A stretch of 44,122 nucleotides of DNA from Candidatus Rokuibacteriota bacterium. Lineage in GTDB: Bacteria > Methylomirabilota > Methylomirabilia > Rokubacteriales > CSP1-6. Under the pieces are notes generated by a model. That model was given only the letters and a program-made list of their open reading frames with translations, had not been told where the DNA came from and did no database searches. Shown in pieces: positions 1 to 44,122 of this stretch. The position numbers were made by a program, and so were the translations under genes. The stretch covers positions 1 to 44,122 of the forward strand of contig JACPCH010000031.1 in NCBI GenBank assembly GCA_016179875.1, in the 5' to 3' direction. Each line of letters opens with the position of its first letter. Positions within the stretch are counted from its first letter, which is position 1.

Positions 1-1
1 C

Positions 2-532
2 GAGGGCATCCCCGAGCTCGCGCGGCAGGCCACCGCGTTCGGCACCGGGCTGCGGTTCAGGCCCGTCGACCATCTCGGCAACGCGTCCGCGTCGACGGAG
101 GAGGCGGAGGCGGTCGCCGCGGAGGTCCGCAAGATGGTGGGCGGGTCGTGGACGGACCGCGAAGGCCGGACCCAGCCGCTTTGCCAGAAGGACTTCATGG
201 TCGTCGCGCCCTACAATGCGCAGGTGCGGCGGCTGCGAGAGGCCCTCCGGGTGGCCGGGCTCGCCGACGTGCCCGTTGGCACCGTGGACAAGTTCCAGGG
301 TCGCGAGGCGCCGGTGGTCTTCTACTCGATGGCGACCTCCAGCGCCGAGGACGTGCCGCGCACGCTGGAGTTCCTGTTCTCTCGCAATCGCCTGAACGTC
401 GCCGTGTCCCGCGCGATGTGCCTGGCCTTCGTCGTGGCGAGCGCACGGCTGCTGGAGTCCCGCGCCCGGACCATCGACCAGATGCGGCTGATCAACGCGC
501 TGTGTCGGTTTGTGGATCTCGCGGAGGGGTAG
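2..532 (+). CDS. C-terminal part of a superfamily 1 (UPF1/DNA2-like, AAA_12) helicase, probably a TM0106-type RecB-like nuclease-helicase; 5' end lies outside the window
   Basis: Frame is open from base 2 (EGIPELARQ...). Contains SF1 helicase C-terminal motifs VAPYNAQV, VGTVDKFQGREA and NRLNVAVSRA. Stop TAG at 532. Confidence 0.85.
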   Translation, partial: EGIPELARQATAFGTGLRFRPVDHLGNASASTEEAEAVAAEVRKMVGGSWTDREGRTQPLCQKDFMVVAPYNAQVRRLREALRVAGLADVPVGTVDKFQGREAPVVFYSMATSSAEDVPRTLEFLFSRNRLNVAVSRAMCLAFVVASARLLESRARTIDQMRLINALCRFVDLAEG

Positions 533-649
533 ATCGAGTCATGTGCGGCGCCATGTCGAGGTTATCCCTCTACGCCCCCTTCCACTCTGTGAAAGCCGTG
601 TGAACAGGGGCGACGGCCCGGCCGAGATAGCTGACCGGGAGGACCGGGA

Positions 650-1873
650 GTGAAGGACACCTCCGGGAATCCTCGCTGGGAGTTCGCGCGCCGCTTCCGC
701 CGCGGCGCTTTCGGCTGGAAGTCCGAGCCCGCGATCCAGCGCGTCAGACAGGCCGTGAGCGAGATCAAGAAGGTCGCCCGGCGCGACCCGGTTCTGGGCG
801 CCGAGGGGGCCGTGCTGTTTCTGGAGCGCGTGTCGCCCGCGCTCGAGCATGTGGACAGCTCGTCGGGCGCCATCGGTACCGTGGTGAACCACGCCATCGA
901 AGAGCTCGCGGCCGTCATCGCCAGGGCGCCGGTCGGTGGGACGGAGCGCGAGGGCTGGCTCGAGCGCCTCTGGGACGCCCACGCCAATGACGAGATCCCG
1001 TACATCGAGCGCCTCGGGGACTTCTGGGGCGACCTCTGCGCGTCGCCGGAGACCGCCTCGGCGTGGGCGGATCGGTTCATCCCCATCGTGGAGATGGCCT
1101 GGAGCCCGGACCCGGTGCGGCGCGGCTTCTTCCACGGCACGATGGCCTGCTTCAGTGCGCTCTTCCGGGCGGGGCGCCATGAGGAGATTGTCGCCCTCCT
1201 CGAGAAGGACCCGTTGCCCTGGTGGCCGTACCGGCAGTGGGGCGTGCGCGCCCTGGCGGCGCAGGGCCGTCCGGACGAGGCGATCCGCTACGCGGAGGCG
1301 TCACGCGGACGGAACGACAATCCCGTCGCCATCGCGGCCGCGTGCGAGGAGATCTTGCTCGCATCCGGTCGCGCCGAGGAGGCGTACCGGCGCCACGCGC
1401 TCCAGGCGACCCGGGGCACGTCGTATCTCGCGACCTACCGGGCCCTCGCCCGGAAGTATCCACGGAAGAGGCCCGAGGAGTTGCTCAGGGATCTCGTGGC
1501 GACCACGCCCGGCGACGAGGGAAAGTGGTTCGCCACGGCGAAGGAGGTGGGGCTCTTCGACGAGGCGATCCGGCTCGCGAATCAGACCCCGTGCGATCCG
1601 AAGACGCTGACGCGCGCCGCGCGGGACTTCGCCGCCGTGCGTCCCGAGTTCGCGGTCGAGGCGGGACTGACCGCGCTCCACTGGCTGGTCGAGGGCTACG
1701 GGTACGAGATCACGAGCGCCGACGTGTGGGCCGCCTACACGGAGACGATGAAGGCGGCGGAGACGGCGGGGCGCGCCGGGGACGCGCGGGATCGAATCAG
1801 GACGCTGGTCGCGAGCGAGACGTCCGGCGATCGTTTCGTCACCCGGACGCTCGGTCGGGCGCTGGGGCTCTGA
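650..1873 (+). CDS. Conserved hypothetical protein, 407 aa, predicted mostly alpha-helical (TPR/solenoid-like)
   Basis: GTG start after GGGAGG/GGGAG, GC3-rich codon usage, protein-like composition (WEFARRFRRGAFGWKS...FLERVSPALEHVDSSSGAIG). No catalytic motif recognised. Confidence 0.8.
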   Translation: MKDTSGNPRWEFARRFRRGAFGWKSEPAIQRVRQAVSEIKKVARRDPVLGAEGAVLFLERVSPALEHVDSSSGAIGTVVNHAIEELAAVIARAPVGGTEREGWLERLWDAHANDEIPYIERLGDFWGDLCASPETASAWADRFIPIVEMAWSPDPVRRGFFHGTMACFSALFRAGRHEEIVALLEKDPLPWWPYRQWGVRALAAQGRPDEAIRYAEASRGRNDNPVAIAAACEEILLASGRAEEAYRRHALQATRGTSYLATYRALARKYPRKRPEELLRDLVATTPGDEGKWFATAKEVGLFDEAIRLANQTPCDPKTLTRAARDFAAVRPEFAVEAGLTALHWLVEGYGYEITSADVWAAYTETMKAAETAGRAGDARDRIRTLVASETSGDRFVTRTLGRALGL

Positions 1874-2342
1874 TTTTAGCCAAGAGGCCGCTTGCAGGCG
1901 CCTGGGCCCGGCGAGAGTTTGCAGATATGCTTTTTGCCCTTGTCCCCCTTCCGGGCCGTTCAGGACCGACGAATTCTTCCTCCGTCACCCGGTCTTCGCG
2001 CTCGAGACCTTTCGCCGCGCTGGCGAACAGCACGGGCTGACGAGAACGGCCCTGGCCGAGCGCGTCAAGTACGGACTCGAACGCGGACGGCTCAAACTCC
2101 TGGCGAGAGGCCTGTATGCCGTCGTTCCGACCGGCGTGCAGGCCGATCGCTTCACGCCCGACCGGTCCTGCGACCCTGCTGCGGTCGCGACGAATGTGGA
2201 CGTGACCGCAAGAAACAGGCGCCGGGAGCGACCGAACCAGGCCATCGGCGCTCGTGTACAGGAATACTGGCGGCTGAGTCCGGAGGTACTGTACACCCGA
2301 ACGACATACTGCTTCGAAGACCACATGGACAGCGTCGAGCTG

Positions 2343-2800
2343 CTACCGCGCCCAGCTGAGATCCGGGCGCCGACGATGCCAGTCCGTCGCTTGCTCGTAC
2401 GCCCGTGCGACTCGGAGTGCCATGGCCTCGTCGAGCGGCTTGGCGTAGATCATGAGACCGATCGGCAGCCCCTCGCGGGTGAAGCCGCAGGGCAGCACGA
2501 CCGCGCAGAGCGCCAGGATGTTGCCGACCGCCGTGTTGCGCAGGTAGCGGACGTTCGCGTCGCTGTAGCTCTCGACGCTCGCGTCGATCGAGGCGAGCGG
2601 GCGGGCCGGGATCATCGTCGCGGGCACCAGGAGAGCGTCGACGTCGGCGAGCGTGCGGTGCACGCGTTCGCGCAGGGCGGCCCATTGCCGGAGGACCACG
2701 AAGTAGTCCGTCGCGGACAGGCCTCGCCCCGTCTTCATCCGGTGCGCCACCGCGGGATCGAGGGCGTCGAACTGCTCGTCGATCAACCGGCCGTTCACGG
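2343..2800 (-). pseudogene. C-terminal fragment of an amidase-signature (GatA-like) amidase
   Basis: DVDALLVPAT...RNTAVGNILALCAVVLPCGFTREGLPIGLMIYAKPLDEAMALRVARAYEQATDWHRRRP is a typical amidase C-terminus. The N-terminal catalytic GGSSGG region is missing and replaced by MFS sequence. Confidence 0.8.
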
Positions 2801-3118
2801 CCAGCTCCGGATGCTTCCGACGTGCCGTCTCCCGAAGTAGTTCGGCCAGATGACGGCCTGCAGCGTGGCACCGAAGCCACTCGTGAAGCCGAGGAAGCCG
2901 CCATAGGCGAACGCCTGCCACGGCTGGGCGATGCTGGTCGCCCACAGCATGGCCCCGGTCAGGCACGCCTGCGCGACGACCAGCAGATAGCGCCCGGCGA
3001 TCCGGTCGACCAGGACCCCGGCGAGGAACGTCCCAACCAGGGAGGACGGCGCGATGACCGTGAAAACCGTGGCCGCCGCGGCGGAGTCGATACCCAGACT
3101 GTTCATGAAGGACACGTG
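2801..3118 (-). pseudogene. Internal fragment of an MFS transporter
   Basis: Hydrophobic helices with an MFS loop motif (GVLVDRIAGR) and IWPNYFGRRHVGSIR. Only about 105 aa, truncated at both ends. Confidence 0.75.
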
Positions 3119-3265
3119 CGCCTTGCTCTCGACGTGGTGGAAGCAGGTTTCAAGGTTCTCGCCATGAAGTACTATCCCGACAAGGGGGGATCGCGCGAAA
3201 CCATGGTGGTCCTCCTCCAGGTTCGGGCGGACCTCAGCAAGATCATCGACGAATTTTATGAGTGA
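3116..3265 (+). pseudogene. Short J-domain-like fragment (49 aa) with HPD changed to YPD
   Basis: VVEAGFKVLAMKYYPDKGGSRETMVVL resembles the J-domain helix II-loop-helix III pattern (AYRxLAxKxHPDKGG...M). Confidence 0.5.
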
Positions 3266-3502
3266 CGCATGCCCGTGATGTTCAGTAACTCAGTAGAAAC
3301 TCGAACGCCAGCGATCGCTTCCACAATCCAAAGCGGGCCCCCAGCAACCACAAGCGGTACATGGTCTATCGGCTGCCCCGTTAGCGCACAATGAAGTCGA
3401 GCACTTTCCTCTTCCTTCTGCCCGCGGGGTTCATCGCGACCGGGCGTGGACGCGGAAGGCATCCTGTCGGGCGATGGTGTAGGAGGCTGAGCCGTGGACG
3501 CC

Positions 3503-3534
3503 GGTGGACGCGGGATGCCGCCTGGTGCCGCTTG
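3503..3534 (+). repeat. Direct repeat copy A (att-arm-like, 10-bp periodic sub-repeats)
   Basis: GGTGGACGCGGGATGCCGCCTGGTGCCGCTTG matches 43307-43338 at 30/32 bases, with weaker similarity for about 50 bp downstream. Confidence 0.85.
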
Positions 3535-3613
3535 CGGCAGGGAGGGAGCCGGTAAATCACTGCCACTTAGAGGGTCGGGGACATGGGGACGCGAAGGACG
3601 CATCGAGCGGTCT

Positions 3614-3633
3614 CCCTTCAAGGCCGCAGCGCG
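3614..3633 (+). other. Degenerate fragment resembling a tRNA-Glu anticodon loop and 3' stem (possible relic att core)
   Basis: CCCTTCAAGGCCGCAGCGCG resembles the tRNA-Glu(TTC) segment CCCTTTCAAGGCCGtAGCGCG. One T is missing and no T-arm follows. Confidence 0.3.
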
Positions 3634-3824
3634 TCGACGAGCTCACCACGTCGTGTCAGATAATCCTGTGTGGCAGTCGGCATGTGGCGCCCGCTGCCGT
3701 GTTGGCTTTCAGGCCTAAAAGTCTTCCAATGGGGTCATGGCGGCCGAGGAGAGAGCTCGATCTCGCGGCCGCCTTGGGCGCAGAAGCGTGCGACTCGATC
3801 TTGAGCAACGGAGTCCCAGGAGAA

Positions 3825-3977
3825 GCGGGCATGCCGCTTCCCTCGGTGATGACGACGACGCCGGGGAGGTAGCCGTCGCGTCGCGCACAGGTCGATCACC
3901 GTGGCGTCCAGACTCACCAGCTTGTTCTTGAGCCGGAGCTTCTTGCGGCCCTTGGCCAGCGCCTGACAGCGCCGCCC
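3825..3977 (-). mobile_element. IS4-family DDE transposase remnant
   Basis: Minus strand reads RCQALAKGRKKLRLKNKLVSLDATVIDLCAT, then after an internal deletion DGYLPGVVVITEG/(frameshift)KRH. This matches the IS4-family region around the first catalytic Asp (FKNKLxSLDxTxIDLC...DHDGYLP...ITEGKxHD). Confidence 0.75.
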
Positions 3978-4060
3978 GCCTCATCGTGGACGACGCGCCG
4001 GACATCTTCGTCGGCAAGCTCGTCGACGTCGCAGTGATGGCCCGGCGCGCGTCAGGGGAC
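3977..4060 (+). pseudogene. Possible C-terminal scrap of a family 5 ABC peptide-binding protein
   Basis: RLIVDDAPDIFVGKLVDVAVMARRASG resembles the Q(x)xxxDDAPxIFL motif near the end of DppA/OppA proteins. Very short. Confidence 0.3.
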
Positions 4061-4145
4061 GCCGCCGGAAGAGACGTGGATCTTGACGGCTCGAGATGTG
4101 AGGGTAAGGGCCTCGAGGAGGCCGCGGCGTCGCCACGCTCGCCGG

Positions 4146-4177
4146 TTGACAAATGTTATATTGTTATGGTTACTTAT
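4146..4177 (+). promoter_or_regulatory. Sigma70-type promoter and probable GntR operator for the catabolic cluster
   Basis: Sharp AT-rich island in GC-rich DNA. Perfect TTGACA at 4146-4151, extended -10-like TGtTATGGT at 4162-4170 (spacing to TTGACA is non-canonical), tandem TGTTAT at 4154 and 4162, ACAA-N8-TTGT inverted repeat at 4149-4164. Confidence 0.65.
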
Positions 4178-4184
4178 CGGCCGA

Positions 4185-5012
4185 TTGAAAAATCGGCGGC
4201 CCGTCCGGAGCGCCCCTCTCGCGAAGATCGGCCGAGCCTCTCTCGATCGGCCGCTTCCGCCGCTCTACTACCGCGTCTCGCGCACCCTGGAGCAACGGAT
4301 CCGCGACCAGCACTCCAGGGTCGGCGACCGGCTGCCCTCCGAGGACGACCTCTGCCGCGAGTTCGGGGCGAGCCGCATCACGATTCGGCAGGCGGTGGGG
4401 CGGCTGGTGGAGCAGGGGCTCATCGTCCGCCGGCGGGGTAGCGGGTCGTTCGTGAGCGCGGTCAAGGAGCCCCGGGCGGCGACGCCGAGCAAGTTCACGG
4501 GCGCGCTCGAGGACCTCTTCGCCGAGGTCAAGGCGGTGCGCACCAAGTCCGCCGAGATCGTCGAGGAGGTCCCCCCCGCCGAGGTGCGCGTCCTCCTCGG
4601 CCTCGGGGTGCAGGAGACGGTGGCGGTGGTCCGCCGGGTCCGCACCTTCCGGGACCGCATCTTCTCGCTCTCGACGAACTACCTCCCCCGGAGCCTCGGC
4701 GCCCAGCTCAGCGAGAGCGAGCTTTACCAGTACCCGCTGCTGCAACTTCTGGAGGAGAAGCTCCACGTCACCTTCCGGTACGCCGACCAGACCGTGGAGG
4801 CGCGGCTCGCCGACGAGGACGTGGCGCGGGCCCTCGACGTCAACTTCGGGGACCCGGTGCTGTTCGTGGAGCGCCTGATGTTCGCGGAGGCGGCCCGCCC
4901 GGTCGAGGTCGTCCGGTCCTACTACCGGGCGGACGTCTACCGCTACCAGATCCGGCTGGTGCGCAACCGCAAGGCACCGTTCCACTGGCGCCTCCATGAC
5001 GACGTGAGATGA
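4185..5012 (+). CDS. GntR-family transcriptional regulator, HutC subfamily (wHTH + UTRA)
   Basis: PLYYRV...GDRLPSEDDLCREFGASRITIRQAVGRLVEQGLIVRRRGSGSFV is a GntR HTH. C-terminal UTRA region (ADQTVEARLAD...PVEVVRSYYRADVY). Start placed at TTG 4185, downstream of the promoter; the track start 4083 lies upstream of the promoter. Confidence 0.93.
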   Translation: MKNRRPVRSAPLAKIGRASLDRPLPPLYYRVSRTLEQRIRDQHSRVGDRLPSEDDLCREFGASRITIRQAVGRLVEQGLIVRRRGSGSFVSAVKEPRAATPSKFTGALEDLFAEVKAVRTKSAEIVEEVPPAEVRVLLGLGVQETVAVVRRVRTFRDRIFSLSTNYLPRSLGAQLSESELYQYPLLQLLEEKLHVTFRYADQTVEARLADEDVARALDVNFGDPVLFVERLMFAEAARPVEVVRSYYRADVYRYQIRLVRNRKAPFHWRLHDDVR

Positions 5013-5048
5013 CCAGGTCGTAACGATCGACCAACACCGGAGGACACG

Positions 5049-6191
5049 ATGAAGAGGCTGGCCGCGTTGCTCGTGCTTCCCCTCCTGGCGCTCCTCGGGG
5101 TCGCCGGATCCGCGCTCGCCCAGGAGACCTACAAGGTCGGCGCCGTGCTCTCGATCACGGGGCCGGCCTCCTACTTCGGCGAGGACGAGCGCAACACGCT
5201 GATGCTGCTGCAAGACCAGATCAACGCTCGGGGCGGCATCAACGGCAAGAAGCTCGAGGTCGTGATCTACGACGACGCCACCGACCCCACCAAGAGCGTC
5301 ACCGCGCTCAAGCGGTTGCACGAGGAGGACAAGGTGCTGGCCGTGATCGGTGCCAGCATCAGCGGCAACGCGCTCGCGCTCATCCCGTTCTCCGAGAAGG
5401 CGGGGGTGCCCCAGCTCGTCCCCGCCGCCAGCGGCAAAATCTCGAACCCCGTGAAGAAGTGGGTCTTCCAGTTCTGCAACACCGACGTGCAGTCCATCGC
5501 CCGCATCCTCGGCTTCCTCCAGGCCAAAGGCGTCAAGAAGATCGCCATGCTGAACGACTCCACCGGCTACGGCGTGAGCGGCAAGGAAGAGCTGGACCGT
5601 CAGGCACCGGGCAAGGGCTTCGAGGTCGTCGCCGCCGAGACGTTCGGGCCCAACGACACCGACATGACGCCCCAGCTCACCCGCATCAAGGCGGCGGGGG
5701 CGCGGGCGGTGATCGTCTGGAACGCGACGCCGGCCAGCGCCATCGTCGCGAAGAACTTCAAGCAGATCGGCCTCGACGCGCTCCAGATCCAGAGCACGGC
5801 CTTCGTGAGCCCCCGGCTCCTGAGCCTGGCCGGCGCCGCCGCCGACGGCATCATCCTCACCGGCTACAAGCTCCCGATCGTCGACCAGGTGCCGGCGAGC
5901 GACCCCCAGCGGAAGATCATCGTCGAGTACCGCGACGCGTACCTGAAGCGCTTCGGGAAGGAGCCGAACCCGTTCGGCGCCCTCGTCCACGACGCGTTCA
6001 CGGCGCTGGTCAAGGTGCTGGAGACGGCCGGCGTCGACCGCGAGAAGATCCGCCAGGGCCTCGAGAGCCTCAAGGGGTTCATGGGCGCCAACGGCACCTA
6101 CACCACCTCCGCCACCGATCACAACGGGTACGCGGTGGAGAGCCTCCAGATGCTGGTGGTGGAGACGGGGAAGTTCAAGCCCGTCCACTGA
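5049..6191 (+). CDS. ABC transporter substrate-binding protein, LivJ/LivK (HAAT) type
   Basis: Signal peptide ending ALA-Q; KVGAVLSITGPAS...INARGGINGKKLEVVIYDD; RBS GGAGG. Confidence 0.93.
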   Translation: MKRLAALLVLPLLALLGVAGSALAQETYKVGAVLSITGPASYFGEDERNTLMLLQDQINARGGINGKKLEVVIYDDATDPTKSVTALKRLHEEDKVLAVIGASISGNALALIPFSEKAGVPQLVPAASGKISNPVKKWVFQFCNTDVQSIARILGFLQAKGVKKIAMLNDSTGYGVSGKEELDRQAPGKGFEVVAAETFGPNDTDMTPQLTRIKAAGARAVIVWNATPASAIVAKNFKQIGLDALQIQSTAFVSPRLLSLAGAAADGIILTGYKLPIVDQVPASDPQRKIIVEYRDAYLKRFGKEPNPFGALVHDAFTALVKVLETAGVDREKIRQGLESLKGFMGANGTYTTSATDHNGYAVESLQMLVVETGKFKPVH

Positions 6192-6197
6192 CCGCGG

Positions 6198-7079
6198 ATG
6201 ACCTTCACGGATCAGCTGCTCCAGTTCGTGCTCTCTGGCGTGATGGTCGGCAGCATCTACGCCCTCATCGCGCTCGGGTTCACGATGGTCTTCAACGCCA
6301 CCGAGGCGATCAACTTTGCCCAGGGCGAGTTCGTCATGCTGGGGGGAATGAGCGCGGTCGCCTTCTACGGGGCGAGGGTGCCGCTCCCCCTCGCCTGCCT
6401 CCTGGCCGTCCTCCTCGTGACCGCGGTCGGGCTCCTCTTCGAGCGCTTCACGCTCGCCCCGCTCAAGCGCGTCTCGGTCATGAACCTGATCATCATCACC
6501 ATCGGCGGCTCGATCTTCCTCAAGGGCTCGGCCATGCTGACGTGGGGGAAGGACGCGGCCAGCCTGCCCTCCTTCTCCGGCGACACCCCCATCCGCGTCC
6601 TCGGCGCCACACTCCTGCCCCAGGCGATCTGGATCCTGGGCACGAGCCTGGTCGTCGTCGCCGCCGTCCGCCTCTTCTTCGACCATGCCGCCGTCGGCAA
6701 GGCCATGCGGGCCGTCGCCGCCAACCGCTTCGCGGCGACCCTGATGGGGATCGACGTCAAGCTCATGGTGGCCTGCTCGTTCGCGCTCAGCGCGGCGGTG
6801 GGTGCCGTCGCCGGCATCATCATCACGCCGGTGGCGCTCACCGCCTTCGACCGGGGCACCATCCTGGGGCTCAAGGGCTTCAGCGCCGCCATCCTGGGCG
6901 GGATCGGGAGCGGCCCCGGCGCGGTGCTCGGCGGGCTGCTCCTTGGCGTGCTGGAGGCCATGGGCGCTGGCTTCGTCTCCTCCGGCTACAAGGACGCGAT
7001 CGCGTTCCTCCTCCTCATCCTCATGCTGCTGGTCCGCCCCCAGGGGCTCTGCGGGGCGCGGGGAAGCCGCAAGGCCTGA
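6198..7079 (+). CDS. livH: HAAT ABC transporter permease (LivH-like)
   Basis: GSIYALIALGFTMVF...INFAQGE; GKAMRAVA; LKGFSAAILGG. Confidence 0.93.
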   Translation: MTFTDQLLQFVLSGVMVGSIYALIALGFTMVFNATEAINFAQGEFVMLGGMSAVAFYGARVPLPLACLLAVLLVTAVGLLFERFTLAPLKRVSVMNLIIITIGGSIFLKGSAMLTWGKDAASLPSFSGDTPIRVLGATLLPQAIWILGTSLVVVAAVRLFFDHAAVGKAMRAVAANRFAATLMGIDVKLMVACSFALSAAVGAVAGIIITPVALTAFDRGTILGLKGFSAAILGGIGSGPGAVLGGLLLGVLEAMGAGFVSSGYKDAIAFLLLILMLLVRPQGLCGARGSRKA

Positions 7080-7080
7080 G

Positions 7081-8079
7081 ATGTCGGTGCCGGCCCCGGA
7101 CCCCACGCGGCTCCCGCACCGGGCGGCACTCGCCGTGTTCCTCTTCCTGATCGCGCTGCTGCCGCTTGCCGTTCCCAGCCGCTACTACCTGAACGTCATG
7201 ATCTTCGCCGGCATCCACGTGCTCCTCACCGTGGGCCTGAACCTCGTCATGGGCTACGCGGGGCAGGTCTCGCTCGGCCACGCCGGCTTCTACGGCCTCG
7301 GGGCGTACGCCTCCGGCGTGCTCACGGTGAAGTACGGCGTGAACCCCTGGGTGGCCATGGCCGCCGCGCTCGGCCTGAGCCTCCTCGTCGGCCTCGCCAT
7401 CGGCATCCCGTCACTCCACCTCCAGGGCTACTACCTGGGCATGGCGACGCTCGGCTTCGGCATCATCCTCCACATCCTGTTCGTGGAGCTCCTGCCGTTC
7501 ACGGGCGGGCCCTCGGGCCTCGTCGGCATCCCCGAGATCTCCCTGCTCGGCGTCAAGCTCAACACCGACACGCGCTACTACTACCTGGTCTGGGTCGTGG
7601 TCGGTGCCGTTCTCCTCTTCGCCTTCCACCTGGTGGACTCGCGCGTGGGCCGGGCGCTCCGGGCCATCCAGGGCGACGAGACGGCGGCGGCTCTGATGGG
7701 GATCAACACCTGGCTCGCCAAGGTCCGCATCTTCGTCACCGCGGCTGCCTTCGCCTCCGTGGCCGGCAGCCTCTACGCCCACTACGTGACGTTCCTGAGC
7801 CCCGACAGCTTCGGGTTCGGGTTTTCGATCGACCTGATCGTCATGGTGATCGTGGGCGGCACTCGGAGCATCTGGGGCAGCGTGCTCGGCGCCGTGCTCC
7901 TCACGATCCTGCCCGAGTATCTCCGGGGGCTGAAGGACTACGACATTCTCGTGTACGGCGCGGTGGTGATCCTGGTCGTCATGTTCGTCCCGTCCGGGAT
8001 CGCGGGGGCCATCGAGCAGCGCCTCCAGCGCTGGCGTCTCAAGCTGGCGACCCGGGCGCGGGTGGCGGCGGACGCATGA
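7081..8079 (+). CDS. livM: HAAT ABC transporter permease (LivM-like)
   Basis: GLNLVMGYAGQVSLGHAGFYGLGAY; SRVGRALRAIQGDETAA; ATG at 7081. Confidence 0.93.
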   Translation: MSVPAPDPTRLPHRAALAVFLFLIALLPLAVPSRYYLNVMIFAGIHVLLTVGLNLVMGYAGQVSLGHAGFYGLGAYASGVLTVKYGVNPWVAMAAALGLSLLVGLAIGIPSLHLQGYYLGMATLGFGIILHILFVELLPFTGGPSGLVGIPEISLLGVKLNTDTRYYYLVWVVVGAVLLFAFHLVDSRVGRALRAIQGDETAAALMGINTWLAKVRIFVTAAAFASVAGSLYAHYVTFLSPDSFGFGFSIDLIVMVIVGGTRSIWGSVLGAVLLTILPEYLRGLKDYDILVYGAVVILVVMFVPSGIAGAIEQRLQRWRLKLATRARVAADA

Positions 8080-8856
8080 AGGCGGGCGGGGGCGGAGCCT
8101 TGCTGGAGGCGCGCGGGCTGGAGAAGTCGTTCGGCGGCCTCCGCGCCGTGAACGGCGTCAGCCTCACGGTCGCGCCGGGGACGATCAAGGCCATCATCGG
8201 CCCGAACGGGGCCGGAAAGACCACGCTCCTGAACCTGATCACGCGGCTCGACGCGCCGAGCGCGGGCGAGATCTGGTTCGACGGTGTCCGCATCGACCGC
8301 CTGCCGCCCCATCGCATCGTCCAGCTCGGCGTCGCTCGCACCTTCCAGAACCTGCGGCTCTTCGGCGACATGAGCGTGCTGGAGAACGTGATGGTCGGGC
8401 GGCACGTCAGGACGCGGACGGAGATGGCGGGCGCGGTGTTGCGGCCGGCGGCGGCCCGCGCGGAGGAGCGCGCGATCTTCGCCGACGCCCTGCGGCTCCT
8501 CCACGACGTGGGGCTCGCCGAGCAGGCCCACGAGGCCGCCGCCAGCCTGCCCTTCGGCAAGCAGCGGCTCCTCGAGATCGCGCGCGCGCTCGCCTCGGAG
8601 CCGCGGCTGCTCCTCCTCGACGAGCCGGCGGCGGGGCTCAACGTCCGGGAGGCGGCGGAGCTCGGGGAGTTCATCCGGCGCATCCGGCTGGCGGGGATCA
8701 CCATCATCCTGGTCGAGCACCACATGGAGCTGGTCATGGAGATCTCCGACGAGATCCTCGTGCTCAACTTCGGCGAGAAGCTGGCCGAGGGGCCCGGCGA
8801 GGAGATCCGCACGCGGCCCGAGGTCATCCAGGCCTATCTCGGCGACGAGGCGGCGA

Positions 8857-8879
<23 letters not shown>
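8076..8879 (+). CDS. livG: HAAT ABC transporter ATPase (LivG-like)
   Basis: Walker A GPNGAGKTT, ARTFQN, LLLLDEPAAG, VEHHM. Confidence 0.95.
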
Positions 8880-9564
<685 letters not shown>

Positions 9565-9581
9565 GGAGGCGAGGAGGACGG

Positions 9582-10457
9582 ATGAAGCCGGCGCCATTCG
9601 AGTACGTGACCGCGGAGACCACGGAGGCCGCCGTCGCCGCCCTCGAGCGGTTCGAGGGCAACGCCCGCTGCCTGGCGGGCGGCCAGAGCCTGGTGCCGCT
9701 CCTCAACATGCGCCTGCTGCGGCCGGCGGCCGTGATCGACCTGAACCGCCTCTCCGGCCTCGATCACGTAACGGTGGACGACGGTCGGGTCCGCGTGGGC
9801 GCCCTCGTCCGCTACTCGACGCTCGAAACCTCCGCGCTCGTGGCGGAGCGGATCCCGCTCCTGGCCCGCGCGGTGCCGTTCGTGGGCGACCGCCAGATCA
9901 GGAACCGCGGGACGCTGGGCGGCGCCCTCTGCCACGCCGACCCCGCCGGCGAGATGGCTCTCGCCGCGGTGACCCTCGGCGCCTCCCTCCGCGCCGTCGG
10001 CCCGGACGGTGTGCGCGAGGTCCCCGCCGACGACTTCTTCCAGGGCCCGTACACGACGGCCCTCGCGCCGGCCGAGGTGCTCACGGAGGTGGCCTTCCTC
10101 GACGGCAGGGGAGCGGTGGCCGCCGTCGCCGAGCACGCGCGGCGCCACGGCGACTTCGCCATCGTCGCCATCGCCGCGGCCGGCCTCCCCGGCCCCGGCG
10201 ACTCGTGGCGGTGGGTGAGGATCGGCCTCGGTGGTGTCGCCCCGCGTCCGCTCTACGCCGCGCGCGCCTCCGCGCTGCTCGCCGGCACCCGGCTCGAGCC
10301 GAAGGCCGTCCGGGCCGCAGCGGAGGCGTGCCTGGCCGACGCCGATCCCGCGTCGGACATCCGCGCCTCCGCCGAGTACCGGCGCCACCTGATCCCCGTC
10401 TTCGTGGAGCGCGTGCTCGCCGAGTTGCGCGAGCGGCGGCGAGGAGGGACGCGATGA
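9582..10457 (+). CDS. Molybdenum hydroxylase FAD-binding (medium, CoxM/CutM-like) subunit 1
   Basis: MKPAPFEY, LAGGQSLVPLLNMR, IRNRGTLGG..CHADP, RRHGDFA. Confidence 0.95.
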   Translation: MKPAPFEYVTAETTEAAVAALERFEGNARCLAGGQSLVPLLNMRLLRPAAVIDLNRLSGLDHVTVDDGRVRVGALVRYSTLETSALVAERIPLLARAVPFVGDRQIRNRGTLGGALCHADPAGEMALAAVTLGASLRAVGPDGVREVPADDFFQGPYTTALAPAEVLTEVAFLDGRGAVAAVAEHARRHGDFAIVAIAAAGLPGPGDSWRWVRIGLGGVAPRPLYAARASALLAGTRLEPKAVRAAAEACLADADPASDIRASAEYRRHLIPVFVERVLAELRERRRGGTR

Positions 10458-10942
10458 GCTCGCGCCACCGGATCCGGGTCACCGTCAACGGGCGGGCCTA
10501 CGAGCGTGACGTGCAGGGGCGGCGGCTCCTGGTGGACTTTCTCCGGCACGACCTCGGCCTCTACGGGACGCACGTCGGCTGCGAGCAGGGCGTGTGCGGC
10601 GCCTGTACGGTCCTCCTCGACGGCCAGGTAGTGAAGTCCTGCCTGATGCTCGCCCCCCAGGCCGACGGCCGCACGCTCACTACCGTGGAGGGCCTGGCGG
10701 GGCGGGGCGAGCTCCACCCCGTACAGGAGGCGTTCCGCGAGGCCCACGGCCTCCAGTGCGGCTACTGCACGCCGGGGTTCCTCCTGAGCGCCGTGGCCCT
10801 GGCCGACCGCGGCGTCGTCCTCGAGGGAAAGAGCCTCCGGGCGGAGCTGGCTGGCAACCTCTGCCGGTGCACGGGCTACCAAAACATCGTCGAGGCCGTC
10901 GAGCGATACCTGCGGCAAACGGTGGGAAGTCGCCGTGGATAA
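10454..10942 (+). CDS. Molybdenum hydroxylase 2x[2Fe-2S] (small, CoxS-like) subunit 1
   Basis: [12 protein letters not shown]...[18 protein letters not shown]; ATGA overlap with the upstream stop. Confidence 0.95.
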   Translation: MSSRHRIRVTVNGRAYERDVQGRRLLVDFLRHDLGLYGTHVGCEQGVCGACTVLLDGQVVKSCLMLAPQADGRTLTTVEGLAGRGELHPVQEAFREAHGLQCGYCTPGFLLSAVALADRGVVLEGKSLRAELAGNLCRCTGYQNIVEAVERYLRQTVGSRRG

Positions 10943-13295
10943 GCTCCCCTGGGTCGGCGTGAGCGTGAAGCGCAAAGAGGACGAGCGCCTCCTCCGGGGG
11001 GCGGGACGGTTCCTCGACGACCTCGACGACACCGTCGCCCTTCACGCCGCCATCGGCCGCTGCCCCTATCCCCACGCCCGCATCCGGGGGATCGACCCGG
11101 GCGGCGCTCTCGAAATGGCGGGCGTCGAGGCCGTCCTCCTCGGCCGGGACGTCGTGGCCCGGACCGAGCCCACCAACGTGCTGCGCCCGTTCCCGGGCGC
11201 CGCGACGACCGCGTACTACGCGATGGCCCATCCCGTGGCGCGCTACGAGGGCGAGCCGGTGGTGGCGGTGGCGGCCCGCGACCGCTACGAGGCCGAGGAC
11301 GCGCTGGAGCGGATCGCGATCGACTGGGAGCCGCTCCCGCACGTGGTGGACGCGGAGGAGGCGCTCCGGTCCGGCTCCCCGCTCCTCTTCGACCAGGTCC
11401 CGTCGAACCTCCTGGCCGCCTCCACGGTGAAGGCGGGCGATCCCGACGCCGCCTTCCGGCAGGCCGCCGCGGTGGTGAAGGGGAAGCTCCGCATCAACCG
11501 GGTCACGGGGCTCCCCATCGAGACCCGCGGCCTGCTCGCGCGCTACTCCGACCAGACCCGGACGCTGGAGGTGTGGTCCTCCACCCAGACGCCTCACCTG
11601 GTCCGCGCCCAGCTCGCGCACGTGCTCCGCATGGCCGAGTCCGACATCCGGGTCATCGCGCCCGACGTGGGTGGCGGCTTCGGGATCAAGATGTGCGTCT
11701 ACCCGGAGGACGTCGTCGTCTGCCTCCTCGCCATCGACATCGGGCGGCCGGTGAAGTGGGTGGAGGACCGCGTCGAGCACTTTCGCGGATGCACGCACGC
11801 GCGGGAGGCCGTCCACGAGCTGGAGCTGGCGGGCAGCGCGGACGGGACCCTCACCGCGCTACGGGACCGCTACGTGATCGACGCAGGCGCCTACAACTCG
11901 CCGTTCGGCCCTCCGATGCTGACGAACCTCATGCTCCCCGGGCCCTACCGCCTGCGCGACGGCGAGATCGAGCGCCGCGTCGCCCTCACCAACAAGGTCC
12001 CGGTCGGACCCTACCGGGGCTACGGCCAGCCCGAGTCGAACTTCGTCCGCGAGGTCCTCCTGGACCGGCTGGCCCGCAAGCTCGGCCAGGACCCGGCCGA
12101 CCTTCGACGGAAGAACCTCCTCCGCCCGGACGAGTTGCCGTTCCAGAACCTGACCGGAGCGACCTACGACAGCGGCGACTACGTTCGCTGCCTCGACCTC
12201 GCGCTCTCCCGCGTCGGCTACGACGAGGTCCGCGCGGGCCAGGCGGCGTGGCGGCGGGAGCACCGCTACGTCGGGGTCGGCGTCTCGTGCTACGCCGAGT
12301 TCACCGGCTATCCCTCCTCCGCGTTCCTCGGCCGCACCGGCGCCGGCTTCGGCGCCTACGAGAGCGTGACCATCCGCATGGACCGTGCCGGGCGCGCGGC
12401 GATCTACACGGGCGTCTCCACGTTCGGCCAGGGGATGGAGACGACCTTCGCGCAGGTCTGCGCCTCCTCTCTCGGCCTCGAGCCCGCAGACATCACCATC
12501 TACGGGGGCGACTCGCGGGGCACGCCTTACAGCGTGGGCGGCTTCGCGAGCCGCACGATGATCGCCGGCGCCGGCGCCATCGCCACGGCCACCGGCGAGA
12601 TCCGGGCCAAAATGCTCCGACTCGCCGGGCACCTCCTCGGCGTCGCGCCGGAGCACTTGGAGGTCGCCGCCGGCGTCGTCCGGCGCACCGACGATCCCTC
12701 CGTCCAGCTCTCGATCCGTGAGGTGTCGGAGGCGGCCTTCCTCGGCCACCGTCTCCCGCCCGGGGACGATCCGGGGCTCGAGGCGACCGCGTACCACGAT
12801 CCGCCAGCCTCCGCCTTCGGCTACGGATCGGTGGCCGCGCGCGTCGAGGTCGATCCGCGGAGCGGCGCCTTCGACCTCCAGCGCTACGTCCTCGTCCACG
12901 ACTGCGGAACGCAGGTGAACCCGATGATCGTCGAGGGCCAGATCCACGGCGGGATCGCCCAGGGGCTGGCCGCGGCGCTCTTCGAGGAGCTCCAGTACGA
13001 TCGCGACACCGGCCAGCTCGTGAACGGGACGCTCGTCGATTACTTCGCCCCCAGCGCGGCCGACCTGCCGCGCTTCGAGCTGGACCACCTGGAGACGCCG
13101 GCCCCGGCCACGAGCCTCGGCGTCAAGGGGGTCGGCGAGGGCGGCACCATCGGCGCCGCCGCCGCCGTCGCCAACGCGATCGGCGACGCGCTGGCGCCCT
13201 TCGGCGTCGAACTGGATCGCCTCCCCATCACCGCCGAGTCGGTGTGGCGGGCGCTCGAGGCGGCGCGGAGTCGGCCCGCTGCCGCTGTGAACTGA
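10935..13295 (+). CDS. Xanthine-oxidase-family molybdopterin-binding large subunit L1 (not a CO dehydrogenase)
   Basis: RKEDERLLRG, WSSTQTPH, VGGGFGIK, active-site loop PYRGYGQPE, GGFASR, KGVGEGG with catalytic Glu. Confidence 0.95.
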   Translation: MDKLPWVGVSVKRKEDERLLRGAGRFLDDLDDTVALHAAIGRCPYPHARIRGIDPGGALEMAGVEAVLLGRDVVARTEPTNVLRPFPGAATTAYYAMAHPVARYEGEPVVAVAARDRYEAEDALERIAIDWEPLPHVVDAEEALRSGSPLLFDQVPSNLLAASTVKAGDPDAAFRQAAAVVKGKLRINRVTGLPIETRGLLARYSDQTRTLEVWSSTQTPHLVRAQLAHVLRMAESDIRVIAPDVGGGFGIKMCVYPEDVVVCLLAIDIGRPVKWVEDRVEHFRGCTHAREAVHELELAGSADGTLTALRDRYVIDAGAYNSPFGPPMLTNLMLPGPYRLRDGEIERRVALTNKVPVGPYRGYGQPESNFVREVLLDRLARKLGQDPADLRRKNLLRPDELPFQNLTGATYDSGDYVRCLDLALSRVGYDEVRAGQAAWRREHRYVGVGVSCYAEFTGYPSSAFLGRTGAGFGAYESVTIRMDRAGRAAIYTGVSTFGQGMETTFAQVCASSLGLEPADITIYGGDSRGTPYSVGGFASRTMIAGAGAIATATGEIRAKMLRLAGHLLGVAPEHLEVAAGVVRRTDDPSVQLSIREVSEAAFLGHRLPPGDDPGLEATAYHDPPASAFGYGSVAARVEVDPRSGAFDLQRYVLVHDCGTQVNPMIVEGQIHGGIAQGLAAALFEELQYDRDTGQLVNGTLVDYFAPSAADLPRFELDHLETPAPATSLGVKGVGEGGTIGAAAAVANAIGDALAPFGVELDRLPITAESVWRALEAARSRPAAAVN

Positions 13296-13314
13296 GGGAG
13301 GAGACGAACGGCCC

Positions 13315-13770
13315 ATGCAGATCCAGGAGACATTCACGGTGGCGGCGCCGCCGGAGACGGTGTGGACGTTCTTCGAGGACGTCCAGCGCGTGGCGCGCTG
13401 TGTGCCCGGCGTCCAGACGATCGACGTCCTCGGGCCCGACCGCTACCGGGTGGTGGCGTCGCACAAGGTCGGCTTCATCTCGGCCACGTTCGAGCTGACG
13501 ACCGCGGTGGCGGCGAAGGAGCCGGGGAAGTTCATGGAGTTCACGTCCGTCGGCAAGAGCGTCAAGGGCGCGGTCGGCGACCTGCGTTCCCGGGACCGGG
13601 TGGACTTCGAGCCCGCGCCCGGGGGCGGCACCCGGGTGCGGCTCACGTCGGAGGTGGCGGTGGGAGGGATGCTGGGCGCCCTCGGCCACAAGGCCATCAT
13701 CGGCAAGTCGCGCGAGATCACCGAGAAGTTCGCGGAGAGCCTCCGCGCGGCGATCTCGGCCTCGGCATGA
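13315..13770 (+). CDS. coxG: CoxG/SRPBCC-family protein
   Basis: FTVAAPPETVW..F.DVQRVARCVPG...VGGMLGALG; follows an M-S-L set. Confidence 0.88.
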   Translation: MQIQETFTVAAPPETVWTFFEDVQRVARCVPGVQTIDVLGPDRYRVVASHKVGFISATFELTTAVAAKEPGKFMEFTSVGKSVKGAVGDLRSRDRVDFEPAPGGGTRVRLTSEVAVGGMLGALGHKAIIGKSREITEKFAESLRAAISASA

Positions 13771-14966
13771 GCATGGGACTCTTGTCCGGCGTTCGAATCC
13801 TGGATCTGACCTGGGTGCTGGCCGGCCCCTACGCCTCGCTCGTCCTCGCCGACCTGGGTGCCGAGGTGATCAAGGTCGAGTCACCCGAGCGCGGCGACAT
13901 GACCCGCGATCTGGGGCCGAGCCTCGGGCCCCTCTCCGCCCACTTCGCCGCCCTCAACCGGAACAAGCGGAGCGTGGCGCTCGACCTCAAGAGCGAGGCG
14001 GGGCGGCGGGTCTTCTACGACCTGGCCCGGCACGCCGACGCGCTCTTCACGAACTACCGGCCGGGGGTGCTGGAGCGCCTCAAGCTCGACTACGAGCATC
14101 TGAGTGCGGAGGCGCCTTCGATCGTCTACTGTGCGCTGTCCGGATATGGGGCGACCGGGCCCTACCGCGACAAACCCGCCTACGACCTGGTGATCCAGGC
14201 CCTCTCCGGGGGCATGAGCCTCACCGGCGAGCCGGGCGGCCCTCCCGTGCGCAGCGGGATCCCGTTCGGCGATCTCGCGGGGGGCGTCTTCGCCGCGCTC
14301 GGGCTGGTTTCGGCCCTTGTCGGGCGGGCCCGGACGGGACGCGGCGCCTACCTCGACGTCTCGCTGCTCGACGTCCAGATCTCGCTCCTCTCCTACATCG
14401 CCGCCTACTACTGGGCCAACGGGGAGGTGCCGGGGCCGGTCGGCAGCGGCCATCCGACGATCGTGCCCTACGGCGCCTACCGGGCGCGGGACGGCTACCT
14501 GGTGCTGGCCATCTTCGGCGAGAAGTTCTGGCGTGATCTCTGCGAGGCGCTCGACCTCCAGGCCCTGGCGGCCGACCCGCGCTTCGCCACCAACGCCGAT
14601 CGCGTCCGCCATCGCGGCGAGCTCGAGCCCCTGCTCCGCGCCAGGCTGGCCGAGCGCACGACCGCGGAGTGGATCGCGCGCTGCGAGCAGTACGGCATCC
14701 CGGCCGCGCCCGTGAACTCCGTGGACCACGCGCTCGCCGACCTGCAGGCGTGCTCCCGGGGGATGGTGCGCGAGCACGTGCACCCGCTCCTGGGACGCCT
14801 GCGGTTCCTGGGGAACCCGATCAAGACCGCGAACGGCGACGACGACGGAGGGCGCCCGGCGCCGCTCCTCGGCCAGGACACGGCGGAGGTGCTGACGGCG
14901 CTGCTCGGCATGACGCGCGACGAGATCGAGCGGCTCGAGGCGGCGGGCGTCTGCCGCCTCGCGTGA
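13767..14966 (+). CDS. Family III (CaiB/BaiF/Frc) CoA-transferase
   Basis: LSGVRILDLTWVLAGP, LGAEVIKVE, NRNKRS, catalytic Asp in PFGDLAGG. Alternative start ATG 13773. Confidence 0.95.
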   Translation: MSMGLLSGVRILDLTWVLAGPYASLVLADLGAEVIKVESPERGDMTRDLGPSLGPLSAHFAALNRNKRSVALDLKSEAGRRVFYDLARHADALFTNYRPGVLERLKLDYEHLSAEAPSIVYCALSGYGATGPYRDKPAYDLVIQALSGGMSLTGEPGGPPVRSGIPFGDLAGGVFAALGLVSALVGRARTGRGAYLDVSLLDVQISLLSYIAAYYWANGEVPGPVGSGHPTIVPYGAYRARDGYLVLAIFGEKFWRDLCEALDLQALAADPRFATNADRVRHRGELEPLLRARLAERTTAEWIARCEQYGIPAAPVNSVDHALADLQACSRGMVREHVHPLLGRLRFLGNPIKTANGDDDGGRPAPLLGQDTAEVLTALLGMTRDEIERLEAAGVCRLA

Positions 14967-14976
14967 GGAGGAACCC

Positions 14977-16590
14977 ATGAGCGATCAGGCCCCACCGAAG
15001 CTCTCCTTCGAGTCCGCCTCAGGGATCCCGCTCCGCCCGTCGTACGGGCCCGACGACGTATCCGAGCTCGATCCGGCCCGCGACCTCGGCGAGCCGGGCC
15101 AGTACCCGTTCACGCGGGGGCTCTACCCCACCATGTACCGGGAGCGGCTCTGGACCATGCGGCAGTACGCGGGCTTCGGGGGTCCCGAGGACACCAACGC
15201 CCGCTTCCGCTTCCTCCTCGGCCAGGGGCAGACGGGGCTGAGCCTCGCCTTCGACCTGCCGACGCAACTCGGGTACGACTCCGACGACCCGGAGGTCGAG
15301 GACGAGGTGGGACGGCTCGGCGTCAGCGTCGACACCGTCGAGGACATCGAGGAGATCTTTGCCGGGATCCCGCTCGACCGGGTGAGCACGTCGTTCACGA
15401 TCAACGCGACGGCTGCCCCGATCCTGGCCATGCTGCTCGTCTGCGCCGAGCGCCGAGGCGTCGCCTGGGACCGCGTGCGGGGCACGATCCAGAACGACAT
15501 CCTGAAGGAGTACATCGCGCGGGGGACCCACATCTTTCCCCCGGGCCCGGCCGTCCGCCTCGCCGGCGACACGGTGGCCTTCTGCTGCGAGCAGGCGCCC
15601 AAGGTCTACCCGATCAGCATCAGCGGCGGTCACATGTCGGAGGCCGGCGCCAGCCCCGTCCAGGAGCTCGCCTACACCCTCGCCGACGCCATCGCCTACG
15701 TGGAGGCCCTGGTGGCCCGCGGCGTCGAGGTCGACCGCTTCGCCCCGCGGCTCAGTTTCCTCTTCTGCACCCACCAGGACTTCTTCGAGGAAATCGCCAA
15801 GTACCGGGCGGCCCGGCGCCTGTGGGCGTCCATCATGCGCGAGCGGTTCGGCGCCCGGCTCCCGGAGTCGCTGCACTTCCGGGTGTTCGCCGGCGGCGGG
15901 GGCTCGGACCTCGCGCGGCGCGAGCCCCTCAACAACATCGTCCGGACCACGATGAAGCTCCTGGCCGGCGTGCTGGGCGGCGTCCAGTCGGCGACGGTGA
16001 CGCCCTACGACGAGGCCTTCGCGCTCCCCACCGAGGGCTCACAGCGGATCGCGCTCCGCACCCAGCAGATCATCGCGTACGAGACCGGGGTGCCGACGGT
16101 GGCGGACCCGCTCGGCGGGTCCTACTTCATCGAAGCGCTGACCCGGGACGTCGAGCGTGCCGCGCAGGCGATCATCCGCCAGGTCGACGAGGGCGGCGGG
16201 ATGGTGGCGGCGATCGAGCGCGGCGATCCCCAGCGCGCGATCCTCGATCGCGCGCATCGGACGCAGGCGCGGATCGCCTCGGGCGAGAAGCCCATCGTCG
16301 GCGTGAACTGTTTCGCGGATGAGGGCCAGGCCGACCGGGAGCCGGAACTGCTCCACGGCGCCTCCCCCGAGGTCGTCGCCCGCCAGCGGGAGCGGCTCCA
16401 GACGGTGCGCCGCCGCCGGGACGGCGCGCGGGTGGAGGCGGCCCTCGGGGCGCTCCGCCGGGCGGCCGAGGGGACCGAGAACCTGTTTCCCTTGGTGCTG
16501 GAGGCCGTACGCGCCGAGGCGACGATCGGCGAGATCACGCGGGCCCTCCGGGAGGTCTTCGGTGAGTACAAGGCCGCTCCGGGCCTCTAG
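14977..16590 (+). CDS. Adenosylcobalamin-dependent acyl-CoA mutase, large substrate-binding subunit (methylmalonyl-CoA mutase family, atypical active site)
   Basis: PGQYPFTRG, WTMRQYAGF, GLSLAFDLPTQLGYDSD, GTIQNDILKEYIAR, FFEEIAKYRAARRLW, ALRTQQIIAYETG..DPLGGSYFIE. Confidence 0.95.
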   Translation: MSDQAPPKLSFESASGIPLRPSYGPDDVSELDPARDLGEPGQYPFTRGLYPTMYRERLWTMRQYAGFGGPEDTNARFRFLLGQGQTGLSLAFDLPTQLGYDSDDPEVEDEVGRLGVSVDTVEDIEEIFAGIPLDRVSTSFTINATAAPILAMLLVCAERRGVAWDRVRGTIQNDILKEYIARGTHIFPPGPAVRLAGDTVAFCCEQAPKVYPISISGGHMSEAGASPVQELAYTLADAIAYVEALVARGVEVDRFAPRLSFLFCTHQDFFEEIAKYRAARRLWASIMRERFGARLPESLHFRVFAGGGGSDLARREPLNNIVRTTMKLLAGVLGGVQSATVTPYDEAFALPTEGSQRIALRTQQIIAYETGVPTVADPLGGSYFIEALTRDVERAAQAIIRQVDEGGGMVAAIERGDPQRAILDRAHRTQARIASGEKPIVGVNCFADEGQADREPELLHGASPEVVARQRERLQTVRRRRDGARVEAALGALRRAAEGTENLFPLVLEAVRAEATIGEITRALREVFGEYKAAPGL

Positions 16591-17038
16591 CGGCGGATGT
16601 GATCCGGCCGGGGCCTTGCGGCAGCCGCTCAGGATCCTGCTCGCCAAGGTCGGACTGGACGGCCACGACATGGGCGTGAAGGTCCTGGCGCGCGCGCTCC
16701 GGGACGCGGGGTTCGAGGTGATCTACACGGGGCTCCGGCAGTCGGTCGAGGCGGTGGCCCGGACCGCCGTCACCGAGGACGTGGATGCGGTGGGCCTCTC
16801 GATCCTCTCCGGGGTCCACGTCGTGCAGACGCGAAAGATGGTCGCCGCCCTCGTGACGGCCGGCCGGGGGCGGATCCCCGTGCTCGTGGGGGGCGTGATC
16901 CCGCGCGGGGACGTGGAGAGCCTTCGCGCCGCCGGCGCGGCCGGGGTGTTCCCGTCCGGAGAGCCGCTCGACCGGGTGGTGGAGCGGATCCGGGCGACGC
17001 TCCTGGCCCGCGCGGGAGAGGGGACGGATGAGAGATGA
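16562..17038 (+). CDS. Cobalamin-binding small subunit of the acyl-CoA mutase
   Basis: DxHxxG motif (GLDGHDMG), ARALRDAGFEVIYTG, GLSILSG, LVGGVIP. GTG 16562 has GGAGG 6 nt upstream; alternative start TTG 16616. Confidence 0.92.
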   Translation: MSTRPLRASSGGCDPAGALRQPLRILLAKVGLDGHDMGVKVLARALRDAGFEVIYTGLRQSVEAVARTAVTEDVDAVGLSILSGVHVVQTRKMVAALVTAGRGRIPVLVGGVIPRGDVESLRAAGAAGVFPSGEPLDRVVERIRATLLARAGEGTDER

Positions 17039-17910
17039 TCCTTCGACCCTTCAAGTACGTCGAGTGCGGGAGCGTCGACGAGGCCACCACCACCCTCAAG
17101 CAGTACGGGGATGGCGCGCGGATCATCGCCGGCGGGACGGCGCTCGTTCCCATGATGAAGCACCGGCTCCTCCGTCCCGAGGTGCTGGTGAGCGTCATCC
17201 AGGTTCCCGGCCTCGGCGACATCGCCGCGGGCCCCGACGGCGGCCTCCGTCTGGGGGCGCTCGCTACCCACTGGGAGATCTCCCGCTCGCCGCTCGTGAA
17301 ACGGGAGAGCCCGCTCCTCGCCTATGCCTGCGGGCGGGTGGCGAGCCCCACCGTCCGGAGCATGGCGACGCTGGGCGGCAACCTCTGCTACGGCGAGTCG
17401 GCCTCGGACCCGTCGCCGGCGCTGCTGGCGCTCCGCGCCCGGGTCAGGGTCGTCGGGTCGGGCGGCGAGCGAACCCTGCCGCTCACGGAGTTCTTTACCG
17501 GCTTCTACGAGACCGGGCTCGCGGAGGACGAGGTCCTCACCGCCGTGGAGGTCCCGCCGCTCGCGCCCGGGGCGAGGTGGCGGTACCTCAAGTGGGTCCC
17601 GCGCGCGCAGGAGGACAAGGCCCTGGTCGGCCTGGCCGCTGTCCTGGTCCTCGACGGGCGCCACTGCCGCATGGCGCGGCTCGGGCTCGGCGGCGTGGCG
17701 GCCTCGCCGGTGGTGCTCCGCCGGACCGAGCAGAGCCTGGAGGGCCGGGAGCTGGACGAGCGGACGAGCGCCGAGGCCGGCGAGGTCGCGGCGGCGGAGG
17801 TCGAGCCGATGGAGGATCTCCAGGGCAGTGCAGACTACCGGCGCGACATGCTCCGCGTGTGGGTGCGGCGCGTGGTCGCTGACCTCGCCACCGGGGGAGG
17901 TGAGCGGTGA
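17035..17910 (+). CDS. Molybdenum hydroxylase FAD-binding subunit 2
   Basis: IIAGGTALVPMMK, VRSMATLGGNL, D.QGSADYRR. Confidence 0.93.
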   Translation: MILRPFKYVECGSVDEATTTLKQYGDGARIIAGGTALVPMMKHRLLRPEVLVSVIQVPGLGDIAAGPDGGLRLGALATHWEISRSPLVKRESPLLAYACGRVASPTVRSMATLGGNLCYGESASDPSPALLALRARVRVVGSGGERTLPLTEFFTGFYETGLAEDEVLTAVEVPPLAPGARWRYLKWVPRAQEDKALVGLAAVLVLDGRHCRMARLGLGGVAASPVVLRRTEQSLEGRELDERTSAEAGEVAAAEVEPMEDLQGSADYRRDMLRVWVRRVVADLATGGGER

Positions 17911-18401
17911 TGGAGTCCTTCGAGCTCACGGTGAACGGGTGCGTGGAGCGGGTGCAGGCGCCCACCCAGTGGACCCTGCTCCAGCTCCTCAGGGACGGGC
18001 TCGGGCTCCTCGGCACCAAGGAGGGGTGTGGCGAAGGATCGTGCGGGGCGTGCACCGTCCTCGTGGACGGCCGCCTCACCCGCTCCTGCCTCTCCCTCGC
18101 GCTCCGTGCGGCCGGGCGCAGCGTGCTCACGGTGGAGGGGCTCGGCGCGAACGGGCGCCGCGACCCCATCCAGGAAGCCTTCGTGCGCCACGGCGCCATT
18201 CAGTGCGGGTTCTGCACGCCGGGCATGGTCATCGCCACCAGGGCCCTCCTCGGCGTGAACCCGACGCCGGAGGACCACGAGATCCGGGAGTTCCTCTCCG
18301 GCAACTTCTGTCGCTGTGGCGGCTACACCCAGATCGTGAACGCCGTGCGCGAGCTGGCCGGTCGGCGCCCAACCGCAGTCAACCGAGGAGAGAACGCATG
18401 A
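17907..18401 (+). CDS. Molybdenum hydroxylase 2x[2Fe-2S] subunit 2
   Basis: GTKEGCGEGSCGACTV...[18 protein letters not shown]. Start GTG 17907 or ATG 17910. Confidence 0.95.
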   Translation: MMESFELTVNGCVERVQAPTQWTLLQLLRDGLGLLGTKEGCGEGSCGACTVLVDGRLTRSCLSLALRAAGRSVLTVEGLGANGRRDPIQEAFVRHGAIQCGFCTPGMVIATRALLGVNPTPEDHEIREFLSGNFCRCGGYTQIVNAVRELAGRRPTAVNRGENA

Positions 18402-19780
18402 CGCGGGCACGAGTCGATACCGTGGTCCATGGCGGCCTGGTGGTGACCTCCAGCACGGTCACCCCCGCCGCGATCGCCATCAAGGACGGGCGCATCGCGG
18501 CGATCGGCGAAGAGTCGATGATGCCGGACGCCGCCCGGTCGATCGACGTCGGCGGCAAGTACGTCTTTCCGGGCCTGATCGACGCCCACACCCACATCTG
18601 GTCGGAAGGCTTCGGGGTGACCACCCGCGCCGCCGCCTGCGGGGGCGTGACGACGACGCTGATCTTCCTCCGGGGCGACGCCAACGACAACATCTTCGAG
18701 GTCGCCACGGAGTCCAAGCGACAGGCGGTCGAGCAGGCGCACGTGGACTACGGCTTCCACGTCTACCTCTTCGACCGGGCCAGCATGATCGAGGAGCTCG
18801 AGGGGACGATGAAGCTCGGGATCCCGACCTTCAAGATGTTCATGGCCTACAAGAAGCGCCAGATGAAGGTCAGCAACGAGTTCATGCTCCGGGCCATGCA
18901 GACGATCAAGCGGCTCGGCGCGACGGCCATGGTCCACGCCGAGAACGGGGAGATGATCGATGTGCTCGAGGACCAGGCCATCGCCGCCGGGTGCTGCGGC
19001 GCCGAGCACTTCTACCCGACCCGGCCCAACGTCGCCGAGGGGGAGGCGGTCAACCGGGCGATCGAGATCGCGACCCACGTGGGGTGCCCGCTCTACATCG
19101 TGCACCTGTCCAGCGCCGAGGGCCTCGCCCGGATCAAGGCGGCGCGCGACGCCGGCCTGCCGGTGTGGACCGAGACCTGCCCGCAGTACCTGCTCCTGAC
19201 GGACGACGACATGCGCAAGTGGGGGCCGCTCGCCAAGATCGCCCCGCCGCTCCGGACGCGGCAGGACAACGAGGCGCTGTGGACGGGCCTGGAGCGCGGC
19301 TGGATCCCGGTGCTGGCCACCGACCACGCCTCCTACCCGCCGGAGGCCAAGGAGGTGGGGAAGAAAGACATCTTCCAGGCGGCGTTCGGGGCGCCCGGGG
19401 TGGAGACGCTGGTGCCGCTGGCCTTCAGCGAAGGCGTGGTGAAGCGCGGGCTGGGGCCGTCGTGGCTCGCGCGCGTGCTGAGCGAGGGCCCGGCCAAGAT
19501 CTTCCAGATCTACCCGAAGAAAGGCGCGCTGCAACCGGGCTCCGACGCCGACCTGGTCGTGATCGACCCCGACAAGCGCGTGCTGCTCCAGGCGAAGAAC
19601 CTCCACCAGGGCGCCGGCTACACGCTCTTCGAGGGGCGCGAGGTGCGCGGCTGGCCGGTCCTGACCATGGTCCGCGGCCAGGTGCTGCTCGACAACGGCG
19701 AGCTCAAGCAGGGCCCGGGCTTCGGCCAGTTCCTGCACCGCCCGATGGACGGCCACGCGCCCGCTGCGCGAACGACCTGA
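18398..19780 (+). CDS. hydA: Cyclic amidohydrolase, dihydropyrimidinase/hydantoinase/allantoinase family
   Basis: Binuclear metal ligands PGLIDAHTH, FKMFMAY (carboxylated Lys), MVHAEN, YIVHLS, ATDHA; also ETCPQYL and GSDADLV. Confidence 0.9.
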   Translation: MTRARVDTVVHGGLVVTSSTVTPAAIAIKDGRIAAIGEESMMPDAARSIDVGGKYVFPGLIDAHTHIWSEGFGVTTRAAACGGVTTTLIFLRGDANDNIFEVATESKRQAVEQAHVDYGFHVYLFDRASMIEELEGTMKLGIPTFKMFMAYKKRQMKVSNEFMLRAMQTIKRLGATAMVHAENGEMIDVLEDQAIAAGCCGAEHFYPTRPNVAEGEAVNRAIEIATHVGCPLYIVHLSSAEGLARIKAARDAGLPVWTETCPQYLLLTDDDMRKWGPLAKIAPPLRTRQDNEALWTGLERGWIPVLATDHASYPPEAKEVGKKDIFQAAFGAPGVETLVPLAFSEGVVKRGLGPSWLARVLSEGPAKIFQIYPKKGALQPGSDADLVVIDPDKRVLLQAKNLHQGAGYTLFEGREVRGWPVLTMVRGQVLLDNGELKQGPGFGQFLHRPMDGHAPAARTT

Positions 19781-19798
19781 GAAGAGGAGGACACCACC

Positions 19799-20941
19799 AT
19801 GCGCACGCTCGCACGACTCGTCGTCACCGCCGTCGTCCTGGCCTGGCTCGGCGCCTCGCCCGCCGGCGCCCAGGACACCGTGAAGGTCGGGTTCATCAAC
19901 CCGCTCACCGGAGGCTCGAGCTTCTACGGGCAGAGCCTCCTGCACGGGGCTCAGCTCGCCGTCGAGCAGGCCAACGCCAGGGGCGGCCTCCTGGGCAAGA
20001 AGATCGAGCTGGTCGCCGAGGACGACCGCTCGGTGCCGGCCGACGGCACCTCGGCCGCCATCAAGCTCATCACCCGCGACAACGTGATCGCCATCATCGG
20101 CACCTACAATAGTTCGGTCACGCTGGCCGTGGGCGACGTGGGCCGCCGCTACGGCGTGCCGCAGATCGTGAGCTCGGCCATCGCCGACTCGATCACCGAC
20201 CGGAACGACCCGGCCAAGCCCTGGACCTTCCGCGCCAACTCGCGGGCGGGCGATCAGGCGGTGGCCATGATCCACTACCTGGTCGAGATCCGGAAGGCGA
20301 GGACCGTGGCGATCCTGGAAGAGAACACCGACATGGGCTCCGGCTGCGGCGCGGCCATCCGCAAGGAGGTCGAGCGGCGCGGGGCCCGGGTGGTGGCCGC
20401 AGAGCGCTACAACCACGGCGAGGCCAACTTCTACTCGATCATCACCAAGCTCAAGGGCCTCGGCCCCGACGGCGTGGCCCTCTGCAGTATCATCGCCGAG
20501 GGCGCCCAGATCGTGCGTCAGGCCAGGGACCTGGGCCTCAAGACCGTGTTCATGGGCAACACGGCCTTCAACCACGACAAGATCATCGAGCTGGCCGGTG
20601 ACGCCGCCTCGGGCCTCGTGGCCAACGCCACCTTCGAGGCGACCTCCAAGCGCCAGATCGCGCGCGACTTCGTCGAGGCCTACCGGACGAAGTTCGGCGA
20701 GTTCCCGCAGTACACGGCGGCCCAGGGCTTCGACGCGGTCCTGGTCCTGCTGGACGGCGTCAAGCGGGCGGGGGGCTTCGACCGCGAGAAGATCCGCGCC
20801 GCGCTCCAGGCCACCCGGAACCTGCCGCGCGTCGAGTCGGGGCCGCTGACCTTCGACGCCCAGGGGCAGGCGATGGGCTTCAAGTTCTCATACGTGACCT
20901 TCCGCGAGGGCAAGCGCGTCCTGATCTACGAGCCGGAGTGA
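19799..20941 (+). CDS. ABC transporter substrate-binding protein, LivJ/LivK type (second system)
   Basis: Signal peptide ending AGA-Q; VKVGFINPLTG...NARGGLLGKKIELVAEDD. Confidence 0.93.
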   Translation: MRTLARLVVTAVVLAWLGASPAGAQDTVKVGFINPLTGGSSFYGQSLLHGAQLAVEQANARGGLLGKKIELVAEDDRSVPADGTSAAIKLITRDNVIAIIGTYNSSVTLAVGDVGRRYGVPQIVSSAIADSITDRNDPAKPWTFRANSRAGDQAVAMIHYLVEIRKARTVAILEENTDMGSGCGAAIRKEVERRGARVVAAERYNHGEANFYSIITKLKGLGPDGVALCSIIAEGAQIVRQARDLGLKTVFMGNTAFNHDKIIELAGDAASGLVANATFEATSKRQIARDFVEAYRTKFGEFPQYTAAQGFDAVLVLLDGVKRAGGFDREKIRAALQATRNLPRVESGPLTFDAQGQAMGFKFSYVTFREGKRVLIYEPE

Positions 20942-20972
20942 GCGGGGCGGAAGGCGGAAGACCGGGCCGGCG

Positions 20973-21836
20973 ATGACGCTCGTCCTGTTCGTCCAGCACC
21001 TGGCCAACGGGCTCATCACCGGAGGTCTCTACGCGCTGGTGGCGATCGGGCTCTCCCTGATCTACGGGGTGCTCCGGATCATCAACTTCGCGCACGGCGA
21101 GATCTTCGCGGTGGGAGCCTATGTGGGCTTCTTCCTCTGGCGCGTGCTGGGGGTCCCGCTCCCGCTCGCCTTCGTGGGGGCGATGGTGGGCACCGCGGCC
21201 ATGGGCGTCGCCGCCGAGCGCCTGGTCTTCCGCCCGCTCCGCTTCGCCGACCCGCTGAACTCGATGATCAGCGCCATCGGCCTCTCCTTCCTGCTCCAGA
21301 ACCTGATCCTCCAGGTGGGCGGGGCCGAGCCGCGCCGGCTCGACCCCTTCATGAGCGGCGTGCTGCTGGTGGGGCCTATCGCGCTCCCGCTCCAGTACCT
21401 GTTCATCCTGGGGCTCGCCGGCGTCCTGATCGCGGCCATCGAGGTCTACCTCCGCCGCGCCTGGAACGGGCTGGCCCTTCGCGCGAGCTCCCAGGACCTG
21501 GGGACCGCCGCGCTCATGGGGGTCAGCATCGACCGGCTGGCGCGGGTCACCTTCGCGGCCGCCTCGGCGCTCGCGGCCGCGGCGGGCGTCCTGGTGGGCT
21601 CGGTCTTCCTCCTCCAGCCCACGATGGGCGTGTCGATGGCGGCCAAGTGCTTCGTGGTCGTGATCCTGGGAGGCGTCGGCAACCTGCCCGGCGCGATCGT
21701 GGGCGGCCTCGTGCTCGGGGTCGCCGAGAGCCTGGCCGTGGCCTACGTGTCCACCGCGCTCCGCGACGTCGTCGCGTTCGTGGTCCTCATCGTGGCGCTC
21801 CTCTTCCGCCCGCAGGGGCTCCTCAGGGGCGCATGA
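20973..21836 (+). CDS. livH: HAAT ABC permease (LivH-like)
   Basis: GGLYALVAIGLSLIYGVLRIINFAHGE; KCFVVVILGGVG. Confidence 0.93.
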   Translation: MTLVLFVQHLANGLITGGLYALVAIGLSLIYGVLRIINFAHGEIFAVGAYVGFFLWRVLGVPLPLAFVGAMVGTAAMGVAAERLVFRPLRFADPLNSMISAIGLSFLLQNLILQVGGAEPRRLDPFMSGVLLVGPIALPLQYLFILGLAGVLIAAIEVYLRRAWNGLALRASSQDLGTAALMGVSIDRLARVTFAAASALAAAAGVLVGSVFLLQPTMGVSMAAKCFVVVILGGVGNLPGAIVGGLVLGVAESLAVAYVSTALRDVVAFVVLIVALLFRPQGLLRGA

Positions 21837-22819
21837 TGCTCGCCGAGAGCTCTCACCGCTGGCCCTGGCTCCTCCTGCTCGCCGTGGCCGTCGTGGGGCC
21901 GCCGCTCACCGGCGAACCCTACGTCGCGCACCTGATGGTGCTCGGCTCGCTCTCGGCGCTCCTGGCCGTGGGGCTCAACGTCGCACTCGGCTTCGCCGGG
22001 CTCTTCTCGTTCGCCCAGGGAGCCTTCTACGGGATCGGCGCCTACGTGTCGGCGCTCCTGGTCCTCTCGAGCGGCGCGGGGTTCTGGACGGCGTTCCTGG
22101 CGGCGGGCGTGGCCGCGGGCCTCGCGGGGCTCCTGCTGGGTCTCCTGACCATCCGGCTCGGCGGCCATTACCTCGCCATCGCGACGTTCGCCTTCCAGGA
22201 AATCGTCATCGTCGTCATCCGCAACTGGGACAGCGTGACCAAGGGCCCGCTCGGCCTCTCCGGGGTGCCGGGCCCCGCGCCGCTCGCGCTGCCGGGGCTC
22301 CCGCCGCTCGAGTTCCAGAGCGAGCTGGCCTACTACTACCTGGCGCTCGCGGTGCTGGTCCTGGCCGTCGCGGTCTCGTGGCGGCTCCGGACCTCGCAGA
22401 TCGGGCTCGAGCTGCTGGCCGTGCGCGACGACGAGGTCGCGGCCCGCGCCATGGGCGTGCGCGCGGTGCAGCTCAAGATCTTCGCCTTTTCCGCGAGCGC
22501 GGTGCTGGCGGGGCTCGCCGGGAGCCTCTTCGCCCACTACGTGAAGAACGTCTCGCCCGAGTCCTTCGCCGTGGCGACGTCTTTCGCGGTGCTGGTGTCG
22601 GTGCTCGTGGGCGGGCTGGGGACGATCATGGGGCCGGTCCTGGGCGGGATCGCGCTCACGTTCCTGCCCGAGTACCTGCGCGTCTTCCAGGAGCACCGCT
22701 TCACCATCTACGGCGCGCTCCTGATCGTGGTGGTCATCGCCCTGCCCGGCGGCGTCGCAGGAGGACTCCAGACCCTCGCGCGCCGATGGCGGGCGCGCGC
22801 CCAGGCGGCCCGGCCGTGA
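21833..22819 (+). CDS. livM: HAAT ABC permease (LivM-like)
   Basis: GLNVALGFAGLFSFAQGAFYGIGAY; AVRDDEVAARAMG; ATGA overlap. Confidence 0.92.
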   Translation: MMLAESSHRWPWLLLLAVAVVGPPLTGEPYVAHLMVLGSLSALLAVGLNVALGFAGLFSFAQGAFYGIGAYVSALLVLSSGAGFWTAFLAAGVAAGLAGLLLGLLTIRLGGHYLAIATFAFQEIVIVVIRNWDSVTKGPLGLSGVPGPAPLALPGLPPLEFQSELAYYYLALAVLVLAVAVSWRLRTSQIGLELLAVRDDEVAARAMGVRAVQLKIFAFSASAVLAGLAGSLFAHYVKNVSPESFAVATSFAVLVSVLVGGLGTIMGPVLGGIALTFLPEYLRVFQEHRFTIYGALLIVVVIALPGGVAGGLQTLARRWRARAQAARP

Positions 22820-23578
22820 GCGCGTCGCTCCTCGAGGTGCGGGGCCTCAGCAGGTGGTTCGGCGGGCTCGCCGCCGTCCAGGGCTTCGAGATCGCCGTGG
22901 CCGAGGGCCAGATCGTCGGGCTCATCGGGCCCAACGGCGCCGGCAAGACCACGATCTTCAACCTCCTGAGCGGAACGCTCCGCCCCTCGGCGGGCGAGGT
23001 GCGCCTGGCGGGCGCCTCCATCGTGGGGCGGGCGCCGGAGGCGATCGCGCGCCTGGGGCTCGCCCGGACCTTCCAGGACCTCCGGCTCTTCCGCCGCCTC
23101 ACGGCGCGCGAGAACGTGGTGGTGGCCGCCTTCTGCCGGGCGCCGAACTCGCTGGTGTCGTGGACTTTCCCGCGACACCAGAAAGGGCTCGCCGGCTTCG
23201 CGCGGCAGGCCGAGGAGCTCCTGGAGTTCGTGGGCCTCACCGACAAGGCGGGGGATCTCGCCATGTACCTCTCGCACGGCCAGCAGCGTCGCCTGGAGGT
23301 GGCGCGCGCCCTGGCCACCGGCCCGCGGCTCCTCCTCTTGGACGAGCCGGCCGGCGGGCTCGGCCGCATGGAGAGCGAGATCATGACGCGGCTGATCCAG
23401 CGCATCCGGGCGAGCGGCGTCACGCTCGTCTTGATCGAGCACAACATGCACTTCTTGATGCCGCTGGTCGACCGCGTTGCGGTCATGAACTTCGGGCGGA
23501 AGATCGCCGAGGGGACGCCGGCGGCGATCCGGGAGGACCCCGAGGTGGTCGCTGCCTACCTCGGGACGGCGCAGGCCC

Positions 23579-23592
<14 letters not shown>
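22816..23592 (+). CDS. livG: HAAT ABC ATPase (LivG-like)
   Basis: GTG start overlapping the upstream stop; GPNGAGKTT, ARTFQD, LLDEPAGG, IEHNM. Confidence 0.94.
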
Positions 23593-24283
<691 letters not shown>

Positions 24284-24284
24284 A

Positions 24285-24380
24285 CTAGGAGGCTGTCGGA
24301 GTATCGAGGAGCGCCACGGCGGAGCATGGGCGGTCCGAGTGTATGGGGGGTATGGAGGGCCATTTCGGGGCCCCCGATTC
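24285..24380 (+). repeat. REP/MITE-like intergenic element, copy 1
   Basis: CGAG-N4-TGGGGGGTATGGAGGGCC-ATTTCGG-GGCCCCCGAT imperfect hairpin, similar to 26779-26819; preceded by CTAGGAGGCTGTCGGAG. Confidence 0.55.
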
Positions 24381-24402
24381 AACGAAGTCTCGGAGGAGCG
24401 CA

Positions 24403-26733
24403 ATGGCGCAGATCGTGGTGGGCCAGTCGATCGATCGGGTGGACGCGGTGGCGAAGGTCACGGGGGCGGCGGTGTACGGGGTGGACGTCCGCTTCGCCGG
24501 GATGCTGGTCGGGCGGGTCCTACGGGCGGGGGTGGCGCACGCGCGCATCACCCGCCTGGACACCTCCGCGGCCGCGAAGGTGCCGGGGGTGCGCGCCATC
24601 GTGACCGGGCGCGATCATCCCAAGCTCCACGGCCTCATCGTGAAGGACCAGCCGGCGCTGGCGGTGGACCGCGTCCGCTACGAGGGCGAGGTGGTCGCAG
24701 CGGTCGCGGCCGAGGACGACGAGGCGGCCCAGGAGGCTCTCGACCGCATCGTGGTCGAGTACGAGGAGCTGCCGGGGGTTTTCGACCTCCGCGAGGCGAT
24801 GCAGCCGGGGGCGCCGCTGGTCCACGAGGATCCGGCCGCCTACGAGCGCTCCCAGTCCTCGTCGGGCTTCACCTACGCCGTCAACGCCGTGGCGCAGAGC
24901 AACGTCTGCTTCCACTTCAAGCTCCGCCGGGGCGACGTCGACGCGGGCTTCGCCGGCTCCGAGCTGGTCGTGGAGGACACCTTTTCGACGCCCTTCATCC
25001 AGTACGCCCACCTGGAGCCGCACGTCGCCGTCGCCCTCTGGGACAGCGGCGGCACCCTCACCTTCTGGGCGAGCACCATGGGCCCCCACACGCTCCGGAG
25101 CATGCTGGCCGACCTGCTCGACCTCCCGCTCTCGCGGGTGCGCGTGATCACGAACATGGTCGGCGGCGGCTACGGCTCCAAGATGTACCTCCGCGCCATC
25201 AACCCCGCCGCCGCGCTCCTCGCCCTGCGGGTGCCGAACCGCCACGTGCGGATCGTGTTCGACCGGGAGGACGAGTTCCTGAGCTGTGCGGGCCGGCTGC
25301 CCACGGTCACGACCATCAAGACGGGGGTGAAGAAGGACGGCACCCTGGTGGCGCGGAAGGCGACCATCCTCTGGGAGAAGGGCGCCTACGTCGACATCGG
25401 CCCCATCATCACGCGCAACGCGAGCTACTGCTCGCTCGGCCCCTACCGACTGCCCAACGCGTGGATCGACGGCTACCTCGTCTACACCAACCGCCAGCCC
25501 GGCGGAGGCTTCCGCGGGCTCGGCATCCCGCAGGTGGCGTGGGCGGGGGAGCAGCAGATGGACCGCGTCGCGCGGGAGCTGGGCATGGACCCGCTGGAGC
25601 TCAGGCTCCGCAACATCTACCAGGACGGCGACATCACCATCACCGGGGAGCGCCTCCAGAACGTCGGGGTGCGCGCGTGCCTGGAGGGCGCCGCCCAGCG
25701 GCTCGGCTGGGAGCGCCCGTTCGAGCGGAGGGCGCCGACCGGCGGGCTCCGCGGCCGCGGCCTCGCCTGCATCCTCAAGTCCACGCTGACGCCGACCGCC
25801 TCCTTCGGCATCGTGAAGCTGAACGACGACGGGAGCGTCGACGTCCTCACGAGCGCGGTCGAGCACGGCCAGGGCGCCTACACCGTGCTGACCCAGATGG
25901 TCGCCGAGGAGCTGTCGGTCCCGATCGAGAAGATCCGCTGCACCACGCCGGACACGAGCGTCACCCCGTACGACCGGTCGTCGACCTCGAGCCGCACCAC
26001 GTTCCACGTCGGGAACGTCGTCCGGCTGGCGTCGATCGACGCCCGCACGCAGCTCATGGAGATGGCCGGCGCCGTGATGGAGGTCTCCACCAAGGACCTC
26101 GAGCTCCGCGACGGACAGATCTTCATCCGCGGGGTGCCCGACCGGAGCCTCCCCTACGGCCAGGTGATCGTCAAGTTCTACGGCGGCCCCGCCAACATCG
26201 TCGGTCGGGGCGAGTTCTCCACCAAGGCCCTCTACGATCCGATGGACACCGAGACGGGGCAGTCCAAGCGCCCGACGATCTTCTGGATGTACTCCGCCCA
26301 CGGGATCGAGGTCGAGGTGGATCCCGAGACCGGCCAAGTCCGGGTGACGCGCGTCGTCTCCGCCTCCGACGCGGGGAAGGCCATCAACCCGCTGACCTGC
26401 GTCCAGCAGATCGACGGCTCCGCCGTCATGGGCCTCGGCATGGCGACGATGGAGGAGGTGGTCTTCGACGGCGGCCGCACCCTCAACCCGACGTTCCTCG
26501 AGTACAAGGTGCCCACGACGCTCGACGTGCCCGACACCGAGACCGTGATCGTCGAGAGCGGCCACCCGGAAGGGCCGTACGGCGCCAAGGGGATCGGCGA
26601 GTCCGCGCTCGCCTCGATCCCCGCCGCCATCGGGAACGCCGTCTATGACGCGATCGGCGTGCAGATCAAGGACCTGCCGATCCGGGCCGAGCGCGTCTAC
26701 CGGGCGCTCCGGGCGGGCGCTCAGAGCCCGTGA
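24403..26733 (+). CDS. Xanthine-oxidase-family molybdopterin-binding large subunit L2 (XdhA/HcrA-like branch)
   Basis: RVDAVAKVTG, AHLEPH, VGGGYGSK, GGFRGLGIPQ, EHGQG, TSSRTT, GPYGAKGIGE. ATG 24403 has a GGAGGAG RBS. Confidence 0.95.
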   Translation: MAQIVVGQSIDRVDAVAKVTGAAVYGVDVRFAGMLVGRVLRAGVAHARITRLDTSAAAKVPGVRAIVTGRDHPKLHGLIVKDQPALAVDRVRYEGEVVAAVAAEDDEAAQEALDRIVVEYEELPGVFDLREAMQPGAPLVHEDPAAYERSQSSSGFTYAVNAVAQSNVCFHFKLRRGDVDAGFAGSELVVEDTFSTPFIQYAHLEPHVAVALWDSGGTLTFWASTMGPHTLRSMLADLLDLPLSRVRVITNMVGGGYGSKMYLRAINPAAALLALRVPNRHVRIVFDREDEFLSCAGRLPTVTTIKTGVKKDGTLVARKATILWEKGAYVDIGPIITRNASYCSLGPYRLPNAWIDGYLVYTNRQPGGGFRGLGIPQVAWAGEQQMDRVARELGMDPLELRLRNIYQDGDITITGERLQNVGVRACLEGAAQRLGWERPFERRAPTGGLRGRGLACILKSTLTPTASFGIVKLNDDGSVDVLTSAVEHGQGAYTVLTQMVAEELSVPIEKIRCTTPDTSVTPYDRSSTSSRTTFHVGNVVRLASIDARTQLMEMAGAVMEVSTKDLELRDGQIFIRGVPDRSLPYGQVIVKFYGGPANIVGRGEFSTKALYDPMDTETGQSKRPTIFWMYSAHGIEVEVDPETGQVRVTRVVSASDAGKAINPLTCVQQIDGSAVMGLGMATMEEVVFDGGRTLNPTFLEYKVPTTLDVPDTETVIVESGHPEGPYGAKGIGESALASIPAAIGNAVYDAIGVQIKDLPIRAERVYRALRAGAQSP

Positions 26734-26740
26734 ACGAATC

Positions 26741-26820
26741 GCCTGTCGAGCCGCGTCCCGGGTCCCCCGGGGCGCGTGCGAGCGCTGGGGGGCTTGGGGG
26801 GCCCGTCGAGGCCCCCCATG
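26741..26820 (+). repeat. REP/MITE-like intergenic element, copy 2
   Basis: CGAG-N3-TGGGGGGCT-TGGGGGGCC-CGTCGA-GGCCCCCCA, a perfect 9-bp stem; GCCTGTCG upstream as in copy 1. Confidence 0.55.
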
Positions 26821-26843
26821 TCCTCAGAGAGGGAAGTGACGCG

Positions 26844-27227
26844 ATGGACGAGCGGAAGGCGTACCTCAGCGAGATGGCCCGGACGCGCGGGTATGTGCTG
26901 GACTACCATAAGATCCTCGTGGCCGAGGATCTGCCGTTCATGAAGGCCGTGAACGGCGCCCTCGCCGTGTCCTACACCGATCAGCGGCGCCTGGACCGGA
27001 AGACCAAGGAGCTCATCTCGATCGCGCTCCACGCCGCCCTCGGCTCCGGGAAGAATCACATAAAGGCCCACATCGAGGTCGCCCGGCGGCACGGCGCCAC
27101 CAAGGAGGAGGTCCTCGAAGTGCTGGAGCTCCTGGCGCTGCCCTGCGGCTTGCCGAAGTTCATGCTGGGGTTCGAGGCGTGGACGGAGGTCTTTCCGGTG
27201 GAGCGAGTCGAGCTGGACCAGCCATGA
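26844..27227 (+). CDS. Carboxymuconolactone decarboxylase / AhpD-like (CMD) protein
   Basis: LDRKTKELISIAL...HIEVARRHGATKEEVLEVL...CGLP; no CxxC. In-frame GTG at 26730 is an alternative start. Confidence 0.88.
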   Translation: MDERKAYLSEMARTRGYVLDYHKILVAEDLPFMKAVNGALAVSYTDQRRLDRKTKELISIALHAALGSGKNHIKAHIEVARRHGATKEEVLEVLELLALPCGLPKFMLGFEAWTEVFPVERVELDQP

Positions 27228-27246
27228 GGGCGCCCCGGGAGGCAAC

Positions 27247-28551
27247 GTGGCGGAGGAGACGGGCCCAATGGATCTGATCGTCCGCAACGCGCGCCTGCGG
27301 GGGTGGGAGACCCTTCAGGACGTTGCCGTCGGCGGCGGGAAGGTCGTCGAGATCGGTGCCGTCCAGGGACGGGCGCGCCACGAGATCGACGTCGAGGGGC
27401 GGCTGCTGACGGCGTCGTTCGTGAACCCCCACGTCCACCTCGACAAGGCCCTGCTGGCCGAGCGGATGCGGCCGAACCGCTCCGGGACGCTCGAGGAGGC
27501 GGTCGAGATCACCCACGAGTTCAAGCGCCACTACACCATCGCCGACGTGAAGGCGCGGGCCGCCCGCGTCCTCGAGATGGCGGTCGCCACCGGGACCACC
27601 CTCGTCCGCGGGTTCGCCGACGTCGACGGCATCGGGGGCCTCACGGGGCTCCAGGCTCTCCTCGAGCTGAAGCGGGAGTACGCCGATCTCGTCGACCTCC
27701 AAGTGGTGGCCTTCCCGCAGGAGGGCCTGATCCGCCACCCGGACGCGCGGGACCTCCTCGGGGAGGCGCTGGAGCTGGGCGCCGACGTGCTCGGCGGCTT
27801 TCCCTGGTTCGAGTACCTCGACGACCAGGCGCGGGCCCACATCGACGCGATCTTCGAGCTGGCGCGGCGCCACGACCGCCCGATCCACATGCTCGTCGAC
27901 GACGCGCCGGAGGATCCGACCACCCGGAACCTCGAGTACCTGGCCCTCCGGACCATCGCCGAGGGCTGGCAGGGCCGGGTCTGCGCCAGCCACGCCTGCG
28001 CGCTCTCGAGCTACAACGACTATCACGCCCGCCGCGTGATCACGCTGGTGCGGCAGGCCGGGATCTCGGTGGTCACCAACCCGCACATCAGCCTGATCCT
28101 CAAGAACCGGGGGGACCATCAGCCGATCCCCCGCGGGATCACGCGGGTCAAGGAGTTACTCGCCGCCGGCGTGAACGTGGTCTTCGGTCAGGACGACGTG
28201 CTCGATCCGTTCTACCCGTTCGGACGGGCCGACATGCTCGAGGTCGCGTCATTCACCGCCCACGCGGCCCACCTGAGCCTGCCGGAGGAGATCGAGCGCG
28301 TCTGGGACATGGCCACCGAGCACGCGGCGCACGCGCTCGGCGTCGCCGACCACCGGCTCGGTGTCGGTCTTCCCGCCAACCTCGTCGTGGTCGACGCCCC
28401 CACCGTGGTGGAGGCCCTGCGCCGGCAGGGGCCGCGGCGCCTGGTCATCCGGTCCGGACGCGTGGTCTTCGAGTCGCGGACGGAGTCCCGGTTGATCCGA
28501 GCCGCCAACCCCGAGCCGGCGACGGGTCGGGCGGCGCGGGAGGCGAGATGA
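27247..28551 (+). CDS. Cytosine-deaminase-like (CodA/AtzC family) amidohydrolase
   Basis: NPHVHLDKA, LQVVAFPQEG, ASHACAL, ITRVKEL, FGQDDVLDPFYPFG. The usual DxHxDE segment reads HMLVDD. Alternative start ATG 27268. Confidence 0.9.
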   Translation: MAEETGPMDLIVRNARLRGWETLQDVAVGGGKVVEIGAVQGRARHEIDVEGRLLTASFVNPHVHLDKALLAERMRPNRSGTLEEAVEITHEFKRHYTIADVKARAARVLEMAVATGTTLVRGFADVDGIGGLTGLQALLELKREYADLVDLQVVAFPQEGLIRHPDARDLLGEALELGADVLGGFPWFEYLDDQARAHIDAIFELARRHDRPIHMLVDDAPEDPTTRNLEYLALRTIAEGWQGRVCASHACALSSYNDYHARRVITLVRQAGISVVTNPHISLILKNRGDHQPIPRGITRVKELLAAGVNVVFGQDDVLDPFYPFGRADMLEVASFTAHAAHLSLPEEIERVWDMATEHAAHALGVADHRLGVGLPANLVVVDAPTVVEALRRQGPRRLVIRSGRVVFESRTESRLIRAANPEPATGRAAREAR

Positions 28552-28573
28552 AGGCGAAGGCGGGGGTGGCGAC

Positions 28574-29614
28574 GTGAGCGCGACGGGTCGGACCCCGATG
28601 AAGTTCGGCCTCCTGCTGAACACGCAGTTCCCGCCCGGTGAGTCGGCGAGTGCCCGCTTCCGGGCGCTCCTCGACCAGGTGCGCGCGGCGCGGGACCACG
28701 GCTTCAGCTCGGTGTGGGTGAGCCAGCACTACCTGGCCATGCCGTTCCAGATGCTCCAGTCGCTGCCCGCGCTGGCCCGCCTGGCCGCCGAGGCGGGAAC
28801 GATGCGGGTCGGGACCAACATCTTCCTGCTCACGATCCACAACCCCGTCTACGTGGCCGAGCAGGTCGCGACCATGGACGTGATCACGGAGGGTCGGTTC
28901 ATCTTCGGCGTCGGCCTCGGCTACCGGCCGGAGGAATTCGCGGCCATGGGCGTCGAGATGAAGACGCGCGTATCGCGCTTCATGGAGGTGCTGGAGGTGG
29001 CGCGCCGCCTCCTCACCGAGGACGAGGTCTCGCACGCGGGGCGCCACTTCACGCTCGACCGGGCCGCGCTCACGCTCAGGCCCGTCCAGCGGCCCCACCC
29101 GCCCATCTGGGTCGCCGCCAGCGGCGACCCCGCGGTCGAGCGCGCGGCGCGCCACGGGGATGCGTGGCTCATCAACCCCCACGCGAGCCTGCCGACCCTC
29201 GAGCGGCAGATGGCGCTCTACCGGAAAGCGCTCGCGGAGCTCGGCAAGCCCTTCCCCGGCGAGGCGCCGTTCCTCAAGGAGATGTTCGTCGCCGACTCGC
29301 GCCGGGCCGCGCTCGCCGAGGCCCGACCCTACCTCGAGAAGAAGTACCGGGCGTACGCGGAGTGGGGGCTCGACAAGCCGATGCCGAAGGAGGAGAGCCT
29401 GTCGGTGCCGTTCGAGGACCTCGCCCGCGACCGCTTCATCGTGGGCTCGGCGGAGGAGTGCGTGGCGGACATCGAGCGCCACCACCGGCGGCTCGGCGTG
29501 AACCACCTGATCGTCCGCGTGCAGTGGCCCGGCATGCCCCAGGCGAAGGCGCTCGAGCAGATCGAGCGGCTGGGCCGGGATATCATCGCCACGCTGGCGG
29601 GAAGCGGTCGATGA
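28574..29614 (+). CDS. Luciferase-like (LLM class) flavin- or F420-dependent oxidoreductase 1
   Basis: MKFG..., GFSSVWVSQHY, PVYVAEQVATMD..TEGRFIFGVGLGYRPEEF, PVQRPHPPIWVAA. Start GTG 28574 or ATG 28598. Confidence 0.93.
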   Translation: MSATGRTPMKFGLLLNTQFPPGESASARFRALLDQVRAARDHGFSSVWVSQHYLAMPFQMLQSLPALARLAAEAGTMRVGTNIFLLTIHNPVYVAEQVATMDVITEGRFIFGVGLGYRPEEFAAMGVEMKTRVSRFMEVLEVARRLLTEDEVSHAGRHFTLDRAALTLRPVQRPHPPIWVAASGDPAVERAARHGDAWLINPHASLPTLERQMALYRKALAELGKPFPGEAPFLKEMFVADSRRAALAEARPYLEKKYRAYAEWGLDKPMPKEESLSVPFEDLARDRFIVGSAEECVADIERHHRRLGVNHLIVRVQWPGMPQAKALEQIERLGRDIIATLAGSGR

Positions 29615-29663
29615 GCGCGACCACGACGCCGGCGGCGCGAGCCACAAGCCAAGGAGACGTTCG

Positions 29664-30704
29664 ATGAAATTCGGCCTCGTGCTCAACACCCAGTTCGTCG
29701 CGGGCGAGTCGCCCACGACGAAGTTCCGCGAGCTGCTCGATCAGGTGCGGGCGGCCCGCGACGCCGGCTTCGACTCCGTCTCGATCAGCCACCACTACCT
29801 CCTGACGCCCTTCGCGATGCTCCAGCCGCTCCCCGCGCTCGGTCGCATCGCCGCCGAGTCCGGCTCGATGCGGCTCGTCACCAATATCTTCCTGCTCACG
29901 ATCCACACGCCCGTCTACGTGGCCGAGCAGGTGGCGACCCTGGACGTGATCACCGAGGGCCGGTTCGTCTTCGGGGTCGGGCTCGGCTACCGGCCCGAGG
30001 AGTTCGCGGGGATGGGCGTTCCGATGACGACGCGCGTGTCGCGATTCGTCGAGGTGCTGGAGGTGGCCAAGCGCCTCTGGACCGAGGACGAGGTCACCCA
30101 CGCGGGGCGGCACTTCCGGCTCGATCGGGCCGCGCTGACCCTCAAGCCGGTGCAGCGGCCGCACCCCCCGATCTGGATCGCCGCCAGCGGCGACGCCGCC
30201 TTCGAGCGCGCGGCGCGCCTCGGCGACGCCTGCCTCATCAACCCGCACGCGAGCCTCGCCACCGTCGAGCGCCAGATGGCGCTCTACCGGAAGGCCCTCG
30301 GCGAGGCCGGCAAGCCCTTCCCGGCGGAGGCCCCGATCTTCAAGGAGCTTTCCATCGCCCGGACGCGCGAGGCGGCGATGGCGGAGGCCCGGCCTTACCT
30401 CGAGGCGAAGTACAAGGCGTACGCCGACTGGGGGCTCGACAAGCCGATGCCCAAGGAGGAGAGCCTCTCGGCGCCGTTCGCTGAGCTGGCCCGCGACCGC
30501 TTCATCATCGGGACGCCCGAGGAGTGCCGCGCCGAGCTCGTCCGGTACAACGAGCGGGTCGGTGTGAACCACTTCCTCCTCCGCCCCCAGTGGCCGGGGA
30601 TGCCGCAGAAGCAGGTGCTGGGCCAGATCGAGCTGTTCGGCCGGGAGGTGCTGCCGGCCTTCGCGACGGAGCGCGGCGGGACGCGGACGGGGAGGCTCGA
30701 GTGA
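29664..30704 (+). CDS. Luciferase-like (LLM class) oxidoreductase 2, tandem paralog of the preceding gene
   Basis: Same motifs with long identical blocks (INPHASL.T.ERQMALYRKAL, WGLDKPMPKEESLS); RBS AAGGAG. Confidence 0.93.
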   Translation: MKFGLVLNTQFVAGESPTTKFRELLDQVRAARDAGFDSVSISHHYLLTPFAMLQPLPALGRIAAESGSMRLVTNIFLLTIHTPVYVAEQVATLDVITEGRFVFGVGLGYRPEEFAGMGVPMTTRVSRFVEVLEVAKRLWTEDEVTHAGRHFRLDRAALTLKPVQRPHPPIWIAASGDAAFERAARLGDACLINPHASLATVERQMALYRKALGEAGKPFPAEAPIFKELSIARTREAAMAEARPYLEAKYKAYADWGLDKPMPKEESLSAPFAELARDRFIIGTPEECRAELVRYNERVGVNHFLLRPQWPGMPQKQVLGQIELFGREVLPAFATERGGTRTGRLE

Positions 30705-31477
30705 GCGACGTCGTCATCCACTTCGCGGGCGTGAGCAAGAACTTCGCCGCGAAGGGCGGGATCACCGAGGCGGTGCGCGACGTGAATCTCCCCATCGCTC
30801 GCAACGAGTTCGTCTGCGTGGTGGGTCCGAGCGGGTGCGGCAAGACGACGCTGCTCCAGCTCTGCGCGGGCCTGGCCCGGCCCACCGCGGGCCGCGTCGT
30901 CTACAAGGGGAGGGAGATCACCGGCATCAACACGGACGCCGGCTATATCACCCAGGAGAGCAACCTCTACCCGTGGCGCAGCCTCATCGAGAACGTCGAG
31001 TTCTCGCTGGAGATGCGCGGGATGGCGAAGGCCGAGCGCCGCCGGGAGGCCCAGCAGTTCATCGACCTCATGGGGTTGGCGGGCTTCGAGGAGCACTACC
31101 CCTACCAGCTCTCGGGGGGGATGCAGAAGCGAGCGTCCATCGCCCGCACGATGGTCTACGACCCCGACGTCGTGCTGATGGACGAGCCGTTCGGTGCCCT
31201 GGACGCGCAGACGCGGATGATCCTCCAGGCCGAGCTCCTCAAGGTGTGGTCCCTCAAGGCCAAGACCATCCTCTTCATCACCCACGACATCGTGGAGGCC
31301 ATCGCGCTGGCCGACCGGGTCGTCCTCATGACCCGCCGCCCGGGGACGATCAAGGACGTCTTCCGCGTCGACCTCCCGCGGCCCCGGAACGTCTTCGAGA
31401 TCCACGGCCAGCCGGGGTTCGCCGAGATGTACCGGCGGATCTGGGAGCACTTCAAGGTCGAGATGAAGGTCGAGTGA
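30701..31477 (+). CDS. NitT/TauT (SsuB/TauB-like) ABC ATPase
   Basis: GPSGCGKTT, YPYQLSGGMQKR, LMDEPFGALDAQTR, FITHDIVEA; GTG overlapping the upstream stop. Confidence 0.95.
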   Translation: MSDVVIHFAGVSKNFAAKGGITEAVRDVNLPIARNEFVCVVGPSGCGKTTLLQLCAGLARPTAGRVVYKGREITGINTDAGYITQESNLYPWRSLIENVEFSLEMRGMAKAERRREAQQFIDLMGLAGFEEHYPYQLSGGMQKRASIARTMVYDPDVVLMDEPFGALDAQTRMILQAELLKVWSLKAKTILFITHDIVEAIALADRVVLMTRRPGTIKDVFRVDLPRPRNVFEIHGQPGFAEMYRRIWEHFKVEMKVE

Positions 31478-31487
31478 CGGACGGACG

Positions 31488-32258
31488 ATGACGGCCAAGG
31501 TCCCGTTGCTCCGGCTCCTGGTGGCGGCGTCCCTGCTCGCCGCGTGGCAGCTCGCGTCGGGCCGGCTCATCGCCGAGATCTTCCTCAGCAGCCCGTGGCT
31601 CGTCGTGCACCGGCTGGTCGAGCTCGCGGCCACCGGGGAGATCTTCCTTCACCTGCGCGTGACCGTGACCGAGGTCGTCGTGGGCTACGTGCTCGGCGCC
31701 ATCGTCGGGATCGGGCTCGGCTTCCCCACCGGCCGCTCGACGACGCTGAGCCAGACCATCGAGCCGTTCCTCATGGCCTTCTACTCCATCCCCAAGATGG
31801 CCCTGGCCCCGCTGTTCGTCATCTGGCTCGGCATCGGGCTCGCCTCGAAGGTCGCCATCGTCTTCCTCTCGGTGTTCTTCCTCACCTTCTTCAACACCTA
31901 CGCCGGCGTGCGGAACGTGAGCGAGGAGCTCGTGAGCCTCGCCCGGATCATGCGCGCCTCCCGGGGCCAGGTCCTCACCAGGGTGATCCTCCCCGCCGCC
32001 ATCCCGTCGATCATGCTCGGGCTCCGGATGGCGCTGCCCTACGGCATCATCGGGGCGTTCGTGGGCGAGTTCATCGCCGCCAACCGGGGCATCGGGTACT
32101 TCATCCTCTTCTCCGCGTCCACGTTCGACTCCACCGGGGTGTTCGCGGGCGTCTTCACGCTCCTGGCCCTGGTGGTGCTGGCCAACTGGGCGCTCGGTCG
32201 CCTGGAGCGCCGGCTGGTGCGCTGGAAGCCGGTCCAGGAGACGAAGGTCGCCATTTGA
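31488..32258 (+). CDS. NitT/TauT (SsuC/TauC-like) ABC permease
   Basis: YSIPKMALAPLFVIWLGIG; EAA-like loop ARIMRASRGQV; VGEFIAANRGIG. Confidence 0.94.
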   Translation: MTAKVPLLRLLVAASLLAAWQLASGRLIAEIFLSSPWLVVHRLVELAATGEIFLHLRVTVTEVVVGYVLGAIVGIGLGFPTGRSTTLSQTIEPFLMAFYSIPKMALAPLFVIWLGIGLASKVAIVFLSVFFLTFFNTYAGVRNVSEELVSLARIMRASRGQVLTRVILPAAIPSIMLGLRMALPYGIIGAFVGEFIAANRGIGYFILFSASTFDSTGVFAGVFTLLALVVLANWALGRLERRLVRWKPVQETKVAI

Positions 32259-32302
32259 GGGGCGCGGCTCTGGACATTCACGGTCGTCACAAGGAGGTCG
32301 CC

Positions 32303-33340
32303 ATGGGTCGCATTGCACGGATCGCGATCGTCGCGCTCGCCCTGGTGCTCGTCGGGACCCCCGTCGCGGGGATGGGGGAGGCCGGCGCCGCCGAGCGGGT
32401 GAAGGTAAGCATGATCCAGTCCTTCCAGGCCATGTCCTTCGCGAGCATCTACGTGGCGCGCGCGCAGAACTTCTTCGAGCAGGAAGGCGTGGACCTGGAC
32501 CTCCAGATCGTCCGCGGTGACGTGGTGGCCGCGCAGGCGCTCGTCGGCCGCACCGCCCCCATGGCGGCGCTCGGCGGCACCGAGGCGACGACGTTCTGGA
32601 GCCGCGGCATCAAGGACTTCATCGCCGTCGTTCCCGTGATCAGCGCGGTCACCACGAGCGTCGCCGTGCGGAAGGACCTCGTGGAGGCCAGGGGGCTCAG
32701 CCGTTCTCTCCCCATCGCGAAGCGAATCGCCGCCCTCAAGGGGCTCCGGATCGCCACCGCCAGCCCGGGCGGCGCCGTCTACACCGTCGTCTCATACCTG
32801 CTGCGGCGGGAAGGCATCGACCCGAAGACGGACGCGACGCTCATCTCGATGGGTGGTCCGGTCGAGATGCTGGCAGCCCTCAAGGCCCGGCAGATCGACG
32901 CCATCGCGATGTCGCCGCCCGCCCCCGAGACCGCGGAGGCCGAGGGGGCCGGCACCGTCCTCGTGGCGGTGGCCAAGGGCGACGTCCCCGAGCTGGCCAA
33001 CATCCCCTACGACATCCTCCTCGTGAGCCGGGACTACGCGGCGAAGAACGGGGAGGCCGTGCGGCGGGTGGTACGGGCCATCGTCCGCGCGTCGGCCTTC
33101 ATCCGGGAGAATCCCGCGGGGACGCGCGACAGCCTGCAGAAGTACTTCGACAAAGTCCCCCTGGAGGTGCTGACCGAGGTGGCGAAGAGCCTCCAGACGG
33201 CCGTCAACCCCGACGCCCGGTTCACCGAGGAGATGTGGAAGAACCAGATGATCTTCGACGTCAAGGCGGCCAAGATCAAGGAGCCCCTCGACACGCGGGA
33301 AGGCGTGCTGTGGACGAACGAGTACAATGCCCGCAAGTGA
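32303..33340 (+). CDS. NitT/TauT (NMT1/SsuA-like) substrate-binding protein 1
   Basis: Signal peptide; IYVARAQNFFEQEGVD; LKGLRIA; ALKARQIDA; RBS AAGGAGG. Confidence 0.92.
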   Translation: MGRIARIAIVALALVLVGTPVAGMGEAGAAERVKVSMIQSFQAMSFASIYVARAQNFFEQEGVDLDLQIVRGDVVAAQALVGRTAPMAALGGTEATTFWSRGIKDFIAVVPVISAVTTSVAVRKDLVEARGLSRSLPIAKRIAALKGLRIATASPGGAVYTVVSYLLRREGIDPKTDATLISMGGPVEMLAALKARQIDAIAMSPPAPETAEAEGAGTVLVAVAKGDVPELANIPYDILLVSRDYAAKNGEAVRRVVRAIVRASAFIRENPAGTRDSLQKYFDKVPLEVLTEVAKSLQTAVNPDARFTEEMWKNQMIFDVKAAKIKEPLDTREGVLWTNEYNARK

Positions 33341-33362
33341 CGCTACGGGAAGGGGAACCGAC

Positions 33363-34412
33363 ATGGTGAACATTTGGCGCCGCGCGCGCCTGCCTCTCGC
33401 CCTCGGACTCTGCGTGAGGGCCCTCGCGATCGTGCTCGCCGCCTTCGCCGCCGGCCAAGCGGCCGAGCGGCCCAAGGTCACGCTCCTGCAAGGCTTCCAG
33501 TCCATGTCCTTCGCGCCCATCTACGTGGCGCGGGCCGAGAGGCTCTTCGAGGCCGAGGGGCTCGACGTGGACGTGCAGGTCGTGCGCGGCGCCTCCATCG
33601 CCTTCCAGGGCGTGGTGGGAGGCCAGGCGCCGTTCGCAGCCATGGGGGCCACCGAGCTGATCACTGCCGCCGACAAAGGGCTCGCCGGGGTCGTCGCGGT
33701 CGCGGCCGTGAACCGGGCGATCACGGTGAGCCTCGCCGTGCACAGGGACGTCGCCACCGCCCGGGGCCTCTCCCGGGCCATGCCCATCAAGGAGCGGCTC
33801 CAGGCGCTCCGGGGCCTCCGCATCGCCTCGGCGAGCCCGGGCGGCGCCATTCACACCGTGCTCCTCTACATGCTCAAGCAGGGTGGGCTCGACCCCATCC
33901 GCGACGTGACGGTGATCGCCATGGGCGGGCAGGCCGAGATGCTCGCTGCGCTCCAGGCCAAGCGCGTGGACGCCCTCGCCGTCTCGCCGCCCGGGCCGGA
34001 GACCGTCGCCGCCCAGGGCATCGCCGTGCTCCTGATCGCCCTGTCCCGGGGCGACATGCCGGAACTCGGCAACATCGCCTACGACGCGCTCGTCACCCCC
34101 CGCGACTACGCGGAGAAGAACCCGGAGATCGTGCGGAAGGTCGCGCGGGCCATCGGCCGGGGCTCGGCCTTCGTGGTCGATCGCCCCGAGGAGACGCGGA
34201 AGCTCATGCTCGGGTTCTTCGACAAGACCTCGCCCGACGTGATGCGGGAGGTCGTCGAGAACTTGAAGAACGCGTTCACCCGGGATGGGCGCTTCACCGA
34301 GGAGATGTGGAAGAACGCCGTCCGCTTCAACCTGGAGGCGGGGAAGATCCGGAAGCCGCTCGAGACCCGCGAGGGCGTCCTCTGGACCAACGCCTACAAC
34401 CCCGGCCGGTAG
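33363..34412 (+). CDS. NitT/TauT (NMT1/SsuA-like) substrate-binding protein 2, tandem paralog
   Basis: FQSMSFAPIYVAR, GLRIASASPGGA, RFTEEMWKN, TREGVLWTN shared with the preceding gene. Confidence 0.92.
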   Translation: MVNIWRRARLPLALGLCVRALAIVLAAFAAGQAAERPKVTLLQGFQSMSFAPIYVARAERLFEAEGLDVDVQVVRGASIAFQGVVGGQAPFAAMGATELITAADKGLAGVVAVAAVNRAITVSLAVHRDVATARGLSRAMPIKERLQALRGLRIASASPGGAIHTVLLYMLKQGGLDPIRDVTVIAMGGQAEMLAALQAKRVDALAVSPPGPETVAAQGIAVLLIALSRGDMPELGNIAYDALVTPRDYAEKNPEIVRKVARAIGRGSAFVVDRPEETRKLMLGFFDKTSPDVMREVVENLKNAFTRDGRFTEEMWKNAVRFNLEAGKIRKPLETREGVLWTNAYNPGR

Positions 34413-34413
34413 G

Positions 34414-35421
34414 ATGCACGTCGACATCCACGCCCACGTGATCCCGCGCCCGTACCTCGAGCGGGTGCGGCGCGGGGACGTCCCGGGGGTGCGGATCGAG
34501 GTGGGCGATGCCGGGGGGGAGGTCATGAGCGTGGCCGGCGGCGGCCCGACCGGCCCCGTCGCCCAGCGCTTGGCCCTGGCCCCGGGCTACCACGACGCGC
34601 GCGCCCGCGTGGCGGAGATGGACGCGGCCTCGGTCGACGTCCACGTGCTCTCGCCGCTCCAGTTCCTCTTCCACTACTGGATCGACGCGAAGGCGGCGGC
34701 AGAACTGGCACGCCTGGTGAATGACGGCATCGCCGAGATGGTGGGCGAGCGGCCGGACCGCTTCGTGGGCATGGCCACCCTCCCGCTCCAGGACATCGGT
34801 GCCGCCGTGGGCGAGCTGGAGCGCGTCCACCGGGACCTCGGCCTGCGCGCCGTCGAGATCGGCACCCACGTCGCGGGGACATCGCTGGATGCCCCCGCGC
34901 TCGACCAGTTCTGGGCGCGCGCCGAGGCGCTCGAGACCCTGATCTTCGTCCACCCCTACGCACCGCTCGGCGCCGACCGTCTCGGCGCGTACTTCCTGCG
35001 CAACATCCTGGGCAACCCATTCGAGACAGCGCTCGCCATGAGCCATCTCCTGCTCGGCGGCGTCCTCGAACGGTTCCCCGGGCTCCGGCTCTGCTTCGCC
35101 CACGGCGGGGGGGCGATGCCGTACGTGATCGGGCGCCTGGAGCGGGGGTTCGACGTGAGCCCGGCCTGCCGGGCGAAGGCCGCGGAGCGGCCGGCCGCCG
35201 CCCTCGGGCGTGTGTACTACGACACGATCGTCCACGACGCGCCCGCCCTCGAGTACCTGATCGCGCGCGTGGGCGCCTCCCGGGTGCTCCTGGGGAGCGA
35301 CTATCCCTTCGACATCGGGGATCCGGACCCGGTGCGCACGGTGGAGAAGCTCGGGATCGACCGCGGGGCGAAGCGCGCGATCCTCGGCGGCAACGCCGCC
35401 GCGCTCCTCCACCTCGGCTAG
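34414..35421 (+). CDS. Amidohydrolase_2 family protein (ACMSD / isoorotate / aromatic-acid decarboxylase-like)
   Basis: VDIHAH, IFVHP, AHGGG..P...GRL, YYDT, LGSDYPF. Confidence 0.92.
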   Translation: MHVDIHAHVIPRPYLERVRRGDVPGVRIEVGDAGGEVMSVAGGGPTGPVAQRLALAPGYHDARARVAEMDAASVDVHVLSPLQFLFHYWIDAKAAAELARLVNDGIAEMVGERPDRFVGMATLPLQDIGAAVGELERVHRDLGLRAVEIGTHVAGTSLDAPALDQFWARAEALETLIFVHPYAPLGADRLGAYFLRNILGNPFETALAMSHLLLGGVLERFPGLRLCFAHGGGAMPYVIGRLERGFDVSPACRAKAAERPAAALGRVYYDTIVHDAPALEYLIARVGASRVLLGSDYPFDIGDPDPVRTVEKLGIDRGAKRAILGGNAAALLHLG

Positions 35422-35434
35422 GGACGGACCAGCG

Positions 35435-37774
35435 ATGGCGGGGCGATGGGTCGGCGCGCGGCTCCGGCGAAAGGAGGATCAGCGGCTCCTCACCGGGTCG
35501 GGGAGGTTTCTGGCCGACCTCCGGCTGCCGGGGATGCTCTCCGCCGTCATCGTCCGCAGCCCGCACGCCCACGCGCGCATCGTCGCGATCAACGCCGCCC
35601 GGGCCCGGGCCGAGCGCGGCGTCGCCGCCGTGTTCATCGGACCCGACCTCGGCGCCGTCGGCCGGATCCCCATGCGCATGTCGCCGCGGGCCGAGGTGGT
35701 CGAGTGCCTGCAGCGCCCGCTCGCCCTCGGTCGCGTCCGCTACGTCGGCGATCCGGTAGCGGTCGTCGTCGCCGAGGATCGGTACCGGGCCGAGGACGCG
35801 GCCGAGCTGGTGGAGATGGACCTCGAGCCGCTCCCGGTGGTCACGGAGGCGCGGCAGGCGCTCGAGCCGGGCGCGCCCGTCGTGCACGAGTCGCTCGGCC
35901 GAAACCTCGCGGAGCGGCTCGTCATGGGGTGCGGCGAGCCCGAGCGGGCCCTCCGGGAGGCGCCGGTGCGTGTGCGCGACCGGTTCAAGGTCCACCGCCA
36001 CACCGGCGTGCCTCTGGAGACGCGCGGGCTCCTCGCCCAGTTCGAGCCGGGCACAAGCGCCCTCACCGTGTGGGGCCCGACCAAGGTGCCGCACTTCAAC
36101 CGAGGCGTGCTGTCCGACCTCCTTGGCTGGCCCGAGCATCTGGTGCGGTTCGTCGAGACCGACGTGGGCGGGGGGTTTGGGATCCGCGGCGAGTTCTACC
36201 CGGAGGACTTCCTGGTCCCGTGGGCGGCGATGCGCCTCCGGCGGCCGGTGCAGTGGGTCGAGGACCGGCGCGAGCACCTGCTCGCGGCCAACCACTCCCG
36301 CGAGCAGCTCCACGAGATCGAGATCGGCGCGGACAGGGACGGCCGGATCGTCGCGCTCGTGGACCGGATCTACGCGGACATGGGGGCCTACATCCGGACG
36401 CACGGGTTCGTCGTGCCCGACCGCACGGCGGCGATGCTGCCCGGCCCCTACCGGATCCCGAACTACGGCGCCGAGGTCCTCTGCGCCTTCACGAACAAGA
36501 CGCCCTGCGGGACGTATCGGTCGCCTGGCCGCTACGAGGGGACGGTGGTCCGCGAGCGGATCGTGGACCGGCTGGCCGGCGAGCTCGGCCTCGACCCGGC
36601 CGAGGTGCGCCGGCGCAACTTCGTGTCGCCCGCCGACATGCCCTACGACGTGGGCGCGACCGCCGACTACGATCCCGTCGTCTACGACAGCGGCGACTTC
36701 CGGGGCGCGTTCGACGCGGCGCTGGAGGCCGCCGACTACGAGTCGCTCCGGAACCGCCAGGCGGAGGCGCGCCGGGAGGGGCGCTCGGTCGGCATCGGGA
36801 TCGGCTGCTTCGTCGAGAAGTCGGGCACCGGCCCCTGGGAGCACGCGCGGGTCGAGATCGACGGATCGGGGCGGGTGGTGGTTTTCACCGGACTCGCTTC
36901 CCTCGGACAGGGCCTCGAGACGACGCTCGCGCAGATCTGCGCAGACGAGCTCGGCGTGCATCCGGACGACATCACCGTCGTCCACGGCGACACGGCGCGG
37001 ATCCCGTACGGCGTGGGGACGTTCGGGAGCCGGGGTGCGGTCGTCGGCGGCAACGCCGTGGCCCAGGCGGCGTCCGCGCTGCGGGAACGGATCAAGTCGT
37101 TCGCTGCCCTGCGGCTCGAGCTGAGCCCCGAGGACCTCGTGCTCGACGCCGGGCGCGTCCACCCGCGCGGCGTCCCCGACCGGGGGCTCACGCTCCGAGA
37201 GCTCGCCCGGGCGGCGGCGCCCGGTCAACCGCTGCCGCCCGGCCTCGAGCCCGGGCTCAGCGCCAGCGCGATCTTCAAGGCGCCCATGCGGGTCTATCCC
37301 TACGGGACGCACGTGGCGACGGTGGAGGTGGACCCGGAAACGGGACGGGTGACGGTCATGCGCTACGTGATCGCCTATGACATCGGGCGCGCCATCAACC
37401 CGATGATCGTCGAGGGGCAGCTGGCCGGCGGTCTCGCCCAGGGCCTCGGGGGGGCGCTGCTCGAGGAGCTCGTCTATGACGAAGGGGGGCAGCTCCTGAC
37501 GACCACCTTCATGGACTACCTCCTGCCGACGGCCATGGAGATGCCGGAGGCGACCGTGATCCACGTGCTCGAGAAGTCGCCGTCCCCGCTCAACCCGCTC
37601 GGCATCAAGGGCGCGGGCGAGGGAGGGTGCACGGGCTCGGGGGCGGCCCTCGCCAACGCCGTCGCCGACGCGCTGGCTCCGCTGGGCGTCGCGGTGACGG
37701 GCCTGCCGCTCACGCCGGCGACGATCGTCGCCTCCATCCGGGCGGCGGCGTCGCGGCGGGAGGCGCGTCGATGA
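35435..37774 (+). CDS. Xanthine-oxidase-family molybdopterin-binding large subunit L3
   Basis: RKEDQRLLTG, RHTGVPLE, WGPTKVPH, VGGGFGIRGE, loop TYRSPGRYE, GTFGSR, KGAGEGG. Confidence 0.95.
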   Translation: MAGRWVGARLRRKEDQRLLTGSGRFLADLRLPGMLSAVIVRSPHAHARIVAINAARARAERGVAAVFIGPDLGAVGRIPMRMSPRAEVVECLQRPLALGRVRYVGDPVAVVVAEDRYRAEDAAELVEMDLEPLPVVTEARQALEPGAPVVHESLGRNLAERLVMGCGEPERALREAPVRVRDRFKVHRHTGVPLETRGLLAQFEPGTSALTVWGPTKVPHFNRGVLSDLLGWPEHLVRFVETDVGGGFGIRGEFYPEDFLVPWAAMRLRRPVQWVEDRREHLLAANHSREQLHEIEIGADRDGRIVALVDRIYADMGAYIRTHGFVVPDRTAAMLPGPYRIPNYGAEVLCAFTNKTPCGTYRSPGRYEGTVVRERIVDRLAGELGLDPAEVRRRNFVSPADMPYDVGATADYDPVVYDSGDFRGAFDAALEAADYESLRNRQAEARREGRSVGIGIGCFVEKSGTGPWEHARVEIDGSGRVVVFTGLASLGQGLETTLAQICADELGVHPDDITVVHGDTARIPYGVGTFGSRGAVVGGNAVAQAASALRERIKSFAALRLELSPEDLVLDAGRVHPRGVPDRGLTLRELARAAAPGQPLPPGLEPGLSASAIFKAPMRVYPYGTHVATVEVDPETGRVTVMRYVIAYDIGRAINPMIVEGQLAGGLAQGLGGALLEELVYDEGGQLLTTTFMDYLLPTAMEMPEATVIHVLEKSPSPLNPLGIKGAGEGGCTGSGAALANAVADALAPLGVAVTGLPLTPATIVASIRAAASRREARR

Positions 37775-38649
37775 AGCCGCCCCGCTTCGAGTATTTCGAC
37801 CCGACCACCGTGGAGGCCGCGCTCGACCTCCTCGGCGAGCACGGCGAGAACGCGAAGGTCCTCGCCGGCGGCCAGAGCCTGATGCCGCTCCTCAACTTCC
37901 GCCTCATCCGCCCCCAGGTCCTCGTGGACCTGAACGGCATCGGCGCGCTCGCCTACGTGCGGCCCTGTGACGGCGGCCTCGCCCTCGGCGCCCTCACGCG
38001 GCAGCGCGCGCTGGAGCGCTCCGCGGTCGTGCGCGAGCGCTGCCCGCTCGTAGCGCAGGCGGTGCCGTTCATCGGCCACGCCGCCATTCGCAATCGCGGG
38101 ACGATCGGAGGCACGCTCGCCCACGCCGACCCCGCCGCCGAGCTGCCGGCGGTCGTCACCGCCCTCGGGGGAACGCTGGTGCTCAGGAGTATCCGGGGCG
38201 AGCGCGTGCTGCCGGCCGACCGGTTCTTCGTCTCCTACCTCACGACGGCGGCGGCGCCGGACGAGATCCTGGTGGAGGTGCGGCTGCCCGGCGCGGGTTC
38301 GCGCACCGGCTCGGCCTTCCAGGAGGTGAGCCGGCGCCACGGCGACTTCGCCCTCGTCGGCGTCGCGGCGATCGTCTCGCTCGGCGCCGACGACGTCTGC
38401 ACGGCGGCGTCGGTCGCCGTGGCCGGCGTGGGGCCGGTGCCCCTCCGCGTCGATGACGCCACGCGCCTGCTCCTCGGCGAGAAGCCCGACGAGCGGACGC
38501 TCGCCGAAGTGGGACGGCGCGTCTCCGAGCAGCTCACGCCCGACGCGGACCTCCACGCCTCCAGCGAGTATCGAAAGCAGGTCGCCGGCGTGCTGGCCCG
38601 GCGGGCGCTGGGCGAGGCCCTCGGCAAGGCCCGAGGAGGCGGCGCATGA
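37771..38649 (+). CDS. Molybdenum hydroxylase FAD-binding subunit 3
   Basis: MKPPRFEY, LAGGQSLMPLLNFR, IRNRGTIGG.LAHADPAAE, RRHGDFA. Confidence 0.95.
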   Translation: MKPPRFEYFDPTTVEAALDLLGEHGENAKVLAGGQSLMPLLNFRLIRPQVLVDLNGIGALAYVRPCDGGLALGALTRQRALERSAVVRERCPLVAQAVPFIGHAAIRNRGTIGGTLAHADPAAELPAVVTALGGTLVLRSIRGERVLPADRFFVSYLTTAAAPDEILVEVRLPGAGSRTGSAFQEVSRRHGDFALVGVAAIVSLGADDVCTAASVAVAGVGPVPLRVDDATRLLLGEKPDERTLAEVGRRVSEQLTPDADLHASSEYRKQVAGVLARRALGEALGKARGGGA

Positions 38650-39149
38650 CGGAGCGAACGATCCGGCTCAGCGTGAACGGACGGGAGTACGAGCGCCGGG
38701 TGGCCGTGCGCTGGACGCTCGCCGACTTCCTGCGCGACGAGCTCGGCCTCACCGGCACCCACCTCGGCTGCGAGCACGGCGTCTGCGGCGCCTGCACCGT
38801 CGTGATGAACGGCGCTGCCGTGCGCTCCTGCCTCCTCCTCGCCGTCCAGGCGCAGGGCGCCGAGATCCGGACGGTGGAGGGGCTCGCCGACGGCGACACG
38901 CTCCACCCGCTGCAGGAGGCGTTCTGGGAGCATCACGGGCTCCAGTGCGGCTTCTGCACGCCGGGGATCCTCATGAGCTTCGCCTGCTTCCTCGAGGAGC
39001 ACCCCGCGCCCTCCGACGCCGAGATCCGCGAGGCGCTCGCCGGGAACCTCTGCCGCTGCACCGGCTACGTGAACATCGAGCGTGCGGTGCGGGCGGCGGT
39101 GACGAAGCTGGCCGGCGGGCGCGCGGGGGCGGGGCCGACGGGCGCGTGA
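38646..39149 (+). CDS. Molybdenum hydroxylase 2x[2Fe-2S] subunit 3
   Basis: [12 protein letters not shown]...[18 protein letters not shown]. Confidence 0.95.
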
Positions 39150-41464
39150 GCCGCTACGTCGGCCAGCCGGTCCGGCGCAAGGAGGACCCGCGGCTCCTCA
39201 CAGGGTCCGGCCGGTACGTGGGCGACGTCCGCCTCGGCGGCCTGCTCCACGCCGCAATCTTCCGGAGCCCGCTCCCTCACGCGCGCATCGTGAGGGTCGA
39301 CGGGAGCCGGGCGCGGGCCTTGCCCGGCGTGATCGCCGTCTTCGCGCCGGGCGATCTCGGGGAGGTCGCCCCGATCCCGACGACGCTCGCGCCGCGCCCG
39401 GCGCTCAAGGCCTGCTTCCAGCCGCCGATGCCGCGGGACCGCGTCCGCTACGTCGGCGAGCCCCTCGCCGTCGTGGTGGCCACCGACCGCTACGTGGCGG
39501 AGGACGCGCTCGAGCTGATCGACGCCGAGCTGGAGTCGCTGCCCGTCGTCGCCGACGCGCGCCGCGGCCTCGCGCCGGAGGCACCGATCCTCCACGAGGC
39601 GCTCGGGACCAACCTGGCCGACCGCATCGTGATGAGCCGCGGCGACGTCGAGCGCGCGCTGCGAGAGGCGCCCCGGCGCATCCGCGGCGCGTTCGCGGTC
39701 CAGCGCCACACCGGCGTCCCCATGGAGGGGCGGGGCCTCCTCGCCGCCTTCGACCGGGGCACCGGCGTCCTCACCGTGTGGGGCCCGACCAAGATGGTCC
39801 ATCGCAACCGCTCGATCCTGGCCGATCTCCTGGGCTACCCCGAGCACCTGATCCGGTTCATCGAGACGGACGTCGGCGGCGGATTCGGCCTGCGCGGGGA
39901 GTTCTACCCCGAGGACTTCCTGATCCCGTGGGCGGCCATGCGGCTCCCCGCGCCCGTCCGCTGGCTCGAGGACCGCCGCGAGCACTTCCTCGCCACCAAC
40001 CACTCCCGGCAGCAGTGGCACGAGGTCGAGATGGGCGTCGCGCCCGACGGCGCCATCCTGGCCTTCACCGACCAGGCGCTCGTCGACATGGGCGCCTACG
40101 TCCGCCCCAACGGCTTCGTCGCCCCCGATCGCACCGCGGCCTTCCTGCCGGGACCTTACCGGATCGAGCACTACGCGTTCGAGATCGCGTGCGTCTTCTC
40201 CAACAAGACGCCCGTCGGCTCCTATCGCGGGCCGGGCCGGGTGGAGAGCACGTTCGTCCGAGAGCGGCTCATCGACCTCGTCGCCCGCGAGCTCGGCCTG
40301 GACCCGGTGGACGTCCGCCGCCGCAACTTCATCGAGGCGGGAGCGATGCCGTACGCGGTCGGCACCACCGCGCACGGCCGGCCCGTCGTCTACGACAGCG
40401 GCGACTATCGCGCCGCATTCGAGGCCGCGCTCCGCGAGCTGGATCTCGAGGCCGCGCGCAAGCGCCAGGCCGAGGCGCGACGGCAGGGCCGCTACCTGGG
40501 GATCGGGTTCGCCTGCGTCGTCGACTCCTCCGGCGTGGGGCCCTGGGAGAGCGCGCGGGTGGTGGTGGATCGGACCGGCCAGGTCGTCGTCTACTCGGGC
40601 ACGGCCGGGCTCGGCCAGGGCATCGAGACGACCCTGGCCCAGGTCTGCGCCGACGCCCTCGGCGCCCGGCTCGAGGACGTCACCGTGGTCCACGGCGACA
40701 CCGGCCTCATCCCGTTCGGCATCGGCTCCTTCGGGAGCCGTGCCGCCGTCGTCGGCGGGAGCGCGGTGTTCGAGGCGGCGCGGAAGGTGAGGGAGAAGGC
40801 CGTCCGCATCGCGGCGCGGCTCCTCGAGGCCGACCCCGGCGACCTGGTCCTGGAGGACGGCCGGGTGACCGTCCGCGGGGTGCCGGACCGGGCGCTCACG
40901 CTTCGCGATCTGGCGCGGGCGGCGCTGCCGGGCCAGCCGCTCCCGGCGGGGATGGAGCCGGGGCTCGAGGCCACGCACTACTTCCACATCACGGACGTGA
41001 CCTATCCGTACGGGATGGACGCAGCGCTGGTCGAGGTCGATCCGGAGACGGGCATGGTGCGCGTCCTCAAGTACGTGATCGTCGCCGACGTGGGGCGGAT
41101 GATCAACCCGCTGATCGTCGACGGCCAGATGGTCGGGGGGATGGTGCAGGGGCTGGGGGCGGCGCTCCTGGAGGAGCTCGCCTACGACGAGGGGGGCCAG
41201 CTCCTCACCACGACCTTCATGGACTACCTCTTGCCCACCGCCGCCGAGCTCCCCGCCGAGGTCGTGGTCCGCGTGACCGAGGCCGCGCCCTCGCCCGGGA
41301 ACCCGCTCGGCGTGAAGGGCGCGGGTGAGGGCGGCATCATCGCCGTGCCGGCGGCGGTCGCCAACGCCGTCGAGGACGCCCTGGCGCCGTTCGGCGTCAC
41401 GGTGACCGCGCTGCCGCTCAGCCCCGACCGCGTCCTCGGGCTCGTGCGCGCTAGTCGCCGATGA
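39146..41464 (+). CDS. Xanthine-oxidase-family molybdopterin-binding large subunit L4, paralog of L3
   Basis: GTG start overlapping the upstream stop; RHTGVPME, WGPTKMVH, loop SYRGPGRVE, GSFGSR, KGAGEGG. Confidence 0.95.
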   Translation: MSRYVGQPVRRKEDPRLLTGSGRYVGDVRLGGLLHAAIFRSPLPHARIVRVDGSRARALPGVIAVFAPGDLGEVAPIPTTLAPRPALKACFQPPMPRDRVRYVGEPLAVVVATDRYVAEDALELIDAELESLPVVADARRGLAPEAPILHEALGTNLADRIVMSRGDVERALREAPRRIRGAFAVQRHTGVPMEGRGLLAAFDRGTGVLTVWGPTKMVHRNRSILADLLGYPEHLIRFIETDVGGGFGLRGEFYPEDFLIPWAAMRLPAPVRWLEDRREHFLATNHSRQQWHEVEMGVAPDGAILAFTDQALVDMGAYVRPNGFVAPDRTAAFLPGPYRIEHYAFEIACVFSNKTPVGSYRGPGRVESTFVRERLIDLVARELGLDPVDVRRRNFIEAGAMPYAVGTTAHGRPVVYDSGDYRAAFEAALRELDLEAARKRQAEARRQGRYLGIGFACVVDSSGVGPWESARVVVDRTGQVVVYSGTAGLGQGIETTLAQVCADALGARLEDVTVVHGDTGLIPFGIGSFGSRAAVVGGSAVFEAARKVREKAVRIAARLLEADPGDLVLEDGRVTVRGVPDRALTLRDLARAALPGQPLPAGMEPGLEATHYFHITDVTYPYGMDAALVEVDPETGMVRVLKYVIVADVGRMINPLIVDGQMVGGMVQGLGAALLEELAYDEGGQLLTTTFMDYLLPTAAELPAEVVVRVTEAAPSPGNPLGVKGAGEGGIIAVPAAVANAVEDALAPFGVTVTALPLSPDRVLGLVRASRR

Positions 41465-42953
41465 TCTGCGCGAGGGCGCGCTCGAGCTCGGCGCGCGCCG
41501 CGGCGAGCGGGGCCTGGCGCGCCTCGAGCCGCGCGCGATCGGCCGCGACCTGGCTCGCCGCCCGCCCGATTGCCTCGCGCACCGTGTCGGGCGCGGGACC
41601 GCCGAGGTGGCGCCGGCGGCCGACGCTGGCCTCGGGATCGAGCGCGTCGCGCACCGTGGCCTCGTCGAGCGCAATCGGCCGCCCGGCTCGCGCGCCGGCC
41701 ACGGCGTTGACCCGGTCGGCGTGGATCGACTCCGGGCCGTGGCCGACGTCCACCGCCTCCCGCACCAGGACCGCGCAGATCTCGTGCGCCACCCGGAAGG
41801 GCAGGTCACATTCGCGGACGAGGGCGTCGGCGAGGTCGGTGACGGTGGAGAAATCCGCGGCGGCGCGGGCCCGGCCGACGTCGGGACGGAAGCTGATCGC
41901 GTCGAGGACGGCCGTGATGAGGGCGAGCATCACGCCGAGCGCCCGCTCGGCCTCCCCGAGCGGCGCCACCACTTCCACCGAGGTGTCGCGCGAGTGCATG
42001 AAGTGGGTGCCCTTGGTCGCCGTCAGCGCCGCCGCCAGCGCGCCCACCACCGCGCCCGCCCGCCCCTTGACGTGCTCGATCGCCGCCGCGTTCTTCTTCT
42101 GCGGCATGATGCTGCTGGCGATGGCGACCGCCCCGCTCACGTCCGCGTAGCCCAGCTCGGTGGAGGACCAGAGGTAGAGGTCCTCGGCCAGGCGCGCGAG
42201 CATCAGCGCGAGCCCCGCGAAGCCGCTCAGGATCTCGAGCACGTAGTCGCGCGAGGCCACCGCGTCGAGCGCGTTGGCCAGGGGGCGGGCGAAGCCGAGG
42301 AGCCGGGCCATGAGCTCGCGGTCGATCGAGAAGGACGTGCCGGCCAGGGCGCCGGCGCCCAGCGGGCACAGGTCGACGCGCGCGTGGGCATCCCAGAGCC
42401 GCTCCCAGTCCCGCGCGACCGCCCGCTCCACGCCGGCGAGGTAGAACCCGATGGTGATCGGCTGCGCCGGCTGGAGGTGCGTGTAGCCCGGGATGATCGT
42501 CTCCGCGTGCCGGCCGGCCAGCGCCAGGAGGCGCTCGCGGAGGTCGAGGATCGACGCCGCGGTCCACCCGAGCAGCGCGCGCGCGTTCATGCGCGCCACC
42601 GTGGCCCCGAGATCGTTCCGGCTCCGGCCGAGGTGTATGCGCCCGGCCGCGTCCTCGCCCACCGCCTCCCGCACCGCGAATTCCAGATTCGCATAGAGGT
42701 CCTCGCGGGCAGGGTCGAGCCGTTCGGGAGCGAGGCCCTCGCGCTCGATCCGGCGCAGCGCGCTCCCAACCAGCCGCGCCGCCTCCGGCTGGATCAGCCC
42801 CTGCCGGTGCAGCATGACCAGGTGGGCCTTGCTCGCGTCGATCAGGGCGCCGAGCGACGATGCCGCATCGGCGACGAGGCGCGGCCCGAGCACGGTGTCG
42901 ATGAACGCCTGACCAAGGGCCTCCCGCACGCGCTCACGCACGGCGGCTATCAT
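41451..42953 (-). CDS. argH: Argininosuccinate-lyase-like C-N lyase (fumarase/aspartase superfamily), divergent
   Basis: HLGRSRNDL, PGYTHLQPAQP, PLGAGALAG, signature SSIMPQKKN. ATG at 42953 gives 500 aa; converges on L4 with a 14-nt overlap. Confidence 0.85.
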   Translation of the reverse strand: MIAAVRERVREALGQAFIDTVLGPRLVADAASSLGALIDASKAHLVMLHRQGLIQPEAARLVGSALRRIEREGLAPERLDPAREDLYANLEFAVREAVGEDAAGRIHLGRSRNDLGATVARMNARALLGWTAASILDLRERLLALAGRHAETIIPGYTHLQPAQPITIGFYLAGVERAVARDWERLWDAHARVDLCPLGAGALAGTSFSIDRELMARLLGFARPLANALDAVASRDYVLEILSGFAGLALMLARLAEDLYLWSSTELGYADVSGAVAIASSIMPQKKNAAAIEHVKGRAGAVVGALAAALTATKGTHFMHSRDTSVEVVAPLGEAERALGVMLALITAVLDAISFRPDVGRARAAADFSTVTDLADALVRECDLPFRVAHEICAVLVREAVDVGHGPESIHADRVNAVAGARAGRPIALDEATVRDALDPEASVGRRRHLGGPAPDTVREAIGRAASQVAADRARLEARQAPLAAARAELERALAQIIGD

Positions 42954-43025
42954 AACCGCGATCCGATTGCTCAGGTCGCGCCCCCCCTTGACACGGCCCC
43001 ACACCGGCCAGGACGGTGCGCCACG

Positions 43026-43177
43026 ATGATTCCGGCCGCCTTCGAATATCACGCTCCGGGTTCGATCGGCGAGGCGACCGCGCTGCTGGCGAGGCTCGGT
43101 GAAGACGCCAAGGTCCTCTCGGGAACTCCGTCTCGCCGGCCCGCGCGACCTCGTCGACATCAACCGGATTCCTGGCC
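43026..43177 (+). pseudogene. 5' remnant of a CoxM/CutM-like FAD subunit gene
   Basis: MIPAAFEYHAPGSIGEATALLARLGEDAKVLSG, then a frameshifting deletion removes GQSLxPxM, resuming as LRLAGPRDLVDINRIPG before similarity ends. TTGACA at 42988 upstream. Confidence 0.85.
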
Positions 43178-43306
43178 ATCTTGTCAAACGGCCTTTTTCC
43201 TGCTCGCGGCGGCTCTCAGGCGTCGGCACCGCCGTGGTCCGTGCGTCGCTCGCGCTCGGGAGCGTGACCTCCGGAGTTGCGCTTCGAGCGCCGGCGCGTC
43301 GATGCA

Positions 43307-43338
43307 GGTGGACGCGGAGTGCCGCCTGGTGCCGCTTG
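43307..43338 (+). repeat. Direct repeat copy B (matches 3503-3534)
   Basis: GGTGGACGCGGAGTGCCGCCTGGTGCCGCTTG, 30/32 identical to copy A. Confidence 0.85.
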
Positions 43339-43443
43339 GTCAGAGGAGAATCGGCCAAATTACCGGGATTTTGAGTGGGCGGTTCTTTGGACGAATGGTC
43401 TATCTTGTGCGGTGGGGCGCGAGAGGCCCCCGGGGAGGATCGC

Positions 43444-44122
43444 ATGGACCGTCGAGGGTTTCTCTTCACCGGGCTGGCGCTCGCGGGCCGGCCGCGCGAG
43501 GCGAGGGGGCAGGCGGACCCGAGCCGCCGCCCGCTGAAGATCGGGATGGTCGGCGCCGGACGGGAGGGCGGCGCGCTCGGCACGCTGTTCGTCAAGGCCG
43601 GCCACCCGGTGTTGTTCTCGTCGCGCCATCCTGAGCGGCTGAAAGATCTCGTCGCCGGCCTCGGGCCGCTCGCGCAGGCCGGCACGGTCGAGCAGGCGAT
43701 CGCCTTCGGCGACGTCGTGGCGATCGTCGTTCCCTACACCGCGATCGAGGGGATCGGCAAGGCTCATGCGAGCGCCCTCGCCGCGAAGGTGCTGGTGATG
43801 GACGTGAGCAATCCGATCGCGCGGCGCGACGGCAACGAAATCGTCAAATGGGTCGCCGAGCAAGGGGGGGCCGGGCTGGCATCGTCCAGGTTGCTGCCGG
43901 GCGCGCGCATCGTCCGCGCGTTCAACGCGATCGGCTCTGGAAGGCTGGCCGCGCTTGCGCATCGGGCGGGCGACCCGGTCGGCGTGCCGATCGCGGGAGA
44001 CGACCCGAAGGCGATCGCGGTCGCCGAGAATCTCATTCGCGGGATCGGGTTCGAGCCCGTGCTCGTCGGCGGGCTGGCCATGGGCAAGCACCTGGTGCCC
44101 GGAACGCCGCTCGGAGGCGAGC
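43444..44122 (+). CDS. F420_oxidored-family NAD(P)-binding oxidoreductase (F420:NADPH oxidoreductase-like) with a twin-arginine motif; runs off the window
   Basis: Not in the ORF track because it has no stop. MDRRGFL...LKIGMVGAGREGGALG...FSSRHPE...DVSNP...IVRAFNAI...IAGDD...GFEPVLVGGL; RBS GGGGAGG. Confidence 0.9.
   Translation, partial: MDRRGFLFTGLALAGRPREARGQADPSRRPLKIGMVGAGREGGALGTLFVKAGHPVLFSSRHPERLKDLVAGLGPLAQAGTVEQAIAFGDVVAIVVPYTAIEGIGKAHASALAAKVLVMDVSNPIARRDGNEIVKWVAEQGGAGLASSRLLPGARIVRAFNAIGSGRLAALAHRAGDPVGVPIAGDDPKAIAVAENLIRGIGFEPVLVGGLAMGKHLVPGTPLGGE

Follow-up and report, generated by a model that had tools for sequence, protein, structure and literature searches.

A ~37 kb array of co-oriented genes, in which accessory modules appear to have been inserted into a conserved nine-gene core, is probably a genuine operon-like catabolic super-operon controlled by a GntR/UTRA regulator; its co-transcription we infer from the layout. 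The window analyzed corresponds to contig C274 in its full length (44122 bp), one of 288 contigs of a genome that is 77% complete, and the host is an uncultured groundwater or soil bacterium, probably of Methylomirabilota/Rokubacteria type. GC3 frame analysis and start-codon inspection place the array on the + strand at positions 4185-41464 and give 35 genes in total, that is, the regulator and 34 co-oriented genes. The original prediction was right about the co-orientation, but placed all 35 behind the regulator. We rate at roughly even odds that the array serves the uptake and breakdown of one or a few related N-heterocycles, most likely carboxylated, aminated or both. Families were assigned by a Pfam scan of 40 proteins and an NCBIfam scan of 20, which recovered every enzyme and transporter family originally named. 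The features are as follows (by Pfam unless another source is given).

4132..4200, no strand: AT-rich island, candidate promoter/operator of the array; minimum GC 0.30 in 40 nt; TTGACA and repeated GTTAT motifs
4185..5012, +: GntR-family regulator with UTRA effector domain (HutC subfamily type); UTRA 109 bits, GntR 65 bits; TTG start uncertain
5049..6191, +: SBP1, Peripla_BP_6 binding protein, ABC importer 1
6198..7079, +: importer 1 permease (BPD_transp_2)
7081..8079, +: importer 1 second permease (BPD_transp_2)
8076..8879, +: importer 1 ATPase
8857..9564, +: importer 1 second ATPase
9582..10457, +: M1, FAD subunit, Mo hydroxylase 1 (core); orthologues 58-71% identical in core loci
10454..10942, +: S1, 2x[2Fe-2S] subunit (core); 8 Cys; orthologues 79-84% identical
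10935..13295, +: L1, Mo large subunit (core); below all NCBIfam cut-offs
13315..13770, +: CoxG/SRPBCC protein (core); kept between L1 and L2 in relatives
13767..14966, +: CoAT, family III CoA-transferase, inserted module; 434 bits
14977..16590, +: MutL, acyl-CoA mutase large subunit, distinct subclade; PF01642
16562..17038, +: MutS, B12-binding small subunit; DxHxxG motif (DGHDMG)
17035..17910, +: M2, FAD subunit, Mo hydroxylase 2 (core); no insertion; orthologues 65-72%, adjoining L2 in relatives
17907..18401, +: S2, 2x[2Fe-2S] subunit (core)
18398..19780, +: Hyd, ATP-independent cyclic amidohydrolase (D-hydantoinase/dihydropyrimidinase type), inserted module; TIGR02033
19799..20941, +: SBP2, Peripla_BP_6 binding protein, ABC importer 2
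20973..21836, +: importer 2 permease
21833..22819, +: importer 2 second permease
22816..23592, +: importer 2 ATPase
23579..24283, +: importer 2 second ATPase
24403..26733, +: L2, Mo large subunit (core); orthologues 71-76% identical
26734..26843, no strand: intergenic repeat of ~95 nt, GC-rich, strongly folding, REP/MITE-like, multicopy, at the L2/CMD seam
26844..27227, +: CMD-family (carboxymuconolactone decarboxylase/AhpD-like) protein, inserted module; 54 bits; alternative start 26730
27247..28551, +: CDA, CodA-like cytosine-deaminase-family amidohydrolase, inserted module; NCBIfam 362 bits against a cut-off of 438
28574..29614, +: LLMa, luciferase-like oxidoreductase (core); F420-type TIGR03619 160.5 bits against 166.9; orthologues 73-78%
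29664..30704, +: LLMb, luciferase-like oxidoreductase (core); TIGR03619 165.0 bits against 166.9
30701..31477, +: importer 3 ATPase (NitT/TauT type)
31488..32258, +: importer 3 permease
32303..33340, +: SBP3a, NMT1/SsuA-type binding protein; Pfam and NCBIfam; 54% identical to SBP3b
33363..34412, +: SBP3b, NMT1/SsuA-type binding protein; Pfam and NCBIfam
34414..35421, +: AH2, Amidohydro_2 protein, ACMSD-like, probable decarboxylase
35435..37774, +: L3, Mo large subunit; 698 bits against a cut-off of 950 (CODH group 5); 63% identical to L4
37771..38649, +: M3, FAD subunit
38646..39149, +: S3, 2x[2Fe-2S] subunit
39146..41464, +: L4, Mo large subunit; Pfam and NCBIfam
41451..42953, -: argininosuccinate-lyase-family paralogue, convergent; start and membership of the system uncertain

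Genes overlap at 15 of the 34 junctions and the widest gaps are 119 and 110 nt, in agreement with the predicted overlapping or close spacing; the overlap is 4 nt at each of CoxG>CoAT, MutS>M2, M2>S2 and S2>Hyd. A crude gene caller run over the whole genome gave a mean same-strand run of 2.5 genes. Only three AT-rich islands occur in the 44 kb, one directly before the regulator gene. Since the array is the longest co-directional run in the genome and no AT-rich island lies within 4200-43357, the gene run exceeds chance expectation. A consensus promoter scan made no call at the island before the regulator, and the regulator itself scores below every NCBIfam equivalog cut-off. The predicted convergent C-N lyase is present on the minus strand, its gene sharing 14 nt with the end of L4. 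The protein is a paralogue of ArgH (366 bits), the housekeeping argH (611 bits) lying on a separate contig, C148.

In a fragmented metagenome-assembled genome with many paralogues, an array of this kind might be chimeric, assembled from Mo-hydroxylase paralogues that belong to different loci of related strains. We regard this as extremely improbable, because independent Logan contigs span the key junctions and because GC3 and codon usage are uniform throughout the array. Contigs from run X2, which shares its study with the possible source sample, bridge CoxG>CoAT>MutL (13530-15174) and MutS>M2>S2>Hyd>SBP2 up to the first permease of importer 2 (16707-21888); a contig from run X5, which comes from a different study, is 97.4% identical and spans S2>Hyd>SBP2 (18201-20063). 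Logan contigs also bridge CoAT>MutL and M2>S2. As far as could be tested, the contig is not an assembly chimera at the junctions examined.

The core consists of an LLM, M1-S1-L1-CoxG, L2-M2-S2 and a second LLM, with about 66-84% identity in relatives. It occurs alone in four other genomes of the family (G223, G021, G169 and G201) and in all 14 close metagenome loci, with varying flanks, and none of these core-only loci has CoA-transferase, mutase, hydantoinase, importer 2, CMD or deaminase genes. The accessory genes are thus dispensable for the function of the core. Here the core is interrupted by three insertions: CoA-transferase/mutase, hydantoinase/importer 2, and CMD/deaminase. No match crossed the CoxG>CoAT, MutS>M2 or S2>Hyd junction among 158 other family genomes, with two candidates scored per genome. 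Downstream, AH2 directly adjoins an L3-like gene in 15 published genomes of the family, and M3-S3-L4 matches several family genomes at ~70% nucleotide identity; AH2-L3 and M3-S3-L4 are common separate blocks in the family. By gene content and order, then, the array reads as a mosaic of accessory modules inserted into a conserved core. The prediction of "one 35-gene unit" therefore holds only in part: the array is operon-like, but the core exists without the accessory modules and the two downstream blocks are separate elsewhere in the family.

The mosaic raises the possibility that at least three unrelated catabolic modules with different substrates are merely juxtaposed, sharing at most a promoter: the Mo/LLM core, a dicarboxylate CoA-transferase/mutase module, a hydantoin/dihydropyrimidine-type module with its own importer, and AH2-L3/L4. 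We think this possible, though unlikely. Each module is found separately elsewhere: the core as described, CoA-transferase and mutase in same-genus multi-mutase clusters on contigs without Mo or hydantoinase genes, and hydantoinase, LLM and NitT/TauT ABC transporter genes as neighbours in six proteobacterial loci. The presence of three importers and a mobile-looking repeat at one seam point the same way. A fortuitous neighbourhood is also made likelier by the expansion of the enzyme families in this genome, which carries 12 additional Mo large-subunit loci, 16 additional CoA-transferase matches and seven additional mutases. However, the insertions interrupt the core instead of flanking it, three of their junctions overlap by 4 nt, and the array has a single AT-rich promoter-like island. 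Moreover, Mo enzymes recur independently beside amidohydrolases, and beside CoA-transferase and mutase. A cyclic amidohydrolase directly adjoins M-S-L2-type genes in all 23 distant loci with enough upstream sequence, and likewise in G014. In the genome of the window itself, contig C157 carries MutS-MutL next to an L2-like Mo subunit and a CoA-transferase. The proteobacterial hydantoinase-LLM-transporter neighbourhoods and the AH2-L3 adjacency likewise count as recurrent functional links. Finally, orthologues of the mutase (87%), hydantoinase (87%) and SBP3b (80%; another SBP3b orthologue is 92% identical) each report a contig of 91,570 bp. Judging by these equal lengths, the three modules probably lie together on a single contig of 91.6 kb in another organism, so that co-occurrence of the modules would extend beyond this genome.

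The Mo-hydroxylase inventory comprises large subunits L1-L4, three FAD subunits, three 2Fe-2S subunits and CoxG. On motif inspection the catalytic Glu motif is present in all four L subunits and each S subunit has 8-9 Cys; with the HxH motif intact in Hyd and CDA and the DxHxxG motif in MutS, the enzymes look functional. The nearest solved structure to L1 is the quinoline 2-oxidoreductase large subunit, QorL (1t3q_B, 558 bits), with which it has the M/S/L three-subunit architecture and the catalytic Glu motif in common. Unlike Qor, L1 is tied in all relatives to CoxG, a second Mo enzyme and LLMs, a linkage of which we know no example for qor. For L2 the nearest solved structure is 4-hydroxybenzoyl-CoA reductase alpha, HcrA (1rm6_A, 391 bits); its NCBIfam score is 582 bits against a cut-off of 995. 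The nearest solved relative of L1 is an N-heterocycle hydroxylase, and that of L2 acts on an aryl-CoA. M2 is nevertheless an ordinary 291 aa and lacks the extra cluster-binding insertion that HcrB presumably has, and the array differs from aryl-CoA XDH-family systems in having no CoA ligase or thioesterase. Furoyl-CoA dehydrogenase hydroxylates beside a heteroatom before ring hydrolysis (PMC3223595), a logic that L2 and the hydantoinase would parallel. LLMa and LLMb are 74% identical, and the genome encodes an F420 ligase.

Hyd resembles the enzymes of hydantoin and reductive pyrimidine degradation: it reaches TIGR02033 with 408 bits (cut-off 393) and matches D-hydantoinases at 266-293 bits (4tqt, 293 bits). 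These systems differ in that dihydropyrimidine dehydrogenase, carbamoylase and beta-ureidopropionase are not found by Pfam in the window. Hyd is a distinct paralogue, 52% identical to its best match among 250 other genomes of the phylum and 46-52% identical to the copy common in the family, with metagenome orthologues of 79-99% identity. CDA matches E. coli CodA at 284 bits; no paralogue of the CMD-family protein was found in the genome. AH2 is closest to human ACMSD (218 bits). The picolinate (pic) cluster, like related pyridine-carboxylate pathways, combines a Mo dehydrogenase with a decarboxylase of the Amidohydro_2 family, and AH2-L3 repeats that pairing; by Pfam, however, genes for a ring-cleavage dioxygenase, a deformylase or a maleamate amidase are absent from the window.

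CoAT is closest, by structure and NCBIfam matches, to succinyl-CoA-using dicarboxylate transferases (nearest solved structure SUGCT, 9br6, 302 bits), though it scores only 313 bits against a cut-off of 750 on the succinate-glutarate CoA-transferase model. MutL belongs with the MCM, ICM, HCM and ECM mutases by its match to PF01642 (676 bits), its separate B12 subunit and its conserved Tyr (RQYAGF) and Arg (ARGTH), which we take to bind the substrate carboxylate in MCM. It reaches only 593 bits against the MCM equivalog cut-off of 876, and has neither the HCM Ile/Asp nor the ICM Phe/Gln. MutL reads SGGH at the site of SGYH in MCM and HCM, Gly replacing a pocket Tyr, and FAGGGGS stands in place of their H-x-Q-T motif. 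All 10 homologues of 78-96% identity carry the same signature, which marks a conserved, uncharacterised subclade. The MutLS pocket is predicted to be enlarged while the carboxylate binders are retained.

Several of these features would suit a variant of oxidative pyrimidine degradation, in which cytosine or 5-methylcytosine would be deaminated to uracil or thymine, a Mo enzyme would hydroxylate these to (methyl)barbiturate, Hyd would open the ring where barbiturase normally does, and the (methyl)malonate would be activated with CoA and rearranged to succinyl-CoA. The CodA-like deaminase, the dihydropyrimidinase model reached by Hyd and the NMT1/THI5-type binding proteins, a family that presumably binds pyrimidine-like ligands, all agree with this route; the mutase retains Tyr and Arg as binders of a free carboxylate, and succinyl-CoA would be donor and product at once. 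It is nonetheless quite improbable. Pfam found no AtzD/barbiturase-family protein in the window, nor did a search of the genome, where, at 77% completeness, a control likewise went unmatched, and there is no ureidomalonase or amidase candidate. The difference between MutL (SGGH) and the genome's canonical MCM-type paralogue (SGYH) falls exactly at pocket positions, which argues against plain methylmalonyl-CoA, and four Mo large subunits, the LLM pair and AH2 would be left unexplained.

Anaerobic indoleacetate (iaa) degradation involves an XDH-family Mo enzyme and a ring-opening hydantoinase. The iaa cluster of Aromatoleum aromaticum also includes binding-protein-dependent uptake, the family III CoA-transferase IaaL and the two-subunit B12 mutase IaaGH, which acts on substituted succinyl/malonyl-CoA (PMC8360864). 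The array thus shares importer, Mo enzyme, ring-opening hydrolase, CoA-transferase and mutase with the iaa system. An indole, oxindole or aryl-fused lactam might accordingly be degraded here to an arylsuccinyl-CoA for rearrangement to arylmethylmalonyl-CoA; the four enzyme types coincide with those of iaa, a bulky substituent would fit the enlarged mutase pocket, and SBP1 resembles binders that we take to be specific for aromatic acids. We judge this very improbable. As predicted, no acyl-CoA dehydrogenase or beta-oxidation gene was found by Pfam in the window; nor was a CoA ligase (IaaB), a decarboxylating acyl-CoA dehydrogenase (IaaF), an AMP-forming ligase or Hydantoinase_A/B, the ring-opening enzyme being ATP-independent instead. 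The array further adds the deaminase, the Amidohydro_2 protein, the LLM pair, the CMD protein, three Mo large subunits and two importers. The differences from iaa that were originally listed are correct. A more iaa-like cluster is in any case already present on C157, where hydantoinase A/B, thiolase and 3-hydroxyacyl-CoA dehydrogenase also occur; this cluster lay outside the earlier reading of the window.

The key enzymes fall below the equivalog cut-offs of characterised pathway enzymes, except for the generic dihydropyrimidinase model, narrowly reached, and argH, a paralogue. A literature search gave no described counterpart, in line with the original claim of an undescribed catabolic system; no known pathway fits the array, and its N-ring breakdown route is probably not yet described. 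We infer the chemistry, substrate class and order of steps of such a super-operon for N-heterocycles as follows. Substrates would enter through the three ABC importers, two Liv-type and one NitT/TauT-type; the number of importers and their four binding proteins of two types (Pfam/NCBIfam) suggest several substrates, a point against this reading. The nearest solved structures to SBP1 are 3sg0, 4dqd, 3tx6, 4jb0 and 3ukj (100-120 bits), presumably aromatic-acid binders; those nearest to SBP2 are Leu/Ile/Val-type binders (3td9, 136 bits). The CodA-like deaminase would then remove an exocyclic amino group, and ACMSD-like AH2 with the L3/L4-M3-S3 hydroxylase could hydroxylate and decarboxylate a ring carboxylate. 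L1-M1-S1, with CoxG, and L2-M2-S2 may insert water-derived oxygen beside the ring nitrogen to give a cyclic amide or imide, the F420-type LLM pair may adjust the redox state of the ring, and the ATP-independent hydantoinase would hydrolyse it. The family III CoA-transferase would pass CoA from succinyl-CoA to a substituted dicarboxylate, whose carbon skeleton the B12 mutase would rearrange to a succinyl- or malonyl-CoA-type product. The predicted sequence of Mo hydroxylation, hydrolytic ring opening, CoA transfer and B12 rearrangement draws support from the recurrent gene associations. Against the scheme, Pfam finds in the window no amidase or carbamoylase to act after ring opening, no epimerase, neither a MeaB-type nor an XdhC-type chaperone, and no enzyme that would process what the mutase makes.

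The repeat at the L2/CMD seam gave no match in Rfam. It folds at -65.3 kcal/mol (z = -2.69), and elsewhere in the genome has six near-full-length copies (96-98% identical) as well as partial copies. Its depth on metagenome contigs is 1599 and 1257, against ~20-40 alongside. Such a multicopy element could punctuate transcription at this seam.

The window is an entire contig (C274, 44,122 bp) of a 3.33 Mb genome (G000) that is 77% complete in 288 contigs; its composition is 71% GC, with a GC3 of approximately 95%. Frame analysis combined with inspection of start codons placed 35 co-oriented genes at 4185-41464, and families were identified by Pfam matches for 40 proteins and NCBIfam matches for 20. 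L, M and S denote Mo-hydroxylase large, FAD and 2Fe-2S subunits, respectively, and SBP a transporter binding protein.

Gene content of the array, in order along the plus strand, and the convergent gene at its end.
Plus strand, first gene of the array: GntR/UTRA regulator
Plus strand, after the regulator: first Liv-type ABC importer (SBP1, two permeases, two ATPases)
Plus strand, after the first importer: hydroxylase subunits M1-S1-L1 and CoxG
Plus strand, after CoxG: family III CoA-transferase (CoAT), then the B12 mutase large subunit MutL and the B12-binding small subunit MutS
Plus strand, after MutS: hydroxylase subunits M2-S2
Plus strand, after S2: cyclic amidohydrolase Hyd (D-hydantoinase/dihydropyrimidinase type), then the second Liv-type ABC importer
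Plus strand, after the second importer: hydroxylase large subunit L2, then a CMD-family protein, then a CodA-like deaminase (CDA)
Plus strand, after CDA: luciferase-like oxidoreductases LLMa and LLMb, 74% identical to each other
Plus strand, after the LLM pair: third ABC importer, NitT/TauT-type, with two NMT1-type binding proteins
Plus strand, array end: AH2 (ACMSD-like Amidohydro_2), then L3-M3-S3-L4, with L3 and L4 63% identical
41451-42953, minus strand: argininosuccinate-lyase-family gene, convergent, overlapping the end of L4 by 14 nt

Genes overlap at 15 of the 34 junctions, the largest gap is 119 nt, and inspection of the array enzymes found their cofactor and catalytic motifs intact. 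Frame analysis, the Pfam and NCBIfam matches and junction spacing thus bear out the gene array of the original prediction. That prediction had placed 35 genes behind one regulator; the count of co-oriented genes stands, with the regulator included among the 35. Upstream of the regulator, the region 1900-4130 is lower in GC (0.66) and poorly coding, with an AT-rich island at 3230-3315. ORFs at 650-1873 (plus strand) and 2152-2904 (minus strand) lacked Pfam matches, repeats within 1800-4400 were short and probably due to chance, and no riboswitch, other RNA family or tRNA was found in the window.

The window contains three AT-rich islands. One of these, at 4132-4200 (minimum GC 0.30), lies directly before the regulator and holds TTGACA and repeated GTTAT motifs; none occurs between 4200 and 43357. 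No other same-strand run in the genome is as long as the array; a crude gene caller put the mean run at 2.5 genes. Logan contigs from another sample bridge CoxG, CoAT and MutL, and also MutS, M2, S2, Hyd, SBP2 (the binding protein of the second importer) and the adjoining permease perm2a, and S2, Hyd and SBP2 are joined on a further contig, of 97.4% identity, that comes from a different study. These independent contigs across the junctions exclude an assembly chimera as far as this can be tested. Scans for consensus promoters (0 promoter-like sites against 0.3 and 0.5 expected) and for terminators (2 and 3 terminator-like sites against 4.9 and 3.5 expected) were uninformative. The single AT-rich island, the longest run and the bridged junctions favour a single transcription unit, from which the genes would be co-transcribed. 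The predicted "one 35-gene unit" is only partly supported, as in relatives the core of the array is found alone.

Comparison with these relatives shows the array to be a mosaic, in which accessory modules lie inside a conserved core. A metagenome scan with L2, followed by tblastn mapping, identified 14 close loci that are 71-76% identical in L2, and genome searches added G223, G021, G169 and G201, four genomes from other genera of the family. They have in common a compact block of nine genes, LLMb-M1-S1-L1-CoxG-L2-M2-S2-LLMa, or as much of it as each contig holds, with protein identities of 66-84%. Neither the 14 metagenome loci nor the four genome contigs carry CoAT, the mutase, the hydantoinase, the second importer, the CMD-family gene or the deaminase inside or beside this core. 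The flanks of the core vary: G223 has an Opp-type ABC transporter; in loci L079 and L054 the neighbours are an ADP-forming acyl-CoA synthetase and a PotD-type binding protein; and those in G021 are an asparaginase-like gene, an AH2 homologue of 37% identity and a further binding protein. In one of the genomes (L137, G201:C1:10500-19500), L1, L2 and LLMb are all split, each into two parts that lie in different frames, representing either pseudogenes or long-read assembly errors.

The core in the window is cut three times, by CoAT-MutL-MutS between CoxG and M2, by Hyd and the second importer between S2 and L2, and by the CMD-family gene and CDA between L2 and LLMa. A DNA search of 159 family genomes, with two candidates scored per genome, gave no matches across the CoxG-CoAT, MutS-M2 or S2-Hyd junctions. 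The 110-nt spacer between L2 and the CMD-family gene (26734-26843) is a REP/MITE-like intergenic repeat, rich in GC and roughly 95 nt long, that forms a double hairpin, with a predicted fold of -65.3 kcal/mol (z = -2.69) and no match to an Rfam family. Six near-full-length copies, 96-98% identical, and additional partial copies are present in the genome (contigs C99, C65, C195, C114, C121, C134 and others), and contig depth at the repeat is very high in two metagenome runs. Toward the end of the array, AH2 and L3 (34414-37774) adjoin in 15 published family genomes, among them G123:C5, G160:C284 and G161:C276, with AH2 in G160 apparently placed between M-S and L, and M3-S3-L4 forms a separate block in other family genomes at approximately 70% nucleotide identity. 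The gene at the right end of the window is conserved across the family, at up to 88%, and so is a housekeeping-type neighbour.

The main rival explanation for such an array, which we consider possible though somewhat doubtful, is that its modules serve different substrates and merely share one array. Several recurrent associations, found by comparison of gene neighbourhoods, suggest instead that the modules are functionally linked. Of 66 more distant L2 loci (41-48% identical), 23 extend further than 3.3 kb upstream, and every one of these has a cyclic amidohydrolase of the allantoinase/dihydroorotase/hydantoinase type directly before M-S-L, and M-S-L2-type genes are likewise paired with a cyclic amidohydrolase in G014 (L135, G014:C37). 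An L2-type hydroxylase with a ring-opening amidohydrolase is thus a recurrent design. The distant loci also carry a GntR regulator, a PotABC-like importer and a UbiD decarboxylase; L102, for example, includes a UbiD-family decarboxylase, a PotABC-like importer, a FadR-type GntR regulator, an allantoinase/dihydroorotase-like amidohydrolase, M-S-L genes 46% identical to L2, and a beta-propeller protein. Together with L098, L116, 63 other metagenome loci and L135, it represents a cluster widespread in soil.

A second association is found on contig C157 of the same genome (positions 1-19500; L139, L140). This region begins with thiolase, 3-hydroxyacyl-CoA dehydrogenase, Amidohydro_1 and DUF35/ChsH2-type genes and homologues of MutS (54%) and MutL (51%), continues with an L2-like Mo large subunit (38%) that stands alone without an adjoining M or S, a family III CoA-transferase (55%), an octopine-DH-like protein and V4R, and ends with a glyoxalase-fold (epimerase-like) protein, ATP-dependent hydantoinase A and B and a Liv ABC importer. 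It is a second, more iaa-like version of the same idea, iaa being the anaerobic indoleacetate pathway, and its gene grouping shows that in this lineage the CoA-transferase and mutase go with the Mo enzyme. Hyd, LLM and NitT/TauT importer genes adjoin in six proteobacterial metagenome-assembled loci (L020, L021, L024, L025, L026 and L045), where a conserved module encodes a MocR-type regulator, an aminotransferase, a hydantoinase-like protein (40%), MmgE/PrpD, an LLM (44-47%), an NMT1-type binding protein and ABC genes; one of them, L026, also has an M20 peptidase. A contig scan with the hydantoinase gave 33 loci, the best 46% identical, and no orthologous cluster among them. A large protein collection contained close homologues of MutL (one of 96%, nine more of 78-87%), Hyd (one of 99%, nine more of 79-90%) and SBP3b, a binding protein of the third importer (92% and 80%). 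Three of these, P0004 (MutL, 87%), P0122 (Hyd, 87%) and P0242 (SBP3b, 80%), have the same longest contig size, 91,570 bp, and one Hyd and one SBP3 homologue share a contig size of 4,201 bp. The equal contig sizes suggest that one or more other organisms may have the extended arrangement.

The most distinctive protein of the array is MutL. It scored 593 bits against a cut-off of 876 for the methylmalonyl-CoA mutase equivalog (PRK09426). Alignments to 4r3u and 2xij and a table of paralogues indicate that it keeps the Tyr and Arg that we take to bind the free carboxylate in MCM, but that Gly replaces the pocket Tyr (SGGH) and FAGGGGS replaces the H-x-Q-T motif. Specificity presumably resides in the pocket Tyr/Arg and a Tyr-His pair in MCM, in Ile and Asp in HCM, and in Phe and Gln in ICM; at the HCM/ICM specificity positions MutL has Tyr, Ala and Arg (4r3u alignment and paralogue table). 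The pocket residues thus rule out a plain MCM, HCM or ICM. Since the genome already contains a canonical MCM-like paralogue (C139) and ICM-like (C173) and HCM-like (C203) ones, the mutase of the window represents an additional specificity. The SGGH/FAGGGGS signature is identical in all ten close homologues, whereas AGAH, with another replacement motif, is found in a sister subclade of 57-60% identity that includes same-genus copies beside a CoA-transferase. A representative-protein search with the mutase gave a best identity of 56%. In three same-genus genomes (L011, G001:C264; L013, G002:C152; L014, G003:C19), up to four different mutase large subunits lie in a row, in arrays that include small subunits and have a CoA-transferase at the end; one pair in these arrays is 57-59% identical to MutL, with Ala in place of the pocket Tyr.

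Of the catabolic enzymes, only Hyd reached an equivalog cut-off, that of the generic dihydropyrimidinase model (408 vs 393 bits). The nearest solved relatives of L1 and L2 are the quinoline 2-oxidoreductase large subunit (558 bits) and 4-hydroxybenzoyl-CoA reductase alpha (391 bits), respectively. CO dehydrogenase was rejected for L1, L3 and L4, which scored 645, 698 and 712 bits where NF040766 requires 950, and 528-554 bits where TIGR02416 requires 991, and whose Y-R loops are unlike what we take to be the active-site loop signatures of CoxL forms I and II. L2 scored 582 bits against 994.55 for 4-hydroxybenzoyl-CoA reductase alpha. That reductase has an enlarged FAD subunit with an extra Fe-S cluster; M2, at 291 aa with 4 Cys, is the same length as M1, and this identity was likewise rejected. 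CoAT is nearest to the succinyl-CoA-dependent dicarboxylate transferases (SUGCT, 302 bits), with 313 bits against a cut-off of 750 for the succinate-glutarate model. CDA has the HxH metal motif and missed both CodA cytosine deaminase subfamily cut-offs (362 vs 438 bits, PRK07572; 339 vs 483 bits, PRK09230), so that identity was rejected. The LLM proteins, which have no close solved relative, fell just under the cut-off of an F420-dependent subfamily (160.5 and 165.0 vs 166.9 bits), and the genome encodes an F420 ligase (237 bits). The nearest receptors of SBP1 are presumably aromatic-acid binders, and SBP2 is nearest to Leu/Ile/Val-type binders. The convergent lyase (366 bits) is outscored by the argH copy on C148 (611 bits) and is thus not the housekeeping ArgH. 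It had no match among the 150 family DNA matches listed, in which the adjacent right-end gene is matched at up to 88%. This paralogue could act on a pathway intermediate as a C-N lyase, or could be unrelated.

Two known pathways offer specific alternatives, each less likely than independent modules. The ring opener of the iaa pathway is of the ATP-dependent hydantoinase/oxoprolinase type. As described, the pathway starts with an AMP-forming indoleacetate-CoA ligase, IaaB, and includes IaaF, a decarboxylating benzylmalonyl-CoA dehydrogenase belonging to the acyl-CoA dehydrogenases, a family III CoA-transferase, IaaL, and a two-subunit B12 mutase, IaaGH (PMC8360864). Proteins of the CoA-transferase and mutase families are present in the window and may or may not be orthologous to IaaL and IaaGH. 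The window differs from the pathway, as had been predicted, in the absence by Pfam of any acyl-CoA dehydrogenase domain, and hence IaaF, and of the ATP-dependent Hydantoinase_A/B, whose A and B genes are both on C157; in addition, none of the 36 cluster proteins has the AMP-binding domain of an IaaB-type ligase. With ligase and IaaF missing, a non-ATP hydantoinase and a better iaa-like cluster on C157, we regard an iaa-type pathway as extremely unlikely. Oxidative pyrimidine degradation also seems very unlikely, as barbiturase, a member of the AtzD/cyanuric-acid-hydrolase family (PMC3758960, PMC4051656), is absent from the window by Pfam and the non-canonical mutase does not fit. PF09663 was not found in the genome, a result to be read against its 77% completeness and a control that matched no genome. 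Reductive pyrimidine or hydantoin utilization shares with the array the dihydropyrimidinase model reached by Hyd, but the window lacks the dihydropyrimidine dehydrogenase and carbamoylase families (Pfam). The iaa pathway (PMC8360864), the furoyl-CoA dehydrogenase route (PMC3223595) and the Qor and pic pathways each have part of their logic in common with the array, and membership tests assigned it to none of them. No description of this gene combination was found in the mostly open-access literature searched, and a prior one may exist elsewhere. Precedents exist for the logic and for the families of enzyme; none was found there for the double-hydroxylase/LLM core, for the mutase subclade or for the array as assembled.

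For the array as a whole, a general scheme of import, hydroxylation, ring opening, CoA transfer and B12 rearrangement has, in our judgement, about an even chance of being correct. The substrate would be imported and any exocyclic amine removed by CDA; a ring carboxylate would be hydroxylated and decarboxylated by AH2 and L3/L4; L1 and L2 would place water-derived oxygen next to the ring nitrogen, and the LLM pair would adjust the ring redox state. Hyd could then open the ring by hydrolysis, the substituted dicarboxylate product would receive CoA from succinyl-CoA, and the mutase would rearrange the resulting thioester. Missing from the scheme are an amidase/carbamoylase, an epimerase, a MeaB- or XdhC-type chaperone and an enzyme for the mutase product. 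Pyridine di- and monocarboxylates (via cyclic imides), pyrroles (succinimides), imidazoles (hydantoins) and thymine (methylbarbiturate) were considered as substrates, and the data do not discriminate among them. More tentatively, the SGGH/FAGGGGS mutase might represent a new substrate class of adenosylcobalamin acyl-CoA mutases, acting on a bulky heterocycle-derived dicarboxylyl-CoA, with the 35-gene array as one regulon for an undescribed route from an N-heteroaromatic to central metabolism. Such a route would need neither O2, the oxygen being water-derived, nor ATP, and succinyl-CoA would be a recycled CoA donor.

N-heterocycles, including nucleobase derivatives, pyridine carboxylates, alkaloids and tetrapyrrole fragments, are major nitrogen-containing components of the organic matter in groundwater and soil, where some of them act as pollutants. 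To our knowledge, only a handful of pathways acting on these compounds have been found in organisms other than cultured Proteobacteria and Actinobacteria. The present lineage is uncultured and widespread in groundwater, soil and sediment metagenomes, and the locus offers three testable leads: a conserved nine-gene unit with two Mo hydroxylases and two LLMs; a conserved, uncharacterized subclade of acyl-CoA mutases, for which the altered pocket predicts a B12 rearrangement of a new kind; and an example of the assembly of large catabolic operons by module insertion into a core, with a multicopy repeat at one seam. Identification of the mutase substrate would lengthen the small list of known acyl-CoA mutase reactions, which is of interest for pathway engineering.

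The 3.3 Mb, 77% complete genome shows an expansion of the families concerned, with 16 loci for Mo-hydroxylase large subunits, 17 for family III CoA-transferases and 8 large subunits of acyl-CoA mutases. Homologues of the mutase and of Hyd at 47-56% identity carry the names Rokuibacteriota, Methylomirabilia and NC10, which points to a lineage of Methylomirabilota/Rokubacteria type. Near-identical pieces of the array were found in the four metagenome runs examined, two of groundwater, one of soil and one of sediment; they come from four studies, and one of these studies may be the source of the genome.

Follow-up and report, generated by a model that had tools for sequence, protein, structure and literature searches.

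The window analysed here, a stretch of 44,122 nucleotides from a Candidatus Rokuibacteriota bacterium, encodes a B12-dependent acyl-CoA mutase with an altered active site, and the question is which acyl-CoA this enzyme rearranges and in which pathway. The acyl-CoA mutases with an established specificity are, to our knowledge, few (MCM, ICM/IcmF, PCM, ECM, and HCM). The large subunit (14977-16590, + strand, 537 aa) was identified as the substrate-binding TIM barrel with Pfam, NCBIfam, an alignment to 1req_A and an AF2 model. PF01642 spans residues 14-529 of 537 with an E value of 4e-203, and TIGR00641 matches with 685 bits (cut-off 304). The model has a pLDDT of 81 and TM scores of 0.92 to HcmA (4R3U) and 0.90 to 1REQ_A. 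The B12-binding small subunit (16616-17038, + strand, about 140 aa) was assigned by PF02310 (E 5e-26), TIGR00640 (136 bits, cut-off 57), reading of the DNA and a motif scan, and its start is likely the TTG at 16616, 25 nt past the TAG of the large subunit. These matches, with a full-length TIM-barrel domain and a PF02310 partner, bear out the preliminary description of a two-subunit AdoCbl-type acyl-CoA mutase. The scan of the translation also confirmed that the His-on DxHxxG motif of the small subunit reads DGHDMG, while other small subunits of the same genome (C157, C173, and C203) have DGHDRG.

The residues of the large subunit were mapped by a phmmer alignment to 1req_A (MCM of P. shermanii), in which the chain index plus one gives the literature numbering, as verified at Y89, Q197, R207, and Y243/H244. 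The carboxylate and thioester residues named in the preliminary description were all found in place, namely Y89 (RQYAGF), Q197 and R207 (QNDILKEYIAR), and H244. By their roles in MCM, Y89 and R207 presumably hold the free carboxylate and Q197 and H244 the thioester carbonyl. The five pocket substitutions that had been read by eye (Y243G, F287L, H328F, Q330G, and N366T) also stood in the alignment, so that positions 243/287/328/330/366 are G, L, F, G, and T and the remaining pocket residues of MCM (EC 5.4.99.2) are not those of the query. Gly243 lies in SGGH with the codon GGT at 15628-15630, RTHSQTSGW of MCM is replaced by RVFAGGGGS at 15880-15906, and QSLHTN by QSATVT from 15985. Beyond the earlier list, W288F, S329A, T331G, S332G, W334S, L363A, H364T, and T365V were found. 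The query scores 593 bits with the equivalog NF006944 (cut-off 876), a score that is weak evidence alone since this model also spans a fused B12 domain. In the AF2 model, the replaced residues are located on or just after the barrel strands 214-216, 260-264, 303-308, and 338-342. The other pocket walls, on four neighbouring strands of the predicted structure, thus have Gly, Ala, Thr, Leu, and Phe in place of the MCM residues, and the substrate should therefore bear a substituent that MCM cannot accept. Judged from residue size, the pocket would be enlarged and the substituent bulky.

The signature was invariant in 10/10 rows of the clade, which comprised the query and nine clusters with 78-96% identity (Y89 lies beyond the end of one row). 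The same residues are fixed in the nine closest clusters, and the signature is thus more than a single allele. Gly243 occurred in none of the 111 other best hits, where position 243 was Y in 105, A in five, and F in one. The phylogeny proposed earlier was carried out with MCM-like rows and IaaG. In trees from a short search, unrooted and built from rows that we selected, the query clade had an SH-aLRT of 100 with a long stem (0.5-0.6), and a split with an SH-aLRT of 98% divided the query from the MCM-like rows. Among the 150 nearest representatives of clusters at 50% identity, just 30 had the nine-residue MCM signature, and near signatures were seen in P0371 (S243/L287/F328/G330/T366) and in a Formimonas-type clade (Y243/F328/G330/P366). 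By sequence, acyl-CoA mutases with a remodelled pocket are very common in metagenomes. The idea that the query is a new mutase class, which its sequence makes possible, is tempered because most of the nearest representatives lack the MCM signature and near-signature relatives exist. As judged from the alignments, the query is a real and conserved yet rare variant in a distinct clade.

Near-identical copies of the gene were found in sequencing runs of 13 studies, with no RNA run listed among them. In four runs from four other studies, contigs aligned at ≥85% included pieces that cover the gene with about 1-3% differences. A read-contig variant at 15630 (T>C) keeps the Gly codon. The support from these samples is weak, as paralogues may align at ≥85% too. 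In protein scans of metagenomes and genomes, the best among the matches listed was 57% identical, and the generic motif WTMRQYAG dominated. The pattern FRVFAGGGGSD, with Arg as CGN only, had no match in a collection of genome contigs, outside which the source genome perhaps lies. RVFAGGNG matched 120 stretches, two of which encode a mutase, the remainder being chance matches.

The source genome is a Rokubacteria-type MAG with eight homologues of the mutase large subunit. The paralogue C139 has the full MCM signature, C157 is an IaaG-like gene within a true iaa-type cluster, C173 matches the ICM-type signature F89/Q207, and C167, with G328/A366, might at a guess from its sequence be ECM-like. 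By this sequence comparison, the query is a specialised paralogue within the set of eight. No orthologue was present in 182 other genomes of the same order, and the same-genus genomes G125-G127 contained only paralogous pieces with at most 70% nucleotide identity.

The mutase genes lie in an array of 22.6 kb (4083-26733), all on the + strand, with intergenic gaps of -23 to +59 nt; its genes were assigned with Pfam, NCBIfam, or both. It is headed by a GntR/UTRA regulator of the HutC type (4083-5012), followed by a Liv-type ABC uptake system (5049-9564) with a binding protein (5049-6191), two permeases, and two ATPases. The first Mo-hydroxylase (9582-13770) consists of an FAD subunit (9582-10457), a 2Fe-2S subunit (10454-10942), and a Mo large subunit (10935-13295) whose nearest solved structure is quinoline 2-oxidoreductase (1T3Q, 558 bits), together with a CoxG-like gene (13315-13770). 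A family III CoA-transferase (13764-14966; PF02515, E 8e-130), nearest to succinate-hydroxymethylglutarate CoA-transferase among solved structures (302 bits), ends 10 nt upstream of the mutase. Downstream of the mutase, a second Mo-hydroxylase is represented by its FAD (17035-17910) and 2Fe-2S (17907-18401) subunits, which share 38-45% identity with the FAD/FeS genes in the A. buckelii iaa cluster. They are followed by a cyclic amidohydrolase of the dihydropyrimidinase/D-hydantoinase type (18398-19780; TIGR02033, 408 bits, cut-off 393), with D-hydantoinases as its nearest solved structures, and a second Liv-type ABC system (19799-24283; binding protein 19799-20941, ATPase frame 22816-23600). 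The second Mo large subunit (24343-26733) belongs to the 4-hydroxybenzoyl-CoA-reductase/XDH-like branch (nearest 1RM6_A, 392 bits) and has 35% identity to the Mo subunit of the iaa cluster. Enzymes that would take the rearranged product further (a decarboxylase, an acyl-CoA dehydrogenase, an epimerase, or a CoA ligase) were not found in the window, and the literature search gave no account of dihydropyrimidinase, CoA-transferase, and mutase genes in one cluster.

The neighbourhoods of the nine clade clusters were judged indirectly, via equal longest-contig sizes. As with the mutase, identity among the transferase homologues fell across a gap (≥74%, then 56%), and the close ones matched four mutase clusters in longest-contig size, with 22900, 31742, and 7258 common to mutase and transferase hits and 91570 common to mutase, transferase, and hydrolase hits. 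The identity gap and these matches support the adjacent CoA-transferase, which had been suggested as the source of the CoA ester, as a conserved partner of the mutase. The dihydropyrimidinase homologues had 79-99% identity and then dropped to 51%, a gap like that of the mutase. Beyond near-identical strains, co-occurrence of the hydrolase came to one match (91570), and the contigs of the 78-79% subclade (22900 and 31742) had no close hydrolase hit.

On balance, we lean toward the reading that the two genes form an active two-subunit AdoCbl acyl-CoA mutase of a rare clade, which acts on a substituted succinyl- or malonyl-CoA after the operon-encoded opening of an N-heterocycle; the activity, the pocket enlargement, the order of the steps, and the CoA donor are what we infer. 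The Liv-type ABC systems would import the heterocycle, the Mo-hydroxylases would hydroxylate it next to the ring nitrogen, and the dihydropyrimidinase-type hydrolase would open the ring to a dicarboxylic acid. The adjacent transferase would then activate this acid, probably with CoA from succinyl-CoA. The mutase, which probably handles a substituted dicarboxylic acid, would proceed like methylmalonyl-, ethylmalonyl-, and benzylmalonyl-CoA mutases, that is, homolysis of the Co-C bond would let the adenosyl radical take a hydrogen, and a 1,2-shift of the COSCoA group between adjacent carbons would interconvert a substituted malonyl-CoA and a substituted succinyl-CoA. The iaa cluster of A. buckelii, as far as its description goes, provides a precedent for this N-heterocycle logic (PMC8360864).

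Two other substrates have to be weighed. The query might be a functional MCM, in which case a thymine-like 5-methyl ring would yield methylmalonate, the transferase would make methylmalonyl-CoA from succinyl-CoA, and the mutase would regenerate succinyl-CoA, so that methylmalonate is converted into succinate. The retention of Y89, Q197, R207, and H244 is consistent with this, and the dihydropyrimidinase, the Mo-hydroxylases, and a cytosine-deaminase-like hydrolase that is also encoded in the window suit pyrimidine chemistry. Moreover, the transferase and mutase are self-sufficient only when the product is succinyl-CoA, which closes the cycle, and the missing downstream enzymes therefore favour this alternative. 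However, the genome already has a complete MCM signature in C139, nine further pocket positions unlike MCM are fixed in the clade, Gly243 is peculiar to it among the hits above, and the 98% split separates the query from the MCM-like rows. We therefore regard a functional MCM as unlikely.

The query was also considered as IaaG itself, and this was rejected. IaaG of A. buckelii has 46% identity to the query and a retained Y243, and in the trees it pairs with C157 (SH-aLRT 99-100) away from the query. The earlier concern that the exact signature might be that of IaaG is thus removed, as IaaG has Y243 and I328/A330/C366. The query might still catalyse the IaaGH reaction, an interconversion of (2-aminophenyl)succinyl-CoA and (2-aminobenzyl)malonyl-CoA, or act on a close aryl analogue. 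The array would then be a second divergent cluster of the auxin/oxindole type. In the A. buckelii cluster, the mutase is accompanied by Mo-hydroxylase subunits, a Liv-type binding protein, and IaaL, a family III transferase; the window has this set too, with three Mo-hydroxylase subunits. In addition, the 328-334 stretch is glycine-rich as in IaaG, and an aryl group would be a good fit for Phe328 and the small hydrophobic walls. Against this, besides the 46% identity and the different grouping, IaaG has SYNF and QTMALC unlike the query, and it is C157 that sits with HyuA and HyuB (52% and 62% identical) and the Mo subunit (47%). No match to an IaaF-type dehydrogenase (GGG motif), HyuA, or HyuB, nor a CoA ligase, was found in the window. 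Elsewhere in the genome, C123 carries the best IaaF-like gene, and the best matches to HyuA/B come from C157 and C123. An IaaGH-type reaction is accordingly improbable, to about the same degree as a functional MCM.

An inactive or decaying paralogue, with the odd residues due to relaxed selection, is highly improbable: the genome has many paralogues, its single MeaB chaperone gene is on another contig and not alongside, and 182 related genomes lack the gene, but the frame, the DxHxxG motif, and every family-invariant residue are intact, relatives of 78-96% identity from several sources all keep the signature, runs of 13 studies contain near-identical copies, and the gene is tightly embedded in the operon.

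For the favoured reading, a mutase acting on a ring-derived dicarboxylic acyl-CoA, one ring that the operon might conceivably serve is isonicotinate/citrazinate. Its route in the old literature comprises two hydroxylations, a CoA ester, and an imidase; our literature search found nothing on it. A clade with the carboxylate site, a rebuilt pocket, and ring enzymes would point to an undescribed breakdown of N-heterocycles in bacteria of groundwater, soil, and sediment, and to a new carbon-skeleton rearrangement with possible use in biocatalysis. The two binding proteins and the regulator of the operon could be used as ligand baits, and the transferase as a maker of CoA esters. The MCM signature in only 30/150 of the nearest representatives tempers the surprise, and it indicates that most of the chemistry of this family is unexplored.

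Among known systems, HcmAB (4R3U) is the closest solved one, with the best sequence match (529 bits), the highest TM score given above, and a split architecture like the query. HcmA reads rqIagf and vqADilkeymaQ, in contrast to rqYagf and iqNDilkeyiaR in the query, and with Ile at position 89 and Gln at position 207 it binds no carboxylate. The ICM/IcmF/PCM enzymes carry Phe89 and Gln207 and have no carboxylate site, whereas the query has Y and R at these positions, and it scores 300 bits with the IcmF model NF045497 (cut-off 1500). The view that the query is not of the ICM/HCM type therefore holds. MCM (P. shermanii 1REQ; human 2XIQ) shares the fold and the carboxylate/thioester residues, and presumably the radical 1,2-shift, but is 42-45% identical, fused instead of split, and differs at the thirteen listed positions of the pocket region. 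Ethylmalonyl-CoA mutase is likened by concept only, since it combines MCM chemistry and a kept carboxylate site with a larger 2-substituent; its context is the ethylmalonyl-CoA pathway with crotonyl-CoA carboxylase/reductase, that of the query heterocycle catabolism. The same limit applies to ActD/MatBQ, described as proposed hexylmalonyl-CoA mutases for actinonin and matlystatin, whose biosynthetic context is unlike that of the query (as far as outlined in PMC5719088).

IaaGH is, in the available account, a proposed, not an assayed, phenylsuccinyl-/benzylmalonyl-CoA mutase of anaerobic indoleacetate degradation in Aromatoleum, acting after the hydrolytic opening of an N-heterocycle as we propose for the query (PMC8360864). 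Like the query, it has split large and small subunits, keeps Y89/Q197/R207/H244, is glycine-rich in place of H328-W334 (RMIAAGGGGG against RVFAGGGGS), and is encoded with a Mo-hydroxylase, a family III CoA-transferase, and a Liv-type binding protein. It differs in SYNF and QTMALC against SFLF and QSATVT, in the ring opener (HyuA/HyuB instead of dihydropyrimidinase), and in IaaF and IaaB, which are absent from the window.

The Formimonas-type mutases (DCMF; P0020, P0042, and P0069) form a neighbouring clade on the query's side of the 98% split. They share F328 and G330 with the query, but are about 50% identical, retain Y243, and have P366 and N332. The genes of Ca. Formimonas warabiya, whose strain DCMF is cultivated, are arranged as Amidohydro, Liv ABC, MutS, MutL, DHP-like, CoA-transferase III, PreT, PreA, and glyoxalase/epimerase-like, and the same gene set was found in a Clostridia MAG. 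A cyclic amidohydrolase, a family III CoA-transferase, and Liv ABC genes are thus common to this module and the window, while the module has a PreT/PreA-type reductase where the window has Mo-hydroxylases, and an epimerase-like gene that the window lacks. The best matches of the Formimonas mutase and DHP-like protein in the source genome are both inside the window; the transferases are not reciprocal best matches (37%, against 46% elsewhere in the source genome). We tentatively suggest, with rather less confidence than for the reading of the query alone, that the two clades constitute an unrecognised mutase class for the catabolism of pyrimidine-, pyridone-, or cyclic-imide-type N-heterocycles. 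The ring would be activated oxidatively by Mo-hydroxylases in the Rokubacteria type or reductively by PreT/PreA in Clostridia, and opened by a dihydropyrimidinase-type enzyme; a family III CoA-transferase would esterify the substituted dicarboxylate so formed, and the mutase would rearrange its skeleton. If true, the degradation pathway would be new, and so would the substrate of the mutase, which might be a succinyl-CoA with a ureido, carboxyalkyl, or alkyl/aryl substituent.

The mutase is encoded by two genes on the forward strand of the window, which has a G+C content of about 72%. The large subunit (14977-16590, +; 537 aa) matched PF01642 over its full length with an E-value of 4e-203 and TIGR00641 with 685 bits, and the B12-binding small subunit (ending at 17038, +) matched PF02310 and TIGR00640. 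The long ORF listed for the small subunit begins at 16319 and overlaps the large-subunit gene, and the true start is likely the TTG at 16616, 25 nt past the large-subunit TAG. The AlphaFold2 model of the large subunit, built from an alignment of 31 rows, had a mean pLDDT of 81 and a pTM of 0.87, with TM-scores of 0.92 against the 2-hydroxyisobutyryl-CoA mutase (HCM) subunit HcmA (4R3U) and 0.90 against Propionibacterium shermanii methylmalonyl-CoA mutase (MCM; 1REQ_A).

The residues were mapped by phmmer alignment to 1req_A, where the literature number is the chain index plus one, as checked on Y89, Q197, R207, and Y243/H244. This alignment confirmed the residue changes given in the preliminary description: Y243G (codon GGT, 15628-15630), F287L, H328F, Q330G, and N366T are present, and Y89, Q197, R207, and H244 are retained. 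Beyond these changes, W288F, S329A, T331G, S332G, W334S, L363A, H364T, and T365V were found. In the model, the changed residues sit on barrel strands 214-216, 260-264, 303-308, and 338-342 or directly behind them, where pocket-lining residues would be expected in a TIM-barrel mutase. The small subunit carries DGHDMG, as had been read, compared to DGHDRG in three others of the same genome, DGHDQG in IaaH of Aromatoleum (A. buckelii), and DGHDKG in Candidatus Formimonas.

The signature extends beyond a single allele. Among the best 120 of 8000 scored proteins, nine clusters were 78-96% identical to the query and the next match fell to 60%; all 10 clade rows had the signature in common, one being truncated at Y89, while Gly243 occurred in none of the other 111 rows (105 Y, 5 A, and 1 F). 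At least part of the stretch was present in sequencing runs of 13 groundwater, soil, and sediment studies. Four runs, from as many other studies, gave contigs with pieces that show about 1-3% differences, and since these pieces connect transferase with mutase, large with small subunit, FAD with FeS, and FeS with hydrolase and hydrolase with binding protein, the gene order is not an assembly artefact. Across the order, 182 other genomes were covered, including three of the same genus and the unpublished G009, G149, and G150, and their best match to the query was 59% identical. The signature-peptide pattern had no match in a 185,579-species collection, and both results indicated that the query is a rare accessory gene. 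At E ≤ 1e-30, 3880 proteins matched among 1.84 billion cluster representatives. Among the best 150 of these (P0366-P0515, the nearest 50%-identity cluster representatives), only 30 had the nine-residue MCM signature YRYHFHQTN, about a dozen were like isobutyryl-CoA mutase (ICM), and the rest mostly had unique combinations at the substrate positions; P0371 (50% identical to the query) comes near its pattern with S243/L287/F328/G330/T366. Remodelled pockets are therefore frequent in the acyl-CoA mutase family, and what is particular to the query is the exact signature with Gly243, together with a heterocycle-catabolic module.

From a GntR/UTRA regulator (4083) to a second Mo large subunit (26733), the genes of this module share one strand and are spaced by -23 to +59 nt. 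The regulator is followed by a Liv-type ABC system, Mo-hydroxylase 1 (FAD, 2Fe-2S, large subunit, and CoxG), a family III CoA-transferase, the two mutase subunits, FAD and 2Fe-2S subunits, a dihydropyrimidinase, a second Liv-type ABC system, and Mo large subunit 2. Among solved structures, Mo large subunit 1 was nearest to quinoline 2-oxidoreductase (558 bits), Mo large subunit 2 to 4-hydroxybenzoyl-CoA reductase (392 bits), the transferase to succinate-hydroxymethylglutarate CoA-transferase (302 bits), and the hydrolase to D-hydantoinases. At 408 bits, the hydrolase also passed the NCBI dihydropyrimidinase cut-off of 393. Genes for an acyl-CoA dehydrogenase, a CoA ligase, a decarboxylase, or an epimerase were absent from the window. 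The transferase had 15 homologous clusters at 74-86% identity before a drop to 56%, a gap like that of the mutase. For the hydrolase, nine full-length clusters at 79-99% identity and a single fragment preceded a drop to 51%. Four transferase clusters match mutase clusters in the size of the longest source contig (91570, 22900, 31742, and 7258), and the hydrolase has only the 91570 size in common. These equal sizes indirectly suggest that the transferase and hydrolase genes lie together with the mutase genes, as conserved partners. Literature searches found no characterization of a dihydropyrimidinase/CoA-transferase/mutase cluster.

Taken as a whole, the contig resembles an island for the use of N-heterocycles. 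It carries four Mo-hydroxylase large subunits (10935, 24343, 35435, and 38453), and between these are genes for an amidohydrolase that is cytosine-deaminase-like (27247-28551), for two oxidoreductases of F420/LLM type (28574-30704), and for an ABC system of NitT/TauT type (30524-34412). The frame at 38453 (1003 aa) has a 2Fe-2S-like part (38649-39122) ahead of the Mo domain and may represent either one fused gene or two separate ones. The protein at 41451-43685 (-) belongs to the argininosuccinate-lyase family (TIGR00838, 364 bits), and about 250 additional residues at its N-terminus had no match.

While the family, fold, and residues of the mutase and the structure of its operon are established, the pathway can only be proposed. 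An N-heterocycle would be imported, hydroxylated, and hydrolysed to a dicarboxylic acid, which would be esterified with CoA, and the mutase would rearrange this ester through a radical mechanism in which the thioester group makes a 1,2-shift. Since R207 and Y89 are kept and four other walls are remodelled with residues that are small or hydrophobic, the acyl group should be a succinyl or malonyl skeleton with an extra substituent. Our guesses for it are an aryl group like that of IaaGH, a ureido group derived from a carboxy-pyrimidine, a carboxymethyl group derived from a ring of citrazinate type, or dialkyl groups from maleimide-type rings. The interpretation in the preliminary description was supported in part: the mutase varies a known enzyme kind, and a new substrate class and pathway are plausible but unproven.

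The main rival is a plain MCM function in a methylmalonate to succinate cycle, which is favored by the absence of downstream genes from the window and opposed by the fixation of the pocket changes in the clade, by a separate canonical MCM paralogue in the genome, and by the placement of the query in trees. The genome, a 3.3-Mb MAG (77% complete) with the window as its contig C274, has eight large-subunit homologues with varied pocket signatures. Besides the query, C139 carries the complete MCM signature, C173 has F/Q residues, which we take to be of ICM type, C203 has I/Q as in HcmA, C157 is IaaG-like, C167 has G328/A366 (at a guess, like ethylmalonyl-CoA mutase, ECM), and C15 and C237 are more distant. 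The sole MeaB chaperone gene above the cut-off (C203:9214-9912) lies beside the C203 mutase. Both trees were short, unrooted searches of rows that we selected. In the first (47 rows: the query, seven own paralogues, three genes from A. buckelii, and 36 rows taken from the 120 best matches), the query clade (nine rows, SH-aLRT 100, stem 0.63) was sister (98) to P0019/P0020/P0042. In the second (38 rows), a 98% split placed 18 rows, namely the query clade, P0371, P0458, and nine Formimonas-type rows, opposite all MCM-, ICM-, HCM-, 'ECM'-, and IaaG-like and 'AGAH' rows.

The 'AGAH' clade (SIAGAH with Y243A, FRFG.VCGG with H328G and Q330V, and QSMFTAA) is common in the same order and, within the genomes of the same genus, contains the proteins that match the query best (57-59%). 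Its members are L125/L217 (G126:C264), L124 (G127:C152), L132 (G125:C19), P0014, P0015, P0017, P0018, and P0044, and the G126:C264 gene adjoins another mutase gene and a CoA-transferase.

Identity with IaaG was ruled out by 46% identity, by other residues, and by the pairing of A. buckelii IaaG with C157, apart from the query, in both trees (SH-aLRT 100 and 99). The A. buckelii iaa cluster was located with the iaaF primer given in PMC8360864, and its iaaF carries the GGG motif given there for IaaF. Its order is iaaF, small and large mutase subunits, FAD, FeS, and Mo subunits, family III transferase, and binding protein. As IaaG retains Y243 (CGYH) and has SYNF, RMIAAGGGGG, and QTMALC, it overlaps with the query only in the Gly-rich 328-334 stretch. 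At about 1900-15200 of C157, the MAG has a cluster of the type for anaerobic indoleacetate degradation. Its mutase genes encode a small subunit (3850-4206) and the IaaG-like large subunit (4275-5888), which shares 52% identity with IaaG of A. buckelii. The cluster further encodes a Mo large subunit (5906-8152; 47%), a transferase of family III (8155-9345), an epimerase-like protein (11065-11433), HyuA (11439-13349; 52%), and HyuB (13604-15118; 62%). The presence of the Mo subunit, HyuA, and HyuB indicates that this iaa-type cluster is separate and genuine. In the available part of PMC8360864, IaaGH is given as the pathway enzyme without an assay, and benzylmalonyl-CoA is produced with Ccr; in that of PMC5719088, a hexylmalonyl-CoA mutase is proposed. 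No characterization of a phenylsuccinyl-CoA/benzylmalonyl-CoA mutase was found in the literature searched.

The module is repeated around a neighboring mutase type with SGYH/RVFAGGNG/HVP. Two of 120 stretches that matched the pattern for this signature encode such a mutase, one from Candidatus Formimonas warabiya DCMF and the other from a Clostridia MAG. The DCMF genome has five mutase large-subunit homologues. Its operon (L343/L344, G184:C1:1492001-1522000), for which no description was found in the literature searched, encodes an amidohydrolase, a Liv ABC system (five genes), the small and large subunits, a dihydropyrimidinase-like amidohydrolase, a family III CoA-transferase, and PreT-like, PreA-like, and glyoxalase/epimerase-like proteins, between a divergent GntR(FCD) gene and housekeeping genes. 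The Clostridia contig has the identical gene set. The Formimonas mutase and dihydropyrimidinase-like protein have their best matches in our MAG inside the window, and the transferase does not. This repetition indicates that the recurring unit combines the mutase with a cyclic amidohydrolase, a transferase of family III, and Liv uptake, while ring activation is oxidative in the window operon and reductive in that of Formimonas.
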